Shown here: positions 1-64,000 of the stretch, piece by piece
Position numbering within the stretch: position 1 is the first letter of the stretch
Layout of the letters: the number at the start of each line of letters is the position of its first letter
Assembly (NCBI GenBank): GCA_977862235.1
Contig: OZ374558.1
Coordinates: 1,674,001-1,738,000, forward strand
Direction of reading: 5' to 3'
DNA length: 64,000 nucleotides
Source: Dudresnaya verticillata
Taxonomy: Eukaryota
Program-made: the position numbers and the translations under genes
The notes under the pieces: generated by a model
What the model was told of the DNA's origin: nothing
Database searches by the model: none
The model's input: only the letters and a program-made list of their open reading frames with translations

Positions 1-527
1 AGCCAAGTAGTTGATTTATTTGTAATTAGGTAATTGTAATGATGCTGTACAGTATGTAGTGTCAGACGGCCAATGAGAATGCCGAGCATGTCCGCAACGG
101 TGACCGGGACCAGTAGGGCCGGACCCACCTGGTGGACCAGACCCATTGGGGTCTGGCCCACACGGACCGGACCGCGGGGCGTATCTCCCAGTATATTAAT
201 GGGTGGCCACCGCGAGTCCTACAGTAAACGGGTATGCAACCCTGGGCAAAGTGACTTATCTACAAGCCTTACCCTCATACTCCTTTAAGGTTTCCCCTCG
301 CCAGCCCCGTGCACGGATTCCTCTTGCCTCCGTCCCGGTGTAGCTGCTCTGGTACTGTGCCATCCCCCTTGTCTGTTGCGTCCCTTTACTCCTTACAGGT
401 GTTGCCGCTCGAGGTACTCCCTTCGGTCTACGAACTAAGCTCTACCACCCCGGTGCCGTGTGAGATCACTCCTTATTGGGATTTTCTGATCAGCTCTCCG
501 TGCAGGTGTGCCTTTCACTACACCACA
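1..527 (+). mobile_element. Partial LTR (3' or solo LTR) of a Gypsy family related to E1; runs off the window start
   Basis: Ends in ...TTTCACTACACCACA (527), like the E1 LTR ends. Shares blocks with the E1 LTR: CCAATGAGAATGC, GGGACCAG.AGGGCCG, CCAGACC...GGTCTGG and GTAAACGGGTA.GCAACC. No PBS follows. Confidence 0.75.
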
Positions 528-711
528 CCCCCAACCGCCGAAGCGGCAGCGGGGCCAGTGGGCACCGAAGCCGCCATCGCGGCGAGCGGCGGGTGTGACA
601 GCGACGCGACGCTCTTCCCAGGCGCATACTGAGTCTGGGGGGGGTGAGCAGCCGCCACCGGTCCCGCTGGTGCCGCCGTCGATGGCGCACTAACGGCCGG
701 CGGCGGCGCGG

Positions 712-1386
712 TGTGATGAAGTGAGCCGTGGCGCGCATGCGGCACGCCGACGACGAGCCAACCGTAACGGGTGATGTGGCAATACGCCACGATGATGATC
801 TGGCAACGTGTAACCGTCTCGGATGTTGTGCGCATTGCTATAAGCTGGTACGCATTGCTGTACATCAGTGTAGCGCACCAACCGTAGCGGAGTATTTGTA
901 GTATTTATTCTTTATTTTTAGTGAGTATCTGTGCAGTTTGTAGAGTAGCGCGCCAGCCAATGAGAATGCTGCGCAAGTCCTTTTCGGAGATTGGGACCAG
1001 CAGGGCCGAATCCACCATGGGTCCAGACCACTAGGGTCTGGCCCGAAGGGACCGGACGGCTCGGTGCCACCCTGACTTGTATATCAGGGCGGCACCACAG
1101 CGGCTCCTAAGGTAAACGGGTAAGCAACCTTAGCCCAATCCTTTACGGTTTTCCCCGCGCCGAGCCCGTCGCGGTCTACCACCACCACCGTTACGGAGTC
1201 CGTCCCGGCACTTGTACCACCCCCTCGTCTGTTGATTCCCAATATCCGTCTCTGTTAGCCGCTCGCTGTTCTCCCGTTTCGGTGCGAACTTCTCTAACAC
1301 CCCGTGGAGGTAGTGTTGCTCTCGTCCGTTAAGGAAATTCAGGCCAGCTGTCCGTCTCGGAGTTCGTGGGTTTTCACGACACCACA
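712..1386 (+). repeat. E1 5' LTR (675 bp)
   Basis: TGTGATG...CACCACA; direct repeat of 11410-12029. Confidence 0.93.
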
Positions 1387-1391
1387 TCTTT

Positions 1392-1409
1392 TGGTCTCTG
1401 GACCTAGAA
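1392..1409 (+). promoter_or_regulatory. E1 primer-binding site (tRNA-Tyr-like)
   Basis: TGGTCTCTGGACCTAGAA just after the 5' LTR; 16/18 identical to the E2 PBS. Confidence 0.75.
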
Positions 1410-1534
1410 CACCGTCACGGTTGGAAGAAGCAGCCGTCGAAATCCGCTACGGTAGGAATTCGGCTGTACCGACAACCCGTTACGGAATATTGGATAGACA
1501 AGCAAGAACAACCGTTGTGTTCCGTTAAGGTATC

Positions 1535-4011
1535 ATGCAGAACGAAGAACACGCAGACCCTCCCGTTACGGAACCTAAAGCGGGTGACACTACCCCCGCT
1601 GCGCGCAGTCTGCGCAGTGAAGGAGGTGAAATCCGTTCCGGAGTGGAGAACCCAGAAGACACCTAAAGGGTGCTGCTGGTAAAGCTCCCCGTTCCCGTGT
1701 CGGATCAGACGCCTCGAAGAAGGCAGCTCCGCAACCCAAGCCGGAATCCCATCGGGTCCACTGGGTCCTGTCGGAGGTCCTTCCTAGAGTGTTAGAGCAT
1801 CTCCGATTGGAAGTACAACCTGGAATGTTAAAAGAGGTGGAGATATCCCTCTCGGAAACTGTTCCGTCGTTGGTTAATTCCTACCTTGTGCAGCACCTTC
1901 CTCGGATAGTGCAAGCTTTGATCCTACAGGAAAAGGTGGCCGCCGAGCTCGAGAGCCAGATTGCTCCCTGCATGGCAAGGCCTCCCGCTACGGAAGCTTT
2001 CACTGAGCAACCACCGTTACGGAATGAATTCCCGGTCGAGGGAAGAACGCAGCAGCCGCAACAACCCCCCTTTATGGGAGTGCAGCCGGGCACAGTACCC
2101 TCTGGGCCACTGCCACCGGCTCCCGTAACGGATTCTCAACATCAACACGCCCCTACGGGACCAACACACACTCAGCCACCGTTACAGTATTCTCCTGGAC
2201 ACGTAGATGTGCCTACGCCAGGGCGCTATCAGCAAGAGCGCTATACCGTTCCGGTTCGATCAGGTGGAGGCAGCGACCATCTCAGCGATGCGTCCAGCTC
2301 ACCCCATCCGAGTCGGAGGACCGGTCGAGGTCGGCATAAACGAGATGCCCGACACTCCCGCTCTGACCCTCCCCGTCGGTCGCACATGGGCGACCACACC
2401 CAGCGACGACGCCCCCAATCCTGTATGGAATCCAATGAGAGAAGCTCAGGGGATAGCCAACACCGCCGCAAGAGGAGAAACAGAAGATCACGGAAACGCG
2501 AAAAAAGGCATGACTCCTATTCCTCTACGGATTCAGACTCAGATAGTTCTTCCGTAACGGATAGAGAAAATAGGCACCGGGCCAGAAAACACGGTGCCAA
2601 ATCCGGAAAGGTGAAGGTAATCCGGCCGCTACATGGCAAGTTTGTCAAGGCGCTGGACTATCGCACCTACCGATTGGATAAGAGGAGCAAGACGTACGGC
2701 TCTAAGTTGTCACAGAACATGAGCCGTATATGGAAGAAACTCGACGTCCAGATGTCGTCCCATACATTCGATGGGACGGACCCTATTACCGTCTTGGTAT
2801 TTCTCGCTAAGTTACGTGGCGGTTGTAACATCAACGGCATCGCCGAAGGGGTTGCCGTCTGGTGCTTCCAGTTTTCCTTAAAGGCCAGGCCGAAGCCCTT
2901 CTACAGGCTAGGATTGCTGGAGGTACCATGGCGGTTGACGTAGAGCAGGCCGAGATGCTCCGCACATATTCCGATGTGGTGAACTTTTTGTTGAGAACCT
3001 ACGCTACGGATGAAGTGATTTCCGAATCCTATACGGATGTCAGCAACTTCAGGAAAACATCCGCCATGGCTGAAGAGCAGTTCTTGAACCAGCTCTGGGC
3101 CAAGGTTCTCCGTTGCGGTACAGTATTTTCCGATCGGGCATTGAAGTCACTGTTCGTTGAAGGGCTCCTACCGGGCACTCGTCAACAGATGAGAAATTAT
3201 TCAGCAACTCATTACCAGTTGGATTATCAGGCCATCACTCGCTATGCGACTGGCCTGGGTCAGTCCCATCGGGCAGCTCGACGCCAAACCGTTCCGTCTC
3301 ACGTCTTTGATGGGCGCACTAAAGCACGCCCGTCTAAGGTGTTATCGCTGGATTCCGTCTCGGATGTACACTATGATCCGCAAGCAGATCGTTCCGTTAC
3401 GGATGCTCAAGTCTTAGCTGTCGAGGGAGGCCACGGTGCCGCTACGGGAACGAGCACGGGGGTTACCTTTTCCATCCCGTACTCCTCTCCCCCGCAAAGC
3501 GTCCACCCTACTCCGCCGAGGATGCCACGCGCGCAATGGCCCCCCTATGGTGGATCTGGCTCGGCTCCTGGCCCCCAACAGCAGCCGAGTCACCGTTACG
3601 GAAATAATAACCACGATGGGCGAGGACAGCAGCAACCAGCACCTCCATTACGGGATGAGTCGGATCCTCGGGTCCGACGCCTTTACGGAAATGGTAACTG
3701 TCGCATCTGCCTTTCGCCAGAGCACGTTGTTTGGCCATGGATACATGACTCCGATCGGGTTAGGCTTATGGAAGAGCGAGAGAGCACAACTTCCAGAAGC
3801 ACTACCCTGTAGGCCGCAGGTTCGTAGTAAGCACCAGTTCGAATCCACAAGGGAATCGGGGCAAGCCGCATAAGCCCCCCCGCAACGGAATGCGCCGATA
3901 CTATCGGTGGAGGACCATGACGGAGGGGAACTCGCAGAATTGCGCGAGACCATCGAGGCGGATCCGACTGGTGCACCCTTGATTTCGGAAAACTCAAGGA
4001 GGGATGCGTAA
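1535..4011 (+). pseudogene. gag: E1 gag (frameshifted; ORF pieces 1789-2943 and 2862-3812)
   Basis: Homologous to E2 gag: YRTYRL, F(D/N)G(T/S)D..VL.FLA, V..LLRTYAT, RCG.V. Degenerate zinc knuckle CRICLSPEH. ATG at 1535 follows the PBS. Confidence 0.85.
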
Positions 4012-7000
4012 GGGCGCCGCCATCCCCGCCTCACAGCGTTCCACCTCTCGCAAGTGTGGACTCGCCCCGGGATCGGCGAGATACCGTTATGGAACTCCCA
4101 TTGGCTTATCAGACCAATGATCCTATCTGCTTTTTGCAACATCAAAATTATAAGATGCAAATTATCGTGGGACGGACAGATAGCGTGATGCTTCCTCTAA
4201 TCTCCGTCTTGGACTCTGGCGCTGGGCCCAATCTCATTAGTGCCAGGCGCCTTCCGCGCCAATGGCTCCCACTCATACGCCCAGCAACCAGCCCTACATT
4301 ACGGGATGCGTCAAATCGCGCTATACGCCCTCTTGGTCAGATCCAACTTTTCGTCCGTATCGGAGAGCTCCGTGCTCGCGTCCATTTTCTAGTGGTCGCG
4401 AACTTGGCGGCTCCCTGTATTTTGGGAACTACCTTCATCGACCGCTACGTGAAGGCAATCCTCCCTCAGTTACGGAAAGTTGTTTTTCATCATTACCCAC
4501 TGGTATCCCTTGTTGGTCAAGCCAAAATTCCGAAGACGGGTAACGCCGCAACTCTACAGCCCTCATCTTTATCCACCGCTACGGTTTCTCAGAAAATTCG
4601 TTTAGCAAGATCTACCCTTATTCCCCCTATGCCTCAAACCTCCGTAACGGTTAATACCCCACGGGTGGGTTATGCGTTCTAAAAAATCATCCTAAGCCGG
4701 CTTTTAAGCACCTTACGTTAATGGCTAAGGTATTATGGATGTTGTACCTAACAAACCGTTTCGGATCTGGGTCTCTAATTTTTCTAACAAGCCGGTACGG
4801 TTGCCCAAATATGCTGTCGTGGGCCTTGCTACTGCTGCCCCTTTCTGCTATTTTTACCGTTGACGGTATACCTCCATTTAAGGAGAGGGAGGAATTATTC
4901 AATCATTCAATTCTAACCTTACCTCCGAAAAGGCCAGCAGCATCTCCCCTCACGACAATGAAGTACGAAACCCGTAACGGAAACTACAAATACTACCGAC
5001 TGGAAGGATCAAGTCCAGATCGGTACAGAAGAAGCATCGCTCCGTAAACGGATTTTAACCCTACTCGAAGAATATAAGTCGATGTGGAGTGGCGATCTTG
5101 GCAACATTACAGCTGCCAAGCACCGCATCGAGTTAACTCCCGGAGCTAAGCCCGTATATCAAGCCCCATACCGTGCCGGACATAAGCAGTGAGATATCGA
5201 AAAGACAGAGATCGATCGCATGCCCGCTAAGGTAATTGAACCAGCCTCATCGGAGTAGACCAGCCCTGTGGTTTTCGTTCCAAAAAAGGACGGCACCATG
5301 CGGTTCTGTGTTGACTATAGAAGGGTCAATTCCGTAACGGTTAGGGACTCATATCCCTTGCCCAGGATGGATGAGTGCATAGATTCCCTTGGGGAAGCTA
5401 CTGTATTTACCACCCTGGATTTCAATAGCGGATATTGCCAAGTCGAGATTCCGGAAGAGGAAAGGGACAAAACTACCTTCACTAGCCATTTTGGCTTATA
5501 CCGTTTTCGGAGAATGCCATTCGGATTGAAAAATGCAGCGGCAACCTTCCAACGGGCAGTGGATATAATCCTTTCTACGGTTAAATGGCAATTTGCCCCC
5601 GTCTACCTAGACGATGTAATTGTCTACTCAAAAACCGTTACGGAACATTTCCACCACCTGAAGGAAGTCATTACGCTTTTACGATCCGCTGGGGTAACGT
5701 TGAAATTGTCAAAGTGTGACTTCTTCAACGCGTCTGTACAATACCTGGGGCATGTTATGAGTCCCGGAAAATTGGAAGTGGATAATAGGAATATCCAATC
5801 CGTTAAGGTCGCGAAGCCGCCGACTAACCAAACGGGATTGCGATCCTTCTTGGGAATGTGCAACGTGTATCATCGCTTTGTACCCAAATTCGCTCGGATT
5901 TCAGCACCGCTGAATAAGAATACCGGCAAGGGCTCACCATTTGAGTTTGGAATATTATCCGATACGGAATACGAAGCCTTCGAGGAACTGAAGAGACGCC
6001 TTATCTCTCCACCTATATTGGCTCTACCCCGCCACGGATATAAATATACGTTGGACACTGACGCATTTGACCATCAAGTCGGCTGTGTCCTTCTGCAGGA
6101 ACAACCGAATGGCGATCACCTCCCTATTGGATACTGGAGCCGAAGCCTGACCGATGCGGAGAAATTTTATACTACAACCGAAAAGGAATGCTTAGCCGTG
6201 GTCTAGAGTATGTTGACACTCCGACCCTACCTTTACGGTGACAAGTTTATTCTCCGAAGGATCACGATTCCCTGCGGTGGATCCTGAACCTCGCAGACTC
6301 ATCTTGCCGCCTAGCCAGGTGGAGGCTCCGCCTATCGGAATTTGAATTCGAGGTGCAATACCGTCCAGGAATTAAGCATCAACTCGCCGATGGGATGTCG
6401 CGACTCCGAACGGATGGCGGTGACAATAGACCTTTGGATGAAGAGATACCCCGCTTCGTCGCCGAAAATACCGTCGACGGATTATATTAGCATGGAGTTT
6501 ATTTAACCGATTGGGCTACATCACAAGAAACCGCTACGGAAAATAACGTAACATGCGCCGTGGCGCCCGCCAGTGGGAGTGCATCCGCCTCCCCTGACAA
6601 GCCCGACGTAATACCGTCACGGTTTACTGTAATCCAAGAATCCGACGTTAAGGATGAGACAATTACCAGGGAGGAGTTCCTTGAAGCGCAAGCCCGAGAC
6701 CCTTTCTGTCGTCTCAAAGCCGATACGGTAGGCTCACCTGGATCACAGTTTAGCTATGACCGTAACGGATTCTTGGTACGCAAGTCCCAATTGGATGGCG
6801 CTCTACAGAAGGTGGTGCCAAGCAAACTCCGTGGACGGGTATTGTATTTATCTCACTACACCCTGATGTCGGGTCACCCAGGCGGAATTAAGATGTATTA
6901 TACTCTCCGACAGGATTATTATTGGCCTCATATGGCCAAGGATGTATTTGAATCCGTTCGGACATGTCGCTCCTGCGTGAAGACGAAGGGAACCGCTTTC

Positions 7001-8325
7001 GGAATCAAAGGTTTATGAAACTTTTCCCCGCTAGTGGACCTTTGGAGTTTGTCGCTATCGACACTCTCGGGCCACTTCCGAAGACAAAACGGGGTTATGT
7101 CTACGTTCTGGTAATAACCGATCGGTTCTCTAAGCTGACGCGCTGTATTCCGTTACGGACAACAACAGCCGTTGTGGTGGCGAACGCCTTTCTGGACTTT
7201 TGGGTTTATGCGTATGGCGCACCCCAATTTGTCCTAACCGATAACGGACCGCAGTTTACTGCTACGTTCTTTGACTCGGTGTGTTCCTTACTCGGAGTCA
7301 GGCGCCTATTAACCGCTGCCTACCATCCGCTGACAAATGGGCAAGCTGAGCGATTTAATAAGACAATCGCCCAGTTTTTGCGCCATTACGTTGAGGATCA
7401 TCACTCCGGTTGGTATTTGTACCTGCAACCGTTGACGTATGCGTACAACATGCAGGTACACCGTATTACGGAAACAACGCCATTTGATTTGGTGCTGACA
7501 CGCCACCCATCGGACATGGTTGTACGAGGGGCTCCTGTCGAGCATCAAGAAACCGTTACGGAAGGGCGTATGATCCCAGTGTTACAGAAGCGGAGCACCA
7601 TGCGCCGTTTACGGTATGCGCTCCAGGCAGCGCGCATTAAGCAGACAGTAGCCCAGCAAAAATCCAAGGCACTGTTTGACCGTAAGGTGCGCTTTAGGCC
7701 CATAATCCGTAGCGGAGATCAAGTCTATGTCGACCGGCCGCCCCATAACTTGCGTCCTGCCGAACGCCGTGAGCGGGACCGATTGGAAGGTAAACCGGAT
7801 GATGTGGGTGAGGTGGCTCAGGAAATGAAGAAACTTCTTCCGCGAGCCACGGGGCCTTATGAAGTGGAATCCGCAACGGAACATGTGGTTACAATCCGCA
7901 AGGAAGGGGTATTGATCCCAGTAAGCATCGATCGCATCACGAAAGTTCTGATCGGAGTTGCGGTTCAGCCGGCGCCCTTAACAGTGCCGCCTGTCGCGCC
8001 ATCAACCGTTTACGGTGAAGTAATGCCACATCCAGAAGGTACGGCAGTAACGCCTACTCCGTCAACGGGCATTACACCCTCCGTAGCGGAACCCTTACAA
8101 GCCGATACGGAATATGTGATCGACAAGATTGTCGGTCACCGCGACGAACCTACCGGGATGACCTATAGAGTCCGCTGGTATGGTTACCCTCCGGATCAGG
8201 ACACTTTTGAGCCCGCGGAGGAGTTGCCGCAGAATTTCATCTACCGGTATTGCAAGCAAAAGAAAAAGACCTCCGGTAAGGGTAAGCCACGGCGACGTGC
8301 TAATCCAACACGTCACTCACCGTAA
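3987..8325 (+). pseudogene. pol: E1 pol: aspartic protease, RT, RNase H, integrase, chromodomain (several stops and frameshifts)
   Basis: Protease LDSGAGPNLI. RT RFCVDYR, MPFGLKNA, YLDD. RNase H TDA, EKECLAVV. Integrase H..GH..C..C, TDNGPQF, GQAERFN, GPY. Chromodomain YVIDKIVGHR...YRVRWYGY...TFEP (~8113-8260). Confidence 0.95.
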
Positions 8326-8425
8326 CGGACAGCTGGAGTGTTGGGGTGTGAGAACACACAATGTTTATCGCAAGCTAAGGTCGAGGCATAATGGAGACCG
8401 TTAAGGAGATCGTCGAACTGTAACT

Positions 8426-11271
8426 CTAAGAGTTACGGCGACGCCGCTTCGGAGCAGGGGCAACTATATCTTCCTCGTTGCTCCCCTGACCCGTTCGTAA
8501 GCCGGGTTCCCCACTGGGATCAGATTGGAATACGCGCTGCGTATTGTCTCCCAAGACGCGAATCGCATTATCCATGCGCCGACGCTGACGACGGACCACT
8601 GCGCGGAGATGAATCACCTTTTCCATCAGCCCCTCCGCTAAGGTTAGCGTTTCCTGAACGGATCATGGCAATGGGAAGCGCTGCGTACGGCAAATGCCCC
8701 GTAGCGCCTGTGACCCACTTTTGGTAGCGGCTAAATGAGCCGGAACCGTAACGGGGGGATCCTCATCTTCTTGAAACTCTACCTGCGGGGAGATCTACGG
8801 CTTATCCCTAACCCCGGCTTCGATTGAATGCTCCGTTGAGGAAACCACCAATACGGATGGTCCCGACTCGGGTGAAGGTACGTCCTTCCGCAGCGGTGGA
8901 TTCGTGTCCTTCTCTGTCGAGGCGATATATCTTTTCCGTAACGGTTCGGGACTTGACGCGGGGACCGAGGGCTTGTCACCAGTCGCCCCAACACTTGGGC
9001 GCTTTGCAGCCACTTCCGATACGGTGATCGGTGCCTCACTCACCGCTGGTGTGGGAGTGGGCGCCAACAGCGGAACACTTGGCGGGGGCGGTTCGGCGGC
9101 TGCAGGCATTTGCGTCGCAGGAGACAGTGCCGCCGGCACAGTATCCGGCGCTACTTCCGAAACGGTCTGCTCCTTTGAGGCCCCCTTCTCGGATGGTGCC
9201 GCAGGCTTGGGCACCGCCATAGTAGACGCAACCACGCCTATAGGCGTTGGGGCCTTATCCGATACGGGAGTAGTATTCTCACGATCTACATCGCGCGACG
9301 TGGGTGTAGCGACCACCGGAAGGATTGGAGCGGATTTCTTCTCGATACCCGCTGCCATTGATGCGACGGGCATGACCTCCTCCTGTTCTTCCAAGAAGGG
9401 GTCAGCTTCTTGCTGCCTCACCATAACGGAATCGCGCGGGTCGATTGTACGCGAACGCCCCGCTGCCTCCTGACAGCCCCCAATCTTCAGCCCCGTCCAA
9501 ACCATCACGGTACGCATCCCTTGGTGCTTGGTGAGGCGCATAGCCCCGATGGGCCTGCACCTCTAAGGCCAACCATTCCGGACGCGGATCTTCTCGATGA
9601 AGGAAATATGGCTCACCCACTCCGGGCCTAAGCGGGGGCACCGATAGGAAACGGTCCTCATCCCAACTATACCCCAAGAAGCCCGGAGTGCGTAGCCAAT
9701 CCTGCTCTCCGTGTACGGATAAAAGACGCTCAACCTGATGGAGAGGGTACGCCGACCCCGTCACCAAATCGGCTACGCCGACTTGGCGAATTAGGGCGAT
9801 CACCGTTACGGGAAGTTGAAAAATACGGCCACAGTATCCTCCGGGCAGGTCATCCTCATCCCGTGGGAAGCATCGCCAGTCGGCTAACTTGGTATTATAC
9901 CGTACTCCGTAATAGGCCACCTGGAGCCACGAGAAGAGCACCAGCATGGCCCATTCCGATCGGAAGATGCGCCACAGTACATCGAGCTGATCTTGATTCG
10001 GGGGGCGCTCTCCGTTCGGACGTTTGTGATTCCACTCCCGTTCGGTGAGTAGGTCCGCCGAAAAGTATGCCACGACGGAAGGCGTGGGGACAGACAACCA
10101 ACGGGTCACCTCATAACGATCCTACCATGACGGAGCTGTAAGGTACAATTCACGACGCACCAGATACGGAAGATGGAAGAACTCCTTAGTGTTTCAAGTA
10201 TGCAGGATTGGCGAGCCAACTTGCATTCCGTCACGGGAGCGAGTTCGCAAACGGTGTTCCGTCGCGGCATCGTCCTTCCACCCATCGGCATAGCGGAACC
10301 AATATACCGACTGGTCATAGGGGCGGTCAAAGCAAATGAATTGCACTCCGACCGGCGCACCCCGGAGACGGAAACCTTTGGCCAACAGGTGACTGACCTT
10401 TGCGGTATATCCTACCTCCCCATGGCAGCGATACCACAACAAATCCGAAACGGTAGAGGTCAGCGCTTGACAATAGCCATGCACCCATCGGCTTTGCCAT
10501 ACAAATTCTCTCCGATTCGGAACAACGCCAATGCGTTGATTCGCCTTAGGGCTGCGCCATGACGGCCTTGTACCTTCTTGCTTCCACGACGGTTGGATAC
10601 TTCTCGATGAAGTAGTCCACCGTCATCGGGGGCTTAATCTTCGCCCTCTCCGCATCGGTTCTAGCCGGGCGCCCCGCGCGATGATCAAAGTGGTGCCCCG
10701 GCCAATAACCACTCGGGGCAGGAACCTCTCCGTCACGGGTATGCACCACCGGCCACCAAGGCCCTGGTGCAGGTGGATTGATTTGCGGGGGCCCACGCAT
10801 CCGTCTCGGTGTACTTGATGAAGGATGTAGACTAGCCACCATCCTACGACTCGGCGTCGATACCGGTGTCGATGGTGCCCGTAACGGAATGACCGGTAGG
10901 TCTGCCAAGCTGAGCTCCTCGCCACCACGACGGAATGCATCATCACGGTCCTTGGTTGGCGCCTCTCCGTCACGGTGGGTCGCTGCACTCCCTGGTAGCG
11001 CGGTCCTTGTGGCTGCGCTCGCAGCAAACCGATTCGGATCATAGGCCGACCACCCTCGGCTCGCTGATGGAGCCGGCGAAGGTTCCGTCACGGCAACGCT
11101 CGTACGACCGCCCATTGCGGGTCGCGTCGCTGCCGCCGAGGAAGAAGCCGGCGCTTGAGTCGAAGCATCCGTAACGGTTAGCGCGCCCTGCGCCCTAGTC
11201 GTGGATGCCGCGCGGGAACGCCGTGTCGGTTGAAAGGGCGACGGTGAGCGCTTGGTTTTCTCCCCTGACAT
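8426..11271 (-). pseudogene. E1 antisense extra ORF (disrupted), unknown protein: low-complexity N-terminus, conserved globular core, Ala/Pro/Thr-rich tail, C-terminal basic NLS-like PAPKRRRR
   Basis: Collinear minus-strand ORF pieces 10546-11271 (ATG 11271), 10194-10484, 9402-10109 (same frame as 10194-10484, with two in-frame stops), 8795-9541 and 8426-8626. The core aligns by eye with the E2 antisense ORF. Confidence 0.75.
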
Positions 11272-11396
11272 GGTGGGAGAAGCGCGCAAGAAGAGGAAGG
11301 ACTGATGAGAACACTTCCGTATCGGTTGTGTGTGTTCGTGGGTGGGGAAGCGATAGCGATCCGCTACGGTGGGCGCCCGAGGACGTGGCGCCATTT

Positions 11397-11407
11397 AAGG
11401 AGGGGGG
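11397..11407 (+). promoter_or_regulatory. E1 polypurine tract
   Basis: AAGGAGGGGGG, 2 nt before the 3' LTR. Confidence 0.85.
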
Positions 11408-11409
11408 TC

Positions 11410-12029
11410 TGTGGTGAAGTGAGCAGTAGCGCGCATGCGGCACGCCGACGGCGAGCCAGCCGTAACGGGTGATGTGGCAATACACCGCGCTGATGATCTG
11501 GCAACGTGTAACCGTCTCGGATGTTGTGCGCATTGCTGTACGCTGGTCCGCATTGCTGTACAGCAGTGTAGCGCACCAACCGTAGCGGAGTATTTGTAGT
11601 ATTTATTCTTTATTTTTAGTGAGTATCTGTGCAGTGTGTAGAGTAGCGCGCCAGCCAATGAGAATGCTGCGCAAGTCCTTTTCGGAGATTGGGACCAGCA
11701 GGGCCGATTCCACCATGGGTCCAGACCACTAGGGTCTGGCCCCCACGGACCGGACGGCTCGGTGCCACCCTGACTTGTATATCAGGGCGGCACCATAGCG
11801 GCTCCTAAGGCAAACGGGTAAGCAACCTTAGCCCAATCCTGTACGGTTTTCCCCGCACCGAGCCCGTTGCGGTCTACCACCACCACCGTTACGGAGTCCG
11901 TCCCGGCACTTGTACCACCCCCTCGTCTGTTGCTTCCTACCACCCCGTGGAGGTAGTGTTGCTCTCGTCCGTTAAGGAAAGTCAGGCCAGCTGTCCGTCT
12001 CGGAGTTCGTGGGTTTTCACTACACCACT
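11410..12029 (+). repeat. E1 3' LTR (620 bp; ~55 bp shorter than the 5' LTR near 11935)
   Basis: TGTGGTG...CACCACT; direct repeat of 712-1386 with scattered substitutions and one internal deletion. Confidence 0.93.
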
Positions 12030-12511
12030 CGTGGTTGCGGGCGCCCCTTCATCAGGGGGCCCAAAGTGGCAGACGAGCGCGTCTTAGCCATTCCTATTGC
12101 CGCACGTCGACGCGGGTGGTCGCGTCGAGGCGAAGGGGAGGAGTTGTTGTAGAACGGCAAACATAAACGACAGCGGTAACTGGTGTGCAGAAGCGTGTGG
12201 GCAATGGGAAGGTTGCGGAGAGCGATACCCGCAACCTCCCCAGATCTGACTACACGGTACTCCTTATATGCGCGGCGGCGCAGACGGGCGGGCTTGCGCA
12301 TACAACGTCGACGGGCGTGCGTGCCAACCATCGTCAACGGCCTCTAGGGATTGCCATCATGGCCCCGGGAAACCTCAACGGCCGTGAGCGGGGCGCTCAC
12401 GCTTGAGGGGGGGCCGTGTACTATAGCTGTCAGCGCACTATCAACAGCGGCTGTAAGGTATGCTGGCAACCCCGCACTGTAATGGTACACACGATAACGT
12501 CCGCTGGCGAG
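12030..12511 (+). mobile_element. Remnant 3' end of an older LTR element (continues at 528-711): PPT plus start of LTR
   Basis: Hairpin GTGAGCG-gg-CGCTCAC, then PPT GAGGGGGGG (12405-12413), then TGTACTATAG at 12417. This mirrors the layout of the E1 and E2 3' ends. A minus-strand ATG at 12091 (MAKTRSS...) is cut by E1. Confidence 0.5.
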
Positions 12512-13421
12512 TGTGGTGCAAAACGTCTGACACGATAGACCGCCGAGCAGTTCGTGGCTCGGTGGGTAGCTGCGCCCTTGGCGAGAGGTGGTCCCGCCGT
12601 GGGCGACTTGGTGGTAGAGCAAAGGAACACGCCTTGGGCGGACTGTAGACGACCGAGGCGGAAGGTGTGAAGGAAGGGAAAAGGAAACAGAAAGGGAACA
12701 CGTCAAGGACGATGGTAGACGTGGAAGCACGGGAGGTAGACGCTTAGCCGTGGGCAGCGGTAGGATACGCGCGTGCGGAACGGGGAAGTCTGGACCAAGG
12801 CCGGCTTGCCCGGGCGTTTACTGTTACGTCTGGGACGGCTTACCTAAGTATAGTACGGCGGTGCGGCGGCGGCGGTGCGTGTGCGTAGCGCGGGAACTCG
12901 GGACACGTGTCGTCCCGAGGCGCGTCTGACAGACCACCGGTTGCATGCAGCCGCGCGTCTGACAGGTTGCCGTGCAACCCCCTGTATAGGTGCTTACACA
13001 CACACGTGGACGCGTGGGCCTTACAGCCGTGCGTGCGCGCGCACTGTAGAGCGTGCGCATTAGATCTAATCCGATACTTGTCTGATCCCGATCCCATCCG
13101 GATCGGGCCAGCAATGCGAATACCCGCAGCATTACAGACGCGTATCTTACAGCTTAGGCGATCCGGATAACCAATCTGGATACCGGATCCGGATCCCATC
13201 TGGATCCGTATTACAGTGCCCCGGGGCGCCACGTCGGGCCATCACCGTACAGTGCCCGCGTGGCGCGCGGCGCGCAGTGTGCGCGCGCGCCCCAGTGAGC
13301 CGGCGATGACGTGTTCGCGTGCCAACGGCGGTGGTGAGCGCCGGTGGCGGGTTCTCCGTCGGTCGACGTATTTGGTCCGCCCACTTTCAGCGAAAAAGAG
13401 CTCACCTCCCCTTGCACCACA
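12512..13421 (-). repeat. E2 3' LTR (910 bp)
   Basis: TGTGGTGCA...TGCACCACA termini; repeat of 24870-25779 and 51328-52236. Confidence 0.95.
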
Positions 13422-13424
13422 CGA

Positions 13425-13433
13425 CCCCCCTCC
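13425..13433 (-). promoter_or_regulatory. E2 polypurine tract
   Basis: Minus strand GGAGGGGGG, 3 nt before the 3' LTR. Confidence 0.8.
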
Positions 13434-13857
13434 AAAACGCGAACACGACCCGACCCTCAACCTGCTGCCGTGCGCTCTCCCGTCGCGTGCCTGCCAACTT
13501 CCGCGCCTTGCGAGCGAGTCCCCGCGCCTTCGCGTATTGTGTCGGTGCGCCCGCGTTTACGCTGCCCCGACATCACCGCCCGTGGCGCATAACGTTGTCG
13601 TTGACGTCTATCGTATATCCCTCGCCTGGGGCGTTGCAACTTAATCGTCATCGGCGTCGTTTGCTTTTGGCATCGCCATTGGCGCAGCAGCTGAACGTCG
13701 TTGACGTGGGTTTCGTTTCCTCGCCTAAGGCCTTACAACAGTAATCGCCTTCGACGCACGCTTCTTGAAGCTTTCGCCAGTGGCGCAGAACACGAGTCGT
13801 CTTTGACGTTTGTACAAGCATCACCTTTGGCGTTAACATATTCTCGTCGTTGACATC

Positions 13858-16158
13858 ATGCCGATGTTCAATGGCATGCAGGTGGCGGCGCCCTCGGCTG
13901 CGCCGGTGTACGCTTCGCCGATCGACTTCGTCGGAAAGAATCCTCGCGATCACGCGCATTTCTTCGCGCGGGCCCCCTGGTTTGAGCAGGAGGCCCTGCG
14001 CGAGGAAGAATTGGTTGCCCATCACGCTACTAGCGGTTTCTTGCCGGGGGCCTGCCCCTCGGCGTCGTCTGGACGTTGGAATGGGAGTTACGCTGCGCCG
14101 TTCCTGCGGAATGGCTTTGGGTGCGAGCGGGACAGTCGCGTGCGGACGTCCACGCGCAGTTCGTCTCAGACGTGTATCGTCGCTTCACGCGGTATCCGGG
14201 GTCGACGTTAACGCCGCCCTTGTTCAATTATGATGCGGGACAGTATCGCACAGCCGGCGAAGCCGAATATGGTGCTCGTCTTGGGACGTTATCGCTCAAA
14301 CACGTTAGTGTGTCGATTGAGCCTCGCGTGTTGGGAGAGGCCTACCTGTTAGGCGTACGCTTGAAAGCGGATTTTCGTTACTTGCATCGTACGGGTACGT
14401 TCTTTTGGGAGCGTTGTATCCGGTGGGAGTGCGAGACGCGTCGCCGAAAGGGCGTATTCGTACCTTACCAGGACATGCAGGTCGATCGCATTGAGCGTAG
14501 TAAGTTACCGTTTTGTTTCGTGAAGGTACTGCCTGTATGGCGAGAGTTTGAGATATGCGAGGGTTTCTCCGTAGAGCTTCCTCCGTGTGTCACGTATCGA
14601 GCTGATGACCGACCCCTATTCAAGGTATTGGATCGTGTTTTACACGGAGTGGGTCGCCAATGTGGTGTATGCGTGGTTATGGGAGGTGTATGACACCTTC
14701 CGTATGTACCACTTGCCTCCGCGTGTGGTGGCTCAGCTTGGCAGCCTCGACTTGGTAGAAATATTTGGCGGGTCCCGGAACGCCGAGGAGTTCTGGAACC
14801 TGCGCGCTGTGGCGGATGAGATCGACTGGAACGACCCGGCAATGGTGCCGTATGCGAACAACCGCCGTAAGGCGAACCGTCCGCGCTTCGCGATGAGTCG
14901 GACTCACTCCGTCTGTGGCGATTGGGTCCATTATAACCCGTGGACTAAGCGTCGTACGACGAAGAACATTGCGGAGCGCCATCGCAAAACGGACCGCTTC
15001 ACCCCGGGTAATCACCCGCGTGGTTTGCGTAAGAGCTGCGACTTTGTCGGTGATTTTCCTCCGCATCTGAGCGCCTTAATGGCCGAGGAGGATGCGTTTA
15101 ACGCCGATGGCGGACCGGAGAACCCGTCTGGGACGGACATTGCTGCGCCTATGGCGGTTGAGTCGACTGCCGAGCCTGCGCCCGCGTCTTCGGCTTTGCC
15201 CGGAGGCGCTGTCGGTGGCGGTGGAGTGCCAGCTGGCCTGCCAGCTGTTGCTCCTCTGGACCTTGCGGCTCCCGTCGCTGACGATGATGGTGATGCCGTT
15301 ATGGCGACGCCAATATTGGAGTCGGCTCCGCCGACCGTGACGCCTCAAGGCAAAGCATCAAACATCGCAGACGGTTCTGGGGGTCCAGCTTCGGTGCCGG
15401 TTCGGACCGAAGAACAGCGCCGCACCGTGCTTGCGTTATTGCAAGCGGCAGGCGTCGCTACTAGCGGTCTGAGCGGCTCACCCACTGAGTGGATGAGCCA
15501 ATCTTTGTCGGCTGGGGTCCCACCTCAGGGTGGGCCCACGCCGAAGTCGACTAGTGTCATAGGTTCTGCGTCGAAGGACGGTGTGGCAGAGAAGCCTTCG
15601 TCGCCTAAGGCGAATGGTCCGGCGTCTAAAGACGTGAGTATGACTGTACCGCCTGTAGCGAGCGAAGCGAATGCCGATATAGCGTCGTTGACGGTTCCAA
15701 AGGGGCCAGGGGCTCCTGCGTCATTGACTGGTGTTGGTTGGTTGGTTAACAGCGCCGAAGGCGAGTGAAGAAGCGACGCCAATCAAGGCGGTTTCTGAAC
15801 TGACGCCAAAGGCGGTCGACGAGTCGTTGATTACGCTTAAAGCGGATGGGGCTATGCCCGCGCCTAAGGCGAACGATGGCTTGAGCTCTGCACCCGTGGC
15901 GGTTGTTATTGCTTCATCGCCTTTGGCGGATATTGTCGCGACGACGTCGAAGGCGATTGATGAGTCGCCCATCTCGCCTGCGGCGCCTGTTATAGTCACT
16001 CCGGCGGTTGCGGTGGCAAGGCCTTTGCGGTCCGCCCGGCTCCTGCCGTGAGTGTACCGTCGAGGACGGAGGACGACCTCTATGAAGAGGCGTTGCGTGA
16101 GTCCGCCGAAGGCGCCGTGGCTGTACCACCCGATTCGTCTGCGACGAAAGAGTCTTGA
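13858..16158 (+). pseudogene. E2 antisense extra ORF (frameshifted), homologous to the E1 antisense ORF
   Basis: Collinear ORF pieces 13858-14211, 14076-14693, 14587-15768 and 15731-16051. A globular Trp/Tyr-rich core is followed by an Ala/Pro/Ser-rich tail. Confidence 0.78.
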
Positions 16159-17462
16159 TGTCGTTTGAGCAAAGGATAGCGGACGCGAGGTGCGTATTGT
16201 GTTGCCCTTCGGCTCCCTTGCGGGACCGATGAGCGGGGTATTCCCCTTCGTCTTTGACGATTAATGTAGCTGTAGTGGTCGATTGCTAGGGCGTGGGGTT
16301 GTCCCCATTTGTTTTTAGCCCAGTAAACTTCGGCCATTGTCAGCGTCTTTGTGTGTCACGTTTCGCGTTGGCCCTTAGGGTGTGACTTGTGATCCACTTT
16401 CGACTTTGCGTCGTGTTCTTGGTTGCCCACTACAGTAACGTTGGCGTTTGGTGCCATTGGCCTTAGCCGTGCGTTGGCACTTGGCTCTGTTTGCCCAGTA
16501 GGGTCCGCTGTAGTAGCGTTGTTCTTTGTGTTTCACGCGCGGCGTTGGCGTATTTCCGCTTACTTAGCGTTTTGTTTTTGTAGTTCATGTGTCGCACTGC
16601 GACTTGGGCGTGGTTTGTTGGGTCACTGCACCTTGGGCGTGGTTTTTCGGCGTCCTCGACGACGGTCGCGAAGGCGGTGAGGTAGGTTTGGCGCCTCGGC
16701 GTTGCCGCCCCTTTCGTCTTCGACGTTTCTCGTTGTGGGTAGGGTAGAGTTGTCGGTCGCGCTCGCGCAACTGCGCGGCGGCCGCAGGCAGCGGCGGAGT
16801 CGTTGGCGATTTGTTGGCGCGTCGTGCACGGAACCCGCAGCACCTGCGTCTTCGACCACCTTCCCCCCCCTTCGGGGGTGGGTTTGTCGGTGCGCCCCTT
16901 CTCGGAGAGTTACGTCGGAGACGTTCGATGGGTCTGGCGCGCGAGACCGTGGGCGGCAGGGTGGCGGTCCCAGGTACTTGGCCGTAGGACGAGGCACGTC
17001 TCGACGTCGGAGACGGTTGTTGTGCGCTGCCACTTTGCGCCTGTCGTCGCTGGTGCTCGTAGCACCTGCTCAGCCACTTGGCATAATTGCGTTCGTCGTG
17101 CGTTGACGGCGGGGTGGTGCGCGCTGCCGTGTTTGGAAATTAAAATTGGACCCATGTCTGCCTCCTATTACCCGAGGGGCGCCGGTGGCGGATCTTGATT
17201 TGCAATCTGGATCACTGTCAACAGCGCACCCATCCAGAGGTTCCGTATGGGGGCTGCTGCGAGGTGGCGTGCGCGAGGCTGTCTATGACGCAACGACTTG
17301 CGTCCGCGTTCGTCCATGGCGTGCACACGTGGTTGGCGCTGTCGCTCTGGCGACCGCGTCCACAGGCTATGGGTTGAGCTTCCGCGCCTTTGGTGATCGT
17401 AGGTCGAGCACGCGGTCTCGATCGTCCGTCCATTCGCTTCCAGCGGTATTTCCGGATTAGGG

Positions 17463-20400
17463 TTAGCCGCGCTGCGCGTCGTCGACGTTTGGCGGCAGCT
17501 GCGTACGTTTTCGACGGTGGTATCGTGTGACGTGGGAGCGCGGCAAACTGGAGACTGGCTCCCAGGTGTTCGCTGAAGCGGGGTATCCAAACCACTTGAC
17601 GCGGTAGAGGATCTCATCACCATCCGCCTATGCGTGCGACTCTATGCGTTCAATCACGTATTATTTTCCGCTCACAGCGTTCGGCTTGGACATGGGCCTG
17701 TCCAGCGCCTTTGGCGGTTTGTCTCGTTGCGTGATGGGCGTCTGTTCCAGCTCGGCGAAGCGTACTCGACGAGTTGATCGCCGGAGGCGTTGGCCCTGGG
17801 CCTGGGACGCTCGATCAGCGGTCAGTGGATTGTTGCGTCTTGAGACGAGTTCATCGCTTGCAGCGCCTTGCTTCGTGCTTGCACGGTTAACGTCTTCGAT
17901 ATCGGATGCGCTTTCAGCGGAGTCATTGTTCTCATTCGGCGGTGCCGTAGCGACGTGTTCCAAACTGGTGCGAACCCCTGGGGTACTGTCGTCGTTGGAG
18001 ACGGATTGTGAAGCGCGGTCGTTGGGATCGGCGGCGAAGGGCGAAAGCTCTGCCAACCCACGGCTGCGTGACGCGGTGATCGTACGCTCTTGCGGATCTG
18101 CCGCAGTATGCGAAGTGTCTGCGTCCTCTTCCGGGTCCGCTGGTGGCGTGCTTGGGGTAGTCGTCCCTTCGTCGTGTGACGTGGGGGCGACTGCTCCCTG
18201 CTCCTCAGGCGGGCCTGGTGGTACGACGATTGGAGGGGCCGCCTGACCGGTGGGGTCGGCGCCCAGACCACGCGGTCTCGGGACAAACGTTCCCGCTCAT
18301 CACATCCCTTGTCGACGGTTACTGTTTCGTTATCAACGTGAGTTACCCGGTATGGTCCGTCCGCCACTGGCGCCAGCTTATACTTACGCTCTGCGCGATC
18401 CGTGCTCCCGCCTCGGGCGAAGTATTCCTTACGTACGAATACGAAGTCGCCTACGGCGATTGTTTCCTTCGATTTCCTTAAGCGGGTATCGAAGTTTCGT
18501 TTGTAACGTGCTTGAGTTTTCTCTAACGACGCTTTAGCGGTTCCCATCAGTGCGGCCAGCCAGGTTCGCCACTTGGTGTAGTATTGCCCCGCGGTGGGTA
18601 CGCTTTCGAGCGACGGTTCCGCTTCGAGCGACAATGGTCGTGGTGGCTTCGACAGCACCAATTCAAACGGAGCGAGATGCGTGGACGAATGCAACTTTGT
18701 GTTGTATGCGAACGTCAAGGCATCCGTGAACAGGTCCCAGTCTCTCGGATGATCCGCAACGTAGTGACGCCGCGAGGCCAGGATAGTTCGATTGAATCGT
18801 TCTACCTGGCCATTGTATTGCGGATGGTACGTCGTGGTGAAGAGATTCTCCACTCTCAAAAGACGGCAGATATCCTGAAACAGCTTAGCCACGAACTGTG
18901 GTCCGTTATCGGACAACAGTTTCTTGGGGGGGCCGTACAAGAAGACCCAATGTCGTACAAATGCCTTAGCGATTTCCAATGCCGTAATACTACGCAGTAG
19001 GACCGTCCGGACCAGCTTCGAGAAGCGGTCCACAATGACGAGTAGGAACTTGTTTCCTCGCTTCGTGCGTATGAGTTCGCCCAGGATGTCGATCGATACG
19101 AACTCGAGAGGCTCGGTTGCCGGGAACAACTTCAATTGCTTGGTGTTCTTTCGCAGCAATACGCGATTCTTAGCGCAAGTTACGCAGTTGCGGACGGTTG
19201 CATAGCAGTCCACTGGCATCGATGGCCAATAGTATTCGCGTCGAAGCGTATGATACAACTTACGCCCCTGGGTGCCCTGCCAACTTGGCGTGGTGCCGGA
19301 GGTGGAGTAAGCGAGCGCGTAACGCGTAGGGTACGACCACTTGCGGACGGACTTCCACTGTTCGGACCAACAGGCCCTGTTCATCCGTTGCGAACGGTAA
19401 TATGATTCCGTCATCCAGACGTTTCTTGATATCGTTACAGTACTTGTCATCGCCTTGGGCGTGTACCAACTCCTCATGCGTCACTTGACGAAGGAATACC
19501 TCATCCGCCGGTGGCGTGTTGTTGATCAACACTTGGTCGAACTCTTCGAACTCTCGTTCGGCGAAGTCGACCTCGCCTTCGGCGTCTGAAAGATCGTCCT
19601 GTGACGTTTGATGGCCGTCTTCGACGTAGCTTCCGTGATAGCACGGTATATCATCGTCAATGGGCTCGACGGTTTCTCCCTTCGTCTGTAGACGCGAAAG
19701 GGCATCTGCCTGGGTATTCAGGTACCCCTTTTTGTACTTCACGACAAAGTCGAACTCGAGAAGGCGAAGGCGCCACCGCATTAACCGTCCAGAGGGGTCG
19801 CTGATTTCCATCAGCCACCTCAACCACGAATGGTCCGTATGGACTGTGAACGACTCCATCTGGAGGTAAGGTCGCAGCGTCATGACGGACCATACTACTG
19901 CGAGGCACTCCTTTTCGGAGACCGAGTAGTTACGCTCTGGAGCGGTGATCGAGCGGGACCAGAAGCCGAGGGGCTTACGTTCCCCGTCGGGCTGCGTCTG
20001 AAAGAGAGCGCAGCCGACCTGATACTCGCTTGCGTCACAATCGACAGAATAGGGGAGACCCTGCTGTGGTAGCGCCAGTATAGGCGGATGAGTCACGGCC
20101 TCGACGAGCGTGCTGAACGCTTTGGCTTGTGTCTCATCAAACGGTTGTAACCGGAAGTCCTGTTCCTTCCTCAGCAACTTGTTGAGGGGGGCAGCGACAT
20201 GCGCGTATCGCGAGACGAACCGTCTGTAGACGTTACAAAGACCGAGGAAACTCCGTAGCTCCTTCTGATCCCGTGGATGCTTGGCTTCGCGTAGCGCGGC
20301 AGTGACAGTTCGGTCAACTTCTAACCGTCCTGGACGTATGACGTGTCCTACGCAGTTGACGGTCGGGGTGAAGAAATCACACTTGGTCAACTTCGGAGTC

Positions 20401-22187
20401 ACCCCGGCGCGGTGCAATGTCGAAAGGATCTCTTCAACATGACGGAAGTGACTGTCGATGTCGCTGGAGAAGATTATTACGTCATCGAGGTAGACGAGGC
20501 ACGAACGCCACTTGTAACCAGCGAGCAGTATGTCCAACGTTCGTTGAAACGTAGCGGGTGCGTTCGTGAGACCGAATGGCATACGCTTATAGCGGAACAG
20601 TCCGGCGTGGCACGTGAACGCAGTCTTATCGCGGTCTCGCGGATTGATCGGCACTTGCCAGTACCCACTGTTACAGTCTAGGGTGGTGAAAACGTTTGCT
20701 TCCCCTAGACTGTCGATGCATTCGTCGATACGCGGCAGCGGGTACGTGTCCCGTATGGTTACTGCGTTTAAACGACGGTAGTCCACGCAAAAGCGGAGGG
20801 TCCCGTCCTTCTTGGGGGCGAAGACCACTGGTGACGCCCACGGCGATTGTGCGGATTGGATAACCCCTTGACGCAGCATGCGTTCCACTTCCGCTTGAGC
20901 GAGTTGTCTTTGCTTCGGCCCCGCTCGGTAGGGCGGGGACGATATTGGTCTAGAGCCGGGAAGCAAGTCGATGTAGTGCTCCGTGGTTGAGATTTCTCCC
21001 AACGAACCGTCCCACATAGACGAATACTTGCGCAACATCTCCTCAAGCCGGCCTTGATGCTCGGCGGGGAGATGTCCCAGGTCCAAATCGTCTACTGACG
21101 GAGGTTTGGCAGTGGTTGCCTCGATAGACTTCGTGAAAGTATCCGGCTGTGCCGCAGTGTTATCATTCGTTTGAAAACGGAAATCTTGGTTTGTCTTCTC
21201 TTCCTCGGCTTGTTCCTCGGTGAGGCCCAAAACATCGGCTAGACTTACGTGACTGGGGAACACTGCTGTCGGATGTGGTAACGCCGTCGCGACGACTTGG
21301 GCCTTGGCCAGCGCCTGCGGGCGGGGAGAGAAGTTGGCAACCAGAATGCGAAACGCTTTTAGCGGCTCCACTTGAGCAATACCGTTCGTAACGGCCAGAA
21401 CTTGTTTGTCGTACAGCTTTCCGAACGGTTGAATCGTGATGATGCCGGCGCGCTCGGTGGTCACCGATACCCATTGCTGCGCCTTAGGCGGGATGATCGC
21501 GCGCTCGGCGACTCGGATCTTGGGTAACGTCCTCCCTTCGGCCTTGCCGTATTCCTGTTCCGTTGGTAACGGAGGGTACGACGGGGGTCGGCGCAGCGGG
21601 CGGCGCGTTATAGGGACGCGAGTCCCGTCATCCAATTCAACCTCGCGACTTCGCGGATATATTGCTTCGACGAAGCGGTCGCAAAAGTCGCAGCCGAGTA
21701 TAACCGGCGCAGCGAGTCGTTCGCAAACGATCAGTTCCAACTTGACGACTCTCCGTCCTAGACGAACGACCAGGTCGATGGTGCCTCTTGTCTGGATCGC
21801 CTTATTGTTTGCGTCGGCTATGACGGGGAGGCTCTTTGCCACGATGCGCGATTGCGCTTCTAGCGGAATGTCGTCAATGCGAATGAATTTCGGACCAGCC
21901 CCCGTGTCGAGAACAGTGAGTTTACGTGCCAAGGTACTAACGGTTGCGCCCAAATCGGCGTACACCTTATAGTTCCTCTTGGCCATTACGAACAACTGCC
22001 CCCGCGTTTGGGGGGGCTGGTACCTTCGCCATGGGTGTTTTAATGACGTCTGCGACGACTCTATCCGCCCGTTGGCGTCTTTGGTAACTAACTTCGGGCC
22101 CTCCTTCCGTGTCAGCACCTGAGGCCTAGGCCTCTCGTCGTGGTGCGACACCCCAGTGTCAGGAGTTGGTGCCCGAGTTAGTTTTTC
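17463..22187 (-). pseudogene. pol: E2 pol: protease, RT, RNase H (open 19260-22151), integrase (frameshift ~19260), chromodomain (17463-17660, with stops)
   Basis: LDTGAGP; RFCVDYRRLN, MPFGLTNAP, YLDD; DCDAS, EKECLAVV; SDNGPQF, GQVERFN, GPY. Chromodomain YVIERIESHA*ADGDEILYRVKWFGYPASANTWEP translated by hand. Confidence 0.95.
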
Positions 22188-24742
22188 GCCTGCGGCGGTG
22201 GTTGTGGCGCTTCATAGCGATTGATCATCGTCGGATGACGTTCTGCAGCGTGCGGCATGGGTCCGCCTCGTGGCGATTGTGGTCGTGCAGCACGGCGAGC
22301 AGCGTCGCGGGTCGCGCGTTCCTTGCAACGTACATACGCATCAGCGCGGACACCAGCCTTCTCGGCTTCGGTTAGTCCTTCATAGTTGGTAATAACCTTT
22401 ATGAAGTCGCTCATGCAGAGGAAGCAGTCCGGCGCGATGTGTCCGCGGGCGTAGCATTGGTGGCATACCAGCTGCCGACGCGAGTCTTGACGGGGCGGGC
22501 CTCTGTCCTGACATCCGGGCCTTTCTCGGTGGACGTGAGGAGCATACTCGGAATAGGGGACGCGTGGCGCTGGTACGACCGAGCGCCCAAAGGCGAGAGC
22601 AGGGTCTATATCCCTTTCGTCTTCTTCATCGACGCAACTGTCCGTCGGTAGAGCCGAGGTTGGCACCGACGCTTGCTCGTCTGCCAAGTACAGATCGCCT
22701 TCGGCGTGTGTTTCCATGTCATCGACAGGGCGACTAACGTCTCGAAACTCGACGGAGGACTCCGCTATCATAGCGCGCACTCCAGGCTTGGTGCCTCTAG
22801 TCTGTGGACGCAGTACCCCTCGGGCATCGCCGATGGCGGATCGCGGTGTGCGTACGGCTTGAGCCGGTGTCAATAGGTCACGTCGGGCTGACGCGGAACC
22901 GGCCCTGCCGTGTCGTGCGCGGTTGGCATCCCCTTCGTCTTGTGCGAAATAGACCAGCCGCTCAAATGACAACTCCGCCCTTGGCGTTTCTTCTCGGAAG
23001 CGAGCGACCAGGGACCTGATCGACGGGCCTAACCCGTCGATGTACAGCGTCATCTTTTCCCAATCGGGATATACGTTACCGCAACGAATACACGCACCGG
23101 CTAGCCGCATCCCATAGGTCGTCTCGTCCTCGCCTTGCTTTTGGGCAGTCGACCGTAGGGCGAGGACAGCGTCCCTGATCGCTGCTGGCGTAGCATACGT
23201 ACGGAGGAGGTACTGTACCGCCTCCGGATACGAAAACACCCCGTCGCGATGGCGAGAAGACGTCGACTTGACGGAGCGGAATTGCGTGGCTGCCGTACCT
23301 CGCAACAAGTACGGCAGCGCGACGAACGCTTGGGCTTCGCTCATCTCCAGCGTATCGGCTTCATCTGCGTAACGCGCCAGAAACTCGAGGACCATGACGT
23401 GGTCGCTGCCGTTGAAGGCGGCGTCCTTCATGGTCAGCTCCAAACGCTTGATATGGTCCTTGACCTTACCCGTATCGCGCCCTGAGCGTTTTTGCCCTAC
23501 GTCTTTGAGACGGTACGTCCTGTACGATGATAACTGATCGAAAAGGGGGTTGGAGGGGCTTAGCTCCTTCAACCCCTTGAACCGCTTTCCGCGAGGTCTT
23601 GCGCCACTGCCGAGAGTTGGAAAGTCGTCGTCTTCAGACGAAGAGTCTGATGACTCTCCGTCACTTGACGAGTCCGAAGAGGACGAGGATGAGTCCCCTC
23701 GTCGATGACGATTCTTCTTCCGTCTCTGACGCAGCTTGCGTTGGCGTTTCTTCCGATCCTTACGTCTGTGACGATCTTCGCATAAGCTCTCGTCACCCGA
23801 CGGTGGACCATTGCGCCACTTGGCGGTTTCGAGACGCTCTAAGCGAGTCATAAGTCGCTGAAAGCGTTCGCGTGAGCTAAGCTCGGAATGCGAATGAACC
23901 GTTACTGCCGACGGTGGTTGTGTACCCTCGCCTTGGGCGTTTTGGTTCGTCAATAGACGGTCGAGGTCGGATCGAAGTCCTTGTAGGGCGCCGTTTCGAT
24001 CCTCTTCCAACGTCTGTAGACGACTTGCGATTCCTCCGACACTGTCGTCCAGCAACCCGGCGAATCGAGCGAGCATCGCATCGTCCTCTAAGACGCACAC
24101 CTCTCGGATCCGTTCGTGTGGTATCGTTACGTTACTCGCGCGGACGGCCGAGGGTGACGCCGTTGGCGGTTGGCTTTCGCGGTTTGACCGGTCGGGCGTC
24201 CCTTGCGCCCTTTGACTTGGCGACTTCGGCTTAGCCGGCGAACACCCGGCACTGCCGTGGGGAGTGGGGCAACATGCCCCTTGTGTCAATGGTTCGTCAG
24301 CGACGTTGCGCTCCGCGGAGCGCCCTTGATCGTCGTTGACGTGGTTGGTTGGTTGATCCGGAAGTTCCGGTTGTCCCTTGACGATGTCGGCTTGTGTTCC
24401 GTCTACGACGTCCTGTTGCTCGGCTTGTACTGTATCAGCCGAGTCAACATAGGAGCGGTAGGTGCGGAGGGCCGATCCCTCGGGGACTGAGGTGCGGACG
24501 ACGACGGGGTTGTGGCGCGTCGGCGGGGGAGGTAACTCTCCTCCGTTGAGCGACGCGTGGGAGCCTGCGTGGCCGTGGCCCGGGGGTAGCGTTGGGAACG
24601 CCGACGCGATCTCGGGGCTCACGAGGCGCCCAGACCTCGTTGTCATCCGCTGTAGCGACCGTTCTGACGCGGGTACACTCCCAGGCGTCGAAGACGGTCT
24701 TCTTGAACTTGGGCCTCGCGACGGCGGCGGTCGTGAGGCCAT
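22178..24742 (-). CDS. gag: E2 Gag polyprotein (854 aa)
   Basis: Uninterrupted ORF after the PBS, with CCHC zinc knuckle CHQCYARGHIAPDC. Homologous to E1 gag. Confidence 0.9.
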   Translation of the reverse strand: MASRPPPSRGPSSRRPSSTPGSVPASERSLQRMTTRSGRLVSPEIASAFPTLPPGHGHAGSHASLNGGELPPPPTRHNPVVVRTSVPEGSALRTYRSYVDSADTVQAEQQDVVDGTQADIVKGQPELPDQPTNHVNDDQGRSAERNVADEPLTQGACCPTPHGSAGCSPAKPKSPSQRAQGTPDRSNRESQPPTASPSAVRASNVTIPHERIREVCVLEDDAMLARFAGLLDDSVGGIASRLQTLEEDRNGALQGLRSDLDRLLTNQNAQGEGTQPPSAVTVHSHSELSSRERFQRLMTRLERLETAKWRNGPPSGDESLCEDRHRRKDRKKRQRKLRQRRKKNRHRRGDSSSSSSDSSSDGESSDSSSEDDDFPTLGSGARPRGKRFKGLKELSPSNPLFDQLSSYRTYRLKDVGQKRSGRDTGKVKDHIKRLELTMKDAAFNGSDHVMVLEFLARYADEADTLEMSEAQAFVALPYLLRGTAATQFRSVKSTSSRHRDGVFSYPEAVQYLLRTYATPAAIRDAVLALRSTAQKQGEDETTYGMRLAGACIRCGNVYPDWEKMTLYIDGLGPSIRSLVARFREETPRAELSFERLVYFAQDEGDANRARHGRAGSASARRDLLTPAQAVRTPRSAIGDARGVLRPQTRGTKPGVRAMIAESSVEFRDVSRPVDDMETHAEGDLYLADEQASVPTSALPTDSCVDEEDERDIDPALAFGRSVVPAPRVPYSEYAPHVHRERPGCQDRGPPRQDSRRQLVCHQCYARGHIAPDCFLCMSDFIKVITNYEGLTEAEKAGVRADAYVRCKERATRDAARRAARPQSPRGGPMPHAAERHPTMINRYEAPQPPPQAKN

Positions 24743-24849
24743 GATACAATCGTAGAGTTGCTTGAACGTCGTGGACGATTAGCGACAAACGTCTGAAGAC
24801 GGAGGGTCGGACGTCGCACGACGGAGTAACTCGTTGAAACGTAGCACAA

Positions 24850-24867
24850 TTCTAGGTCGGGAGACCA
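24850..24867 (-). promoter_or_regulatory. E2 primer-binding site (tRNA-Tyr-like)
   Basis: Minus strand TGGTCTCCCGACCTAGAA, 2 nt from the 5' LTR. The complement reads TT-CTAGG-TCGGGAG-A-CCA, the shape of a tRNA 3' end. Confidence 0.82.
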
Positions 24868-24869
24868 GA

Positions 24870-25779
24870 TGTGGTGCAAAACGTCTGAGACGATAGACCG
24901 CCGAGCAGTTCGGGGCTCGGTGGGTAGCTGCGCCCTTGGCGAGAGGTGGTCCCGCCGTGGGCGACTTGGTGGTAGAGCAAAGGAACACGCCTTGGGCGGA
25001 CTGTAGACGCCCGAGGCGGAAGGTGTGAAGGAAGGGAAAAGGAAACAGAAAGGGAACACGTCAAGGACGATGGTAGACGTGGAAGCACGGGAGGTAGACG
25101 CTTTGCCGTAGGCAGCGGTAGGATACGCGCGTGCGGAACGGGGAGGTCTGGACCAAGGCCGGCTTGCCCGGGCGTTTACTGTTACGTCTGGGACGGCTTA
25201 CCTAAGTATAGTACGGCGGTGCGGCGGCGGCGGTGCGTGTGCGTAGTGCGGGAACTCGGGACACGTGTCGTCCCGAGGCGCGTCTGACAGATCACCGGTT
25301 GCATGCAGCCGCGCGCCTGACAGGTTGCCGTGCAACCCCCTGTATAGGTGCTTACACACACACGTGGACGCGTGGGCCTTTCAGCCGTGCGTGCGCGCGC
25401 ACTGTAGAGCGTGCGCCTTGGATCTAATCCGATACTTGTCTGATCCCGATCCCATCCGGATCGGGCCAGCAATGCGAATACCCGCAGCCTTACAGGCGCG
25501 TATCTTACAGCTTAGGCGATCCGGATAACCAATCTGGATACCGGATCCGGATCCCATCTGGATCCGTATTACAGTGCCCCGGGGCGCCACGTCGGGCTAT
25601 CACCGTACATTGCCCGTGTGGCGCGCGGCGCGCAATGTGCGCGCGCGCCCCAGTGAGCCGTCGATGACGTGTTCGCGCGCCAACGGCGGTGGTGAGCGCC
25701 GGTGGCGGGTTCTCCGTCGGTCGACGTATTTGGTCGACCCGCTTTCAGCGAAAAAGGGCTCGCCTCCCCTTGCACCACA
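24870..25779 (-). repeat. E2 5' LTR (910 bp)
   Basis: Direct repeat of 12512-13421 with TG...CA termini. Confidence 0.95.
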
Positions 25780-26589
25780 GTCCCTATCCCACTGTGTCGG
25801 CTTGTGTCTCTGATTTTGTGAGAGAGTTCTCGAGGCTCTCGTCCGCTGTTGTCTTGGTCCGTGAGCTTGCTGAGAGGTTGAGTGTTGTGCGTGGTGACTC
25901 TCGTTAAGTCAGGACCTCGTTGGCCTAGGGGAGCAGCCTCCAGTAAGATCCAGAACCTTGACACGGTTGGGCGTAGTTCCATTCCTGCAAGAGACTGGAC
26001 CTGTTCGTGTGGTGAACACTCGTTTTGAGTTAGTACCCATAAGGTGGACGTCTCGTAAGGATTGCACACTTCGTGTCTGTGTGCGCACGACACGAAAGGG
26101 CTGCTGAAAGACGCATTTCACCCGGAGAATCATATCCGGGGGCCAGGAGTCCGACTCCTAGGGGTGACTAGGTAGAACCTGGTGCCAGAACATCCCGCGT
26201 CAAAAAGACGTTCAACTATCAAGAATCAACTTTTCAACTTCAAATTTCAACTTTTCTTCTTCAGTCCAGGTGATCCCATCATCACCTGAGAGTTTCATTA
26301 CTCCAAGCGTGGGAGCTACTTGGCAAAGTGTGCTCCGCTTGTGACTGTATTATATTACCGACGGTGTTGCACGTTGAGGGACGGAGGTACCGACGCTTTG
26401 CCTAATGGAAGCGGTGGCGACGCACACACTAGCGGGAAGGGGAATTCGGCTACCAAGGCCATAAAGGGGGAAAACAAAAGGGGATACATGTCAAAGACGT
26501 ACATTGACGCGGAAGCGCGATCGTTGCAACGCGTAGCCAACGTCGGTAGCGGCAGTGACGCTAACGAGCGAAGGTGCGAAGTGTGAAGG

Positions 26590-26827
26590 TAGACCGGCTT
26601 GCCGGGGTTTACTGTGACGTCCGAGACGGGTTACCTAAGTATTACTACTGCTGCGTGGGCGACGGCGGTGGCGCTGTGGCGCGCGGGAACTCAGGAAACG
26701 TGTCGTTCCGTCGTGCGTCTGACAAGCGCCCTCGGAATGCAGCTGCGCGCCTGACTCATTTGCCCACGCCAGCACGCGCGCCGCGCTAATGCTTACACCT
26801 ACACGTGTTCACGCACCGCGCTTACAG
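26590..26827 (-). mobile_element. Diverged LTR relic related to the E2 LTR (true boundaries unresolved)
   Basis: Collinear similarity to 12795-13026: CCGGCTTGCC.GGG, TTTACTGT.ACGTC, TTACCTAAGTAT, GCGCGGGAACTC, CGTGTCGT, GCGTCTGACA, TGCTTACAC. Confidence 0.7.
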
Positions 26828-28039
26828 ACGCTTGGTGCCATTGTCCTCCGCTGCCCTGTGACACGTGCCACGTGTGCAAGTATGCCACGGGGTGCGGCAG
26901 CGTGACCCAGTAACTACACCTCACGCGTTCTCTCAACCCGACATTGCCGTCACTATCCGCTATGAGCGGGAGGTCTGGTTCTTGACCAAGCTGCCCGACA
27001 AAGTCGAATGACTAGCGCCATCGACGGAAACAGGGATCACGAGCGGGTTCGCGCCTAGAGCTCGATCCCAGTCGCCAAAGGCGCTAGAAACGTCAAAGAC
27101 GGGATCTATCCGTCTAGGACAATACAGAGCGCCAGTGGGGTGGGATAATTTGCACCATAAAACCGGACAAGCAACGGCTCGCGCTGAAGCTTGCCCCCAG
27201 CCTTTGCATATTTGCGATTCCGAGCACTACGCCCTGGAATGCAATCATCGCCATCTCCTTTTCCATGTCGTCTGAGATGCGGAACTTGTCATGCCGCCTC
27301 TTAAAGTTCGAGTGCGCTGCTGGAAAATTCGAATCCCCACGGGCCTTAACCTTGTTCAAACCCATAGTCTTCTGCCAAATCTAGACACGCACCTTGTCTA
27401 CAGCAACACCATCGCCAGGTACCCGGTTGGCATGCTCTTTGGGGTCCTTCTGATCCAGTGGACTGATCTGATTGTCGCATCCTAACTGCCCAGGAGTAGG
27501 GCTCCTATCCGCAGTACCACTCTCCTTTCCATCTCTCTCAGAGAATTATGAAACTCCAGGTAGTGACAACTGGACTACACGTTCCGAAGCATAGCTAATT
27601 GAGTTCAGCTCCGACATCATAATGGCATTCTGTTGAGTAATGCCATATACGGTATCCTGGAGACCAGAAACGCTTGTTTCCAGGACAGTCTGTGCCTGCA
27701 GCAGCTCTTCCACATACGCAGCCAGTTTGCCTTCCAGATTCGACGCATCTGCCCGGGTCGCAAGGGGCACCATCTCGTTAACAGCTTTGAAAACCGAGGC
27801 ACTCGCGCTTTCTCGTAAAGTGTACTGACCTCACTTTACCACCTTTGGAGTCAGTGTGTTGTAGACAGGACAACACACATTATTTCGAAATAATGTTGCG
27901 AAAGCTTCTCGATGTTGTTGTCAACGTCCTTTTTTCTCTACTCACGGGTCTCAGCCTTACCTTATCTACCACATTGGAAGTGCTGGAGAGCGAGTGCTCA
28001 AACTAGTATAACGGAACAGCTACAAACAATAAAAACAAA

Positions 28040-28138
28040 CGGCTTCAGGTAACAGAACATAGGCTAACGTCTCGGCTTCAAGCTACTGAAAATAGGCTAA
28101 GATCTCGGCTTCAAGCTACAGAACGTAGGCTATCGTCT
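28040..28138 (+). repeat. 3 x 33-bp tandem repeat
   Basis: Consensus CGGCTTCAAGCTACAGAA.ATAGGCTAA..TCT; reads RLQVTEHRLTS-RLQATENRLRS-RLQATERRLSS. Confidence 0.85.
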
Positions 28139-29165
28139 CTGTGTAACGCTTAGAAATAAACCCCAGTATCACTTTGCCACAGATCGAGGCCATCAGCGCG
28201 TGGTGAATTTTCTAGCTACCAGGAAGGGCACTTCGCCAATAGATGAGAAAAGCTATCTTCTAACCCACCTTAAAATTCTCTTGCACTTCAACCTTTCACG
28301 GGGCTATTGACCGCTGTATACTCTTCGACCGTCGGTGGCTGTTAACCGCTTTACACTCATCGACAGTCGCCTTTCACATGAGTTTTAGTTAGGCCCCCTT
28401 TCGGGGCTGCCTGCAGCCCTGCAGTCTTTCCTATGCATACAGATCTCATTCTCCTTCTTTTTGGCGCACTCTGAATCATTGCCTTTTTGGAATTAATCTC
28501 TATCCAGTCCTTACATGATGAAACATCGACATATGAACCCTTTGACGAGCTCATACAGTAGGGCAATTGATCCCATGCCATGAGAATGCGTGGTGATACT
28601 CCCCCACAGTGCAGCTGGTTATGCATGCCTAACTTGATCAATTAAGATTCGCGCGGTTTACACGCGGCCTCATTTGTTTCGTGTTATAGGGCGCTTAGCC
28701 GTTAGCTCTTTGCAACAATATTTGTGCAATATGGCTCTTCCAGCGGTCAAACGGAACGCATTGAGCCGGACAGCAGCGATGATTGGCTGTCCATGCCAGT
28801 AAGACAAGTGTCCCATCTAGAAATTGCAGTAACCGTTATACTGTAATGCAGCGTGAGAGGATGTCGATTACAGCGGAAGCATCGGCGATTGTGAGGGTTC
28901 CGTTTCTGTCTCCGCTATTGCAGAACCGCTTCGGACTGCTCTGGTGCGCTGGATGCTTGCGCTTTTCAGAACCGCCAAATCACATACAGATCAAGCGAGA
29001 ACTGGATAATCACCGCGGCCATTCCGAGCGCACGCCGCAACCCCTTGCACACAACAAGACGTTTTTGAGCCCCAAGGTTCTTGCGGACAGGTGTCCTCTC
29101 TTCCTACCGCTTCCAGCGTCAAAAGAATACTCGTCCTATTACAAGTAGGAGTGGATACGCCGAGA

Positions 29166-29936
29166 ATGCAGCCTCCGGGTGAAAACGTCCCGCAAGGCAT
29201 GGGAGGTAGGAACTTGAATTCGAATTGGGCAAGCGTCAGTGTTGTCCCATCTCAAGCTACAACGTCGGGCTTTCCTCCCCTAAATGTTCTCTCCGCCCCG
29301 AGCAACGATGCGTTCTACCATATGAAGAAGCCTCTTTCAGCCTGCATCAATGTTATTCTCAATCATGCGAATGAGGCCGCGAGAGCGAAGAATCCGGCAG
29401 CTACTGATTTGAGGGAGAAGGTCCGATGCATTTTCAGTGCTGTTGACCTCACACTTGGGGTCGAACTGGGAGAGAGGTTTCAGATGATTTTCTGCGAGTT
29501 CTTGCTTGCCCACCCGTCCGTGCATGAAACTGGAGACATTCAGATACTTTTCAAAACGGCGTTAAAACTGACGGATCTCATTTCCGCTGTGCCAAGAGAC
29601 CGCGCCGGGACGTGTGGCTATGCTGAATGTCTGCTATTCTTGGCAGCAATCGTTAACACTCTTGCTAAGAAGAGGAAGGAAGTGCGAGAAGAGATCAATG
29701 CTCTCTGGAGAGATGGAGGAAGTATTAGTGACATTCGAAGTGAGGAGCTCGAGATAATGAGTGACTCTTCCCAGAAGGATCTAAACACTCTATTAGGTTC
29801 GGCGCATGCGTCCGCCACTGGAGCTGTTGCCATCTTCCAAGCCGCATTTCAGAGATTACCGGAACCCACCATCAACGGCAGATATGGGATCGCAGTAACA
29901 ACTGCGACCCAGTTGGCAGCCGAGCTACCGCTGTGA
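29166..29936 (+). CDS. Hypothetical protein (256 aa, probably helical)
   Basis: Longest ORF in the unique spacer, ATG at 29166, with protein-like composition and an AT-richer 3' flank. No recognised domain. Confidence 0.55.
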   Translation: MQPPGENVPQGMGGRNLNSNWASVSVVPSQATTSGFPPLNVLSAPSNDAFYHMKKPLSACINVILNHANEAARAKNPAATDLREKVRCIFSAVDLTLGVELGERFQMIFCEFLLAHPSVHETGDIQILFKTALKLTDLISAVPRDRAGTCGYAECLLFLAAIVNTLAKKRKEVREEINALWRDGGSISDIRSEELEIMSDSSQKDLNTLLGSAHASATGAVAIFQAAFQRLPEPTINGRYGIAVTTATQLAAELPL

Positions 29937-32900
29937 GAACATTCCCAAAGTGCCGACGGAGATTCTACGATAATCTTAACACAACCATTTGCATTAGCAA
30001 TGTGTAAATATGTTCTGATTGTTAACATTGACGGAGAGAGATTCTGCATCTAATTGTCGCAAAAGTGTAACATATTCGCTGGGCACCATAACAATGAATA
30101 CAAATGGTAGCTTTTCACAGTTCATCTACAACGTGTTGTGATAGTTCAGCACGGGGAAAGGGACGGTGAAGCATATAGAAAGACTTTCACGGTATCCATA
30201 GAGCATCTACCGCTCCAACACCATTGATTGCGTAAAAGACTCTGCGCATGGCACCTAGCAGACTGCAAAAGAGTTGTTCCCTTTTCCGCTTGAACCCCCC
30301 GCTAGTACGCCAGCGCATGTCACAATACAAGTTCGAAAGTCATCCCCACGCAGACTGTCTGGCTGTCCTTAGGCTCTGCTTCAACTCGGGTCGCTTGGCA
30401 GGCCCGCCGAAGACTATTAGCCCTGCCGCATGCCCCCTCCTCCGCTCTAAAACCCGTAATTCGGAATCTGCTCGCCCCATCCCTGCTGATCTTCTACCGC
30501 GCACAAGAATGCAAGTCTGCCCTTGGTGGATGCCGTCGTGCTCAGATTTCCCTAGCCTCGCGCTTCGCGCCGGCCCTTCTACTCTCGGACCACCAAGACA
30601 GAGTCCTCGTCCTTAGATGGTACCATTGCACTTTCCCGATTCCCCACGATGCCTTCTTGCTAGTCAGGCCCTTCGCCCCAATTTGATCACAATGAACAAA
30701 CTGACCAAGGTTACCCCATCCCCTCAGTCCTACCTTAGGTCTGTCTTCAATTGCTGCGATCCGCATGCTCGTTGTCGCTAAGTATCCCTCCCACAGCCCC
30801 CTCAATCACTCCTGGGACGTGGGCCCTAGGACAGAGTTCCTGCTAATGGGCCACAGTATCTCGCGCAGGAGCACCTCAATCTTGCAGTAAAGTAGAAACA
30901 TAGCATCCTTTGCTACCTTTTCGCAGCGATTGAATTACAACCATGTGCCGATAATTTGGGCTGGATTCGAGCAAGCAACAGTTTCTTGCTTCCGCTCGTT
31001 CGTCGCAGCAGGAAAGGAATCTAAAATGTTACGTGATTTGCACAAACCCAGCACAGTCAGACAGAAATTCAATAGATATCCAGAAGGGAATGGTAAGATA
31101 GAAATGTCTGAAAGAAGAAGAACATTTACAATCTTGAGAAGGATACCGGAGAACACATCAGGAATACAAATGAGTGAAACACCAACAAATCCAATACAAT
31201 AAAATATGAGTGAAGGCGATAGCGTGTTATGCTCAGTACAAAAAACTGCAGAGAATGAAACAAGGCCGACCAAGATTATTGAAGAGTTCGGGAAGCTAGA
31301 AAGATGGTGTAATACTTATCCATGGATTTGCGTTTGGCGGACAAAGGTAGATGGTGTCTCAGACGACCAATCTTGATATCTTCAAAATAAGCAGCGGTTT
31401 TTGAGCCAGATAGCACAACCAAGAAACCTGTTGGTCAACGATGGCTTGCGGGGATGTTATGCCTCTTGAACAGGTTGCCCAAGACAGTGCAAAGGGCCTT
31501 CGAAATTTCATTCGCGTGGCTGCGTTGGCAGTGGCTACCACTTGTGCAGCTCGAATAAGGAATATGTAGGGTGAGTAGGAACATGAAGAATGATTACCAG
31601 CGTGACGGCAAACAAGATTAGTTCTTGTGGCTTTGATACGCCAGATGGAATAAGAAACAACTTCAGTGCCGTGTGGGACAAACGTATCTTAGCAATGGCA
31701 TCGCGTCGCACCAATAGAACTGGACCAGTAGGTGTGAGATTTGAGCCGCGAGAGATCAATAACGAAAGGGCGTATAGTGCACGTTGGAATGTCCTGGCTC
31801 GGGAGATACTCTGGAGTAGCAATGAGGAAATTGCAGAATCGAATATGTTCTTCGGGAATGTTTCATAGATCATAGACACAGCAACCGGGAGAGGAAGCTT
31901 CTAACATCGGGCATGATGCTGGGTACCACCATTAGGAAGCGTAAACTTGTCGCGGAGAGCATGTTGCACCGTAACTCCTCAACTACGCATTGCCAAGACA
32001 AGCGAGTGGGCTCGAGGGGGTGACGACAAATCGGTAGACGTATTGTTAGTTGAGTCGAAACAGAACGTGCTTTGTTCGCAGACGCCGTGAACTAGAACGT
32101 TGAACATACGGATATTGCAGCTGAAAGCCAAGCCGATGCGGGTGCTGAAAAGAGCGCTGTTGCCTTCGGACGATACGGAACGGCAACGCAAGGTTGCTTC
32201 ATTTCGCAGTACCTTGATTTCTTGTGCATTGGCAGAAGCGGCGCTGGAAGATACAGCGCGATGGTAGCCAGGGGCTGTCAGTTCCACGGGAAGAGAAGAA
32301 GAGGGAAGACGCCGAAAGAGATATCCGTCTGGGGGCTGTCACCTGGACGTGGATGGAAGTGAATGGTCCTTGCAGTCATGCAGAGAGGCCACGAGCATCC
32401 GAAGCATGAGAAATTGAACTCGAGTGCTGTAAGCATGTCAGCTTCCAGGCTTCCAGTGTGCAAAGCTTTTTTTGTCGAATCGCACCAGAGCGGTTTTGGA
32501 AATGTGACACTTGAGATCGCCGATAGGACCGCTCGAACGCAGCGCAAGGGCTTCCCCTTTGGCGGCAGACTCGGACATCGCTTCCAGTGTGGTTCGCACC
32601 CCACTACCGACGGCCGCCGGCAGCAACTTTGTTCCCTGTTTCGGTATTGAGTGACGGCCTTCGCAACTTCCGCTAGGCTTATCTTACGAGCCACAAGTCC
32701 ACGACTCAAACACAAGGTCTACTCTAGGGGAAAGGTTCGTGAACAGTACTCTCTTTCACGGGTCTCAGCATCTTCATTGCTCTGCTTCTTCATGGATGAC
32801 CCGTTCAAGCCGTACTAACAACCACTCAACTTCATTCCCTATTGCGAAGGTGTTACAGCAGTTCCAACATGGCCGACTTCCCTGGTGTTACAATTTGCGA

Positions 32901-34917
32901 TCGATACAGAGTAGACGTCCCAATTTCCAACCATGTTTATCTTTCGTATGATATTGTTGGCTAATTTCGAGTTGTTCGGCAAGTATCGCGAGTCACTTTT
33001 TCGCTGCAGACTTGCGATTACTCGTAATGTGCCCTGGTCCAGTGATTGCATCACCGCTGCACGCCTCAATTTTCGTCCGTAGCCATGCACTACGGAAATC
33101 CTATTTCTCGACGTGGGGTTTTAGGGTGCATGATGGAAAACAAGACAAACTTGAGATGCTCCACCCCTCAGACTGTCGAAGGGGCGCTCTGGCCACCCGA
33201 CCCCGCCCCAGTTCGCGCGATTAAGATATGTCAAGCGGGAGGCGGAATCGGCGCGCGTGGGCAGCAGCCGGGCTGCGAGAACGGCGACAGCCATGTCACA
33301 GTCGTTGCGCGGGAGGCTTTTCGACAAGTAGCGTCTATGCTGCCTCGCAGGCCCGAGCATGCGTAAATCAGGATGGAGCGAAAACAACACAACACACATA
33401 CTGGATGGTATCAAGACAGCACGGGCACTACAGGCTGTTCTGGTTCAGCTGAGATCAGCTGGAGCATAGTGCAATTTTGAGGCAGATGGCCAGAATGCAA
33501 AACGCACAGGCCACAAAGGCCGTGTGTTGGAGCAACACAGTCAAGTAACAGCACATGAAGAGCAGTTGTCCCATTGTAGAGGTGGTGTCTGCGACACGGC
33601 ATTGCGGGAGTGCTTTCACAGTTGCTTTGACAGGTCCGGCACATGGGCTATCGGTAGGGAAGGATGGCGCTGCAGCGTTACAGACTCTCTGCGAGAATGC
33701 GGAACCGACGCAGCACTCAAACAGGCAGAACTCTGGGATCCATGGTGCTCAGACGCGTAGTGCGATGCATGGGGGGATATTTCGGAGATGTGGAAGGGAT
33801 CGACTTGACAGGAGTGCGCGTGAGCGGTTGCGTGTAAGAGGCGACGAGCTCACCGGGACGCCCGGCAGTTCTGGAGAAGCCGGGTGCAAGCCGGGTGCAA
33901 GTCTGGTGGTGGTTCAGGGGGATTCTCAGGTCATAGGGGATTGCTGCGGTTCGGGGTGGAGTGGGGTTACCGATCGGGGTATATGCTGGAGGAGTCGGCT
34001 CATCGCATTAAATAAAAGTTGTTCTTTAAAATAAAGGTCTCCTCTCTCTCTCATCGCGGGGGAAGGCGGGGGACAGCAGGCCTCATTCTCATCGCCGATT
34101 GGCCATGCACGATTTGATCCCAGATAGTTCGTACAGAGCGCAGAGCGACGCTGAGCGGTAATCGCACCTGCCACCTCCGTCCCGGCCGTGATCCCTCCTC
34201 AGCCCACAAGTCGCAGTACCGCCAAGCCGCCTTCGTCAACTTCGTGTTCTCGTCCGAGTCGCGCAAGCGCTCACCACTGCCGTGATCTACACAGTAGCGT
34301 CGTGGCCTCTCTTCGCCGGTCGCAGCCTTCCCAACTGGCGGAGCGCCTGAAGCCCTGCCCGTGCTCTGGTGAAATTGACGTCTCCTCGGTGTCTACGCCA
34401 CTGGCTCAACCGCCTTCTCGCTGTGTGGCCCTCTACCTCCCCATCTACACCCCTACTTTCTCAATTCTACGAGCTTTTCAGACAGCGGAAAAAAGAGCAC
34501 GTGCTCTTGGATCGTGCGATAAGCACTAATAGTAGTACACTTTATTCAAAGAAGAAAGCTGGAGTCCTTTTGGGGGCTTAATTTCTGCCATAACGTGCAC
34601 TGCAGTCAACGACCTTGCGGATATTGACCGCCACCGCTACGTATTGTAGAAGAACAGTGGTCAACAGAGCGTGTTCATCTCCTTTATGCAACGTAAACGC
34701 AAACGCACTTTATCAACTAAGATGCTATTAGTGGTTCACTCACAACATACAGCGACAGTGGGAAGAAATTCTATCGCTTCGTAACCTTCAAAGTCCAGAC
34801 AGTATGGCAGGCATTCGGAACAGGAATGATAAGTAAAGGATTCCTGAAGAGGACACTATCTCTCGCCGTTACCAACAATCTGGACCTGCGCCACGAAACA
34901 CAATACACCGCCAGCTA

Positions 34918-36006
34918 CTAGCCCGCATTCTTATTAATCGCTGAAGTCCCGGGAGTCCTTTTGTCGACTGGCCCGTTATAGGGTTTGTAGCTGTGCTTCC
35001 TGTGGTGATGCTTCTTCAATACAGAAGCCCTGGTGGTGACCAATGGACAGTACTGGCAACCAAACCTGCGATACTTCTTGTGGAGGCTTTCAAAATGGCG
35101 CTTCATATCACCCCTGGTTCCGAATGTAGCCCTGCACGGAGTGTAAGCGCACGGAAAACGCTTGGTGCGTTCGTCTCTCTGGATAGATTCCGGTATGCGA
35201 AAAAGGTCCTCCGCGTTTTCCATGGCGTTGAGATCGTGGGCGTCGTTTGATTCGGGAAGAGAAGGCAACTGGTATTGGTCCAGGTCCATTATGGGAGCCT
35301 TCTGGTCTTCAGGCCCACTGATCTGCATAGCGCGAGAGTCAGACATTTTCAAGTTCTTCTCTCGTGTCTGCTCCATTGGAATTTCGGATTGCGCGACGAA
35401 GGGGCATCTTGATGAACCGGGCTCTGTTGAGGGAACCACGGTGATCTCACGGCGAGAACAGTTAAGCAGTCCAAGCAATGGAGTCACAGGCGGCACGTTT
35501 ACATGCATCTGGGTCCCAGTAGAAGAGCATGTATCGAAATGCATCTTTCCGTACTGCTCCGTTGGGATTCTTGGAAATATCATTGAGAAGGAGGGACCGC
35601 CTGTAGAACTCAGCTTGGGGTGTGGGACGTTGAATAGCGGGTTCGGCTTCCAGGCCCTGTTGTCAAAGGAACCCACTCTGCGGCGTTTGAAGAGTGTTGA
35701 AAGATTGGTAATGCCGTATGGTTCCGGCTCCATCGTAGGAATTATTGGAGTTCCCTGAAACAGGGGCGGTACCACCTGTTCCGTGGGGTTGATATCACTC
35801 GGTCCAGACCCTAGCGGTGAGTAATTAAACCCCGAAGGCGCAACAGTCTGGAGCGGAGCCGGGCGATATGATTCAACACGAACGAGAGATGAGTAGGGCG
35901 GTAGGCGAGCCACTGAAATATTTCGTTGAATGAGCAGTGGCGTGGGATCTGGGGGTGAGCCGTAAGGCCAGTCCATCTGAGAATTGATTTGTATGTGCCA
36001 GTGCAT
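34918..36006 (-). CDS. C2H2 zinc-finger protein (two C-terminal fingers), copy 1
   Basis: FPCAYTPCRATFGTRGDMKRHFESLH and FGCQYCPLVTTRASVLKKHHHRKH. First in-frame ATG at 36006; the ORF is open to 36156. Confidence 0.85.
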   Translation of the reverse strand: MHWHIQINSQMDWPYGSPPDPTPLLIQRNISVARLPPYSSLVRVESYRPAPLQTVAPSGFNYSPLGSGPSDINPTEQVVPPLFQGTPIIPTMEPEPYGITNLSTLFKRRRVGSFDNRAWKPNPLFNVPHPKLSSTGGPSFSMIFPRIPTEQYGKMHFDTCSSTGTQMHVNVPPVTPLLGLLNCSRREITVVPSTEPGSSRCPFVAQSEIPMEQTREKNLKMSDSRAMQISGPEDQKAPIMDLDQYQLPSLPESNDAHDLNAMENAEDLFRIPESIQRDERTKRFPCAYTPCRATFGTRGDMKRHFESLHKKYRRFGCQYCPLVTTRASVLKKHHHRKHSYKPYNGPVDKRTPGTSAINKNAG

Positions 36007-39000
36007 CGCGGGCCCTCGTACAGTCCTGAGAAGAATCGGCAGGAGTCCACGGGGAGTAGTTCCACGTGAATACGGAAGTATGTATGAAATACTTAGCTCT
36101 GAAGGCCTTGCAATTCGGGGGTAGACGAGGTTGAACGAACTTGCTCTGCGAAACAAACATGCAACGGTGAGCTGAGCAAGGCACCGCCTGGTTGTGAAGA
36201 TCTCGCCACCGCCAGGAGAGGGTGCCGTTGGTGAGGCCGAGTTTCTCCTGTTCCATCGGACTCAATAGTCTGGCCCGTCCACATGCGACAAGTGGAAGCG
36301 GCCTGCCAATGACATTGCTTCGTGTTTTACGTCTAATAACACTCTGTATGGGGCATAAAGGACCGTTGTGGGTGGAGAGTGAGAGAGGTTATTCCGCCCG
36401 GAAGTGCAGGTGAACCCCGCCCTGACTTCCCCCCCGCTTCGTTCACAGCCTTGGGCGACTCCATCGACGCCATCCGCCGCATCGGCTACAGCGCCCCCGA
36501 TTCCCGCCCGCTACCCCCCTCTTCGAAGCACTCCACGTAGTGTGTTAGCTCATAGGCCACTGCTGCCGAAGCAGACGCACTCTAAATCAGGCTGTCCGTC
36601 TTGTCGGTCAAGGTGAATGCCCAGAATGAAAGGAAGGAAGAAATTAAGATCCCGGGAAACGAAGGCCCCTCACGAACGACATGGTCAGGATTTATTGTCT
36701 CAAGCACAAGCGGTTCTACCTACCGTGCAATACTCTTTTCGAGATTTGCCTACATGACGAATCAGTTTTTGCTGCGACGAGTCCAGACAGTCTGAGATCA
36801 TGGACCTTGACGTGGTCACATGGCGTTTCGATGACGATGATACCGGAGAGAGCGCGTCTTGTCAACGACGTTCCTGGGTTTATGCTCCAAGGCGTATGGT
36901 AACGAAGGTATTGCTCGCCTCTTACTGCGCACACGGGATAGAAGTAGAGGCACGCACCTCCCACCACCCAACAACCAAGATGACCGATCAGAATCACCCC
37001 ACCAAACACAGCCGTCTATCGACAGGGGCCGAACAAAATCGAACTTCTTGGATCCGGGCAACCTAGTCGCTGAGAGGCACTAAACCTTGTTCATCATGAC
37101 CGATGCTACAAATCCGGACAAAAGGATGCAGTTTCTCGAAGCAGTCGTTTCTCGAAGCAGGCGTTTCTCGAAGCAGGCGCGTCTCAAAGCAGGCTAGACG
37201 GAGCTAGCGCAGGGCAAGCTCCAGTATTACCGCTATCTCGAAGACCACCTCCCGGTACATATACATTTCGATATGGCCGAAATGTGCATCCCACAAAGTG
37301 TGATCCGGGCGCCCCTCCTGTGCAGAGGGAGGGGCTTTTTCGTCGATCCGGCGCGGAGAGAGAGGAATGCAGCTGCTCACGATTTGGTGCAGATTCCAAT
37401 CGCGCTGCAGAAGCAATGCGGTCGCGGATATTGTTCGCAAAGATACATCCTGGTTCTGCGTCGAGACGAATATTTTGAAGAAGGCGTTGGCTTCCTGGTG
37501 GGACGGTGTCGCAAGATGTGTTGTTCGAGCCCGTATATCCGTTGAGGTATCGCGCGCTGGGCGCGACACACCGCTGCAGCGCCTTACGCCCATGCCTTAG
37601 TGGAGTTGGGCGGGGCAGGAAAGAAGAGCAGTGAGGTGGGAACCGCAGAGGGCGATGCGCGCTCGGTGGTTGAATTGGCGTCAAGTGCGGGAGGGGCGAT
37701 CGGCCGAATGAGCAGCGCGTGCCGTGGGTGGGCGAACATAGCGCCTATGCGCGAGGATCGGATGAGCGGATGCGCGCGGATGTGGTGAGGGCGTTATGGG
37801 TTCAGCACACTGGCATGACCAGTGGCCAAAAGGCACAACCATCTTAAAAGTCTTCTTCTGTAACTGGGTGTTGACATGATAGCATCCCGTGGGCCACGGA
37901 TTGGGCTCACTTATTTGGTCTCATTCAGTCCAATGTGTCTGTTTCCGGCCTTCTATTCTCCCTCGCTTTGGCTGTACCATGGAACCTTCACAAGAAAATA
38001 TACCCCTGCTCCTCATGAATGGACTTGTCAGTATCGCTTTCCACAGCTAGATATTTGAGAGCTACAAGAAAAAGCGGCAGCTCTTGCTTTTGCATCGATG
38101 GATAGCATACTGCTACACATACTTCTGCTGGGTTTCGGAAATGTGTTATCTTGCTCCCCGACGATATCAAATGTGCACGGCCGCGGAGAGATCTAGTAGC
38201 GAATAAACGTGCCCCATGCCTTGAACTGCAGCTGTTTCCGGATGCTGGTTCCTCTGACCCAAGGCGCTAGATCAAGAAGGTTCGACAAGAGCCGAAAATG
38301 TATCGAACATGATTTGGCACGAGTCGAGCATGTGACGGCAATTCGAACAAGCGGCGGCAATGGGTTTCAACATCTGCAGCAAAAGCAGAACTTCAACATC
38401 TTGATTTCCTCCGTGTGCTTTCCGAGCTCTACCGCAAGGCCACCAGTTCATATTCAGAGCCGATCTAGAATACAACGTAATAATCGTATTCTACTCCTTC
38501 ATCACCTGCCGAAACTCTTCAGATCGAGATTGGGACTGGAACGCCCTCGATGAACCATCCGCCTGTCTACAGCACCGGCGAGGTGTTGTCAAGTTTTGAG
38601 CTGCACTGTACCACCGAGGTCAAAGTCAACTGTTGCAACATAGCTTCCAAGCACATCTCCAAAGCTCTCGACGGGTTTCTACGGCTCCAACAATAGTGCG
38701 AGGACAAATGTGAGCAGATCACTGCAGATATACGTCTTGAGGGATTTGGGCAGTTCCTGTACACCGGCAGCGTCACAGGCGTTGGTTCGAGCGAAACGCT
38801 CAAGCAGGTATGAGTTTGATTGCGCAAGACTGTTCTGAGCTCTTCGTCACCATTTAAGCATTCGCTGGGACCCATGCTGTTCGCTTCGGCGTTCATCATT
38901 TCCATATGTAGAGTGCGCGTCTTGTTACCTGATTTGCTGGTCCGGATACAACAGTGACTTGCAAAGAATGCAAAGGATTACGGAGTCTTGCTCAGCTGGA

Positions 39001-39786
39001 TGCCATCAAGCTGAGAAATCTCTGTTTTCCGAGGTGATATCCCGGAGATTTGCCTGCCCCCTGACTTTGCTGCATCGTGCCCTCAGCGACGCGAGAATCG
39101 ATGTCGTCCTGATGCCCTTAGGCAAAAATTTGCTCTTCATCATCATGCACTCGGGTCGTCGTTCTATTAGGGAATGAATCTGCTTCAAGCTGCTTGGGCA
39201 GTTCTCAAATGCGCCAGATCTTGGAAGAGGGAGATTTCTCGCGCAGTGCTGAGAGTAACCCGGATGCTCGCGGCCTGCCTGCTATTGGTGGCAACGGTGC
39301 GGAGCGATGTTTGCCCAAAAGTGAATGAAAGAAAACTGCGTGACCCTTTGGGCATCCCCACCGCAAAGAACAGTATCTGTACAAGATACTTGTGCTGCGC
39401 GAGCTCGCGCACAATGCCAAAGGCGTACTCCACGACGTCAGCATGGACAGGGCTGAGGAAGGATCGGGCACGCCAACTAAGTTGAAGGCTGCCTCCAGAA
39501 CGGGCATGAAATTGTGGACAGAGATGCCCTGCGCGGGAGAAAAGCGGCCTGACGGACAAGGTGTTCATGCGGAAATGAGGCAGTCTGGCGAGGCTTGTAC
39601 TGTGAGGAAGAATGCAGCCACACTGTTCTTCCTCGAGCAGCAGCTTCAATCCGCGGTGGTATGCCACTCTGGGCCCCCTTCGCCTTCCAATTGGAGCCCC
39701 TGAAGAACGATGCCCTTATTACCGCCGGTTACGGTTTCTGGCTAGAGTGATCGGACGCGGGATGACTCCACCGTTCGTGCATGCAG

Positions 39787-40116
39787 TCAATTGTATCTGC
39801 CGACATGTCTCACACTCTTGGTCGTTATTACCTTATATCGCCTCGATGTAGCCTGCTTAGCAGGGTTGTACACGAGCTGGCACATGACACAATCGTGTGA
39901 TCTGCACTCACGCTTTCCTCCGCAAGGTGGAGCTCGGGATTCCACCTTATCGAGTGTCTTCTCCGATCCATCATCTTCAGCAGGAGGCAGTGATCTCGGC
40001 CTCTTAGCTCTTGGCCTCTTAGATCTCGGCCTCTTAATAAAAACGTATGTATTCCTGTTGAGACGAGCGTTTTCCACAGGCGTACTTGAAGCATGAGTGG
40101 AAGTCAATGACGACAT
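39787..40116 (-). CDS. Small basic hypothetical protein or gene fragment (KRPR x3, Cys/His cluster)
   Basis: ATG 40116 after a pyrimidine-rich leader; KRPRSKRPRAKRPRS; CRSHDCVMC. Also present in copy 3 and absent from copy 2. Confidence 0.3.
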   Translation of the reverse strand: MSSLTSTHASSTPVENARLNRNTYVFIKRPRSKRPRAKRPRSLPPAEDDGSEKTLDKVESRAPPCGGKRECRSHDCVMCQLVYNPAKQATSRRYKVITTKSVRHVGRYN

Positions 40117-40286
40117 TGTGCGTGGGGGTAGGGCGTGGGAGGGGGAGCGGGACGGGGGTGGAAGGGGGGTGAAAGGGGGTGAAAGGGTGGAGGTCGAAAA
40201 GCTCCGGGAGGAAAAATGCGGTACGAAAGGGGAGGTTTGACCGGAGAATGGGAGTGGCTTTCGAAGGGCGTCGGGAAGGCTAAGAA

Positions 40287-43200
40287 GGACGATACGGAAC
40301 GGCAACGCAAGGTTGCTTCATTTCGCAGTACCTTGATTTCTTGTGCATTGGCAGAAGCGGCGCTGGAAGATACAGCGCGATGGTAGCCAGGGGCTGTCAG
40401 TTCCACGGGAAGAGAAGAAGAGGGAAGGAGCCGAAAGAGAGATCCGTCGGGGGGCTGTTCACCTGGACGTGGATGGAAAGTGAAAGGTCCTTGCAGTCAT
40501 GCAGAGAGGCCACGAGCATCCGAAGCATGAGACATTGAACCCGAGTGCTGTAAGCATGTCAGCTTACAGGTTTCCAGTGCAAAGCTTTTCTTTTGTCGAA
40601 TCGCGCCAGAGCGGTTTTGGAAATGTGACACTTGAGAGCGCCGATAGGACCGCTCGAACGCAGCGCAAGGGTTTCCCCTTTGCCGGCAGACTCGGACATC
40701 GCTTCCAGTGTGGTTCGCACCCCACTACCGACGGTCGCCGGCAGCAACTTTGTTCCCTGTTTCGGTATTGAGTGAAGGCCTTCGTAACTTCCGCTAGGCT
40801 TGTCTTACGAGCCAGAAGTCCACGACTCAAACACAAGGTCTACTCTAGGGGCAAGGTTCGTGAACAGTACTCTCTTTCACGGGTCTCAGCATCTTCTCTT
40901 CTCTGCTTCTTCATGGATGACCCGTTCAAGCCGTACTAACAACCATTCAACGTCATTCCCTATTGCGAACCTGTTTCAGCGGTTCCAACATGGCCGACTT
41001 CCTGGTGTTACAATTTGCGATCGATACAGAGTAGACGTCCCAATTTCCAACCAGGCTTATCTTTCGTATGATATTGTTGGCTAATTTCGAGCTGTTCGGC
41101 AAGTATCGCGAGTCACTTTTTCGCTGCAGACTTGCGATTACTCGTAATATGCCCTGGTCCAGTGATTGCATCACCGCTGCACGCCTCAATTTTCGTCCGT
41201 AGCCATGCACTGCGGGAATCCTATTTCTCGACGTGACGTTTTAGAGTGCATGATGGAAAACAAGACAAACTTGAGGTGCTCCACTCCTCAGACTGTCGAA
41301 GAGACGCTCTAGCCACCCGAACCGACCCCAGCTCGCGCGATTAAGATACGTCAAGTGGGAGGCGGAATCGGCGCGCGTGGGCAGCACCCGCGGGGCGAGA
41401 ACCGCGACAGCCATGGAGTCACCGTCGTTGCGTGGGAGGCTTTTCCACAAGTCGCGTCTACGCTGCCTCGCAGGCCCGAGCATGCGTATATCAGGATGGC
41501 GCGAAAACAACACAATACACATACTGGATGGTATCAAACCAGAACGGGCACTACAGGCGGTTCCAGCTCAGCTAATATCAGCTGGAGCATGGTGCAATAT
41601 TGAAGCAGGTGGCCACAATGCAGAAAGTACAAAGCGCAGACCGTATACTGAAGCAACACACACAAATAACAGCACGTGAAGAGCAGTTGTGCCATTGCGC
41701 CGGCGGTGTATGCGACACGGCATTGCGGGAGTGCTTTCACAGTTGCTTTGACAGGGCCGGCACATGGGCTATCGGTAGGGAAGGATGGCGCTGCAGCGTT
41801 ACAGACTCTCTGCGAGAGTGCGGAACCGACACAGCACGCAAACGGGCAGAACTCTGGGATCCATGGTGCTCAGACGCGTAGTGCGATGCATGGGGGGATA
41901 TTTCGGAGATGTGGAAGGGATCGGCTTGACAGGAGTGCGCGTGAGCGGTTGCGTGTAAGAGGCGACGAGCTCACCGGGACGCCCGGCAGTTCTGGAGAAG
42001 CCGGGTGCAAGCCGGGTGCAAGTCTGGTGGTGGTTCAGGGGGATTCTCAGGTCATAGGGGATTGCTGCGGTTCGGGGTGGAGTGGGGTTACCGATCGGGG
42101 TATATGCTGGAGGAGTCGGCTCATCGCATTAAATAAAAGTTGTTCTTTAAAATAAAGGTCTCCTCTCTCTCTCATCGCGGGGGAAGGCGGGGGCCAGCAG
42201 GCCTCATTCTCATCGCCGATTGGCCGTGCCCGATTTGATCCCAGATATTTCGTACAGAGCGCAGAGCGACGCTGAGCGGTAATCGCACCTGCCACCTCCG
42301 TCCCGGCCGTGATCCCTCCTCAGCCCACAAGTCGCAGTACCGCCAAGCCGCCTTCGTCAACTTCATGTTCTCGTCCGAGTCGCGCGAGCACTCACCACCG
42401 CCGTGATCTACACAGTAGCGTCGTGGCCTCTCTTCGCCGGTCGCAGCCTTCCCAATTGGCGGAGCGCCTGAATCCCTGCCCGTGCTCTGGTGAAATTAAC
42501 GTCTCCTCGGTATCTACGCCCCTGGCTCAACCACCTTCTCGCTGCGTGGCCCTCTGCCTCCCCATCTACACCCATACTTTCTCAATTCTGCGAGCTTTTC
42601 AGACAGCGGCAAAAAGAGCACGTGCTCTTGGATCGTGCGATAAGCACTAATAGTAGTACACTTTATTCAAAGAAGAAAGCTGGAGTCCCTTTGGGAGCTT
42701 AATTTCTGCCATAACGTGCACCGCAGTCAAGGACCTTGCGGATATTGACCACCACAGCTACGTATTGTAGAAGAACAGTGGTCAACAGAGCGTGCTCATC
42801 TCCTTTATGCAACATAAACGCAAACGCACTTTATCAACTAAGATGCTATCAGTGATTCACTCACAACATACGACGACAGTGGGAAGAAATTCTATCGCTT
42901 CGTAACCTTCAAAATCCAGACAGTATGGCAGGCATTCGGAACAGGAATGATAAGTAAAGGATTCCTGAAGAGGACACTACCTCTCGCCGTTATCAACAAT
43001 CTGGACCTGCGCCACGAAACGCAATACACCGCCAGCTACTAGCCCGCAATCTTATTAATCTCTGCAGACCCGGGGGCCCTTTTGTCAACTGGCCCGTTAT
43101 AGGGTTTGTAGCTGTGCTTTCTGTGGTGATGCTTCTTCAATATAGAAGCCCTGGTGGTGACCAATAGACAGTACTGGCAACCAAACCTGCGATACTTCTT

Positions 43201-46200
43201 GTGGAGGCTTTCAAAATGGCGCTTCATATCACCCCTGGTTCCGAATGTAGCCCTGCACGGAGTGTAAGCGCACGGAAAACGCTTGGTGCGTTCGTCTCTC
43301 TGGATAGATTCCGGTATGCGAAAAAGGTCCTCCGCGTTTTCCATGGCGTTGCGATCGTGGGCGTCGTTTGATTCGGGAAGAGAAGGCAACTGGTATTGGT
43401 CCAGGTCCATTATGGGAGCCTTCTGGTATTCAGGCCCACTGATCTGCCTAGCGCGAGAGTCAGACATTTTCAAGTTCTTCTCTCGTGTCTGCTCCATTGG
43501 AATTTCGGATTGCGCGACGAAGGGGCATCTTGATGAACCGGGCTCTGTTGAGGGAACCACGGTGATCTCACGGCGAGAACAGTTAAGCAGTCCAAGCAAT
43601 GGAGTCACAGGCGGCACGTTTACATGCATCTGGGTCCCAGTAGAAGAGCATGTATCGAAATGCATCTTTCCGTACTGCTCCGTTGAGATTCTTGGAAATA
43701 TCATTGAGAAGGAGGGACCGCTTGTAGAACTCAGCTTGGGGTGTGGGACGTTGAATATCGGGTTCGGCTTCCAGGCCCTGTTGTCAAAGGAACCCACTCT
43801 TCGGCGTTTGAAGAGTGTTGAAAGATTGGTAATGCCGTATGGTTCCGGCTCCATCGTAGGAATTATTGGAGTTCCCTGAAAAAGGGGCGGTGCCACCTGT
43901 TCCGTGGGGTCGATATCACTCGGTCCAGACCCTAGCGGTGAGTAATTAAACACCGAAGGCGCAACAGTCTGGAGAGGAGCCGGGCGATATGATTCAACAC
44001 GAACGAGAGATGAGTAGGGCGGTAGGCGAGCCACTGAAATATTTCGTTGAATGAGCAGTGGCGCGGGATGTGGGGGTGAGCCGTAAGGCCAGTCCATCTG
44101 AGAATTGATTTGTGTGTGCCAGTGCATCGCGGGCCCTCGTACAGTCCTGAGAAGAATCGGCAGGAGTCCACGGGGAGTAGTTCCACGTGAATACGGAAGT
44201 ATGTATGAAATACTTAGCTCTGAAGGCCTTGCAATTCGGGGGTAGACGAGGTTGAACGAACTTGCTCTGCGAAACAAACATGCAACGGTGAGCTGAGCAA
44301 GGCACCGCCTGGTTGTGAAGATCTCGCCACCGCCAGGAGAGGGTGCCGTTGGTGAGGCCGAGTTTCTCCTGTTCCATCGGACTCAATAGTCTGGCCCGTC
44401 CACATGCGACAAGTGGAAGCGGCCTGCCAATGACATTGCTTCGTGTTTTACGTCTAATAACACTCTGTATGGGGCATAAAGGACCGTTGTGGGTGGAGAG
44501 TGAGAGAGGTTATTCCGCCCGGAAGTGCAGGTGAACCCCGCCCTGACTTCCCCCCCGCTTCGTTCACAGCCTTGGGCGACTCCATCGACGCCATCCGCCG
44601 CATCGGCTACAGCGCCCCCGATTCCCGCCCGCTACCCCCCTCTTCGAAGCACTCCACGTAGTGTGTTAGCTCATAGGCCACTGCTGCCGAAGCAGACGCA
44701 CTCTAAATCAGGCTGTCCGTCTTGTCGGTCAAGGTGAATGCCCAGAATGAAAGGAAGGAAGAAATTAAGATCCCGGGAAACGAAGGCCCCTCACGAACGA
44801 CATGGTCAGGATTTATTGTCTCAAGCACAAGCGGTTCTACCTACCGTGCAATACTCTTTTCGAGATTTGCCTACATGACGAATCAGTTTTTGCTGCGACG
44901 AGTCCAGACAGTCTGAGATCATGGACCTTGACGTGGTCACATGGCGTTTCGATGACGATGATACCGGAGAGAGCGCGTCTTGTCAACGACGTTCCTGGGT
45001 TTATGCTCCAAGGCGTATGGTAACGAAGGTATTGCTCGCCTCTTACTGCGCACACGGGATAGAAGTAGAGGCACGCACCTCCCACCACCCAACAACCAAG
45101 ATGACCGATCAGAATCACCCCACCAAACACAGCCGTCTATCGACAGGGGCCGAACAAAATCGAACTTCTTGGATCCGGGCAACCTAGTCGCTGAGAGGCA
45201 CTAAACCTTGTTCATCATGACCGATGCTACAAATCCGGACAAAAGGATGCAGTTTCTCGAAGCAGTCGTTTCTCGAAGCAGGCGTTTCTCGAAGCAGGCG
45301 CGTCTCAAAGCAGGCTAGACGGAGCTAGCGCAGGGCAAGCTCCAGTATTACCGCTATCTCGAAGACCACCTCCCGGTACATATACATTTCGATATGGCCG
45401 AAATGTGCATCCCACAAAGTGTGATCCGGGCGCCCCTCCTGTGCAGAGGGAGGGGCTTTTTCGTCGATCCGGCGCGGAGAGAGAGGAATGCAGCTGCTCA
45501 CGATTTGGTGCAGATTCCAATCGCGCTGCAGAAGCAATGCGGTCGCGGATATTGTTCGCAAAGATACATCCTGGTTCTGCGTCGAGACGAATATTTTGAA
45601 GAAGGCGTTGGCTTCCTGGTGGGACGGTGTCGCAAGATGTGTTGTTCGAGCCCGTATATCCGTTGAGGTATCGCGCGCTGGGCGCGACACACCGCTGCAG
45701 CGCCTTACGCCCATGCCTTAGTGGAGTTGGGCGGGGCAGGAAAGAAGAGCAGTGAGGTGGGAACCGCAGAGGGCGATGCGCGCTCGGTGGTTGAATTGGC
45801 GTCAAGTGCGGGAGGGGCGATCGGCCGAATGAGCAGCGCGTGCCGTGGGTGGGCGAACATAGCGCCTATGCGCGAGGATCGGATGAGCGGATGCGCGCGG
45901 ATGTGGTGAGGGCGTTATGGGTTCAGCACACTGGCATGACCAGTGGCCAAAAGGCACAACCATCTTAAAAGTCTTCTTCTGTAACTGGGTGTTGACATGA
46001 TAGCATCCCGTGGGCCACGGATTGGGCTCACTTATTTGGTCTCATTCAGTCCAATGTGTCTGTTTCCGGCCTTCTATTCTCCCTCGCTTTGGCTGTACCA
46101 TGGAACCTTCACAAGAAAATATACCCCTGCTCCTCATGAATGGACTTGTCAGTATCGCTTTCCACAGCTAGATATTTGAGAGCTACAAGAAAAAGCGGCA

Positions 46201-48016
46201 GCTCTTGCTTTTGCATCGATGGATAGCATACTGCTACACATACTTCTGCTGGGTTTCGGAAATGTGTTATCTTGCTCCCCGACGATATCAAATGTGCACG
46301 GCCGCGGAGAGATCTAGTAGCGAATAAACGTGCCCCATGCCTTGAACTGCAGCTGTTTCCGGATGCTGGTTCCTCTGACCCAAGGCGCTAGATCAAGAAG
46401 GTTCGACAAGAGCCGAAAATGTATCGAACATGATTTGGCACGAGTCGAGCATGTGACGGCAATTCGAACAAGCGGCGGCAATGGGTTTCAACATCTGCAG
46501 CAAAAGCAGAACTTCAACATCTTGATTTCCTCCGTGTGCTTTCCGAGCTCTACCGCAAGGCCACCAGTTCATATTCAGAGCCGATCTAGAATACAACGTA
46601 ATAATCGTATTCTACTCCTTCATCACCTGCCGAAACTCTTCAGATCGAGATTGGGACTGGAACGCCCTCGATGAACCATCCGCCTGTCTACAGCACCGGT
46701 GAGGTGTTGTCAAGTTTTGAGCTGCACAGTACCACCGAGGTCAAAGTCAACTGTTGCAACATAGCTTCCAAGCACATCTCCAAAGCTCTCGACGGGTTTC
46801 TACGGCTCCAACAATAGTGCGAGGACAAATGTGAGCAGATCACTGCAGATATACGTCTTGAGGGATTTGGGCAGTTCCTGTACACCGGCAGCGTCACAGG
46901 CGTTGGTTCGAGCGAAACGCTCAAGCAGGTATGAGTTTGATTGCGCAAGACTGTTCTGAGCTCTTCGTCACCATTTAAGCATTCGCTGGGACCCATGCTG
47001 TTCGCTTCGGCGTTCATCATTTCCATATGTAGAGTGCGCGTCTTGTTACCTGATTTGCTGGTCCGGATACAACAGTGACTTGCAAAGAATGCAAAGGATT
47101 ACGGAGTCTTGCTCAGCTGGATGCCATCAAGCTGAGAAATCTCTGTTTTCCGAGGTGATATCCCGGAGATTTGCCTGCCCCCTGACTTTGCTGCATCGTG
47201 CCCTCAGCGACGCGAGAATCGATGTCGTCCTGATGCCCTTAGGCAAAAATTTGCTCTTCATCATCATGCACTCGGGTCGTCGTTCTATTAGGGAATGAAT
47301 CTGCTTCAAGCTGCTTGGGCAGTTCTCAAATGCGCCAGATCTTGGAAGAGGGAGATTTCTCGCGCAGTGCTGAGAGTAACCCGGATGCTCGCGGCCTGCC
47401 TGTTCTTGGTGGCAACGGTGCGGAGCGATGTTTGCCCAAAAGTGAATGAAAGAAAACTGCGTGACCCTTTGGGCATCCCCACCGCAAAGAACAGTATCTG
47501 TACAAGATACTTGTGCTGCGCGAGCTCGCGCACAATGCCACAGGCGTACTCCGCGACTTCAGCATGGACAGGGCTGAGGAAGGATCGGGCACGCCAACTA
47601 AGTTGAAGGCTGCCTCCAGAACGGGCATGAAATTGTGGACAGAGATGCCCTGCGTGGGAGAAAAGCGGCCTGACGGACAAGGTGTTCATGCCGAAAGGAG
47701 GCAGTCTGGCGGGGGTGGCACCGGGAGGAAGAATGCGGTACGAAAGGGGAGGTTTGAGCGGAGAATGGGAGTGGCTTTCGAAGGGCGTCGGGAAGGCTAA
47801 GAAGGACGATACGGAACGGCAACGCAAGGTTGCTTCATTTCGCAGTACCTTGATTTCTTGTGCATTAGCAGAAGCGGCGCTGGAAGATACAGCGCGATAT
47901 TAGCCAGGGGCTGTCAGTTCCACGGGAAGAGAAGAAGAGGGAAGGCGCCGAAAGAGAGATCCGTCGGGGGGCTGTTCACCTGGACGTGGATGGAAAGTGA
48001 AAGGTCCTTGCAGTCA
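40287..48016. repeat. Duplicated unit, copy 2 (604 bp shorter), followed by the first ~210 bp of a further unit
   Basis: Tandem to copy 1; similarity stops abruptly at 48016. Confidence 0.95.
43039..44127 (-). CDS. C2H2 zinc-finger protein, copy 2
   Basis: Near-identical to copy 1, intact ORF, same two fingers. Confidence 0.85.
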   Translation of the reverse strand: MHWHTQINSQMDWPYGSPPHPAPLLIQRNISVARLPPYSSLVRVESYRPAPLQTVAPSVFNYSPLGSGPSDIDPTEQVAPPLFQGTPIIPTMEPEPYGITNLSTLFKRRRVGSFDNRAWKPNPIFNVPHPKLSSTSGPSFSMIFPRISTEQYGKMHFDTCSSTGTQMHVNVPPVTPLLGLLNCSRREITVVPSTEPGSSRCPFVAQSEIPMEQTREKNLKMSDSRARQISGPEYQKAPIMDLDQYQLPSLPESNDAHDRNAMENAEDLFRIPESIQRDERTKRFPCAYTPCRATFGTRGDMKRHFESLHKKYRRFGCQYCLLVTTRASILKKHHHRKHSYKPYNGPVDKRAPGSAEINKIAG

Positions 48017-48132
48017 CGGGACGACGAGGGGACGACGAAAGTACCATGGCGCGAAGACGAAGGTACCATGGCGGTACCATGACGGGACCATGACGGGACA
48101 ATGACGGGACCACGACGGTACGGCGACGGTAT
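48017..48132 (+). repeat. Degenerate 11-bp tandem array (GACGGGACCAT-like)
   Basis: ...GTACCATGGCG GTACCATGACG GGACCATGACG GGACAATGACG GGACCACGACG... Confidence 0.75.
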
Positions 48133-48401
48133 CAGATACGCAAAGCGTTGATGTGCCACTGTATGCAAATTGCGTGCTTTTATCCTTCTTTGCGCAATGT
48201 CCGCTGTCCGCTGTGCTACAAACAGAAAAGTGGCCTTGCGCATGGCCTCTCGAAGCATTCTTGTCTTTGCACACCACACCCAGACAGCCGCTAGCACGAC
48301 GAAGATTGATGGTGCTACAGCGTGGACAACCTTCTCCAAAAGGTCGTCTCAAATCAAGATCCGGTCTGAAAGGCAATCGCTCTCTGTTGTGAACAGTCTA
48401 T

Positions 48402-48450
48402 GTTTACGGTTTACGGTTTACGGTTTACTGTTTACTGTTTACGGTTTACG
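48402..48450 (+). repeat. 7 x 7-bp repeat (GTTTACG/GTTTACT)
   Basis: Direct reading of the sequence. Confidence 0.9.
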
Positions 48451-49166
48451 TCGTGGAAGATTTGAACTCGATGAACGAACGAGGCCAAAACGTTTGATCC
48501 ATCATTGGATGCTGTTGCCAATGTGCAGCATTCCCAAATTCAGTAACAGTCAGTAGCGACTGTGTTCACATATGGTTGTCACTTAACGTGTCATGCCAGC
48601 AACGGATTTGCGCATTGTTCGTACGCGTCGGGGGCGTCGGTAACCAGAAGGGGCTGCGATAGCGCTTGCTGCGAAGAGCACTGGTCAGGCGGCTCGCAAC
48701 GGTACTATGCTTTCTCTGCTTTCTATGCTTTGACGGTAGTGTGATTGCGGCGCGATTGACTGGCGACGACTGGCGCAGTGCGTGGCGACTAAAATGGTGG
48801 CATTTCCGTAGCAACATGGCACAGGAGGAGGAGACCTTTATTACATGGCACAGCGACAGTCAGCGTCCTGGATGAACACATTCGCGTTACACGCGTTGCT
48901 GCGAGCAAAGCTGCTCGTGTTAGGTCGCCAACAGCAGTAGAAAATCTAAACGGATCCGTTCTACTTCCGTTTATCTGCGTTGAACAATTATACACATATG
49001 GTAAACACGGCCTTCACAGTTCGACGAAGCGGCCAATTAGAGCTGTACGCATTGGTCGTGGTGCGCAAAGCAATGAAAGCCCGGTTTGTGCAGGTTCTGT
49101 TACAGTCGCTCGATGCAACCAGCCAGCGGACGTAGAAATGTAATCGGACATGGCGATTAACGGTGC

Positions 49167-49266
49167 GCCGTCAGCTGCTGGCGTCGTCAGCTGCGTCTTC
49201 AGCTCTGCCATCAGCTGCACCATTAGCTGCGCCGTCAGCTGTTCCATCAGCTGCGCCGTCATTTGC
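49167..49266 (+). repeat. ~8 x 12-bp degenerate repeat (GCCRTCAGCTGC)
   Basis: Direct reading of the sequence. Confidence 0.8.
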
Positions 49267-49401
49267 TAACTTTCAAACATAGATACTGGATATCACAATA
49301 CCATTTACTAATAATTCCATGCCCGATTGAGCCGACCACGCGCCTGGGCTCCAATTTCCAAGGCCAAACATACAAAACCAGCAGCTGGCGGACGATCTGA
49401 G

Positions 49402-51220
49402 CTAAACAAGGCACGCAACTGCATGACGAACTGGCGACGTTGCCACCTCCGGAGCTCTACGCCCACTACGTTCTACGGTTGCGCGAGGATGGCCCCAGCC
49501 GGATGAATAGCGATACGCCTCGAAAGTTGCTCTACATAGAAATCTTCTAGGATCTAGACCACCTCTGAACCAAAGCGGAGAGTCATATGCATAAAGCGCC
49601 GCAAGGTTTTGCAGTTCTAGTGAAGTGGCGACGGATTCCAGCAACCATTTCGTCGCTGCTAGGTCTCTGGGATTCCAGGTTCTGCTCAGTGTGTCGGGGT
49701 GCTTGTTGAGTGCCGACGGTAACCAACTGGCCCGGATTGTCACCTTCATCGTGATCAGGACTTGGTGTAGACGACGGAGCTCCTGCATCAGCTCCTTGCT
49801 CGCTGACACCGTATGGGATAGGATATGGAAAACTCCCATATTGTCTACGTGCAAGAGGAGGATCGAGTGATCCCCAGAGAGACGTGCCTGAATCAGAGAG
49901 TCCTCCAACGCCAGCCGGACTGCAACTAGCTCGCGGAGGGTGATGGAGCGTAGGCGCAAAAAAGGTGACCACGTACCTTGCACGGAGCGTTCGCCGGGTG
50001 CACCGGCCTCCATGTCTCGACCCAAGGTGCCTCCATATCCAACGTCTGCGGCATCTGTATGGAGGCACCACGATGGCTGTCCACCGCTATTGAGTCGCCC
50101 ATCGCCCTGCAGCATAGTCTTCCACGTTTGGAGGTCAATCATCCCGGCGTGTGATAACTTGACGGTCTTCTCAGGGTATCTGCCTCGCCGCGAGGCATCC
50201 CCTTCGAGAGCGTCGTACAGACGTCTTGTAAAAACCGGGCTAAGGGAAAAGGAATCAGCTGGGAGACCGCGCGACCGCAGAAGCTTGATAAGAGAGACTC
50301 CCGTACCCAGCGACTGCGCTGACGGGCCGTTCGCAAAAGGGCAGAAGCCGTCTCGTATAGCGTTTCCAGTTTCGAAGGCGTCACGAGGTATCGTAACTGT
50401 ACGGTATCTATGATGAGGCCCAGGTGCTCCAGTTTTGTAGACCCTTTTCCCCAGATGCCTTTGTCCGGGTGCCGTACCAAACCGAGGGATCCAAAAAGTA
50501 CGTCCAAATCTCTGGAAACTTGGCGACACTCCTTTGCGGTACTGGGTCTGCTTCCATCCCCAGGAGCCAAAAGATAAGCGTCTAGCCAGACAAGCACTCT
50601 CAGGCCCAAGGAGTGCCGTAGGTAGCGAGTGAGAGGGCTCAGAACTTTGACGAACCAGAATGGCGAAGCGGTCCATCCAAACGGCAAGGCTATACAGCGG
50701 TAGTGTTTGCCATCGTAGTGGAAAAGGAACCAATCCCACATGCGCGAGTGGAGGGCTATATGCCGATAACCACAGGACCAGTCGAAGGACAACAAACGGT
50801 CCCCTTTGCATAGACAGGCTCCAAAGGCTGAAAGGGTTTCCATCTTGACCGATTTCTTGTCCCAGTGCTCGCTCTGTTCCTTCAGGTTTATTATAAACCT
50901 TGGTTTGCCGTTCTGCCATGTCACAAATGCACTTGAGACGAATGCCCAGCGACGGACACAACTTTGTGCATGTTCGGCACTGACCGGCTGGTAAGTACCA
51001 ACACAGCAACCCTCTGCCAGCTCCTTTCTCGCAAACGAACGGTCTTCCGATGGCTGGGGGATCTCGGGAAGAATCCGCCCATGCAACAATGGTCGCTGAG
51101 GAGGTCCCACACTCCGAACTGTAGAATTGGGATGACGAAGGGGGTCGCGCCGATCCGTTCCCAGTTCTGCGCATTGCGTCGTGTGCCGGCCCATCGAGCT
51201 CGGCGCCTGGTGGACGGCAT
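49402..51220 (-). pseudogene. DIRS-type retroelement pol: RT plus RNase H (two frameshifts, catalytic site mutated)
   Basis: Pre-RT WERIGATPFVIPILQFGV. RT GKPRFIINL, SFDWSCGYRH, LPFGWTASP, VWLDA (normally YLDD), HLGLIIDT. DIRS-style RNase H LHTDAA..GYGG, ITLRELVAV, HVDN, WLPSALN..PDTLSR. Confidence 0.88.
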
Positions 51221-51240
51221 GGAGTGGTGATCGAGGACTA

Positions 51241-52910
51241 TTACTCCTTTGTGCCTGGCTTTTTGCTACCGTTAGTAGCATCCTTAGCCAGACACTTAGC
51301 AGTTTCGATGATATATTTGGCAGAAAGTGTGGTGCAAGGGGAGGTGAGCCCTTTTTCGCTGAAAGCGGGCGGACCAAATACGTCGACCGACGGAGAACCC
51401 GCCACCGGCGCTCACCACCGCCGTTGGCACGCGAACACGTCATCGACGGCTCACTGGGGCGCGCGCGCACACTACGCGACGCGCGCCACGCGGGCACTGT
51501 ACGGTGATGGCCCGACGTGGCGCCCCGGGACACTGTAATACGGATCCAGATGGGATCCGGATCCGGTATCCAGATTGGCTATCCGGATCGCCTAAGCTGT
51601 AAGATTCGCGCCTGTAAGGCTGCGGGTATTCGCATTGCTGGCCCGATCCGGATGGGATCGGGATCGGACAAGTATCGGATTAGATCTAATGCGCACGCTC
51701 TACAGTGCGCGCGCACGCACGGCTAAGGCCCACGCGTCCACGTGTGTGTGTAAGCACCCATACAGGGGTTTGCACGGCAACTTGTCACGCGCGCGGCTGC
51801 ATGCAATCGGTGATCTGTCAGACGCGCCTCGGGACGACACGTGTCCCGAGTTCCCGCGCTACGCACACGCACCGCCGCCGCCGCACCGCCGTACTATACT
51901 TAGGTAAGCCGTCCCAGACGTAACAGTAAACGCCCGGGCAAGCCGGCCTTGGTCCAGACTTCCCCGTTCCGCACGCGCGTATCTTACCGCTGCCTACGGC
52001 TAAGCGTCTACCTCCCGTGCTTCCACGTCTACCATCGTCCTTGACGTGTTCCCCTTTCTGTTCCCTTTTCCCTTCCTTCACACCTTCCGCCTCGGGCGTC
52101 TACAGTCCGCCCAAGGCGTGTTCCTTTTCTCTACCACCAAGTCGCGCACGGCGGGACCACCTCTCGCCAAGGGCGCAGCTACCCACCGAGCCCCGAACGG
52201 CTCGGCGGTCTATCGTCTTAGACGTTTTGCACCACAGAACGCTCTTCATATACATCTGAATAGGCGTCCGAGGGCATCTGATGGCGCTTGGCCTCAACAC
52301 GAGTCTCGAAGAGCTCCGCAATTTGGTTGGCCTAGCTCTGTCCTTTGCTGAGAACAGTCTGAAAGTGTGCAGTTCGCATCGCCAGAACCTCTTTGGCACC
52401 ATCGAGACCTTCTACGATGAGGCCCAGCAAGCGAGACTGCTTCTCTGGATCCGAGTCCGCTTTGATGAGTTCGAGCGCAGCCTTGCACTGCTCCAGCCAA
52501 CAACCCGCTGAATGGATGTACTCGAGTTCCTTAGCGTTGCGCCGGTCCGTTCGGAAGGTCTCCAAGTACAGTGTCGTTTCGGGCTTGAAATATCCGTCCT
52601 CATTCGGTAGAACGAGGCTAGAACGCGGCCACAATTCCTTGCGGCCAACCATACCGGCAGCCAGCTGATGATTAACAACATCAACATAGTCACAAGATGA
52701 CGGGGGCGAGACAGAGACGGAGGTGGCTGTTTCGCGTACATTTTTTCGGTCATTGAGGTCTGAGCGGTTCACCTGTCCAACGGGACGGAAATCATTTGTT
52801 CGAAAGTATCTTGAGAACGAAGGAAAGAACTTAGGGGAGACCGAGGGGTTGTCTAAGCTGGACTGTAGTGCTTATATCCCCTCCAGAACCTCTAAATTTG
52901 GTAACACCAT
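51241..52910 (-). pseudogene. DIRS-type ORF1 (gag-like), interrupted by a solo LTR and stops
   Basis: ATG 52910 (MVLPNLEV...). Removing the LTR and one TSD copy restores the frame ...YSDVYEELSAKYIIETAKCL...KE* ending at 51241, directly upstream of pol. Confidence 0.65.
51328..52236 (+). mobile_element. Solo LTR of the E2 family (909 bp)
   Basis: Inverted copy of the E2 LTRs, no PBS or PPT adjacent; TSD GAAAG (51323-51327) / GAACG (52237-52241). Confidence 0.93.
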
Positions 52911-55226
52911 ATGGTGCAGCCCCAAACAGTGAAGTGCCAAATATAGTGCTAAAAGTTGCACAGACCCGTAGAAACCCCTTTCGGGTAGATGTTGTATCGG
53001 GTTGTTGCTGGTTCAGGACGCTCGGCAGGGCTCGCTATCCCCAGTAAGGTCTTTTCACCAGTGTAGACGCATCGAGACACAAACTGAAAAGCTTTTCGAT
53101 CTTTGCGCGGAATTGCGTATTTGAGTGGGGCCCATCGGATTGTCTCTGGCAAGTGCTGTTCAAGGACCGTCAGTCTTGACTCGAATATGACGCAACTACA
53201 GTAGAAGCAACTTGCAACTTGTGGTTGACATCAGTTTCAAGGATACAGTCCGGGTGAATACCGCCCGAATTTCATGAGCCCTGCGAATACGGACCTAGGC
53301 GGGGCACGAACGGACTGGACCAAGCAGCAAAGGCGTTATGAACTGCAAAGAAAATTAGGCCATATTCGCATTTCTAATTGACGGCTGACTTTCTCATCCA
53401 AGCGGGTCTGGTTGAGCACACGCCGCACCGGGAAGGCCACCTTGTCACTACTGTAGGGTGTCTCCCGGGCACAAGACTCTGGAAAGACTGAGATTGGCTT
53501 TTGCCTGTTATTCGCTGTGAGAAAGATCTCAATTGAAAACTGTTTTCTGTTATGAGTACTCACTGCTAGTTGCCGGCAAAAGGCTTGCTGTTTGTTGTCC
53601 TCAACTGAGGAATTTCCCATTTTCAATGGTTGTCAGCTTTCGGGCGATTCGTTCGCATGATGGTGTTGGGCTTGGCCTATTTTGTGATAGTTGAAAGAAA
53701 GTGATACGAGTGCAACTCTTCACTGTGTCAATAGAGCTGATATTCACCCGCGGTAGTCGGGAAAACAGAGAAAGGGGTGGCTCTAGACTAAGAAAGCAAG
53801 GAAAAGGGGTGTGGTTGCTAACGGGATTGTGCAAAGATTTTGCAAGGAGCTGAGGTGTAAGCGAAAGGCCGTCTGGCGAGTATTTTAACAGTATGGTAGT
53901 GTGTGTGGATCACTCATCCGTGGTCGGGCAAGGTTGGCTCCTGAAACAATTGGATAGGGAAAGCGCGAGTAGCGGGGCAGAATGCACGACTTGAAGAGTG
54001 CAGGAGTGCGATGGATGACAATTGCGTAAACAGCGACATTACATTGTGCAGCGCGCAGCTCGTACAGTATCGTTGACGGCTTTAGGGCATACTGTATCAT
54101 ACTGCTGACAACTCTACTTTACTGCGCTGCTCGGCACAGTATGGTGAAATGCGCAGGGAGCGGAGTGCTCGTTGAGGACGCACCGTTTTGGCGATCACAC
54201 CCAATACCGTACCACGCGCAGTAGGGTTGGGGTGGGGTAGTGGTCGACGTGCTTCCTCGAGTGCTGGAGAGGTGTCAAAAAGTCATGCTGTAACGCTAAA
54301 AGTTGATCGCGAACACGTGGATAGTGTGCGCACACCACGAAGCACGTTTTCCGAGCCAGCTGGGAAGGCGTGAGCTGGTCGAGCAATGGCAAGAAACCGG
54401 AGGAGCGCGGCGCTCGCCCGACAGCGCGAGAGAGCCCAGTTGCGAGAACTGCTGTGGCCGAAGCCCGACGTGGTGGACAGAGTCACAATTGAAAATAGGC
54501 GGGTATCTAGACAAGGCAAGCGGGGTGTACACAGTACTATCTTACAGGGGGTTGGTTGCATGTGAGCGGCGGTGCTGGTCGGACGCGGCTAGTGTGTCGC
54601 CGAGCGTTGCCTGCGGGGAATGACGCAGTGGCGCGGGCGCTCACCGCGGCTCGTGACGTGCGACCCTGACAGCCATCTGTGAGGGCGGCTCGCCGCGCGG
54701 AAGGCCGGGGCGGGGCGCACCAGCGTGCGCGTGGCTGTGTGGGTGGTGCGCGGCGGGGCCGTTCGGGGCGCGCCGGCCGAGTTGCAGCGGCGCGCGGCGG
54801 CGCGCGAACCGTGTCAGCCGGGGCGCGCACGCGCCGACCGGGGCACGGACAGCTTTGATGTCGAGCGCGCGGAGTGATTCATTCGCGCTCAGCTGACAGG
54901 AGCGCAGCGGACATCTGCGCGCTCCGAAAAGTGTATTTGCACCATATGGCACAATCGTGACAGCGGCAGTCTACGCGCTGCGGCGCGGCCGCGCGGGCCA
55001 TGCGCTGACGCACGGCGCGCGGGCGGCGGCGCGGGCGACACGGCGGACGTGTCGACGAGTCGACATGGCGTGAATGCGGCTAATTTAGTTAAAAGCGTAA
55101 ACAAGTCGCCAACTTCGCCGCCAAATATTTCTGCGCCAAGCGCGTCGACATTTCTCCGGGGCCCGTGTTTTCGCCCCGTTCAGCCACTTTGCCCGTGCGA
55201 CCCCGACGAGTTACACGATTATTTTA

Positions 55227-57224
55227 ATGTTGCAACCCACCGAAACCGCCATTCCGCGCGCCAAGCAAACCACAAAGCAATTTGCCCCGCCCGGTGCTGT
55301 CTCGCCCTTATTTCACGGTGTAACACCACCAGCCTCCTCCCCTCCTCCCGCCCCCACCGCGCCCACCAAACCGCTCTCTACCCTCACCATGGCGGAGCCC
55401 CCGCCCGCTCCGCGCTCTGCCCCGTCCACCGCGAAGAACCCAGCTGCGAACCCCATGAAGAACCGTCTTCTGCGAACCTGGGACACCCCCAAGCCCGCTC
55501 CCGCCCCCGCCCAGACCCCCGCGAAGCAACCGAGCCGCCCTGGTCCCGAGAAGAAGAAGCCCTCCCCGTCGCGGAATCACGCGGCCTTGGCCCGCACCAC
55601 TGCCCAACCACCCCATTCACCGCAGAGCACCCCGGCCCACCCCGCCGTCAGAAGACGTCGTTACCCTAAGCTGCTCTCCACCGACAAGAATGGTAACCTT
55701 GTCGCTCACCCACTCAACCTTCATGCAGCCAAGAAGAGCTCGCCTACTACGAATGCCCCTGCTCACACCCCCGCCCGGCCAAGCCAAGCCCAAAGGGAAA
55801 AGCCCGACCCCCGTCGTCCTGCCAAACCCGCTGTCGAGCGTGCTGCCCCTGCTTTGACGTCTTCAAAAAAGCCGCTTGTTCGCACTGCTGCTCAGCCTTC
55901 GCGTCAGACTGGTATTTCCAACCCCGGCCGAGCCACTGTGCCCAAGAGCTCGCCATCAAAGGTACCCTACGTTGTGCAGAAGCCGGCCAGGCCGAGGGCT
56001 ACCCAGTCCAAGCCTCTGGCTATGTCAATGCGCGCCAAGCAAGCCGTCCGTGCAGCTCCCGCCGTGCCCCCGCGTTTTCCTGGTCGTGACGCTCGCCGTA
56101 CTTCTGGTCCCCAACGTGGTAAGCACGTCAAACATGCGCCGGCCTCTGTGCCTCTTCCTCGTCCGAATCCCGGCCCCCAAGTCGCACCTCTGCTCGGTCG
56201 GGCGCCGCAGCTTCCGCCGAATGGTTCAACGCCCAAGATCCAAAACCCGGGTAAGGCAACTCCGAAAGCCCTTCAGTCTGCACCGGGACCTCGCCAGGCT
56301 TCTGATCCTCGCTTGGTTGTTCCGCGACATGGTAATGCTCCAGGCTCCCGCCCGCAGTCGACAACCGGTGCTCCCGTGGTTGCGTCGCAGACTGCCCGAC
56401 CATCAGCGGCAGAGCGGGCGAATAACGAGAAGGTTATCCAAGTTGGGCGGCGATTCGGTACCGTCCAGTACTGGCGCAGCTCACTCCAGATGCCGAAGAC
56501 AAGCGGTGTAAAGAAGAGCAGCGCAAAGAAGCCAACCAGCGCGGTGAAGAAGGGCCTTAGGACGCCACGTGAAGAGGAAATCTCGGCGGCATCTGCGATT
56601 CCGGGCGTTAGGGCTGTCGGTCGACCACTCTCGGCTCCTCGAACCGGCACATCTCCGGTTGCTGGTCCAAAACAAGAACCCTTGTTGGCACCTGCTCCCG
56701 ACGCGACGCAGCCTGTTTCTCAGGTTGCACCCCGTGGTTCTCTGGGTTCCTGGCCACGGGGCCCAGTGCCTACTAATCGCGGACTCGTGAACCCGCTTGC
56801 TACCCGCACACCGCTTGACACTGCACAGCAGCATGCGTTCTGGCGTACAGCCAAGAAGCTCCCTAGTGTCAGCTCTGACAAAGCTAGACAGAAGCGATTG
56901 GCGAGTGGCAGAAGAAAGGTGGGAGAGGCTTCGGGTGCCCCTGCCGTGTCCAGGTCAAGCAGTGAGGGTCTACCAAACAAATCTGCACCGTGCAGTAACA
57001 CTACATCGCCGAAGGGGGACACGAAAAAGGCTGGTGCCAAAGTGGCAGATGACCGCACAAACGCTGGGCATCAGCGCATTGTGGAGCCAGTTGGAGTCAG
57101 TACGGCTGCTGCCAACACGCAACCGACGCCGCCATCCAGTGGTAGTACGAACGGCGTGGATGCTGCTAGAAGTGGCGGTGCCGAAAGCAGGGCTGGGATT
57201 ACCCCTCAGATGGATGTCCTGTGA
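55227..57224 (+). CDS. Pro/Ala/Lys-rich low-complexity protein (665 aa), probably a truncated or pseudogenised host gene
   Basis: Long ORF with ATG, preceded by a very GC-rich region (~54600-55070). Protein-like reading seems to continue in another frame with stops until cut at 57410. Confidence 0.55.
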   Translation: MLQPTETAIPRAKQTTKQFAPPGAVSPLFHGVTPPASSPPPAPTAPTKPLSTLTMAEPPPAPRSAPSTAKNPAANPMKNRLLRTWDTPKPAPAPAQTPAKQPSRPGPEKKKPSPSRNHAALARTTAQPPHSPQSTPAHPAVRRRRYPKLLSTDKNGNLVAHPLNLHAAKKSSPTTNAPAHTPARPSQAQREKPDPRRPAKPAVERAAPALTSSKKPLVRTAAQPSRQTGISNPGRATVPKSSPSKVPYVVQKPARPRATQSKPLAMSMRAKQAVRAAPAVPPRFPGRDARRTSGPQRGKHVKHAPASVPLPRPNPGPQVAPLLGRAPQLPPNGSTPKIQNPGKATPKALQSAPGPRQASDPRLVVPRHGNAPGSRPQSTTGAPVVASQTARPSAAERANNEKVIQVGRRFGTVQYWRSSLQMPKTSGVKKSSAKKPTSAVKKGLRTPREEEISAASAIPGVRAVGRPLSAPRTGTSPVAGPKQEPLLAPAPDATQPVSQVAPRGSLGSWPRGPVPTNRGLVNPLATRTPLDTAQQHAFWRTAKKLPSVSSDKARQKRLASGRRKVGEASGAPAVSRSSSEGLPNKSAPCSNTTSPKGDTKKAGAKVADDRTNAGHQRIVEPVGVSTAAANTQPTPPSSGSTNGVDAARSGGAESRAGITPQMDVL

Positions 57225-58602
57225 CAGTGGCGCAACGTCCATGCGATCTCATAGAACCCGACAGCAAATCGGAACGTCTGGGGAACGGGAAAAAGATGTG
57301 GCTGACGCGTGTCGCCGTCCATGAAACTATGAAATATTTTGCCTAGAACAGGAGGGACTATGAAGTCTTACTCAAGGAGTGCGAATAGGGGAAGTACTCA
57401 ATTTATTCATCAGACGCGTAGTGTGATGCCTGGGGGGATATTTCGGAGATGTGGAAGGGATCGGCTTGACAGGAGTGCGCGCGAGCGGTTGCGTGTAAGA
57501 GGCAACGAGCTCACCGGGACGCCCGGCAGTTCTGGAGAAGCCGGGTGCAAGCCGGGTGCAAGTCCGGTGGTGGTTCAGGGGGATTCTCAGGTCATAGGGG
57601 ATTGCTGCGGTTCGGGGTGGAGTGGGGTTACCGATCGGGGTATAAGTTGGAGGAGGTCGGCTCATCGCATTAAATAAAAGTTGTTCTTTAAAATAAAGGT
57701 CTCCTCTCTCTCTCTCTCTCTCTCATCGCGGGGGAAGGCGGGGGCCAGCAGGCCTCATTCTCATCGCCGATTGGCCATGCACGATTTGATCCCAGATTTT
57801 TCGTACAGAGCGCAGAGCGACGCTGAGCGGTAATCGCACCTGCCACCTCCGTCCCGGCCGTGATCCCTCCTCAGCCCACAAGTCGCAGTACCGCCAAGCC
57901 GCCTTCGTCAACTTCGTGTTCTCGTCCGAGTTGCGCAAGCGCTCACCACTGCCGTGATCTACACAGTAGCCTCGTGGCCTCTCTTCGCCGGTCGCAGCCT
58001 TCCCAACTGGCGGAGCGCCTGAAGCCCTGCCCGTGCTCTGGTGAAATTGACGTCTCCTCGGTGTCTACGCCACTGGCTCAACCGCCTTCTCGCTGTGTGG
58101 CCCTCTACCTCCCCATCTACACCCCTACTTTCTCAATTCTACGAGCTTTTCAGACCGCGGCAAAAAGAGCACGTGCTCTTGGATCGTGCGATAAGCACTA
58201 ATAGTAGTACACTTTATTCAAAGAAGAAAGCTGGAGTCCTTTTGGGGGCTTAATTTCTGCCATAACGTGCACTGCAGTCAACGACCTTGCGGATATTGAC
58301 CGCCACCGCTACGTATTGTAGAACAACAGTGGTCAACAGAGCGTGTTCATCTCCTTTATGCAACGTAAACGCAAACGCACTTTATCAACTAAGATGCTAT
58401 TAGTGGTTCACTCACAACATACAGCGACATTGGGAAGAAATTCTATCGCTTCGTAACCTTCAAAGTCCAGACAGTATGGCAGGCATTCGGAACAGGAATG
58501 ATAAGTAAAGGATTCCTGAAGAGGACACTATCTCTCGCCGTTACCAACAATCTGGACCTGAGATCTGGACCTGCGGCACGAAACACAATACACCGCCAGC
58601 TA

Positions 58603-59691
58603 CTAGCCCGCATTCTTATTAATCGCTGAAGTCCCGGGAGTCCTTTTGTCGACTGGCCCGTTATAGGGTTTGTAGCTGTGCTTCCTGTGGTGATGCTTCT
58701 TCAATACAGAAGCCCTGGTGGTGACCAATGGACAGTACTGGCAACCAAACCTGCGATACTTCTTGTGGAGGCTTTCAAAATGGCGCTTCATATCACCCCT
58801 GGTTCCGAATGTAGCCCTGCACGGAGTGTAAGCGCACGGAAAACGCTTGGTGCGTTCGTCTCTCTGGATAGATTCCGGTATGCGAAAAAGGTCCTCCGCG
58901 TTTTCCATGGCGTTGAGATCGTGGGCGTCGTTTGATTCGGGAAGAGAAGGCAACTGGTATTGGTCCAGGTCCATTATGGGAGCCTTCTGGTCTTCAGGCC
59001 CACTGATCTGCATAGCGCGAGAGTCAGACATTTTCAAGTTCTTCTCTCGTGTCTGCTCCATTGGAATTTCGGATTGCGCGACGAAGGGGCATCTTGATGA
59101 ACCGGGCTCTGTTGAGGGAACCACGGTGATCTCACGGCGAGAACAGTTAAGCAGTCCAAGCAATGGAGTCACAGGCGGCACGTTTACATGCATCTGGGTC
59201 CCAGTAGAAGAGCATGTATCGAATTGTATCTTTCCGTACTGCTCCGTTGAGATTCTTGGAAATATCATTGAGAAGGAGGGACCGCCTGTAGAACTCAGCT
59301 TGGGGTGTGGGACGTTGAATAGCGGGTTCGGCTTCCAGGCCCTGTTGTCAAAGGAACCCACTCTGCGGCGTTTGAAGAGTGTTGAAAGATTGGTAATGCC
59401 GTATGGTTCCGGCTCCATCGAAGGAATTATTGGAGTTCCCTGAAACAGGGGCGGTGCCACCTGTTCCGTGGGGTTGATATCACTCGGTCCAGACCCTAGC
59501 GGTGAGTAATTAAACACCGAAGGCGCAACAGTCTGGAGCGGAGCCGGGCGATATGATTCAACACGAACGAGAGATGAGTAGGGCGGTAGGCGAGCCACTG
59601 AAATATTTCGTTGAATGAGCAGTGGCGTGGGATGTGGGGGTGAGCCGTAAGGCCAGTCCATCTGAGAATTGATTTGTGTGTGCCAGTGCAT
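58603..59691 (-). CDS. C2H2 zinc-finger protein, copy 3
   Basis: Near-identical to copies 1 and 2, intact ORF. Confidence 0.85.
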   Translation of the reverse strand: MHWHTQINSQMDWPYGSPPHPTPLLIQRNISVARLPPYSSLVRVESYRPAPLQTVAPSVFNYSPLGSGPSDINPTEQVAPPLFQGTPIIPSMEPEPYGITNLSTLFKRRRVGSFDNRAWKPNPLFNVPHPKLSSTGGPSFSMIFPRISTEQYGKIQFDTCSSTGTQMHVNVPPVTPLLGLLNCSRREITVVPSTEPGSSRCPFVAQSEIPMEQTREKNLKMSDSRAMQISGPEDQKAPIMDLDQYQLPSLPESNDAHDLNAMENAEDLFRIPESIQRDERTKRFPCAYTPCRATFGTRGDMKRHFESLHKKYRRFGCQYCPLVTTRASVLKKHHHRKHSYKPYNGPVDKRTPGTSAINKNAG

Positions 59692-62600
59692 CGCGGGCCC
59701 TCGTACAGTCCTGAGAAGAATCGGCAGGAGTCCACGGGGAGTAGTTCCACGTGAATACGGAAGTATGTATGAAATACTTAGCTCTGAAGGCCTTGCAACT
59801 CGGGGGTAGACGAGGTTGAACGAACTTGCTCTGCGAAACAAACATGCAGCGGTGAGCTGAGCAAGGCACCGCCTGGTTGTGAAGATCTCGCCACCGCCAG
59901 GAGAGGGTGCCGTTGGTGAGGCCGAGTTTCTCCTGTTCCATCGGACTCAATAGTCTGGCCCGTCCACATGCGACAAGTGGAAGCGGCCTGCCAATGACAT
60001 TGCTTCGTGTTTTACGTCTAATACCACTCTGTATGGGGCATAAAGGACCGTTGTGGGCGGAGAGTGAGAGAGGTTATTCCGCCCGGAAGTGCAGGTGAAC
60101 CCCGCCCTGACTTCCCCCCCGCTTCGTTCACAACCTTGGGCGACTCCATCGACGCCATCCGCCGCATCGGCTACAGCGCCCCCGATTCCCGCCCGCTACC
60201 CCCTCTTCGAAGCACTCCACGTAGTGTGTTAGCTCATAGGCCACTGCTGCCGAAGCAGACGCACTCTAAATCAGGCTGTCCGTCTTGTCGGTCAAGGTGA
60301 ATGCCCAGAATGAAAGGAAGGAAGAAAATTAAGATCCCGGGAAACGAAGGCCCCTCACGAACGACATGGTCAGGATTTATTGTCTCAAGCACAAGCGGTT
60401 CTACCTACCGTGCAATACTCTTTTCGAGATTTGCCTACATGACGAATCAGTTTTTGCTGCGACGAGTCCAGACAATCTGAGATCATGGACCTTGACGTGG
60501 TCACATGGCGTTTCGATGACGATGATACCGGAGAGAGCGCGTCTTGTCAACGACGTTCCTGGGTTTATGCTCCAAGGCGTATGGTAACGAAGGTATTGCT
60601 CGCCTCTTACTGCGCACGCGGGATAGAAGTAGAGGCACGCACCTCCCACCACCCAACAACCAAGATGACCGATCAGAATCACCCCACCAAACACAGCCGT
60701 CTATCGACAGGGGCCGAACAAAATCGAACTTCTTGGATCCGCGCAACCTAGTCGCTGAGATGCACTAAACCTTGTTCATCATGACCGATGCTACAAATCC
60801 GGACAAAAGGATGCAGTTTCTCGAAGCAGTCGTTTCTCGAAGCAGGCGTTTCTCGAAGCAGGCGCGTCTCAAAGCAGGCTAGACGGAGCTAGCGCAGGGC
60901 AAGCTCCATTATTACCGCTATCTCGAAGATCACCTCCCGGTACATATACATTTCGATATGGCCGAAATGTGCATCCCACAAAGTGTGATCCGGGCGCCCC
61001 TCCTGTGCAGGGGGAGGGACTTTTTCGTCGATCCGGCGCGGAGAGAGAGGAATGCAGCTGCTCACGATTTGGTGCAGATTCCAATCGCGCTGCAGAAGCA
61101 ATGCGGTCGCGGATATTGTTCGCAAAGATACATCCTGGTTCTGCGTCGAGACGAATATTTTGAAGAAGGCATTGGCTTCCTGGTGGGACGGTGTCGCAAG
61201 ATGTGTTGTTCGAGCCCGTATATCCATTGAGGTATCGCGCGCTCGGCGCGACACACCGCTGCAGCGCCTTACGCCCATGCCTTAGTGGAGTTGGGCAGGG
61301 CAGGAAAGAAGAGCAGTGAGGTGGGAACCGCAGAGGGCGATGCGCGCTCGGTGGTTGAATTGGCGTCAAGTGCGGGAGGGGCGATCGGCCGAATGAGCAG
61401 CGCGTGCCGTGGGTGGGCGAACATAGCGCCTATGCGCGAGGATCGGATGAGCGGATGCGCGCGGATGTGGTGAGGGCGTTATGGGTTCAGCACACTGGCA
61501 TGACCAGTGGCCAAAAGGCACAACCATCTTAAAAGTCTTCTTCTGTAACTGGGTGTTGACATGATAGCATCCCGTGGGCCACGGATTGGGCTCACTTATT
61601 TGGTCTCATTCAGTCCAATGTGTCTGTTTCCGGCCTTCTATTCTCCCTCGCTTTGGCTGTACCATGGAACCTTCACAAGAAAATATACCCCTGCTCCTCA
61701 TGAATGGACTTGTCAGTATCGCTTTCCACAGCTAGATATTTGAGAGCTACAAGAAAAAGCGGCAGCTCTTGCTTTTGCATCGATGGATAGCATACTGCTA
61801 CACATACTTCTGCTGGGTTTCGGAAATGTGTTATCTTGCTCCCCGACGATATCAAATGTGCACGGCCGCGGAGAGATCTAGTAACGAATAAACGTGCCCC
61901 ATGCCTTGAACTGCAGCTGTTTCCGGATGCTGGTTCCTCTGACCCAAGGCGCTAGATCAAGAAGGTTCGACAAGAGCCGAAAATGTATCGAACATGATTT
62001 GGCACGAGTCGAGCATGTGACGGCAATTCGAACAAGCGGCGGCAATGGGTTTCAACATCTGCAGCAAAAGCAGAACTTCAACATCTTGATTTCCTCCGTG
62101 TGCTTTCCGAGCTATACCGCAAGGCCACCAGTTCATATTCAGAGCCGATCTAGAATACAACGTAATAATCGTATTCTACTCCTTCATCACCTGCCGAAAC
62201 TCTTCAGATCGAGATTGGGACTGGAACGCCCTCGATGAACCATCCGCCTGTCTACAGCACCGGCGAGGTGTTGTCAAGTTTTGAGCTGCACAGTACCACC
62301 GAGGTCAAAGTCAACTGTTGCAACATAGCTTCCAAGCACATCTCCAAAGCTCTCGATGGGTTTCTACGGCTCCAACAATAGTGCGAGGACAAATGTGAGC
62401 AGATCACTGCAGATATACGTCTTGAGGGATTTGGGCAGTTCCTGTACACCGGCAGCGTCACAGGCGTTGGTTCGAGCGAAACGCTCAAGCAGGTATGAGT
62501 TTGATTGCGCAAGACTGTTCTGAGCTCTTCGTCACCATTTAATCATTCGCTGGGACCCATGCTGTTCGCTTCGGCGTTCATCATTTCCATATGTAGAGTG

Positions 62601-63471
62601 CGCGTCTTGTTACCTGATTTGCTGGTCCGGATACAACAGTGACTTGCAAAGAATGCAAAGGATTACGGAGTCTTGCTCAGCTGGATGCCATCAAGCTGAG
62701 AAATCTCTGTTTTCCGAGGTGATATCCCGGAGATTTGCCTGCCCCCTGACTTTGCTGCATCGTGCCCTCAGCGACGCGAGAATCGATGTCATCCTGATGC
62801 CCTTAGGCAAAAATTTGCTCTTCATCATCATGCACTCGGGTCGTCGTTCTATTAGGGAATGAATCTGCTTCAAGCTGCTTGGGCAGTTCTCAAATGCGCC
62901 AGATCTTGGAAGAGGGAGATTTCTCGCGCAGTGCTGAGAGTAACCCGGATGCTCGCGGCCTGCCTGCTCTTGGTGGCAACGGTGCGGAGCGATGTTTGCC
63001 CAAAAGTGAATGAAAGAAAACTGCGTGACCCTTTGGGCATCCCCACCGCAAAGAACAGTATCTGTACAAGATACTTGTGCTGCGCGAGCTCGCGCACAAT
63101 GCCACAGGCGTACTCCGCGACGTCAGCATGGACAGGGCTGAGGAAGGATCGGGCACGCCAACTAAGTTGAAGGCTGCCTCCAGAACGGGCATGAAATTGT
63201 GGACAGAGATGCCCTGCGTGGGAGAAAAGCGGCCTGACGGACAAGGTGTTCATGCGGGAAGGAGGCAGTCTGGCGAGGCTTGTACTGTGAGGAAGAATGC
63301 AGCCACACTGTTCTTCCTCGAGCAGCAGCTTCAATCCGCGGTGGTATGCCACTCTGGGCCCCCTTCGCCTTCCAATTGGAGCCCCTGAAGAACGATGCCC
63401 TTATTACCGCCGGTTACGGTTTCTGGCTAGAGTGATCGGACGCGGGATGACTCCACCGTTCGTGCATGCAG

Positions 63472-63801
63472 TCAATTGTATCTGCCGACATGCCTCACAC
63501 TCTTGGTCGTTATTACCTTATATCGCCTCGATGTAGCCTGCTTAGCAGGGTTGTACACGAGCTGGCACATGACACAATCGTGTGATCTGCACTCACGCTT
63601 TGCTCCGCAAGGTGGAGCTCGGGATTCCACCTTATCGAGTGTCTTCTCCGATCCATCATCTTCAGCAGGAGGCAGTGATCTCGGCCTCTTAGCTCTTGGC
63701 CTCTTAGATCTCGGCCTCTTAATAAAAACGTATGTATTCCTGTTGAGACGAGCGTTTTCCACAGGCGTACTTGAAGCATGAGTGGAAGTCAATGACGACA
63801 T
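63472..63801 (-). CDS. Small basic hypothetical protein or gene fragment, copy of 39787-40116
   Basis: Near-identical ORF. Confidence 0.3.
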   Translation of the reverse strand: MSSLTSTHASSTPVENARLNRNTYVFIKRPRSKRPRAKRPRSLPPAEDDGSEKTLDKVESRAPPCGAKRECRSHDCVMCQLVYNPAKQATSRRYKVITTKSVRHVGRYN

Positions 63802-64000
63802 TGTGCGTGGGGGTAGGGCGTGGGAGGGGGAGCGGGACGGGGGTGGAAGGGGGGTGAAAGGGGGTGAAAGGGTGGAGGTCGAAAAGCTCCGGGAGGAAAA
63901 ATGCGGTACGAAAGGGGAGGTTTGACCGGAGAATGGGAGTGGCTTTCGAAGGGCGTCGGGAAGGCTAAGAAGGACGATACGGAACGGCAACGCAAGGTTG

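Follow-up and report, generated by a model that had tools for sequence, protein, structure and literature searches.

Two chromodomain Gypsy retrotransposons, E1 and E2, in a 64,000-nucleotide stretch of Dudresnaya verticillata DNA (the window) are paved with short palindromic sites peculiar to each family, and each carries a homologous ORF that runs antisense between pol and the 3' LTR. These sites are regarded here as selected self-tags that may fold on either strand, with the antisense protein as the candidate reader in the families with short sites, a reading given a probability of roughly 40%.

Both elements were found where the preliminary description had placed them (Table 1), and their assignment to chromodomain Gypsy elements holds. 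The LTRs, gag and the pol order PR-RT-RH-IN fit a Ty3/Gypsy chromodomain LTR retrotransposon, and RT, RNase H and integrase are detected by Pfam in each element. The chromodomain of E1 matches PF00385 (E 1.2e-9), that of E2 is seen solely as a tblastx match to the E1 domain (44%), and a chromodomain is present in 5/5 pol proteins of relatives scanned (E<1e-3). E1 and E2 are placed in one lineage of chromodomain Gypsy retrotransposons, probably red-algal, and their gag homology extends to G001.

Table 1. Features of E1, E2 and related LTRs in the window.
Feature	Positions	Strand	Remarks
E1	712..12028	+	LTR pair 88% alike
E1 5' LTR	712..1385	+	8 CCG-N3-CGG sites
E1 gag, two frames	1630..3812	+	homologous to E2 gag and G001 gag genes
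E1 pol (protease, RT, RNase H, integrase, chromodomain)	3921..8325	+	stops and frameshifts; 23 sites in 3813-8325
E1 antisense ORF, broken	8795..11394	-	core ~9549-10547, two in-frame stops; 22 sites
E1 3' LTR	11410..12028	+	7 sites
E1 dispersed sequence palindrome W-CCG-T-W-A-CGG-W	712..12028		80 cores, independent halves
E2	12512..25779	-	LTR pair 97% alike
E2 3' LTR	12512..13421	-	11 CG hairpins
E2 antisense ORF, frameshifted	13837..16051	+	core ~14034-15100; 33 CG hairpins
E2 pol, frameshifted	17400..22211	-	68 CG hairpins
E2 gag, open, 866 aa	22178..24778	-	39 CG hairpins
E2 5' LTR	24870..25779	-	15 CG hairpins
E2 co-varying mini inverted repeats CG-XY-N3(4)-Y'X'-CG	12512..25779		175, one LTR left out
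E2-family solo LTR	51327..52236	+	13 CG hairpins; inside DIRS-like element without them
LTR-like relic, ~71% alike to E2 LTR	26300..27100	-	7 CG hairpins
LTR ~72% alike to E1 LTR	1..545	+	CC-N5-GG variants 12 vs 4.5 expected; small sample

The palindromes had been described as family-specific and dispersed through LTRs, gag, pol and the antisense ORF, and the counts agree. E1 contains 80 CCG-N3-CGG sites (7.7 expected) and 30 CCGT-N-ACGG sites (1.1 expected), and E2 contains 40 CGCC-N3-GGCG sites (1.5 expected) and 32 CGTC-N3-GACG sites (1.7 expected). Each motif is at background level in the other family's element, again as described, and the top 3-mer dyad in the other 23 kb of window DNA has a z of 3.8. 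Two CpGs are held in both the E1 and the E2 site. In gag, pol and the antisense ORF, the motifs of both elements beat 500/500 synonymous-codon shuffles, the control that had been suggested, which excludes codon or amino-acid bias as their source. A tandem-repeat origin is also excluded, since none of the seven TRF rows accounts for the sites, and Rfam has no match in the window or in six loci.

The two sites differ in kind. That of E1 is a true sequence palindrome whose halves vary independently (33/73 paired, 33.6 expected), and E1 has no enrichment of C-capped hairpins (1.07-fold) even though the antisense ORF is present. The formula CGYC-NNN-GRCG, given earlier for E2, misdescribes its site. 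Matched half-sites (36+30) far exceed mixed ones (4+1; Fisher p 1e-14) and many further inner pairs are in use besides the CGYC/GRCG combinations, so the E2 site is a co-varying inverted repeat, with 123/256 CG-XY-N3-Y'X'-CG arms perfect against 11-16 expected. Repeats of this C-capped kind, 11-12 nt long, occupy 18% of E2. A dimer reading two independent half-sites, as first proposed, would suit E1 but cannot explain the co-variation in E2. Site spacing is more regular than chance in E1 and in three relatives (L007, L008 and L010), and E2 sites are paired at 18-24 nt (23% of gaps vs 8%); 10.5-bp helical phasing was looked for and not seen.

Relatives, located as host DNA in bacterial bins, are paved likewise, each with its own repeat length and loop: 12 nt with loop T-K-M-A in L009/L010, and 12-14 nt with loop D-G-C-H in L007/L008, compared with 11 nt and CG ends in E2. 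An rRNA search of the bin gave no guidance, since 14/14 prokaryote controls matched as well. Site style tracks kinship among the families. In five families pooled, C-capped perfect repeats number 447 in gag-pol (76 expected), 126 in the antisense ORF (22) and 147 in non-coding DNA (30), so that hairpins are spread evenly over coding and non-coding parts. The stems end at C, the flanks pairing below chance in 5/5 families (p 6e-10 to 0.04). Paving is absent from other Gypsy and Copia elements of the same bin and from the DIRS-like element of the window. Four-fold sites are identical between sister families more often in stems (85/152) than elsewhere (439/1219; p 3e-6), and such sequence comparisons support purifying selection as probably acting on the sites.

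In L007-L010 the loops show the same preferences on both strands (chi-square p 0.25-1.0), which makes 4/5 families strand-symmetric; E2 is the exception, its sense-strand loops being A-rich (p<0.001). For gag-pol of the five pooled families, single G.T variants stand at 124 vs 94 expected on the sense strand and 157 vs 128 on the antisense strand; they are about doubled in L009/L010, and in non-coding DNA the sense strand has 62 vs 36.

The antisense ORFs of E1 and E2 were said to be homologous and to lie between pol and the 3' LTR, and matches to a profile of intact relatives bear this out (hhalign E 1.6e-5 for E1 and 4.6e-6 for E2), with four window ORF pieces matching a family profile in order. 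Both window copies are broken, their pairwise likeness is weak (p about 0.0005-0.001 vs shuffles), and single-sequence searches with the broken pieces gave no match. L007, L009 and L122 have intact copies of the ORF, and in L010 it stays open up to the contig end. The protein family is large, with 332 clusters, one of them named (PXF39757.1 from Gracilariopsis chorda); P0069 was rejected as a false positive with unrelated domains. An alignment word search gave four close matches only, no metagenome loci carrying the ORF were found, an Atlas search gave no usable match, and PDB sequence searches gave nothing significant. The protein has a coiled-coil-like segment and a basic tail, and the family core comprises 11% Arg and 13% aromatic residues with a modest net charge (median +3). 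A Pfam family is absent in 59/60 homologs scanned, none of the 60 has ParB-like or 2OG-oxygenase Pfam domains, and PF04195 (TRP28) has no match in the window proteins, relatives or homologs scanned. A core model from a 131-row alignment reached pLDDT 91.9; a model from a 9-row alignment was useless (pLDDT 40). A Foldseek search with the 131-row model gave nothing at E<=0.001, although at the model's length of 411 residues a single-domain match could escape, and its core has a best structural match of Z 2.5 (rmsd 5.4, 113 aligned) and matches no nucleic-acid-binding fold of known kind. A homodimer prediction, run without alignment, scored 0.00, which counts neither for nor against a dimer. On the predicted structure, this is a conserved protein family without a fold match to solved structures.

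A simple pairing of ORF and palindrome, as proposed earlier, is not supported. A sister clade in which the antisense ORF was not seen carries longer perfect stems (8-pair stems, 108 vs 4.0 expected), the search there covering 0.6-1.2 kb of 3' DNA in three contigs and none in L139 and L140. Paving is therefore lineage-wide and, unless the ORF was missed, needs no antisense protein, and the ORF-site link rests on a single phylogenetic contrast, that of short sites with the ORF and long stems without it. The integrase tree gives E2 a different placement. One family, L153+L006, has a weaker spaced palindrome (CCC-N5-GGG, 20 vs 4.7 expected), and the polypurine run directly after pol leaves it no apparent room for the ORF. 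The long-stem clade, the L153+L006 palindrome and the integrase tree all count against the main reading.

As self-tags, the sites would work at the DNA level, where a copy that is integrated or freshly made would form small hairpins or mini-cruciforms; alternatively, they would work in RNA and its cDNA both. The 4-5 bp stems of the main E2 classes have marginal stability by themselves (about -2 to -4 kcal/mol, DNA parameters), so a protein clamp would be needed, and the clade with 8-15 bp stems would need none. The antisense protein may bind the short tags of its own family. By coating its own copies in this way, a family could protect or activate itself without helping its competitors, in the manner of VANC. 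E1 would mark the end of this path, its site being read as plain duplex sequence. The co-variation in E2, strict Watson-Crick arms, mostly symmetric loops, conservation at silent sites and the lack of paving in other Gypsy, Copia and DIRS-like elements argue for self-tags, and the intact ORFs of L007, L009 and L122 and the Arg- and aromatic-rich core argue for the antisense protein as candidate reader. Against this main reading count the asymmetric loops of E2, the raised G.T in L009/L010 and non-coding DNA, E1 with its ORF and no C-capped hairpins, and the modest core charge with no nucleic-acid-binding fold matched. It also weighs against this reading that a cruciform of four base pairs is unlikely to hold in relaxed duplex DNA. 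Of the interpretation first offered, the conserved antisense protein, the family-specific palindromes and selection on the sites are retained, and the independent-half-site dimer and simple ORF pairing are not supported in the form proposed.

A bolder version, possible but doubtful, places the self-recognition code in DNA symmetry and not in sequence: an element-encoded protein of new fold would clamp hairpins or mini-cruciforms of family-specific size, cap and loop with almost any arm sequence. Such freedom in the arms would allow hundreds of copies of the tag within protein-coding DNA. A gradient may start with long stems that fold unaided, pass through short stems held by protein and finish at the plain sequence site of E1.

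Among the other explanations, a role at the particle stage survives best, and is still somewhat unlikely. Gag, RT or integrase would use the hairpins for dispersed packaging, pausing or chaperoning, with the antisense protein as a helper or in another role, and the hairpins would have to fold in genomic RNA and minus-strand cDNA alike. Paving is lineage-wide, including the clade where no ORF was seen, folding on both strands would by itself bar G.U and symmetrise loops, and the sense-strand loops of E2 are rich in A. Phage MS2 reportedly has dispersed stem-loop packaging signals, many in coding sequence, read by an element-encoded protein. Those signals are strand-specific RNA loops that tolerate G.U, whereas the arms here are strictly Watson-Crick and the loops mostly strand-symmetric. 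G.U shows a mild rise in some short-site sets and no preference in long stems: there, single G.U on the sense strand (38/15.5, observed/expected) is no more enriched than on the other strand (48/18.2) or than other mismatches (122/62.2), with perfect stems at 108/4.0, which argues against folding in RNA alone. E1, which retains gag-pol and yet has a sequence site in place of hairpins, also speaks against the particle stage.

It is improbable that the repeats are functionless scars, left when the RT of this lineage switches template back onto the nascent strand and turns near-palindromes into perfect ones, with family biases of loop and length. Scars would account for strict Watson-Crick arms, strand symmetry and confinement to one RT lineage, and silent-site conservation in stems fits them too, as repeated repair could reduce divergence there. 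Quasi-palindrome template switching is documented for cellular polymerases and yields perfect inverted repeats on either strand (PMC3820800). That process is rare and site-specific, without fixed length, cap or family style, and its one-arm signature is not found here: in a test of limited power with partly reciprocal pairs, 82 hairpins absent from the sister family show no one-arm rewriting (p 0.51; 5' vs 3' p 0.30), and arm amino acids are as conserved as those elsewhere (669/1018 vs 4198/6212, p 0.25). Random termination would not yield flanks that avoid pairing, and the independent half-sites of E1 and the even spacing are left unexplained.

Passive defence appears quite unlikely. Self-pairing on both strands would limit sense-antisense duplexes or small-RNA access, or act as a decoy for a nuclease or deaminase of the host, and the element itself would encode no reader. 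The hairpins do fold on both strands and are evenly spread, and the elements encode antisense transcription units. However, the outer C is fixed, lengths are exact, flanks are anti-paired and loops are peculiar to each family, all of which implies a specific reader, and short stems would yield to a long complementary strand and form no barrier to it.

Equally hard to sustain is a host origin, whether by a DNA-binding factor or by a methylation or repair bias of the kind proposed for cyanobacterial HIP1 and raised as an alternative in the preliminary description: the two CpGs of each site and the likeness of the E1 site to a transcription-factor site favour it, but the sites are missing from adjoining host DNA and from the DIRS-like element, adjacent families differ, CpG is not required in the sites of other families, LTR copies differ from each other by single changes with no compensating partner (read by eye), and these copies show no CpG excess or sign of CpG decay (rate ratios 0.2-1.3, small counts).

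Three known systems resemble parts of this one. VANDAL elements of Arabidopsis are Mutator-type DNA transposons whose anti-silencing VANC proteins have been demonstrated to bind cognate motifs (YAGTATTAY, AGTTGTCC/AGTTGTAC) that are non-palindromic, in the same orientation, mainly non-coding and tandem-grown (PMC5735166). Shared are an accessory protein and a dense, family-specific short motif in the element's own sequence, with motif and protein diverging between VANDAL families (same source). E1 and E2 are LTR retrotransposons, and their candidate protein sites are palindromic or co-varying, coding and dispersed, not tandem. Retand/Tat elements, angiosperm non-chromoviruses, have an antisense TRP28 (PF04195) ORF, predicted to be DNA-binding, between pol and the 3' LTR and tandem arrays in the pol-LTR region; the main text of that paper never uses "hairpin" (PMC11963269). 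The Gypsy type and the position of the antisense accessory ORF are alike, but here TRP28 is not matched and a chromodomain is present. In the same red-algal host group, the DNA transposon Plavaka PAG3 encodes a ParB-like and 2OG-oxygenase protein proposed to bind its own element's inverted repeats, tandem arrays beside the gene (10.1101/2025.02.11.637652). The idea of an accessory protein for the element's own inverted repeats is common to both; the sites of E1 and E2 are instead dispersed in coding DNA (co-varying in E2), without tandem arrays, and the protein has no such domain match. The literature searched, with subscription journals thinly covered, holds no account of hairpin-paved Gypsy elements or of this antisense protein family.

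ORFs paved with perfect, family-specific inverted repeats, with arms of up to 15 bp inside an intact pol, are strange under any mechanism. If RT generates the repeats, reverse transcriptases would have a kind of mutational behaviour not described before. Should the antisense protein read the sites, retrotransposons would have a counterpart of VANC, and the protein would be a DNA binder recognising symmetry over sequence whose fold matches no solved structure. With candidate sites and intact natural proteins both available, the long-standing question of what Gypsy antisense ORFs do would then become testable.

Each of the two chromodomain Gypsy elements in the window, E1 and E2, is paved with short palindromes of its own. 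An unbiased dyad scan, with 23 kb of other window DNA as the comparison set, found CCG-N3-CGG 80 times in E1 (7.7 expected), and CGCC-N3-GGCG 40 times (1.5 expected) and CGTC-N3-GACG 32 times (1.7 expected) in E2. Both motifs lie across all element parts and exceed 500 of 500 synonymous shuffles in their own gag, pol, and antisense ORF, the extra reverse-strand gene between pol and the 3' LTR. Each is at background in the other element, and no comparable dyad occurs in the 23 kb; the preliminary description, in which the motifs were repeated dozens of times and looked rare elsewhere, was correct on both counts. Tandem repeats were ruled out as their identity by a tandem-repeat check.

The E1 and E2 sites are two different kinds of thing. 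In the E1 site, W-CCG-T-W-A-CGG-W, the halves vary independently, which is what a dimer that reads duplex sequence would give. The inner bases of E2 co-vary (p 1e-14): the pairs include CC/GG (36), TC/GA (30), CT/AG (14), and GC/GC (10), and mixed CC/GA or TC/GG sites number just 5. Perfect inverted repeats make up 123 of 256 CG-N7-CG sites against 11–16 expected, with single-mismatch classes close to background, and 52 of 165 four-base-loop sites are perfect as well. Pairing just outside the stem is avoided (24/175 vs 45), and adjacent sites cluster at 18–24 nt spacing. The E2 feature is a hairpin shape of fixed size with a CG cap, not the sequence CGYC-NNN-GRCG first proposed, and the suggested symmetric dimer site fits E1 only.

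Features of the window
Feature	Position	Strand	Description
E1	712–12028	+	LTR element
E2	12512–25779	-	LTR element, back to back with E1
Primer-binding site	1386–1415; 24835–24869		TGGTCTC..GACCTAGAA, common to E1, E2, and relatives L007 and L008
DIRS-like element	48016–54200		RT fragment and RNase H-like frame; solo E2 LTR inserted inside
8.1-kb unit	32168–47736; 57410–64000		Three copies, 97–99% identity

Both elements have gag and a PR-RT-RH-IN pol; the chromodomain was identified by Pfam match in E1 and by tblastx to E1 in E2. In each element, pol and the antisense ORF are broken. Neither element is flanked by a target-site duplication (700–720, 12020–12040, 12500–12520, and 25770–25790), so each could be a trimmed or recombinant copy. 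Besides the solo E2 LTR, two related LTR relics are present. The DIRS-like element has AC-N-GT 43 times vs 20 and AGCT-N8-AGCT 6 times vs 0.1. The 8.1-kb unit has a 447-aa frame with no Pfam match, whose end shows C2H2-like motifs by eye, and the unit's CpG transitions are, on small counts, 2.1–2.8 times those at other C/G sites, unlike LTR pairs.

Relatives were located by integrase search as host contigs inside bacterial bins, most close ones being contaminants of a bin that bears the name Algimonas, a genus linked to red algae. Eukaryotic retrotransposon contigs contaminate several such bins (G001, G002, and Sedimenticola bins; L006–L030). Antisense ORFs are intact in L007 (837 aa), L009 (994 aa), and L122 (at least 815 aa), and partial in L010; L008 shows only a tail, resembling that of L007 by eye. 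L007–L010 are paved like E2 with C-capped 4–5 bp stems, each pair in a style of its own: L009/L010 sites span 12 nt around a T-K-M-A loop, those of L007/L008 12–14 nt around a D-G-C-H loop. Taken together, five families have 447 perfect sites in gag-pol (76 expected), 126 in the antisense ORF (22 expected), and 147 in non-coding DNA (30 expected); as in E1 and E2, the excess persists against codon-preserving shuffles. Stem flanks are under-paired in 5/5 families, and loops are strand-symmetric in L007–L010 but not in E2. Between sister families, silent sites are conserved at 85/152 in stems vs 439/1219 elsewhere, and are not raised in loops (30/87). Neither host genes nor the DIRS-like element show the pattern, and it is likewise missing from the bin's remaining Gypsy and Copia elements; stems are mildly in excess overall in a few Gypsies that are probably from animals. 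L024, a distant Gypsy of probable animal host origin located in a bacterial bin, has over its whole 12.2-kb locus 22 dispersed GTT-N-AAC (19 GTTCAAC, 2 GTTGAAC, 1 GTTAAAC), often with pairing flanks; this is a strand-biased, RNA-like dispersed hairpin. Its relatives L013, L015, and L019 have GTTC-N5-GAAC.

A sister clade (L139, L011, L111, L140, L141; support 95/97) has long perfect stems inside intact coding frames. L111 pol contains 32 stems of at least 8 bp vs 0.6 expected, the longest 15 bp. Over 27 kb of the clade, there are 108 perfect 8-pair stems against 4.0 expected; stems with one G.U come to 38 vs 15.5 on the sense strand and 48 vs 18.2 on the other, and those with other mismatches to 122 vs 62 (controls 2 vs 2.5). 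The family profile found no antisense ORF in these contigs, but this does not equal absence, because three have only 0.6–1.2 kb of 3' DNA and the gap from pol to the ORF's end is about 0.5–1.9 kb in ORF-bearing families. In L153+L006, a polypurine run directly follows pol and neither site class is strong, but CCC-N5-GGG occurs 20 times vs 4.7. The RT tree does not resolve E1 and E2, and the integrase tree places E2 beside L110/L111 without firm support. Paving therefore belongs to the lineage as a whole, and the short-site link to the antisense ORF is one contrast, which speaks against a simple pairing of ORF and palindrome: the ORF-unmatched sister clade is paved too, with longer stems. After pol, L110 (1–1200) has repeated structured units, three copies of the GGCAGACCGATCTGCC palindrome and repeated CTGATGGCGC blocks, with no Rfam match.

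The antisense cores of E1 and E2 are only weakly alike directly, and their claimed homology is borne out by the profile of intact relatives, which each matches. With E<=0.001 as the cut-off, the profile search yielded 332 clusters (86 at 1e-10), 150 of which were listed. A profile rebuilt from those listed matches that pass a profile of non-window rows detects four window pieces in order. Gracilariopsis chorda is the only named cluster among 10 looked up, and its protein is among the closest E1 matches listed; together with the Algimonas bin, this makes a red seaweed the likely host. No Pfam family was found for 59 of 60 matches scanned; the remaining one was a false positive. A modelled homolog, 37–42% identical to the E2 pieces (131-row alignment, pLDDT 91.9, pTM 0.90), is mainly helical and matches nothing among solved or viral structures. 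The core is Arg- and aromatic-rich with modest net charge. Behind it, intact G001 proteins have a coiled-coil-like segment and a tail that is basic and of low complexity, which suggests a putative nuclear nucleic-acid binder.

Because the arms are strictly Watson-Crick and the loops mostly symmetric, the sites must act on both strands, either as duplex DNA or as RNA and its cDNA alike. The sites may be self-tags that a protein encoded by the element reads; in families with short sites or a sequence site, the antisense protein would be the likeliest reader. From sequence, we give this view a probability of about 40%. Signals at the Gag, RT, or cDNA stage rank behind it and are rather unlikely; RNA-and-cDNA folding fits the arms and loops as well as duplex DNA does. 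RT template-switch scars are improbable: repair could mimic silent-site conservation in stems, but selection is favoured because one-arm rewriting and extra amino-acid change in the arms were not seen (a test of limited power), stem flanks avoid pairing, and the sites are not randomly spaced. Passive defence is less probable still, as is a host bias or host factor; a HIP1-like methylation bias, raised earlier, is unlikely because LTR copies lack CpG excess and CpG is dispensable in most families' sites. Overall, the preliminary observation was confirmed and enlarged, and its interpretation is partly supported.

If self-tag reading is true, its working would be similar to VANDAL/VANC (PMC5735166); the elements here differ in being retrotransposons with coding, dispersed sites and no tandem growth. 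Retand (PMC11963269) has a similar gene layout, with TRP28 absent from the present elements; Plavaka PAG3 (10.1101/2025.02.11.637652) is the nearest idea within red algae, and its authors name no transposon other than VANDAL that is known to bind its own sequence and modify it; and DAM-LTR (10.64898/2026.05.21.726589) has a different accessory domain. The literature searched contains no description of such paving or of the antisense protein.

Follow-up and report, generated by a model that had tools for sequence, protein, structure and literature searches.

Two gypsy elements and their antisense reading frames

The window, i.e., the whole stretch of 64,000 nucleotides of Dudresnaya verticillata DNA that was analysed, contains two gypsy elements (E1 and E2) and a solo LTR, with the following features (positions in the window, strand in brackets):

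712..12029 (+): E1, Ty3/gypsy LTR retrotransposon with chromodomain integrase (LTRs, target site duplication, gag-PR-RT-RH-IN order)
712..1385 (+): E1 5' LTR, with 8 CCG-N3-CGG dyads, 2 of these exact
762..11894 (unstranded): 30 exact CCGT-H-ACGG palindromes, a subset of 80 CCG-N3-CGG dyads (exact search)
1630..3812 (+): E1 gag region, broken, spread over two frames that overlap; the fetched clade loci carry a homologous gag
3921..8325 (+): E1 pol, in pieces; protease a weak Pfam match
5259-6203 (+): RT-RNase H, within the pol pieces
6491-8325 (+): integrase with C-terminal chromodomain, within the pol pieces
8426..11271 (-): E1 antisense accessory ORF, broken, three frames
11410..12029 (+): E1 3' LTR, with 7 dyads, 2 of these exact
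12512..25779 (-): E2, second gypsy element, dyad-saturated; RT identity to E1 57-58%
13858..16050, end approximate (+): E2 antisense accessory ORF, broken; protein family common to that of E1
51327..52236 (+): solo LTR of the E2 family, with 11 E2-type dyads

Judged by its sequence, E1 is a broken, likely red-algal chromodomain Ty3/gypsy element: the copy is degenerate, with stops and frameshifts, its target duplication of 5 bp contains one mismatch, and the chromodomain at the integrase C-terminus is recognised by Pfam (PF00385, E 1.2e-9). The LTRs differ by 26 substitutions over 619 aligned bases and by a deletion of ~55 nt in the 3' LTR relative to the 5' LTR. At the nucleotide level the E1 family is represented in this analysis by one copy, its sisters being seen as proteins only. 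An Rfam search of the window gave no match, and the viral contigs searched contained five relatives, all distant.

The antisense ORF, which like the dyad of E2 went unmentioned in the first-pass annotation, has a matching place and orientation in both elements of the window and in many clade loci. Most families fetched encode the protein, and L133 and L137 have the ORF in unbroken form (837 and 994 aa). Among further naturally intact proteins, P0157 stands closest to that of E1 and P0152 to that of E2. In E1, a low-complexity N-terminus is followed by a conserved core (at about 10550-9405) and by a Pro/Ala/Thr-rich tail, which ends in a basic NLS-like stretch. A profile search assigned 935 clusters (50% identity) to the family; a direct search with the E1 core returned nothing among proteins of 385-1225 aa, none of 10 clusters examined carried a protein name, and the Atlas was blank. 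Pfam gave no informative match (weak coiled-coil hits only), and DUF1985, PMD and TRP28 (PF04195) had no Pfam match in 22 + 76 family members. Among solved structures, no relative was found by sequence (one UHRF1 row, E 0.46, is not significant). The predicted structure of the core is confident (pLDDT 92, pTM 0.90), and a fold search with two models found no match (best Z 3.4 and 2.4); no VANC/PMD fold stood among the fold matches listed, from libraries that may or may not include the VANC structure 9LNK. A new fold does not follow from these blank fold and sequence searches. The family exhibits about 14 conserved basic columns, and an NLS-like C-terminal stretch is found in 9 of 44 long members vs 3.2 in shuffles; the charges of the modelled core balance out (40 basic, 41 acidic), which counts against a role as DNA reader.

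The palindrome of E1

All 30 exact copies of CCGT-N-ACGG claimed by the first-pass annotation were recovered by exact search, at exactly the positions it gave; 28 of them are independent (LTR duplicates: 762/11460 and 1188/11886). They lie in the LTRs (4), in the 5' region and gag (8), in pol (9) and in the antisense ORF (9), 20 of the 30 within reading frames. The arms of the motif hold as described, whereas the central position is not a free N: on the sense strand it is A in 13, T in 11, C in 6 and G in no copy. The many near-matches are genuine and differ mainly at the two inner positions, such that 80 CCG-N3-CGG dyads exist between 762 and 12003, with the consensus W-CCG-T-H-A-CGG-W, a mean spacing of 142 bp and a distribution compatible with random placement (KS p 0.26). 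CCG and CGG at other spacings (0-11) occur 0-17 times in E1, vs 80 times at N3. Density is highest in the LTRs (11-12 per kb) vs 5 per kb in pol.

Composition and amino-acid usage do not account for the saturation, as had been supposed: Markov simulations of E1 yielded on average 0.41 (order 1), 0.27 (order 2) and 1.75 copies (order 3), with a maximum of 5 in 100 runs at orders up to 3, and the coding part (8,238 bases) holds 20 copies vs 1.55 in 500 synonymous-codon shuffles (maximum 7). Codon periodicity as a source of the dyads is ruled out by the same shuffles. The supposed restriction to the element also held: the motif has no copy between 12,000 and 64,000 of the window (exact search), and 190 fetched gypsy loci (1.26 Mb) together contain it 25 times, no locus more than 3 times. 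The palindrome is used at 20 of 28 coding places that the E1 proteins permit. Per 1000 aa, E1 Pol has room for the motif 6.8 times vs 1.7 +/- 1.3 in 107 homologues, and the top two of these, P0084 (7.0) and P0083 (5.1), both belong to the clade of E1. On this comparison of protein sequences, the palindrome has shaped E1 Pol.

Concerning its form, the E1 site behaves as a position-weight matrix, both strands alike: the inner T and A vary independently (Fisher p 0.33), non-complementary bases are tolerated, and 42 of the 80 dyads have either the inner T or the inner A but not both (C-N-G 1, G-N-C 0), the variants being nearly strand-symmetric. The middle base is more often C than G (18:4, p 0.004), i.e., the loop is oriented to the element, and the flanks of the sites pair less than chance (5/30). 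CpG decay was rejected as the origin of the near-matches (CCAT-type 7 vs CTGT-type 1; outer bases nearly invariant).

Dyads of E2 and of related families

E2 indeed lacks an exact copy of CCGT-N-ACGG, but its saturation with dyads of its own had been missed. These have the form CG-xy-N3-x'y'-CG, and the inner bases of the arms covary: CGCC-N3-GGCG occurs 40 times, CGTC-N3-GACG 32 times and CGCT-N3-AGCG 14 times (diagonal CC 40, TC 32, CT 14, GC 10, CG 9; off-diagonal mostly 0-4). Of the places that the coding sequence permits, symmetric sites occupy 36 of 57 and the mixed ones (CGCC-N3-GACG, CGTC-N3-GGCG) 0 of 20; a plain double-strand dimer would not require this exclusion. On the sense strand, the loops contain 38% A vs 20% T.

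A strong excess of perfect inverted repeats with a family-specific span is found in 13 of 25 clade families vs 0 of 43 other gypsy loci. The geometry follows the RT tree, and the dyad type differs between families inside one assembly; therefore, no host-wide bias is at work. L026, L133, L136 and L137 exhibit a ~3-fold excess of 4-bp arms whose sequence is free but whose span is fixed, and this excess survives codon shuffles (z 9-10). Direct, mirror and complement repeats exhibit no such excess. L138 possesses oriented loops (NYCGWW), and L150 possesses arms of 10 bp (7-15 bp within coding sequence). No G-U preference exists on either strand (single-mismatch long repeats of L150: G.T 2, A.C 6, other 16), and stems end on wobble pairs at chance rate only. 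No dyad or other strong motif was found in L048, L056, L061, L077/L047, L079/L070 and L085; the presence of the antisense ORF in the dyad-less L047, L061, L070, L077 and L085 argues against the antisense protein as reader.

Among family copies, there is no excess of multi-base one-arm changes or of compensatory changes, and amino-acid deviation exhibits no left/right arm asymmetry in 14 elements. The conservation of arms among copies (0.063 vs 0.101 in the flanks) was discarded as evidence for selection, because about 0.067 is expected (our own arithmetic) if an ancestor rich in dyads decays neutrally.

Readings of the dyads and comparison with known systems

We favour, at a probability of roughly 40%, the reading that the E1 palindrome is a dispersed family mark, likely consisting of selected sites that are read by the element's own antisense protein and keep its copies transcriptionally active. 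The dyads along the whole element would form the set of binding sites, the antisense-encoded protein would recognise copies of its own family, and recognition would most likely keep these active by an anti-silencing similar to that of VANC. Each part is held separately: selection rather than mutation probably lies behind the dyads, the antisense protein is the candidate reader, DNA is the presumed substrate, and anti-silencing is a purpose suggested by analogy. CpG is undepleted in E1 (o/e 1.07); therefore, a methylation-based silencing pressure is not evident, which counts against anti-silencing.

The E1 site can be taken for an ordinary dimer site and, just as well, for a T-H-A loop on an invariant stem of 3 bp. 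In the sister families arm complementarity outweighs sequence, and therefore a reader would there have to recognise a small hairpin. A wider reading, which we regard as doubtful, is that of an algal gypsy clade with a family code of perfect DNA hairpins read by a fast-evolving antisense protein, a structure-based self-recognition without described retroelement equivalent. In such a code arm length and loop size would be fixed per family, with E1 fully sequence-fixed, the sister families sequence-free and L150 using its 10-bp arms; the reader's fold would, as modelled, be one not matched in PDB.

Covariation and oriented loops suggest instead that hairpins are read single-stranded. The dyads would then be mini-hairpins in genomic RNA or minus-strand cDNA, read during retrotransposition by Gag, the RT/integrase complex or the antisense protein for family-specific packaging, priming or protection, with E1 as the most sequence-fixed end of a series (stem CCG:CGG, loop T-H-A). 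The covarying arms of E2, the sequence-free arms of four families, the restriction of the excess to inverted repeats, the loops of L138 and the A-rich loops of E2 fit this, and RNA viruses provide a known case of dispersed packaging signals (PMC6281560). The missing G-U preference, the near strand-symmetry of the E1 variants and a 3-bp E1 stem too short for unaided folding, with flanks pairing below chance, speak against it, and we consider it rather unlikely.

That the dyads are a mutational footprint, a family RT or repair step folding back and copying one arm onto the other while selection on proteins merely filters the outcome, is improbable. Arms that pair perfectly by Watson-Crick rules, end abruptly and contain no wobble would fit, as would the long coding arms of L150, and a family-specific enzyme would yield a family-specific geometry; however, the inner bases of E1 are independent and may be non-complementary, and therefore such copying cannot produce its one-sided variants, and neither arm asymmetry nor surplus one-arm or compensatory changes were found.

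TAACGG, contained in the E1 half-site, is a core of MYB type, and zinc-cluster sites look similar to CCG-Nx-CGG. A host transcription factor hijacked by E1 would agree with the position-weight matrix and the dense LTRs, but it is the least probable source, as TAACGG is not enriched outside the dyads (1 vs 3.3), no exact site exists in ~37 kb of window DNA outside E1 and E2, and the differences between families and the saturation of coding sequence would stay unexplained.

The favoured reading of family marks bears on the means by which one retrotransposon family could distinguish its own copies or RNAs from those of the dozens of relatives that share its genome, and on the role of gypsy antisense accessory ORFs. 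Because the sequence of each family itself supplies a candidate target, protein and target can be paired and tested within and across families. Should the reader be the antisense protein, it would bring a new DNA-binding fold, specific for a sequence or a hairpin, of which nature supplies hundreds of specificity variants; it would also be an independent, second way to reach self-recognition of the VANC kind. If not, the clade still exhibits an undescribed force that rewrites RT and integrase codons and amino acids.

A literature search did not find dyad saturation of retrotransposons; subscription papers, supplements and Repbase entries, which may bear on novelty, were largely outside its scope. 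HIP1 of cyanobacteria and DNA uptake sequences are short words found in excess in every frame of coding sequence, where they bend the protein sequence; they are bacterial and genome-wide, whereas the E1 palindrome stops at the element ends and changes between families.

The cited papers are compared here as far as their accessible parts go. The packaging signals of RNA viruses likewise consist of many short degenerate stem-loops, including in coding sequence (PMC6281560), but are expected to admit G-U pairs, whereas dyad loops are oriented and G-U is not favoured. The Retand (Tat) gypsy elements resemble E1 in the long region from pol to the 3' LTR with a conserved antisense ORF; for these TRP28 ORFs the function is given as unknown, possibly DNA-binding (PMC11963269). 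Retand is, however, a non-chromovirus of flowering plants with family-specific tandem arrays, whereas E1 has a chromodomain and an ORF without TRP28, and an element-wide dyad is not described in the accessible part of that paper. The PMD-C proteins MAIL2 and MAIL1 pair with DNA motifs, that of MAIL2 being palindromic, and oppose silencing (bioRxiv 2024.09.27.615353); they share with E1 a transposon-related protein, a motif and anti-silencing (a candidate role only in E1), but are host genes with promoter motifs, and the antisense protein has no Pfam PMD match.

The VANDAL transposons of Arabidopsis accumulate family-specific motifs (YAGTATTAY, AGTTGTMC), to which their own anti-silencing VANC proteins bind (Hosaka et al. 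2017, PMC5735166). As in E1, each family accumulates its own short motif and related families carry others. VANC, a proven reader, possesses DUF1985, whereas the antisense protein is a candidate reader without DUF1985 or PMD match in Pfam. VANDAL are Mu-like DNA transposons, whose motifs are non-palindromic, non-coding and spread as tandem repeats, whereas E1 is an LTR retrotransposon whose sites, single dyads, are dispersed over its coding sequence, and its sister families use sequence-free complementary arms.

The palindrome of E1

The elements concerned are arranged as follows.
712-12029: E1, an LTR retrotransposon of the Ty3/gypsy group that contains RT, RNase H, integrase and a chromodomain
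712-1385 and 11410-12029: LTRs of E1
12512-25779: E2, the adjoining Ty3/gypsy retrotransposon, saturated with its own dyads (inverted-repeat sites) and without the E1 site
Between pol and 3' LTR of both E1 and E2: antisense ORF, opposite to gag-pol and broken in each

The first-pass annotation described E1 as saturated with CCGT-N-ACGG beyond what composition or amino-acid usage would produce, and both parts of this description hold. An exact search of the window returned 30 copies, each at the coordinate read by eye, and none across 12,000-64,000, which agrees with the reported absence from E2. Markov simulations of E1 (orders 1-3) yield 0.41, 0.27 and 1.75 copies, ruling out composition, and amino-acid usage is ruled out by the 20 copies within 8,238 bases of E1 reading frames, compared to 1.55 after synonymous-codon shuffling (500 shuffles, maximum 7). 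Another 190 gypsy loci, together 1.26 Mb, contain 25 copies of the palindrome, with no locus exceeding three. Judged on the window and these loci, it is real, strong and element-specific.

Concerning the wider form of the site, E1 contains 80 CCG-N3-CGG dyads, versus 0-17 for other spacings, with the consensus W-CCG-T-H-A-CGG-W. They run from one LTR to the other through gag, pol and the 3' region, at a density of 11-12 per kb in the LTRs and 5 per kb in pol, and their spacing fits random placement. Variation at the inner T is independent of that at the inner A (Fisher p 0.33), and non-complementary inner-base variants are common, as in a protein-binding matrix; the one remaining asymmetry is the middle base, on the sense strand C in 18 and G in 4 cases (p 0.004). 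Within the reading frames, the exact site occupies 20 of 28 permitted places. E1 Pol permits it 6.8 times per 1000 residues, versus 1.7 +/- 1.3 in 107 homologues, of which the two most permissive both belong to the clade of E1; the site has therefore left an imprint on the Pol protein and is probably common to some sister families.

Stops and frameshifts interrupt the E1 copy, which has a target duplication of 5 bp (one mismatch) and is nested among older elements. Of the 120 listed homologues of Pol, the one with a eukaryote name is Agarophyton chilense (P0067); it clusters with E2 in the RT tree and suggests a red alga as the probable host. An E1-related LTR in 1-600 matches that of E1 at about 72% over 200 bp and carries a single near-match to the E1 site, at 92; a remnant about 71% like the E2 LTR, hence of a related family, lies at 26472-26755. 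An E2 solo LTR adjoins a broken RT-like sequence (49402-51578; weak RVT_1 match). Target duplications were found neither at its ends nor at those of E2, which suggests recombination between copies. In an 8.1-kb unit (32168-47736 and 57410-64000; copies 97-99% identical) no dyad excess was found; besides a 447-aa ORF for which Pfam gave no match, it contains a 16-bp tandem and a G-rich tract. Pfam likewise gave no match for a 707-aa ORF at 55101-57224.

Dyads in E2 and across the clade

E2 contains 40 CGCC-N3-GGCG, 32 CGTC-N3-GACG and 14 CGCT-N3-AGCG dyads, of which 16, 12 and 8 lie in coding sequence, versus 0.8-1.5 in shuffles. Symmetric combinations predominate in its arm matrix, i.e., the arms covary, and mixed-arm sites occupy none of 20 permitted places. 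All CGYY-N3-RRCG sites, with covarying arms, number 105.

For the clade, 120 loci, 80 of them with flanks, were fetched by a clade-specific pattern, out of an estimated total of about 700; a further 65 came from genome bins. With one representative per family, at least 4 kb around RT, and perfect 4-bp arms at one span, an excess of z >=5 is found in 13 of 25 clade families versus none of 43 more distantly related gypsy loci; E1, at z 4.3 on this sequence-free test, falls below the threshold. A looser test including long repeats gives 16 of 25 versus 6 of 43. The clade excess is confined to inverted repeats and persists after codon shuffles (z 9-10 in L026, L133, L136 and L137). Total dyad span is fixed (12 in L026 and L136/L137, 12-14 in L133), an alternative form with arms of 7-15 bp exists in L150, L138 and L060, and dyad geometry tracks the RT tree; in the subclade of L048, L056, L061, L077, L079 and L085 no dyad signal was found. 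Dyad-bearing and dyad-free families share one assembly, although a metagenome can contain more than one host. E1 is the most sequence-fixed case of this clade-wide, family-specific dyad code, for which a plausible candidate reader exists.

Between the intact L136 and L137 (73% nucleotide identity), 28 of 84 span-12 dyads are kept, versus 6 of 66 at control spans; most dyads therefore turn over while density is maintained. A lower arm substitution rate among family copies was rejected as evidence of selection, since by our own arithmetic neutral decay predicts the same.

L150 (6867 bp) contains 57 perfect inverted repeats, many within coding sequence, with arms of 7-15 bp and loops of 4-11 (6-8 in most); 25 are perfect at 9 bp, versus 0.2 expected. 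L138 (5145 bp) exhibits perfect repeats of 7-10 bp with 6-nt loops of oriented, CpG-centred consensus NYCGWW. Both, like L126, L127, L133-L137 and L140, derive from a GTDB bin labelled bacterium (Algimonas) with many eukaryotic gypsy contigs, as several other GTDB bins also contain.

A candidate reader and its rivals

The antisense ORFs of E1 and E2 align weakly with each other (E 0.001) and fall into one family with equally placed ORFs of many clade loci, dyad-free families included. Intact proteins measure 837 and 994 aa. A profile search recovered 935 clusters at 50% identity; the E1 core matches 25 of the 150 clusters listed (best E 8e-16), none of 10 clusters examined carries a name, and no informative Pfam match occurs among 76 members. 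The core of P0152, a member of this family, is predicted (118 sequences) as mainly helical (pLDDT 92, pTM 0.90), with about 14 conserved basic columns, yet neutral net charge. An NLS-like C-terminal stretch is present in 9 of 44 long members, versus 3.2 in shuffles.

The data show that the palindrome is in excess, confined to E1 and matrix-like in its variation, that it has marked the Pol protein, that dyads differ by family, and that a conserved ORF accompanies them; selection on the dyads, a reader, its substrate and a purpose are what we infer. Our leading reading, tentative at a probability of roughly 0.4 and proposed by analogy with VANC, is that the antisense protein would recognise the dyads of its own family on element DNA and, as VANC does, keep own-family copies active. 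Against it, some families carry the ORF without dyads, and arm covariation would be superfluous for a plain dimer on duplex DNA. That covariation, together with the oriented loops, favours a mechanism in which hairpins would be recognised in single-stranded form, as RNA or cDNA, although no G-U preference is seen, which counts against RNA; we consider this second reading rather unlikely. Fold-back templated mutation is improbable: it cannot generate the asymmetric variants of E1, and neither arm asymmetry nor a multi-base signature, both looked for, was found. Slightly less probable still is a host factor: half of the E1 site contains a MYB-type core, and this half-site is not enriched outside dyads.

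Comparison with known systems

A literature search, excluding supplements, found no report of dyad-saturated retrotransposons. Protein-motif modules (PMD, VANC, TnpA) are described in bioRxiv 2024.09.27.615353, PMC13547354 and bioRxiv 10.64898/2026.08.24.746577, the accessible text of which does not treat such retrotransposons. Retand elements have the antisense-ORF layout in common with E1 and E2, whereas their TRP28 protein, of unknown function according to the accessible text of PMC11963269, is absent from the antisense protein here. Closest in working is VANC, which, as far as the accessible text of PMC5735166 goes, binds motifs that are specific to a family and have built up in VANDAL transposons. 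Because the element class differs, the VANDAL motifs are non-coding and tandem whereas E1-type dyads are dispersed and in coding sequence, and the antisense protein lacks a DUF1985 match, the E1 system is not a member of VANDAL/VANC; the dyad system would, however, work alike.

Follow-up and report, generated by a model that had tools for sequence, protein, structure and literature searches.

Broken antisense reading frames between pol and the 3' LTR of two neighbouring Ty3/gypsy retrotransposons share a conserved protein domain

Retrotransposons in the window

The window, that is the whole 64,000-nucleotide stretch of DNA analysed here, contains two neighbouring Ty3/gypsy LTR retrotransposons arranged tail to tail, E1 (712-12029, plus strand) and E2 (12512-25779, minus strand). 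Both were assigned to Ty3/gypsy on the basis of TG...CA LTRs, gag-pol, the order reverse transcriptase (RT), RNase H and integrase, and a polypurine tract.

The 5' LTR of E1 (712-1386, plus strand, TG...CA) is a direct repeat of the 3' LTR (11410-12029, plus strand), with the polypurine tract just before the latter. The two LTRs are identical at 594 of 619 aligned bases (96%), and the 5-bp flanks of the element agree at four of five positions. The gag-pol region (1630-8325, plus strand) is found in several broken pieces with Pfam matches to RVT_1, RT_RNaseH, Integrase_H2C2, rve and Chromo, the chromodomain forming the C-terminal end of the integrase. A protease match was weak and under the Pfam cut-off.

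In E2, the 3' LTR (12512-13421, minus strand, adjoined by the polypurine tract) and the 5' LTR (24870-25779, minus strand) are identical at 885 of 910 bases (97%), and Pfam matches to RT, RNase H and integrase define a gag-pol region at 17822-24778 (minus strand). No target-site duplication was found in the E2 flanks checked, and the scanned integrase ORF gave no Pfam match to a chromodomain. The search for self-priming at the primer site gave only an 8-nt match in the E1 LTR and none in the E2 LTR.

E1 and E2 are 57% identical in the RT and 51% in the integrase core. The best solved relatives of the E2 RT are the Ty3 chains 4ol8 and 7q5b. Since the gag-pol frames are broken in both elements, we regard them as decayed copies. 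Judging from the Gag and zinc-finger sequences, the host is likely a red seaweed.

Antisense reading frames

Between pol and the 3' LTR, each element carries a broken ORF in antisense orientation, and the first-pass annotation of the window had located both correctly. The E1 frame (10622-9402, minus strand) carries the conserved domain, with a profile match at 10463-9684, and is interrupted in frame by stop codons at 10196-10194 and 10124-10122. A second piece in another frame (8795-9562, minus strand) is likely a low-complexity, A/P/S/T-rich C-terminal tail, as suggested by its translation and codon-position bias; comparison with the tails of intact homologs indicates that it likely belongs to the same gene.

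The E2 antisense ORF (14034-15768, plus strand) is split into 14034-14693 and 14575-15768, the reading frame shifting at about 14,600, and encodes the conserved domain at 14034-15033 followed by an A/P/S/G-rich tail. Upstream, a piece in another frame (13837-14211, plus strand) is likely the N-terminal part; it aligns weakly with columns 2-31 of the profile (E 0.012). The domain has about 350 residues, which is longer than what was originally seen, and the E1 domain has about 40 additional residues compared with E2, placed in two insertions. A third copy of the domain was not found within the 64-kb window.

Comparison of the E1 and E2 domains

The two ORFs had been proposed, from an alignment made by eye, to share a domain. 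The direct comparison supports this modestly, and profiles made from outside relatives alone recruit both. Alignment of the C-terminal pieces of E1 and E2 gave a score of 60, reached by none of 2000 shuffles (Gumbel p 3.1e-4), and the read-through pair, with X at the breaks, gave a score of 67 (none of 2000 shuffles, p 2.7e-4). The pair thus scores above shuffled controls with p about 3e-4, which is suggestive only. The N-terminal pieces compared alone were not significant, as their score was reached by 418 of 2000 shuffles. BLASTP between the two antisense proteins gave E 3e-4 at 25% identity, and the DNA match between E1 and E2 never exceeded 21 nt, in agreement with the earlier remark that the likeness is found in protein and not obviously in DNA. 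Word-based protein searches with a single E1 or E2 sequence found no relative.

A profile of 121 columns was built from 32 pieces of related loci with no sequence from the window. It was built on the core, an earlier iterative search having drifted into the low-complexity tails and lost E1. This profile scored E1 at 24.9 bits and E2 at 48.3 bits; the best reported shuffles (500 each) reached 8.4 and 4.9 bits, and among 9,843 reversed decoy sequences the best E was 0.48. A second profile of 355 columns, made from the related locus L125 and 140 of the 150 database proteins among the matches listed, scored E1 at 41.4 bits and E2 at 266 bits, compared with 6.9 and 4.3 bits for the best shuffles and values below 0 for reversed sequences. 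It also found the two unbroken E1 pieces separately (E 0.0015 and 0.004; best decoy 1.5). Identity to the closest proteins in the database is at most 28% for E1 and 38% for E2, and therefore no copy of the elements themselves is present inside the profiles.

Eight aligned blocks had been listed for the pair. Inspection of the profile alignments by eye places blocks 5-8 in register and block 4 roughly so, whereas blocks 1-3 are off by about 18, 12 and 7 positions, respectively. The N-terminal region holding these misregistered blocks is still homologous, with E1 matching profile columns 76-211.

Related elements

Related loci were collected by a metagenome scan with an integrase alignment, from which the best 80 of at least 562 confirmed loci were kept; some of the contigs are of marine metagenome origin. 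E2 matches an intact antisense frame of 782 codons in L125 (E 1e-21), and E1 and E2 each match weaker antisense frames in further related loci.

Among the best 80 of at least 562 loci, the domain was found 3' of the integrase in 36 of the 47 that extend at least 2 kb beyond it, and in 25 of the 31 that extend at least 3 kb. All of the downstream matches are antisense, roughly 0.9-3.7 kb away from the core of the integrase. Many of the 47 loci were used for the profile, and their recruitment is therefore by construction, but strand and position were not criteria of selection. The remaining 11 loci with at least 2 kb downstream gave no domain match. Two plus-strand matches, in L154 and L180, lie upstream of the integrase and probably come from neighbouring elements.

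At E at most 0.001, a HMMER search starting from L125 found 384 cluster representatives (clusters at 50% identity), and 174 at 1e-10, mostly matching residues 275-620, and the locus alignment added 69 more proteins. Scans of viral contigs with E1, E2, the E2 RT and the alignment A5, which are insensitive pattern scans, found no relative; the E1 integrase gave two 26-residue matches in viral contigs at E 4e-4. The same kind of insensitive scan of prokaryote genomes with A5 gave no match.

Selection and inheritance

The first-pass annotation had suggested past purifying selection. This agrees with the median dN/dS of 0.255 (range 0.12-0.56) in the antisense frame, a value not near 1, which was obtained from the relatives and not from E1 and E2. 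Codon alignments were made in the antisense frame for 35 non-independent pairs of relatives with at least 60% identity, and the 32 pairs with dS between 0.1 and 1.5 were used; the three pairs left out had dS below 0.1 and ratios of 1.02, 0.40 and 0.54. The ratio in the antisense frame was below that of the mirror frame in 34 of the 35 pairs, while the remaining four frames mostly had ratios of 1 or more. For the integrase, dN/dS was 0.12 (25 pairs).

Distances in the domain and integrase trees were correlated (Mantel rho 0.69, reached by none of 2000 permutations) over 22 loci together with E1 and E2, pairs being non-independent. The main clades are common to the core and integrase trees, L125 is the nearest tested relative of E2 in both, and the core tree is 2.8 times longer than the integrase tree. 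E1 is placed differently in the two trees, with weak support (0.65) in the domain tree. From the agreement of the trees and the greater length of the core tree, it follows that the gene was mostly inherited together with the element and changes faster than the integrase.

It could be argued that the shared domain is an artefact of chance or composition and that the ORFs are non-functional: the direct pair reaches p about 3e-4 only, both copies are broken, and word searches with single sequences come back empty. The homology part of this argument is refuted by the profile tests, and the independent profiles with their decoys, the dN/dS values, the fixed position and a structure model with pLDDT 93 together leave it a negligible probability. 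We hold it as very nearly certain that E1 and E2 are homologous here, that position and strand are fixed, that the gene is under selection in the relatives, and that its tree broadly agrees with that of the integrase.

Structure and composition of the domain

AlphaFold, run with an alignment of 141 sequences, gave a mostly helical model of 361 residues with pLDDT 93.3 and pTM 0.92. The N-terminal piece of E2 folded alone reached pLDDT 36 and was set aside. Across 51 full-length homologs, the domain has a length of 331-374 residues and is flanked by A/P/S/G-rich tails of variable length. The protein is accordingly predicted to be a soluble globular domain of about 350 residues between low-complexity tails. 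Some homologs end with a second motif of about 35 residues, which was not detected in E1 or E2.

The domain had not been recognised in the first-pass annotation, and it stayed without a match in all searches carried out. Pfam gave no match for 43 proteins at E at most 0.01, for 24 cores at E at most 1, or for 8 proteins at E at most 10, and NCBIfam, PHROGs and Rfam gave none at the cut-off. The best hits of PDB sequence searches had E 0.062 and 0.15, and ESM Atlas gave no usable match with E1 and L125 as queries. Foldseek with the domain model found nothing at E at most 0.001, with best values of 2.0 (PDB) and 1.3 (BFVD). For the whole-domain model, VIA-align over 48,161 chains gave a best Z of 2.2 (rmsd 6.5 over 142 residues); models without a match typically reach Z 7-8 in this method. 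Such a result is in itself no proof of a new fold. Judged against solved and viral structures, the domain likely has a new fold.

The composition includes 11% Arg, 3.6% Trp and 4.7% Tyr, and the net charge of the domain is near neutral (-12 to +11). Among the conserved columns, 10 are basic, 25 aromatic and 12 acidic. Clusters resembling nuclear localisation signals (NLS) were present in 21 of the 51 full-length homologs compared with 11.5 expected, a weak excess in a set that was not de-duplicated.

The domain could belong to a nucleic-acid- or chromatin-modifying enzyme with a new fold, comparable to the proposal for the accessory genes of red algal Plavaka transposons. The size of 350 amino acids would suit an enzyme, as would a number of charged positions that hardly vary (Arg 88, Glu 92, Arg 133, Glu 149 and Glu 190 in model numbering), and predicted modifying enzymes on red algal transposons are described in 10.1101/2025.02.11.637652. 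However, Cys and His are never conserved, no column is strictly invariant among the 141 sequences or among a set of 24, and the core recognisable across subfamilies has only about 120 residues, with a high content of Pro, Gly, Trp and Leu that suggests a structural role. An enzyme is in our judgement rather improbable.

The position of the gene is that of env, which brings up an env or movement-protein analogue moving the element between cells. The helix at the centre of the model (residues 217-240) is rather hydrophobic, and in 3 of the 51 homologs the best hydropathy window exceeds 1.8. This helix sits, however, within the confidently predicted globular domain. The best window is below 1.8 in the other 48 homologs, the classical value of 1.6 is reached in 15 of the 51, and a membrane-spanning segment is not consistently present. 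The best 19-residue hydropathy is 1.58 in E1 and 1.27 in E2, which together with the antisense orientation bears out the earlier opinion that the ORFs are not env-like. With no fold match in BFVD either, we consider a role in movement very improbable.

Palindrome lattices

Each element carries its own set of dispersed palindromic words, referred to here as a lattice. The E1 lattice (762-11894, no strand assigned) consists of 30 copies of CCGTNACGG, with zero copies elsewhere in the window; 28 copies are found in 712-11409 where 0.37 are expected. The E2 lattice (12573-25707, no strand assigned) is made up of 4-bp inverted repeats that are closed by CG and separated by a 3-nt spacer. CGCC-N3-GGCG occurs 36 times and CGTC-N3-GACG 30 times in 13422-25779, with about one expected for each. 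The E2 stems covary, as 123 of the 256 CG..N3..CG sites are perfect inverted repeats. In both elements the lattice runs through LTRs, genes and the antisense region.

A comparable lattice was present in none of the 64 related loci long enough for the test (out of the 80 kept as the best of at least 562), many of which carry the gene. The log10 p was -42 for E1 and -44 for E2, and the best relatives reached -11, with words of C/G runs, and -9, with a single five-copy word. For dispersed 4+4 words of any kind in 47 of the 80 loci, the peak log10 p was -7 compared with -37 and -25, and no non-palindromic word was prominent. As the gene is found in relatives without a lattice, it does not need one, and a link between gene and lattice is not supported, although one peculiar to this host may exist. 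In a separate palindrome-pair scan of viral contigs, 121 raw loci were recorded.

These counts bear on the proposal that the protein is a dimer binding the palindrome lattice of its own element, protein and motif co-evolving in a self-recognition similar to that of VANC. E1 and E2 each have their own lattice, and the likeness between their domains is only about 25%, as such co-evolution would have it. No comparable lattice was seen in any of the 64 tested relatives, L125 included, and covarying stems as in E2 are unlike a degenerate dimer site. We therefore take the proposal to be improbable. Hardly less doubtful is its widest form, a lineage, likely of red seaweeds, with a new-fold protein that recognises its own element, each family in this host being written throughout, genes included, in a palindrome or hairpin code of its own. 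If self-recognition were true, this would be a retrotransposon counterpart of VANDAL/VANC, assembled from unrelated components, that could be reprogrammed by exchanging homologs.

Function

Residue chemistry, the weak excess of NLS-like clusters, evolution faster than that of the integrase, and the analogy with GENE23, TRP28 and VANC would fit a nuclear regulator best. The product would most likely be a soluble protein that binds nucleic acid or chromatin and either regulates the element or counters its silencing. In this reading, E1 and E2 hold decayed versions of an accessory gene that occurs across this Ty3/gypsy lineage, antisense between pol and the 3' LTR. By analogy with plant elements, the gene may be transcribed from an antisense promoter of its own in or near the 3' LTR. 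Its product would enter the nucleus and act there in trans on members of the same element family, as an activator or by countering silencing, and intact copies elsewhere in the genome could serve broken ones such as E1 and E2.

Counted against a regulator are the near-neutral charge of the domain, the absence of a fold or family match indicating function, and the absence of the lattices from relatives. Taken as a whole, the reading that combines a lineage-wide accessory gene under purifying selection with a nucleic-acid- or chromatin-binding regulator role is quite possible, though it falls somewhat short of probable.

A protein working on the RNA side, in the cytoplasm or in export, would fit the same chemistry. 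It could be a Rev-like carrier, a packaging or particle cofactor, or a suppressor of RNA silencing. The domain is rich in Arg and aromatic residues, the disordered tails are long, the covarying inverted repeats of E2 fit single-strand hairpins more than a duplex site, and PMC7264820 draws a parallel with the accessory genes of retroviruses. Foldseek and VIA-align matched no RNA-binding fold, though, and such hairpins are missing from the relatives; separate antisense expression would also suit a regulator better than a part needed in stoichiometric amounts in the particle. An RNA-side role is unlikely in our estimate, though less so than the other rival readings.

Should the product regulate the element or counter its silencing, unrelated proteins would repeatedly have come to fill the antisense slot in gypsy lineages of distant eukaryotes, and the gene would give a handle on transposon silencing in a poorly studied host group. 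As intact members exist and a very confident model is without a match among solved folds, the family is a tractable target for structural and binding work.

Comparison with known systems

Where the additional antisense genes of LTR retrotransposons come from and what they do is acknowledged as an open problem (PMC7264820, PMC11963269). No paper describing the present gene was found in a literature search with Repbase, most subscription journals and bioRxiv supplements outside its scope. The layout is known, and the domain itself appears to be undescribed as judged apart from sequence comparison with PAG1, brtn and Repbase ORFs.

Env and env-like ORFs of Ty3/gypsy elements occupy the same slot, but the gene of E1 and E2 is antisense and has neither a consistent transmembrane segment nor a viral fold match.

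In red algae, PAG1-3 are accessory genes of Plavaka DNA transposons (10.1101/2025.02.11.637652). They are alike in being mobile-element accessory genes in this group, and PAG1, described there as having no known domain, was compared by description only. PAG2 and PAG3 carry methylase/SET and ParB/2OG-oxygenase domains, none of which was seen in the E1/E2 domain family. The word 'antisense' is absent from the main text of this Bostrychia paper.

VANC proteins are anti-silencing factors encoded by transposable elements (PMC5735166). They resemble the present case as accessory proteins of elements with element-specific short motifs, as in E1 and E2. They differ in coming from DNA transposons (Arabidopsis VANDAL), with a reported likeness to MAIL1/MAIN (PMC5735166, 10.1101/2024.04.02.587720). 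Their targets are described as often forming tandem repeats, and VANC itself as localising to non-coding regions (PMC5735166, 10.1101/2024.04.02.587720), whereas the E1 and E2 motifs are dispersed through coding DNA and are missing in relatives. A VANC-like target motif accompanying the gene across the lineage was not found in the relatives tested (64 of 80 and 47 of 80). The plant mobile domain had no match in the Pfam searches of 43 proteins, 24 cores and 8 proteins (E at most 0.01, 1 and 10), and neither this domain nor VANC or MAIN/MAIL1 was among the matches of the fold searches, which cover solved and viral structures only.

The closest parallels are antisense ORFs between pol and the 3' LTR, which are described for Grande, RIRE2, Retand, PvRetro13 and the fungal Boty, with function unknown (PMC7264820). 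Maize Grande GENE23 is described as nuclear and as having its own antisense promoter (PMC7264820). For Retand TRP28, DNA binding is predicted, and the protein is reported there from flowering plants only (PMC11963269). Its family PF04195 was not matched here in the same three Pfam searches, and Retand belongs to a non-chromovirus lineage whereas the E1 integrase has a chromodomain. The brtn gene of fungal Boty/BcGypsy1 is an antisense extra ORF (PMC7264820, 10.1101/2021.04.13.439636); it is alike in its place and in belonging to a gypsy element outside plants, the comparison being by description only.

The E1/E2 gene shares three features with the class of antisense 3' additional ORFs (aORF-3R): it lies antisense to gag-pol between pol and the 3' LTR, occurs in most of the related loci with enough downstream DNA, and is under purifying selection in the relatives. 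The plant members of this class, Grande gene23, RIRE2 and Retand TRP28 (PF04195), share the slot, the lineage-wide occurrence and the long region between pol and the 3' LTR (PMC7264820). What is new beside them is a family of 384 clusters, large and old and apparently of separate origin, with intact natural members.

Palindromes and inverted repeats in E1 and E2

The palindrome CCGTNACGG was found in 30 copies, all of them within the decayed Ty3/gypsy LTR retrotransposon E1 (712-12029, plus strand) and none elsewhere in the window. Between positions 712 and 11409, 28 copies were observed as against 0.37 expected. This palindrome falls within a class CCG-N3-CGG of 73 sites. The lattice in E1 has a mean spacing of 384 bp, and its sites occur in LTRs as well as in coding and non-coding DNA.

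E2, an element of the same kind (12512-25779, minus strand), is tiled together with a solo LTR of its family by CG-closed 4-bp inverted repeats having a 3-nt spacer. The stems of these repeats covary (123 of 256 are perfect), which suggests that the mini-hairpins in E2 are under selection. Tiling of this type was not found in the relatives tested, i.e. the 64 of 80 related loci that were long enough.

Insertions and neighbouring repeats

No target-site duplication was found at the flanks of E2 (12512 and 25779), despite its LTRs being 97% identical, and E2 is possibly a recombinant of two insertions. The solo LTR (51327-52236) is inverted, and 4 of the 5 bases that flank it on either side agree. 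The surrounding element (49402-52236), which looks DIRS-like, gave a weak RT match (E 1.6e-4). Old LTR fragments at 45-241 and 26472-26755 are ~72% identical to the LTRs of E1 and E2, respectively.

A unit of ~8.1 kb, present in about three copies (97-99% identical) in the regions 32168-48016 and 57410-64000, carries a 16-bp tandem repeat and a minus-strand frame of 447 codons. No Pfam match was obtained for this frame, which by eye appears to end in two C2H2-like fingers.

Primer-site-like sequence

The 5' LTR is followed directly by a primer-site-like sequence that is common to E1 (1387-1410, plus strand) and E2 (24845-24869, minus strand), and which in our reading is unlike a standard tRNA 3' end. 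Its complement reaches at most 8 nt within the E1 LTR, and none was found in the E2 LTR. A pattern search of 203 loci gave one match, located within an integrase.

Homologs of the antisense domain

At the related locus L128, two antisense pieces (10516-11642, minus strand) ~3.4 kb from the integrase gave weak profile scores (E 0.18 and 2.2), and are perhaps a broken, more divergent homolog. A second motif of ~35 residues forms the end of many homologs (P0073, P0078, P0079 and P0086, the intact homolog of L125, where it lies at 7371-7520, and others). For L125 and the three homologs scanned the motif had no Pfam match at E<=10; by eye, it resembles helix-loop-helix folds of the SAP/LEM type.

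Follow-up and report, generated by a model that had tools for sequence, protein, structure and literature searches.

Single-stranded RNA viruses carry packaging signals in the form of many dispersed short stem-loops, which are read cooperatively by an encoded protein and are strand-specific, defined by their loop sequence and tolerant of G-U pairs. Amongst transposons, the VANC proteins of the Arabidopsis VANDAL elements are anti-silencing proteins for which both binding and anti-silencing have been shown (PMC5735166). As described there, their motifs are fixed, non-palindromic words (YAGTATTAY) in a common orientation, and they sit in tandem repeats outside the coding sequence of a DNA transposon (PMC5735166). 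Antisense open reading frames between pol and the 3' LTR are described for Retand (TRP28), maize Grande and rice RIRE2; by that account they are conserved across a gypsy lineage and DNA binding has been proposed, with their role not established (PMC11963269). HIP1 and its alternates in cyanobacteria are fixed, ungapped, genome-wide palindromes tied to methyltransferases, for which an origin through biased repair has been proposed (PMC4390886).

Here we set beside these systems an LTR retrotransposon, E2, of Dudresnaya verticillata. It lies in a window of 64,000 nucleotides (contig OZ374558.1, positions 1,674,001 to 1,738,000), to which all coordinates below refer unless a locus is named.

The E2 element and its inverted repeats

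E2 (12512..25779) is a decayed copy of about 13 kb with gag-pol on the minus strand. It is placed in the Ty3/gypsy class because it has direct LTRs with TG...CA ends, an internal primer-binding-site-like stretch and polypurine tract, and the order reverse transcriptase (RT), RNase H, integrase; after gag, the Pfam matches on the minus strand run RVT_1, RT_RNaseH, Integrase_H2C2 and rve. The 5' LTR (24870..25779) and 3' LTR (12512..13421), both on the minus strand, are 910 bp long and 97.25% identical. The primer-binding-site-like stretch (24848..24867), which on the minus strand starts with TGG, is 2 nt inward of the 5' LTR, and the polypurine tract (13422..13433, minus strand) adjoins the 3' LTR. 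Also on the minus strand are a gag-like ORF of 866 aa (22178..24778), a pol ORF of 983 aa for RT and RNase H (19260..22211) and a piece of the integrase ORF identified from its frame and Pfam matches (17822..19480). An accessory gene (13837..15768, plus strand) lies antisense between pol and the 3' LTR, in three broken frames (13837-14208, 14034-14693 and 14575-15768). No target-site duplication was seen at the E2 ends, where the flanking letters are GCGAG and GTCCC; a recombined or nested copy is a possible explanation. A solo LTR of the E2 family (51328..52236, minus strand; 96% identical) carries E2-type sites and has flanks, GAAAG and GAACG, that match in four of five letters. A diverged LTR-like relic (26251..27160, plus strand; about 71% identity over 287 bp) holds six sites of the E2 class. 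Rfam returned 0 matches in 12500-25800, and the only tandem repeats found in E2 by TRF are in the LTRs and are built of units other than the inverted repeat.

The sequence-only reading described the palindrome CGYC-NNN-GRCG in about 60 copies counted by eye, with at least five in each LTR. All 22 of the positions that it listed fit the pattern, and a regular-expression count gives 77 copies in 12573-25707 (96 in the whole window); the left LTR holds 6 of them and the right LTR 11. Other spacers are not equally frequent: for the same half-sites separated by 0 to 12 nt the counts are 3, 0, 5, 77, 28, 8, 9, 5, 1, 7, 6, 2 and 4, a spacer of 3 dominating and a spacer of 4 forming a genuine second class. 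GC or CpG richness as the source of the sites was rejected, since shuffles give counts far below 77 (dinucleotide, 3.7 +/- 1.8, maximum 10, n=200; trinucleotide, 4.4 +/- 1.8, maximum 8, n=60). The motif stands as a signal specific to E2 and to its spacer. As a fixed word it does not, CGYC-NNN-GRCG being a subset of CG-xy-NNN-y'x'-CG, a 4-bp stem with a 3-nt loop that recurs from 12573 to 25750. Y and R are complementary in 72 of the 77 copies (40 CGCC..GGCG and 32 CGTC..GACG) and mismatched in five, a feature absent from the sequence-only reading that alters how the motif is to be understood.

Counted over one LTR and the internal region, there are 119 perfect sites with a 3-nt loop, where 10 are expected, and 52 more with a 4-nt loop. 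The arms covary: among 255 CG-N7-CG sites, positions 3/9 are Watson-Crick in 158 (72 expected) and positions 4/8 in 153 (81 expected). Fifteen of the 16 possible inner dinucleotides are present, most commonly CC (34), TC (28), CT (13) and GC (10), and the words CGCC and CGTC account for 62 of the 119 sites. By simple arithmetic, multiplying the frequencies at the two stem positions reproduces these stem counts, a smooth distribution that fits one reader better than a few fixed words. Relative to control, internal G-T mismatches stand at 0.86x and A-C mismatches at 0.91x, against 2.47x for Watson-Crick combinations; among CG-bounded sites, sense-strand A-C mismatches reach 1.5x (21 sites). There is little excess of stems longer than 4-5 bp, and the next pair outward is depleted (20/119 versus 30.2 for 3-nt loops, 4/52 versus 13.2 for 4-nt loops). 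No loop word was found in E2, the most frequent loops occurring in 6 of 119 sites each, and there is a mild strand bias towards A in the loops when they are read on the gag-pol strand (137 A to 65 T, p 0.018). E2 has an excess of CpG (o/e about 1.3), the dinucleotide that forms the stem ends. Perfect 3-nt-loop sites number 13 in the 5' LTR and 9 in the 3' LTR, where a single difference from the 5' LTR disrupts each of four further sites.

The sites run through the LTRs, gag, pol and the antisense gene at about 8-14 per kb, or roughly one per 100 bp, and are as dense in coding regions as in the rest of the element; the rest of the window outside the E2 family has 0.3-0.4 per kb. A codon or protein effect as their cause was rejected by synonymous shuffling, after which the gag-like ORF has 4.8 sites instead of 27, the pol ORF 3.2 instead of 26 and the integrase stretch 18290-19340 0.9 instead of 11. 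The excess persists in all five ORF stretches of E2, in four of them in all three frames, and no amino-acid cost of the sites was detected in RT.

Neither even spacing (CV 0.99, like random) nor a 10.5-bp periodicity was seen in E2. Sites avoid lying closer than 18 bp to one another and their spacing peaks near 21 bp: the 19.5-23.5 bp bin holds 29 pairs, the two bins below it 1 and 9, and the bins above it 7-15 each. With 3-nt loops alone this pairing fails post-hoc correction (p 0.30), whereas pairs that include a 4-nt-loop site, which are independent of the data used to choose the 19.5-23.5 bp window, number 19 versus 6.0 (0 of 2000 jitters). It is absent from E1, L083-L087, L020, L037 and L080. 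Tandem duplication was rejected, since a stem is shared in only 8 of 37 close pairs and the TRF repeats are of other units.

Related elements and the antisense family

The gypsy element E1 (712..12028, plus strand), used for comparison only, adjoins E2 in the same host and has a different palindrome, CCG-N3-CGG (73 copies versus 7.2 expected), which has the appearance of a fixed site read in duplex DNA. Its flanking and inner A/T positions show no covariation (18/73 versus 26 expected; 33 versus 33.6). The likeness between the two motifs that the sequence-only reading had drawn is superficial, E1 having a fixed word and E2 stem-like covariation. E1 also carries a distant member of the antisense family of E2.

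A similar hairpin excess is found at 39 of 66 loci of the clade, with a loop length and fixed bases specific to each family; 27 fall below the excess threshold, and three loci outside the clade (L066, L122 and L153) show the excess. The codes include CG==/3 in E2, C===/4 in L085-L087, C===/5 in L084, a GASTC centre in L016, where GAGTC and GACTC are used alike, and the fixed CCG-N3-CGG of E1. In L083-L087, three positions each covary across all four bases and the loop consensus is reverse-complement symmetric. The outward pair is depleted in L083 (9/73 versus 20.1) and L084 (7/62 versus 17.2), with no such depletion in L020, L037 or L026. The loops of L026 and L037 are A-rich on the gag-pol strand, as in E2, the L021 family has G-T at 1.46x control, and L001 has longer hairpins with loops of mixed kinds, a geometry unlike that of E2. 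The hairpin pattern follows RT clades on a quick tree that is too coarse to show co-evolution.

Ten locus pairs, each locus used once only, were compared for conservation. Sites are intact between relatives in 217 of 528 cases (controls 262/1250), and two-sided changes are complementary in 71 of 125 (controls 103/336); in one pair, L021/L035, stem conservation is lower than in the control. One-sided changes between relatives give G-T and A-C in the ratio 119 : 134 (controls 365 : 381). Of 967 aligned sites, 3 have an inverted loop. In a shared-versus-singleton comparison across five copy families, sites and control loops behave alike.

The three pieces of the E2 antisense gene match the family profile with E values of 1.5e-12, 5e-53 and 6e-52. 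Searching directly with an E2 piece gave 0 of 161 candidates, and the unbroken homologue in L001 (7368-9716), the closest one among the examined loci, was needed to find the relatives. The family, uncharacterised and with 397 representatives, is found across the clade, and its structure model is confident (pLDDT 95.5). C-terminal basic runs of the KRKR type in the L083 and L085 proteins may be a nuclear signal. Pfam scans of the E2 pieces, four near homologues and 24 further members gave no family above cut-off, TRP28/PF04195 included, and there was no PDB sequence match and no usable Atlas hit. A fold search with the model gave no match at E<=0.001 in the PDB or viral libraries, and the highest VIA Z across 48161 chains was 2.6, in a comparison that barely tested the greater part of the model; for such a predicted structure, the lack of a fold match does not prove a new fold. 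The antisense gene is present in L006, L007, L009, L010, L048, L036 and L046 without a hairpin excess, and no alternative motif turned up in those families.

A proposed base-paired self-tag and its alternatives

Our preferred reading, which we put at a little under one half (about 0.45), is that the approximately 170 perfect 4-bp inverted repeats are a base-paired DNA self-tag bound by the antisense-encoded protein of E2. The arms would pair within each strand, as a hairpin or a protein-stabilised mini-cruciform, since a plain duplex read half-site by half-site gives no cause for the halves to covary. On their own the hairpins have little stability (mean -2.2 kcal/mol), so that a protein would be required to extrude them from the duplex. 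The molecule read is probably DNA, or both strands, since neither strand shows a clear preference for G-T and the loop preferences of relatives are strand-symmetric. A candidate reader with a footprint of about 20 bp could bind side by side. Amongst the least certain steps are the antisense protein as the candidate reader and the purpose, which by analogy with VANC might be family-specific self-recognition, for example to shield the element's own copies from silencing. Points against the self-tag are the families with the antisense gene and no hairpins, the 27 loci below threshold, the L001 geometry despite its antisense homologue being the closest, the A-rich loops, the limited occurrence of ~21-bp pairing, the raised sense A-C in E2 and G-T in the L021 family, the L021/L035 pair, the weakness of the isolated hairpins and the undepleted outward pairs of L020, L037 and L026.

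A broader proposal is more tentative and rather doubtful: that in red-algal gypsy elements an antisense protein of new fold reads mini-cruciforms by symmetry, geometry and a few fixed bases, coating the DNA of its own family at ~21-bp steps, with one code per family. If true, a DNA reader would test the match of two 4-bp arms largely regardless of their sequence. Should the self-tag be real, a selfish element would carry an identity code within its own coding sequence, by self-complementarity and not by a fixed word. That code would be read by the uncharacterised family above. Each family would then have predicted cognate substrates that bear on the long-open role of LTR-retrotransposon antisense accessory genes, and a small protein that reads symmetry in DNA would become available. 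Functional or not, the saturation of each family with its own perfect micro-inverted repeats is an evolutionary signature; no description of the pattern was found in titles and abstract starts from a mainly open-access literature.

The repeats might instead work in the transcript, as RNA stem-loops scattered along it that Gag or the antisense protein recognises for packaging, export or protection, in the manner of viral packaging signals or a Rev-like system. All parts of an LTR element are transcribed, 3-4 nt loops and side-by-side spacing would fit RNA too, and the A-rich gag-pol-strand loops of E2, L026 and L037, together with predicted pairing that is higher in sense than in antisense RNA (0.28 versus 0.17), point the same way. 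Yet only 25% of sites have a sense-RNA pairing probability above 0.5, E2 has no loop word, G-U is in excess neither in E2 nor in the one-sided changes between relatives, and the loop consensus of L083-L087 is the same on both strands. We consider an RNA signal unlikely. Less likely still is a mutational drive without function, in which RT or repair of the cDNA perfects near-palindromes by fold-back template switching, much as in the repair proposed for HIP1. This would explain the perfect Watson-Crick pairing in all frames, the near-uniform density and the RT-clade pattern; repeated correction would look like conservation, no amino-acid cost was detected in RT, and the shared-versus-singleton comparison does not separate sites from control loops. 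However, fold-back should lengthen stems, yet outward pairs are depleted, and it should invert loops, yet inversions are confined to the three aligned sites noted above; the fixed CG ends, the GASTC centre of L016 and the <18 bp exclusion with its ~21 bp peak are left unexplained.

An improbable alternative is that the antisense gene is unrelated and the sites serve a host factor, either hiding the element from a host enzyme by folding its CpG or single-stranded cDNA, or recruiting a host structure-binding protein. The CpG excess of E2, with CpG at the stem ends, and the antisense genes without hairpins favour this, but E1 and E2 share a host and differ in motif, other sequence in the window has only 0.3-0.4 sites per kb, and a geometry that varies by family is not demanded by one host factor. 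It is very improbable that these are ordinary duplex sites gathered from sibling families, in which several homodimeric protein variants would each bind a different fixed palindrome. The E1 motif has the look of such a site, and two words make up about half of the E2 sites; against this, nearly all inner dinucleotides occur in E2 in a smooth product distribution, and the all-four-base covariation of L083-L087 would require dozens of variants.

Comparison with described systems

Like the packaging signals of RNA viruses, E2 has many short potential stem-loops along its length; its stems, in contrast, show little or no G-T tolerance and no loop word, the mild A-rich loop bias remaining. With HIP1 it shares a short GC-rich palindrome far in excess of chance with lineage-specific variants (PMC4390886), whereas the E2 word is variable, looped and confined to one mobile family. 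The antisense ORF of the E2 clade has the position, orientation and lineage conservation of the Retand-type frames. It differs in that the TRP28/PF04195 domain is not among the Pfam matches of the proteins scanned, and the repeats are element-wide inverted repeats where tandem-repeat arrays are described for the Retand type (PMC11963269). VANDAL is a Mutator-like DNA transposon and E2 an LTR retrotransposon, and the E2 unit is a variable self-complementary stem within coding sequence, with no tandem arrays of the motif. What the two have in common, as far as VANDAL is described in PMC5735166, is an extra gene combined with a dense, short, family-specific motif that differs between related families.

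The CG-bounded inverted repeats of E2

E2, a retrotransposon at 12512-25779, has 910-bp LTRs that are 97.25% identical to each other. Its coding (minus) strand encodes gag, RT, RNase H and integrase and, together with the LTRs and PBS-like and PPT-like stretches, these identify it as a Ty3/gypsy element. No target-site duplication was seen at its ends and its ORFs are broken up over different frames; it is thus a decayed copy. Named eukaryotic matches to its RT, among the 120 relatives listed, came from Agarophyton chilense (a protein 62% identical) and, more distantly, from an arachnid (41%), which suggests a red-algal host. Each LTR also holds a cluster of GGATCC/GATC-rich short repeats (13159-13208 and 25517-25566).

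The sequence-only reading had found by eye about 60 copies of CGYC-NNN-GRCG in this element, a number it placed far above chance. A regular-expression search for CG[CT]C-N3-G[AG]CG bears this out, with 77 copies in 12573-25707 (96 across the whole window) against 3.7 in dinucleotide shuffles (maximum 10 of 200 shuffles) and 4.4 in trinucleotide shuffles (maximum 8 of 60), and all 22 positions that it listed fit the pattern. The excess exceeds every shuffle, which excludes GC or CpG richness as its cause. Nor are other spacers equally frequent: the same half-sites separated by 0 to 12 nt occur 3, 0, 5, 77, 28, 8, 9, 5, 1, 7, 6, 2 and 4 times, the next highest being spacer 4. Y and R are complementary in 72 of the 77 sites. 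The fixed word is a real excess but only part of a wider class, CG-xy-NNN-y'x'-CG. The pattern is real, broader than first described, and strange.

Covariation defines this class. Among all 255 CG-N7-CG in one LTR and the internal region, with expectations from the marginals, complementarity is found at positions 3/9 in 158 (72 expected) and at 4/8 in 153 (81 expected); at 5/7 it is at chance (57, 58 expected) and at the pair next outside it is not raised (57, 62 expected). Perfect sites number 119 in the same sequence, against about 10 in shuffles, and equivalent sites with a 4-nt loop 52, against 10.2. CG starts 119 of the 179 perfect 4-3-4 repeats of E2. The inner stem dinucleotides (CC 34, TC 28, CT 13, GC 10, CG 8, AC 6, TT 6, others rarer) have counts that, by our own arithmetic, lie near those predicted by multiplying the frequencies at the two positions. 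Site density is 7.8-14.3 per kb in each part of E2, 0.7 in E1 and 0.3-0.4 in the rest of the window. Synonymous-codon shuffling leaves far fewer sites than observed in gag (27 against 4.8), pol (26 against 3.2), integrase (11 against 0.9) and the accessory antisense gene (12 against 1.9), and the coding-region excess spans all reading frames (all three in four of five ORF stretches).

The motif had also been likened to that of the neighbouring gypsy element E1 (712-12028, plus strand), with different half-sites. The half-sites do differ, but the E1 palindrome differs in kind: it is a fixed word, CCG-N3-CGG (73 against 7.2, coding frames included), with a T-N-A centre and A/T flanks whose preferences do not covary. 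The integrase of E1 has a chromodomain, and the antisense family has a distant member in this element too. Positions 1-700 hold an additional LTR-like sequence that matches the E1 LTRs at about 72% identity, and a diverged LTR-like relic at 26251-27160 has CG-xy-N3 sites as in E2 with different stems and loops. Minus-strand ORFs at 49402-51578, with a weak RT match (E 1.6e-4), overlap an E2-family solo LTR (51328-52236) and are probably another retroelement interrupted by it. At 32000-64000 a unit of about 8.1 kb is present in three copies (94-100% identical); it includes a minus-strand ORF of 447 aa for which no Pfam match was found, and a short 16-bp tandem array.

Geometry and conservation among relatives

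RT-based scans fetched 159 loci, and 66 of at least 2 kb were placed in E2's clade. In 39 of these 66, against 3 of 84 others, perfect 4-bp stems are in excess (p<1e-6) with at least one loop length between 3 and 9 nt. Site geometry is specific to each family. A C=== stem has a 4-nt loop in L083, L085 and L087 and a 5-nt loop in L084; the L020 and L026 families have a 4-nt loop and a stem of any sequence; in L016 (1-9430) complementary variable arms flank a fixed GA(G/C)TC centre (22 against 1.3), used both ways round; and hairpins in L001, L021 and L082 are longer and mixed. In L083-L087 all four bases covary at each inner stem position, and loop preferences are reverse-complement symmetric. 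The excess-free families around L003, L018, L036 and L046 form a single branch in a quick RT tree.

Across ten locus pairs, each locus used once, 217 of 528 sites were kept intact, against 262 of 1250 long-loop controls, and two-sided changes were complementary in 71 of 125 cases, against 103 of 336. One pair shows the opposite conservation trend, and families without stem excess show no effect in this test. In a shared-versus-singleton comparison over five copy families, sites and control loops behaved alike. What is shown is that perfect micro-inverted repeats run through the whole element, differ in form from family to family and are conserved among relatives, some of their positions being fixed and others covarying.

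L082-L092 and L134, eukaryotic gypsy elements of the clade, were found in bins titled as bacterial genomes, most likely through binning contamination. L159 has a 10-bp tandem array in the form of a long inverted duplication (947-1200).

Pairing, spacing and a candidate reader

The arms of a site probably pair within one strand, and the pairing molecule would be DNA, or both strands. That the sites are instead RNA signals is unlikely. On the gag-pol strand E2 loops are rich in A (p 0.018), and predicted pairing in local windows, though modest, is higher for sense than for antisense RNA (0.28 and 0.17; DNA 0.39 on both strands), but the E2 sites have no loop consensus word and G-T pairs are not enriched, either in E2 stems with one internal mismatch (G-T 0.86x and A-C 0.91x control, perfect stems 2.47x) or among one-sided changes in the ten locus pairs (G-T:A-C 119:134, controls 365:381). 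In CG-bounded E2 sites with a mismatch the values are G-T 1.04x and A-C 1.51x. Isolated E2 DNA hairpins have a mean energy of -2.2 kcal/mol. Generation of the sites by RT or repair drive is rather improbable, since outward stem extension is depleted (20/119 against 30.2 for 3-nt loops, 4/52 against 13.2 for 4-nt loops) and loop inversions are infrequent (3/967). There is a small chance that the sites answer to a host factor, and a slighter one that they are fixed-word duplex targets of many dimers.

A DNA-binding reader with a footprint of about 20 bp, sitting side by side on the sites, could account for their spacing. E2 sites are rarely closer than about 18 bp, and 29 pairs fall at 19.5-23.5 bp, against 7-15 in longer 4-bp bins, a window chosen after the 3-nt-loop spacings had been inspected. 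For 3-nt-loop sites alone the peak is not significant after scan-wide correction (p 0.30); pairs including a 4-nt-loop site number 19 against 6.0 (0/2000 as high), and the pooled peak survives correction (0/500). Linkers of 7-12 nt between spaced partners are unrelated, and 8 of 37 pairs have a common stem. The peak of about 21 bp is missing from all three other site sets examined.

The candidate is the product of the antisense gene, which lies on the plus strand between pol and the 3' LTR and in E2 is broken into three frames; L001 has an intact 782-aa homologue. Iterated profiles detect the family clade-wide, E1 included (397 representatives at E 0.001). Its core is modelled as mainly helical (pLDDT 95.5, 146 sequences), with no match above Pfam cut-offs or in PDB sequences, Foldseek or VIA. 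In L012 the member at 5505-7580 and the RT are encoded on one strand, an arrangement that most others do not have. The gene is retained also by families without hairpins, which argues against a simple one-to-one link between the two. That this protein reads the sites and does so for self-recognition, as VANC does, is a guess, to which we give a probability of about 0.45.

Comparison with known systems

No description of this pattern was found among the titles and abstract openings of the papers that literature searches listed. HIP1, as outlined in part of PMC4390886, is a fixed word and genome-wide. The antisense gene is placed like the antisense ORFs of Retand and Grande but, as far as the excerpt of PMC11963269 describes these, differs from them in lacking TRP28. 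The mode of working proposed here resembles that of VANC proteins and their VANDAL transposons in Arabidopsis; set against the portion of PMC5735166 that describes these, E2 falls outside their class, being a retrotransposon whose motif is variable and paired and whose sites lie within coding regions.
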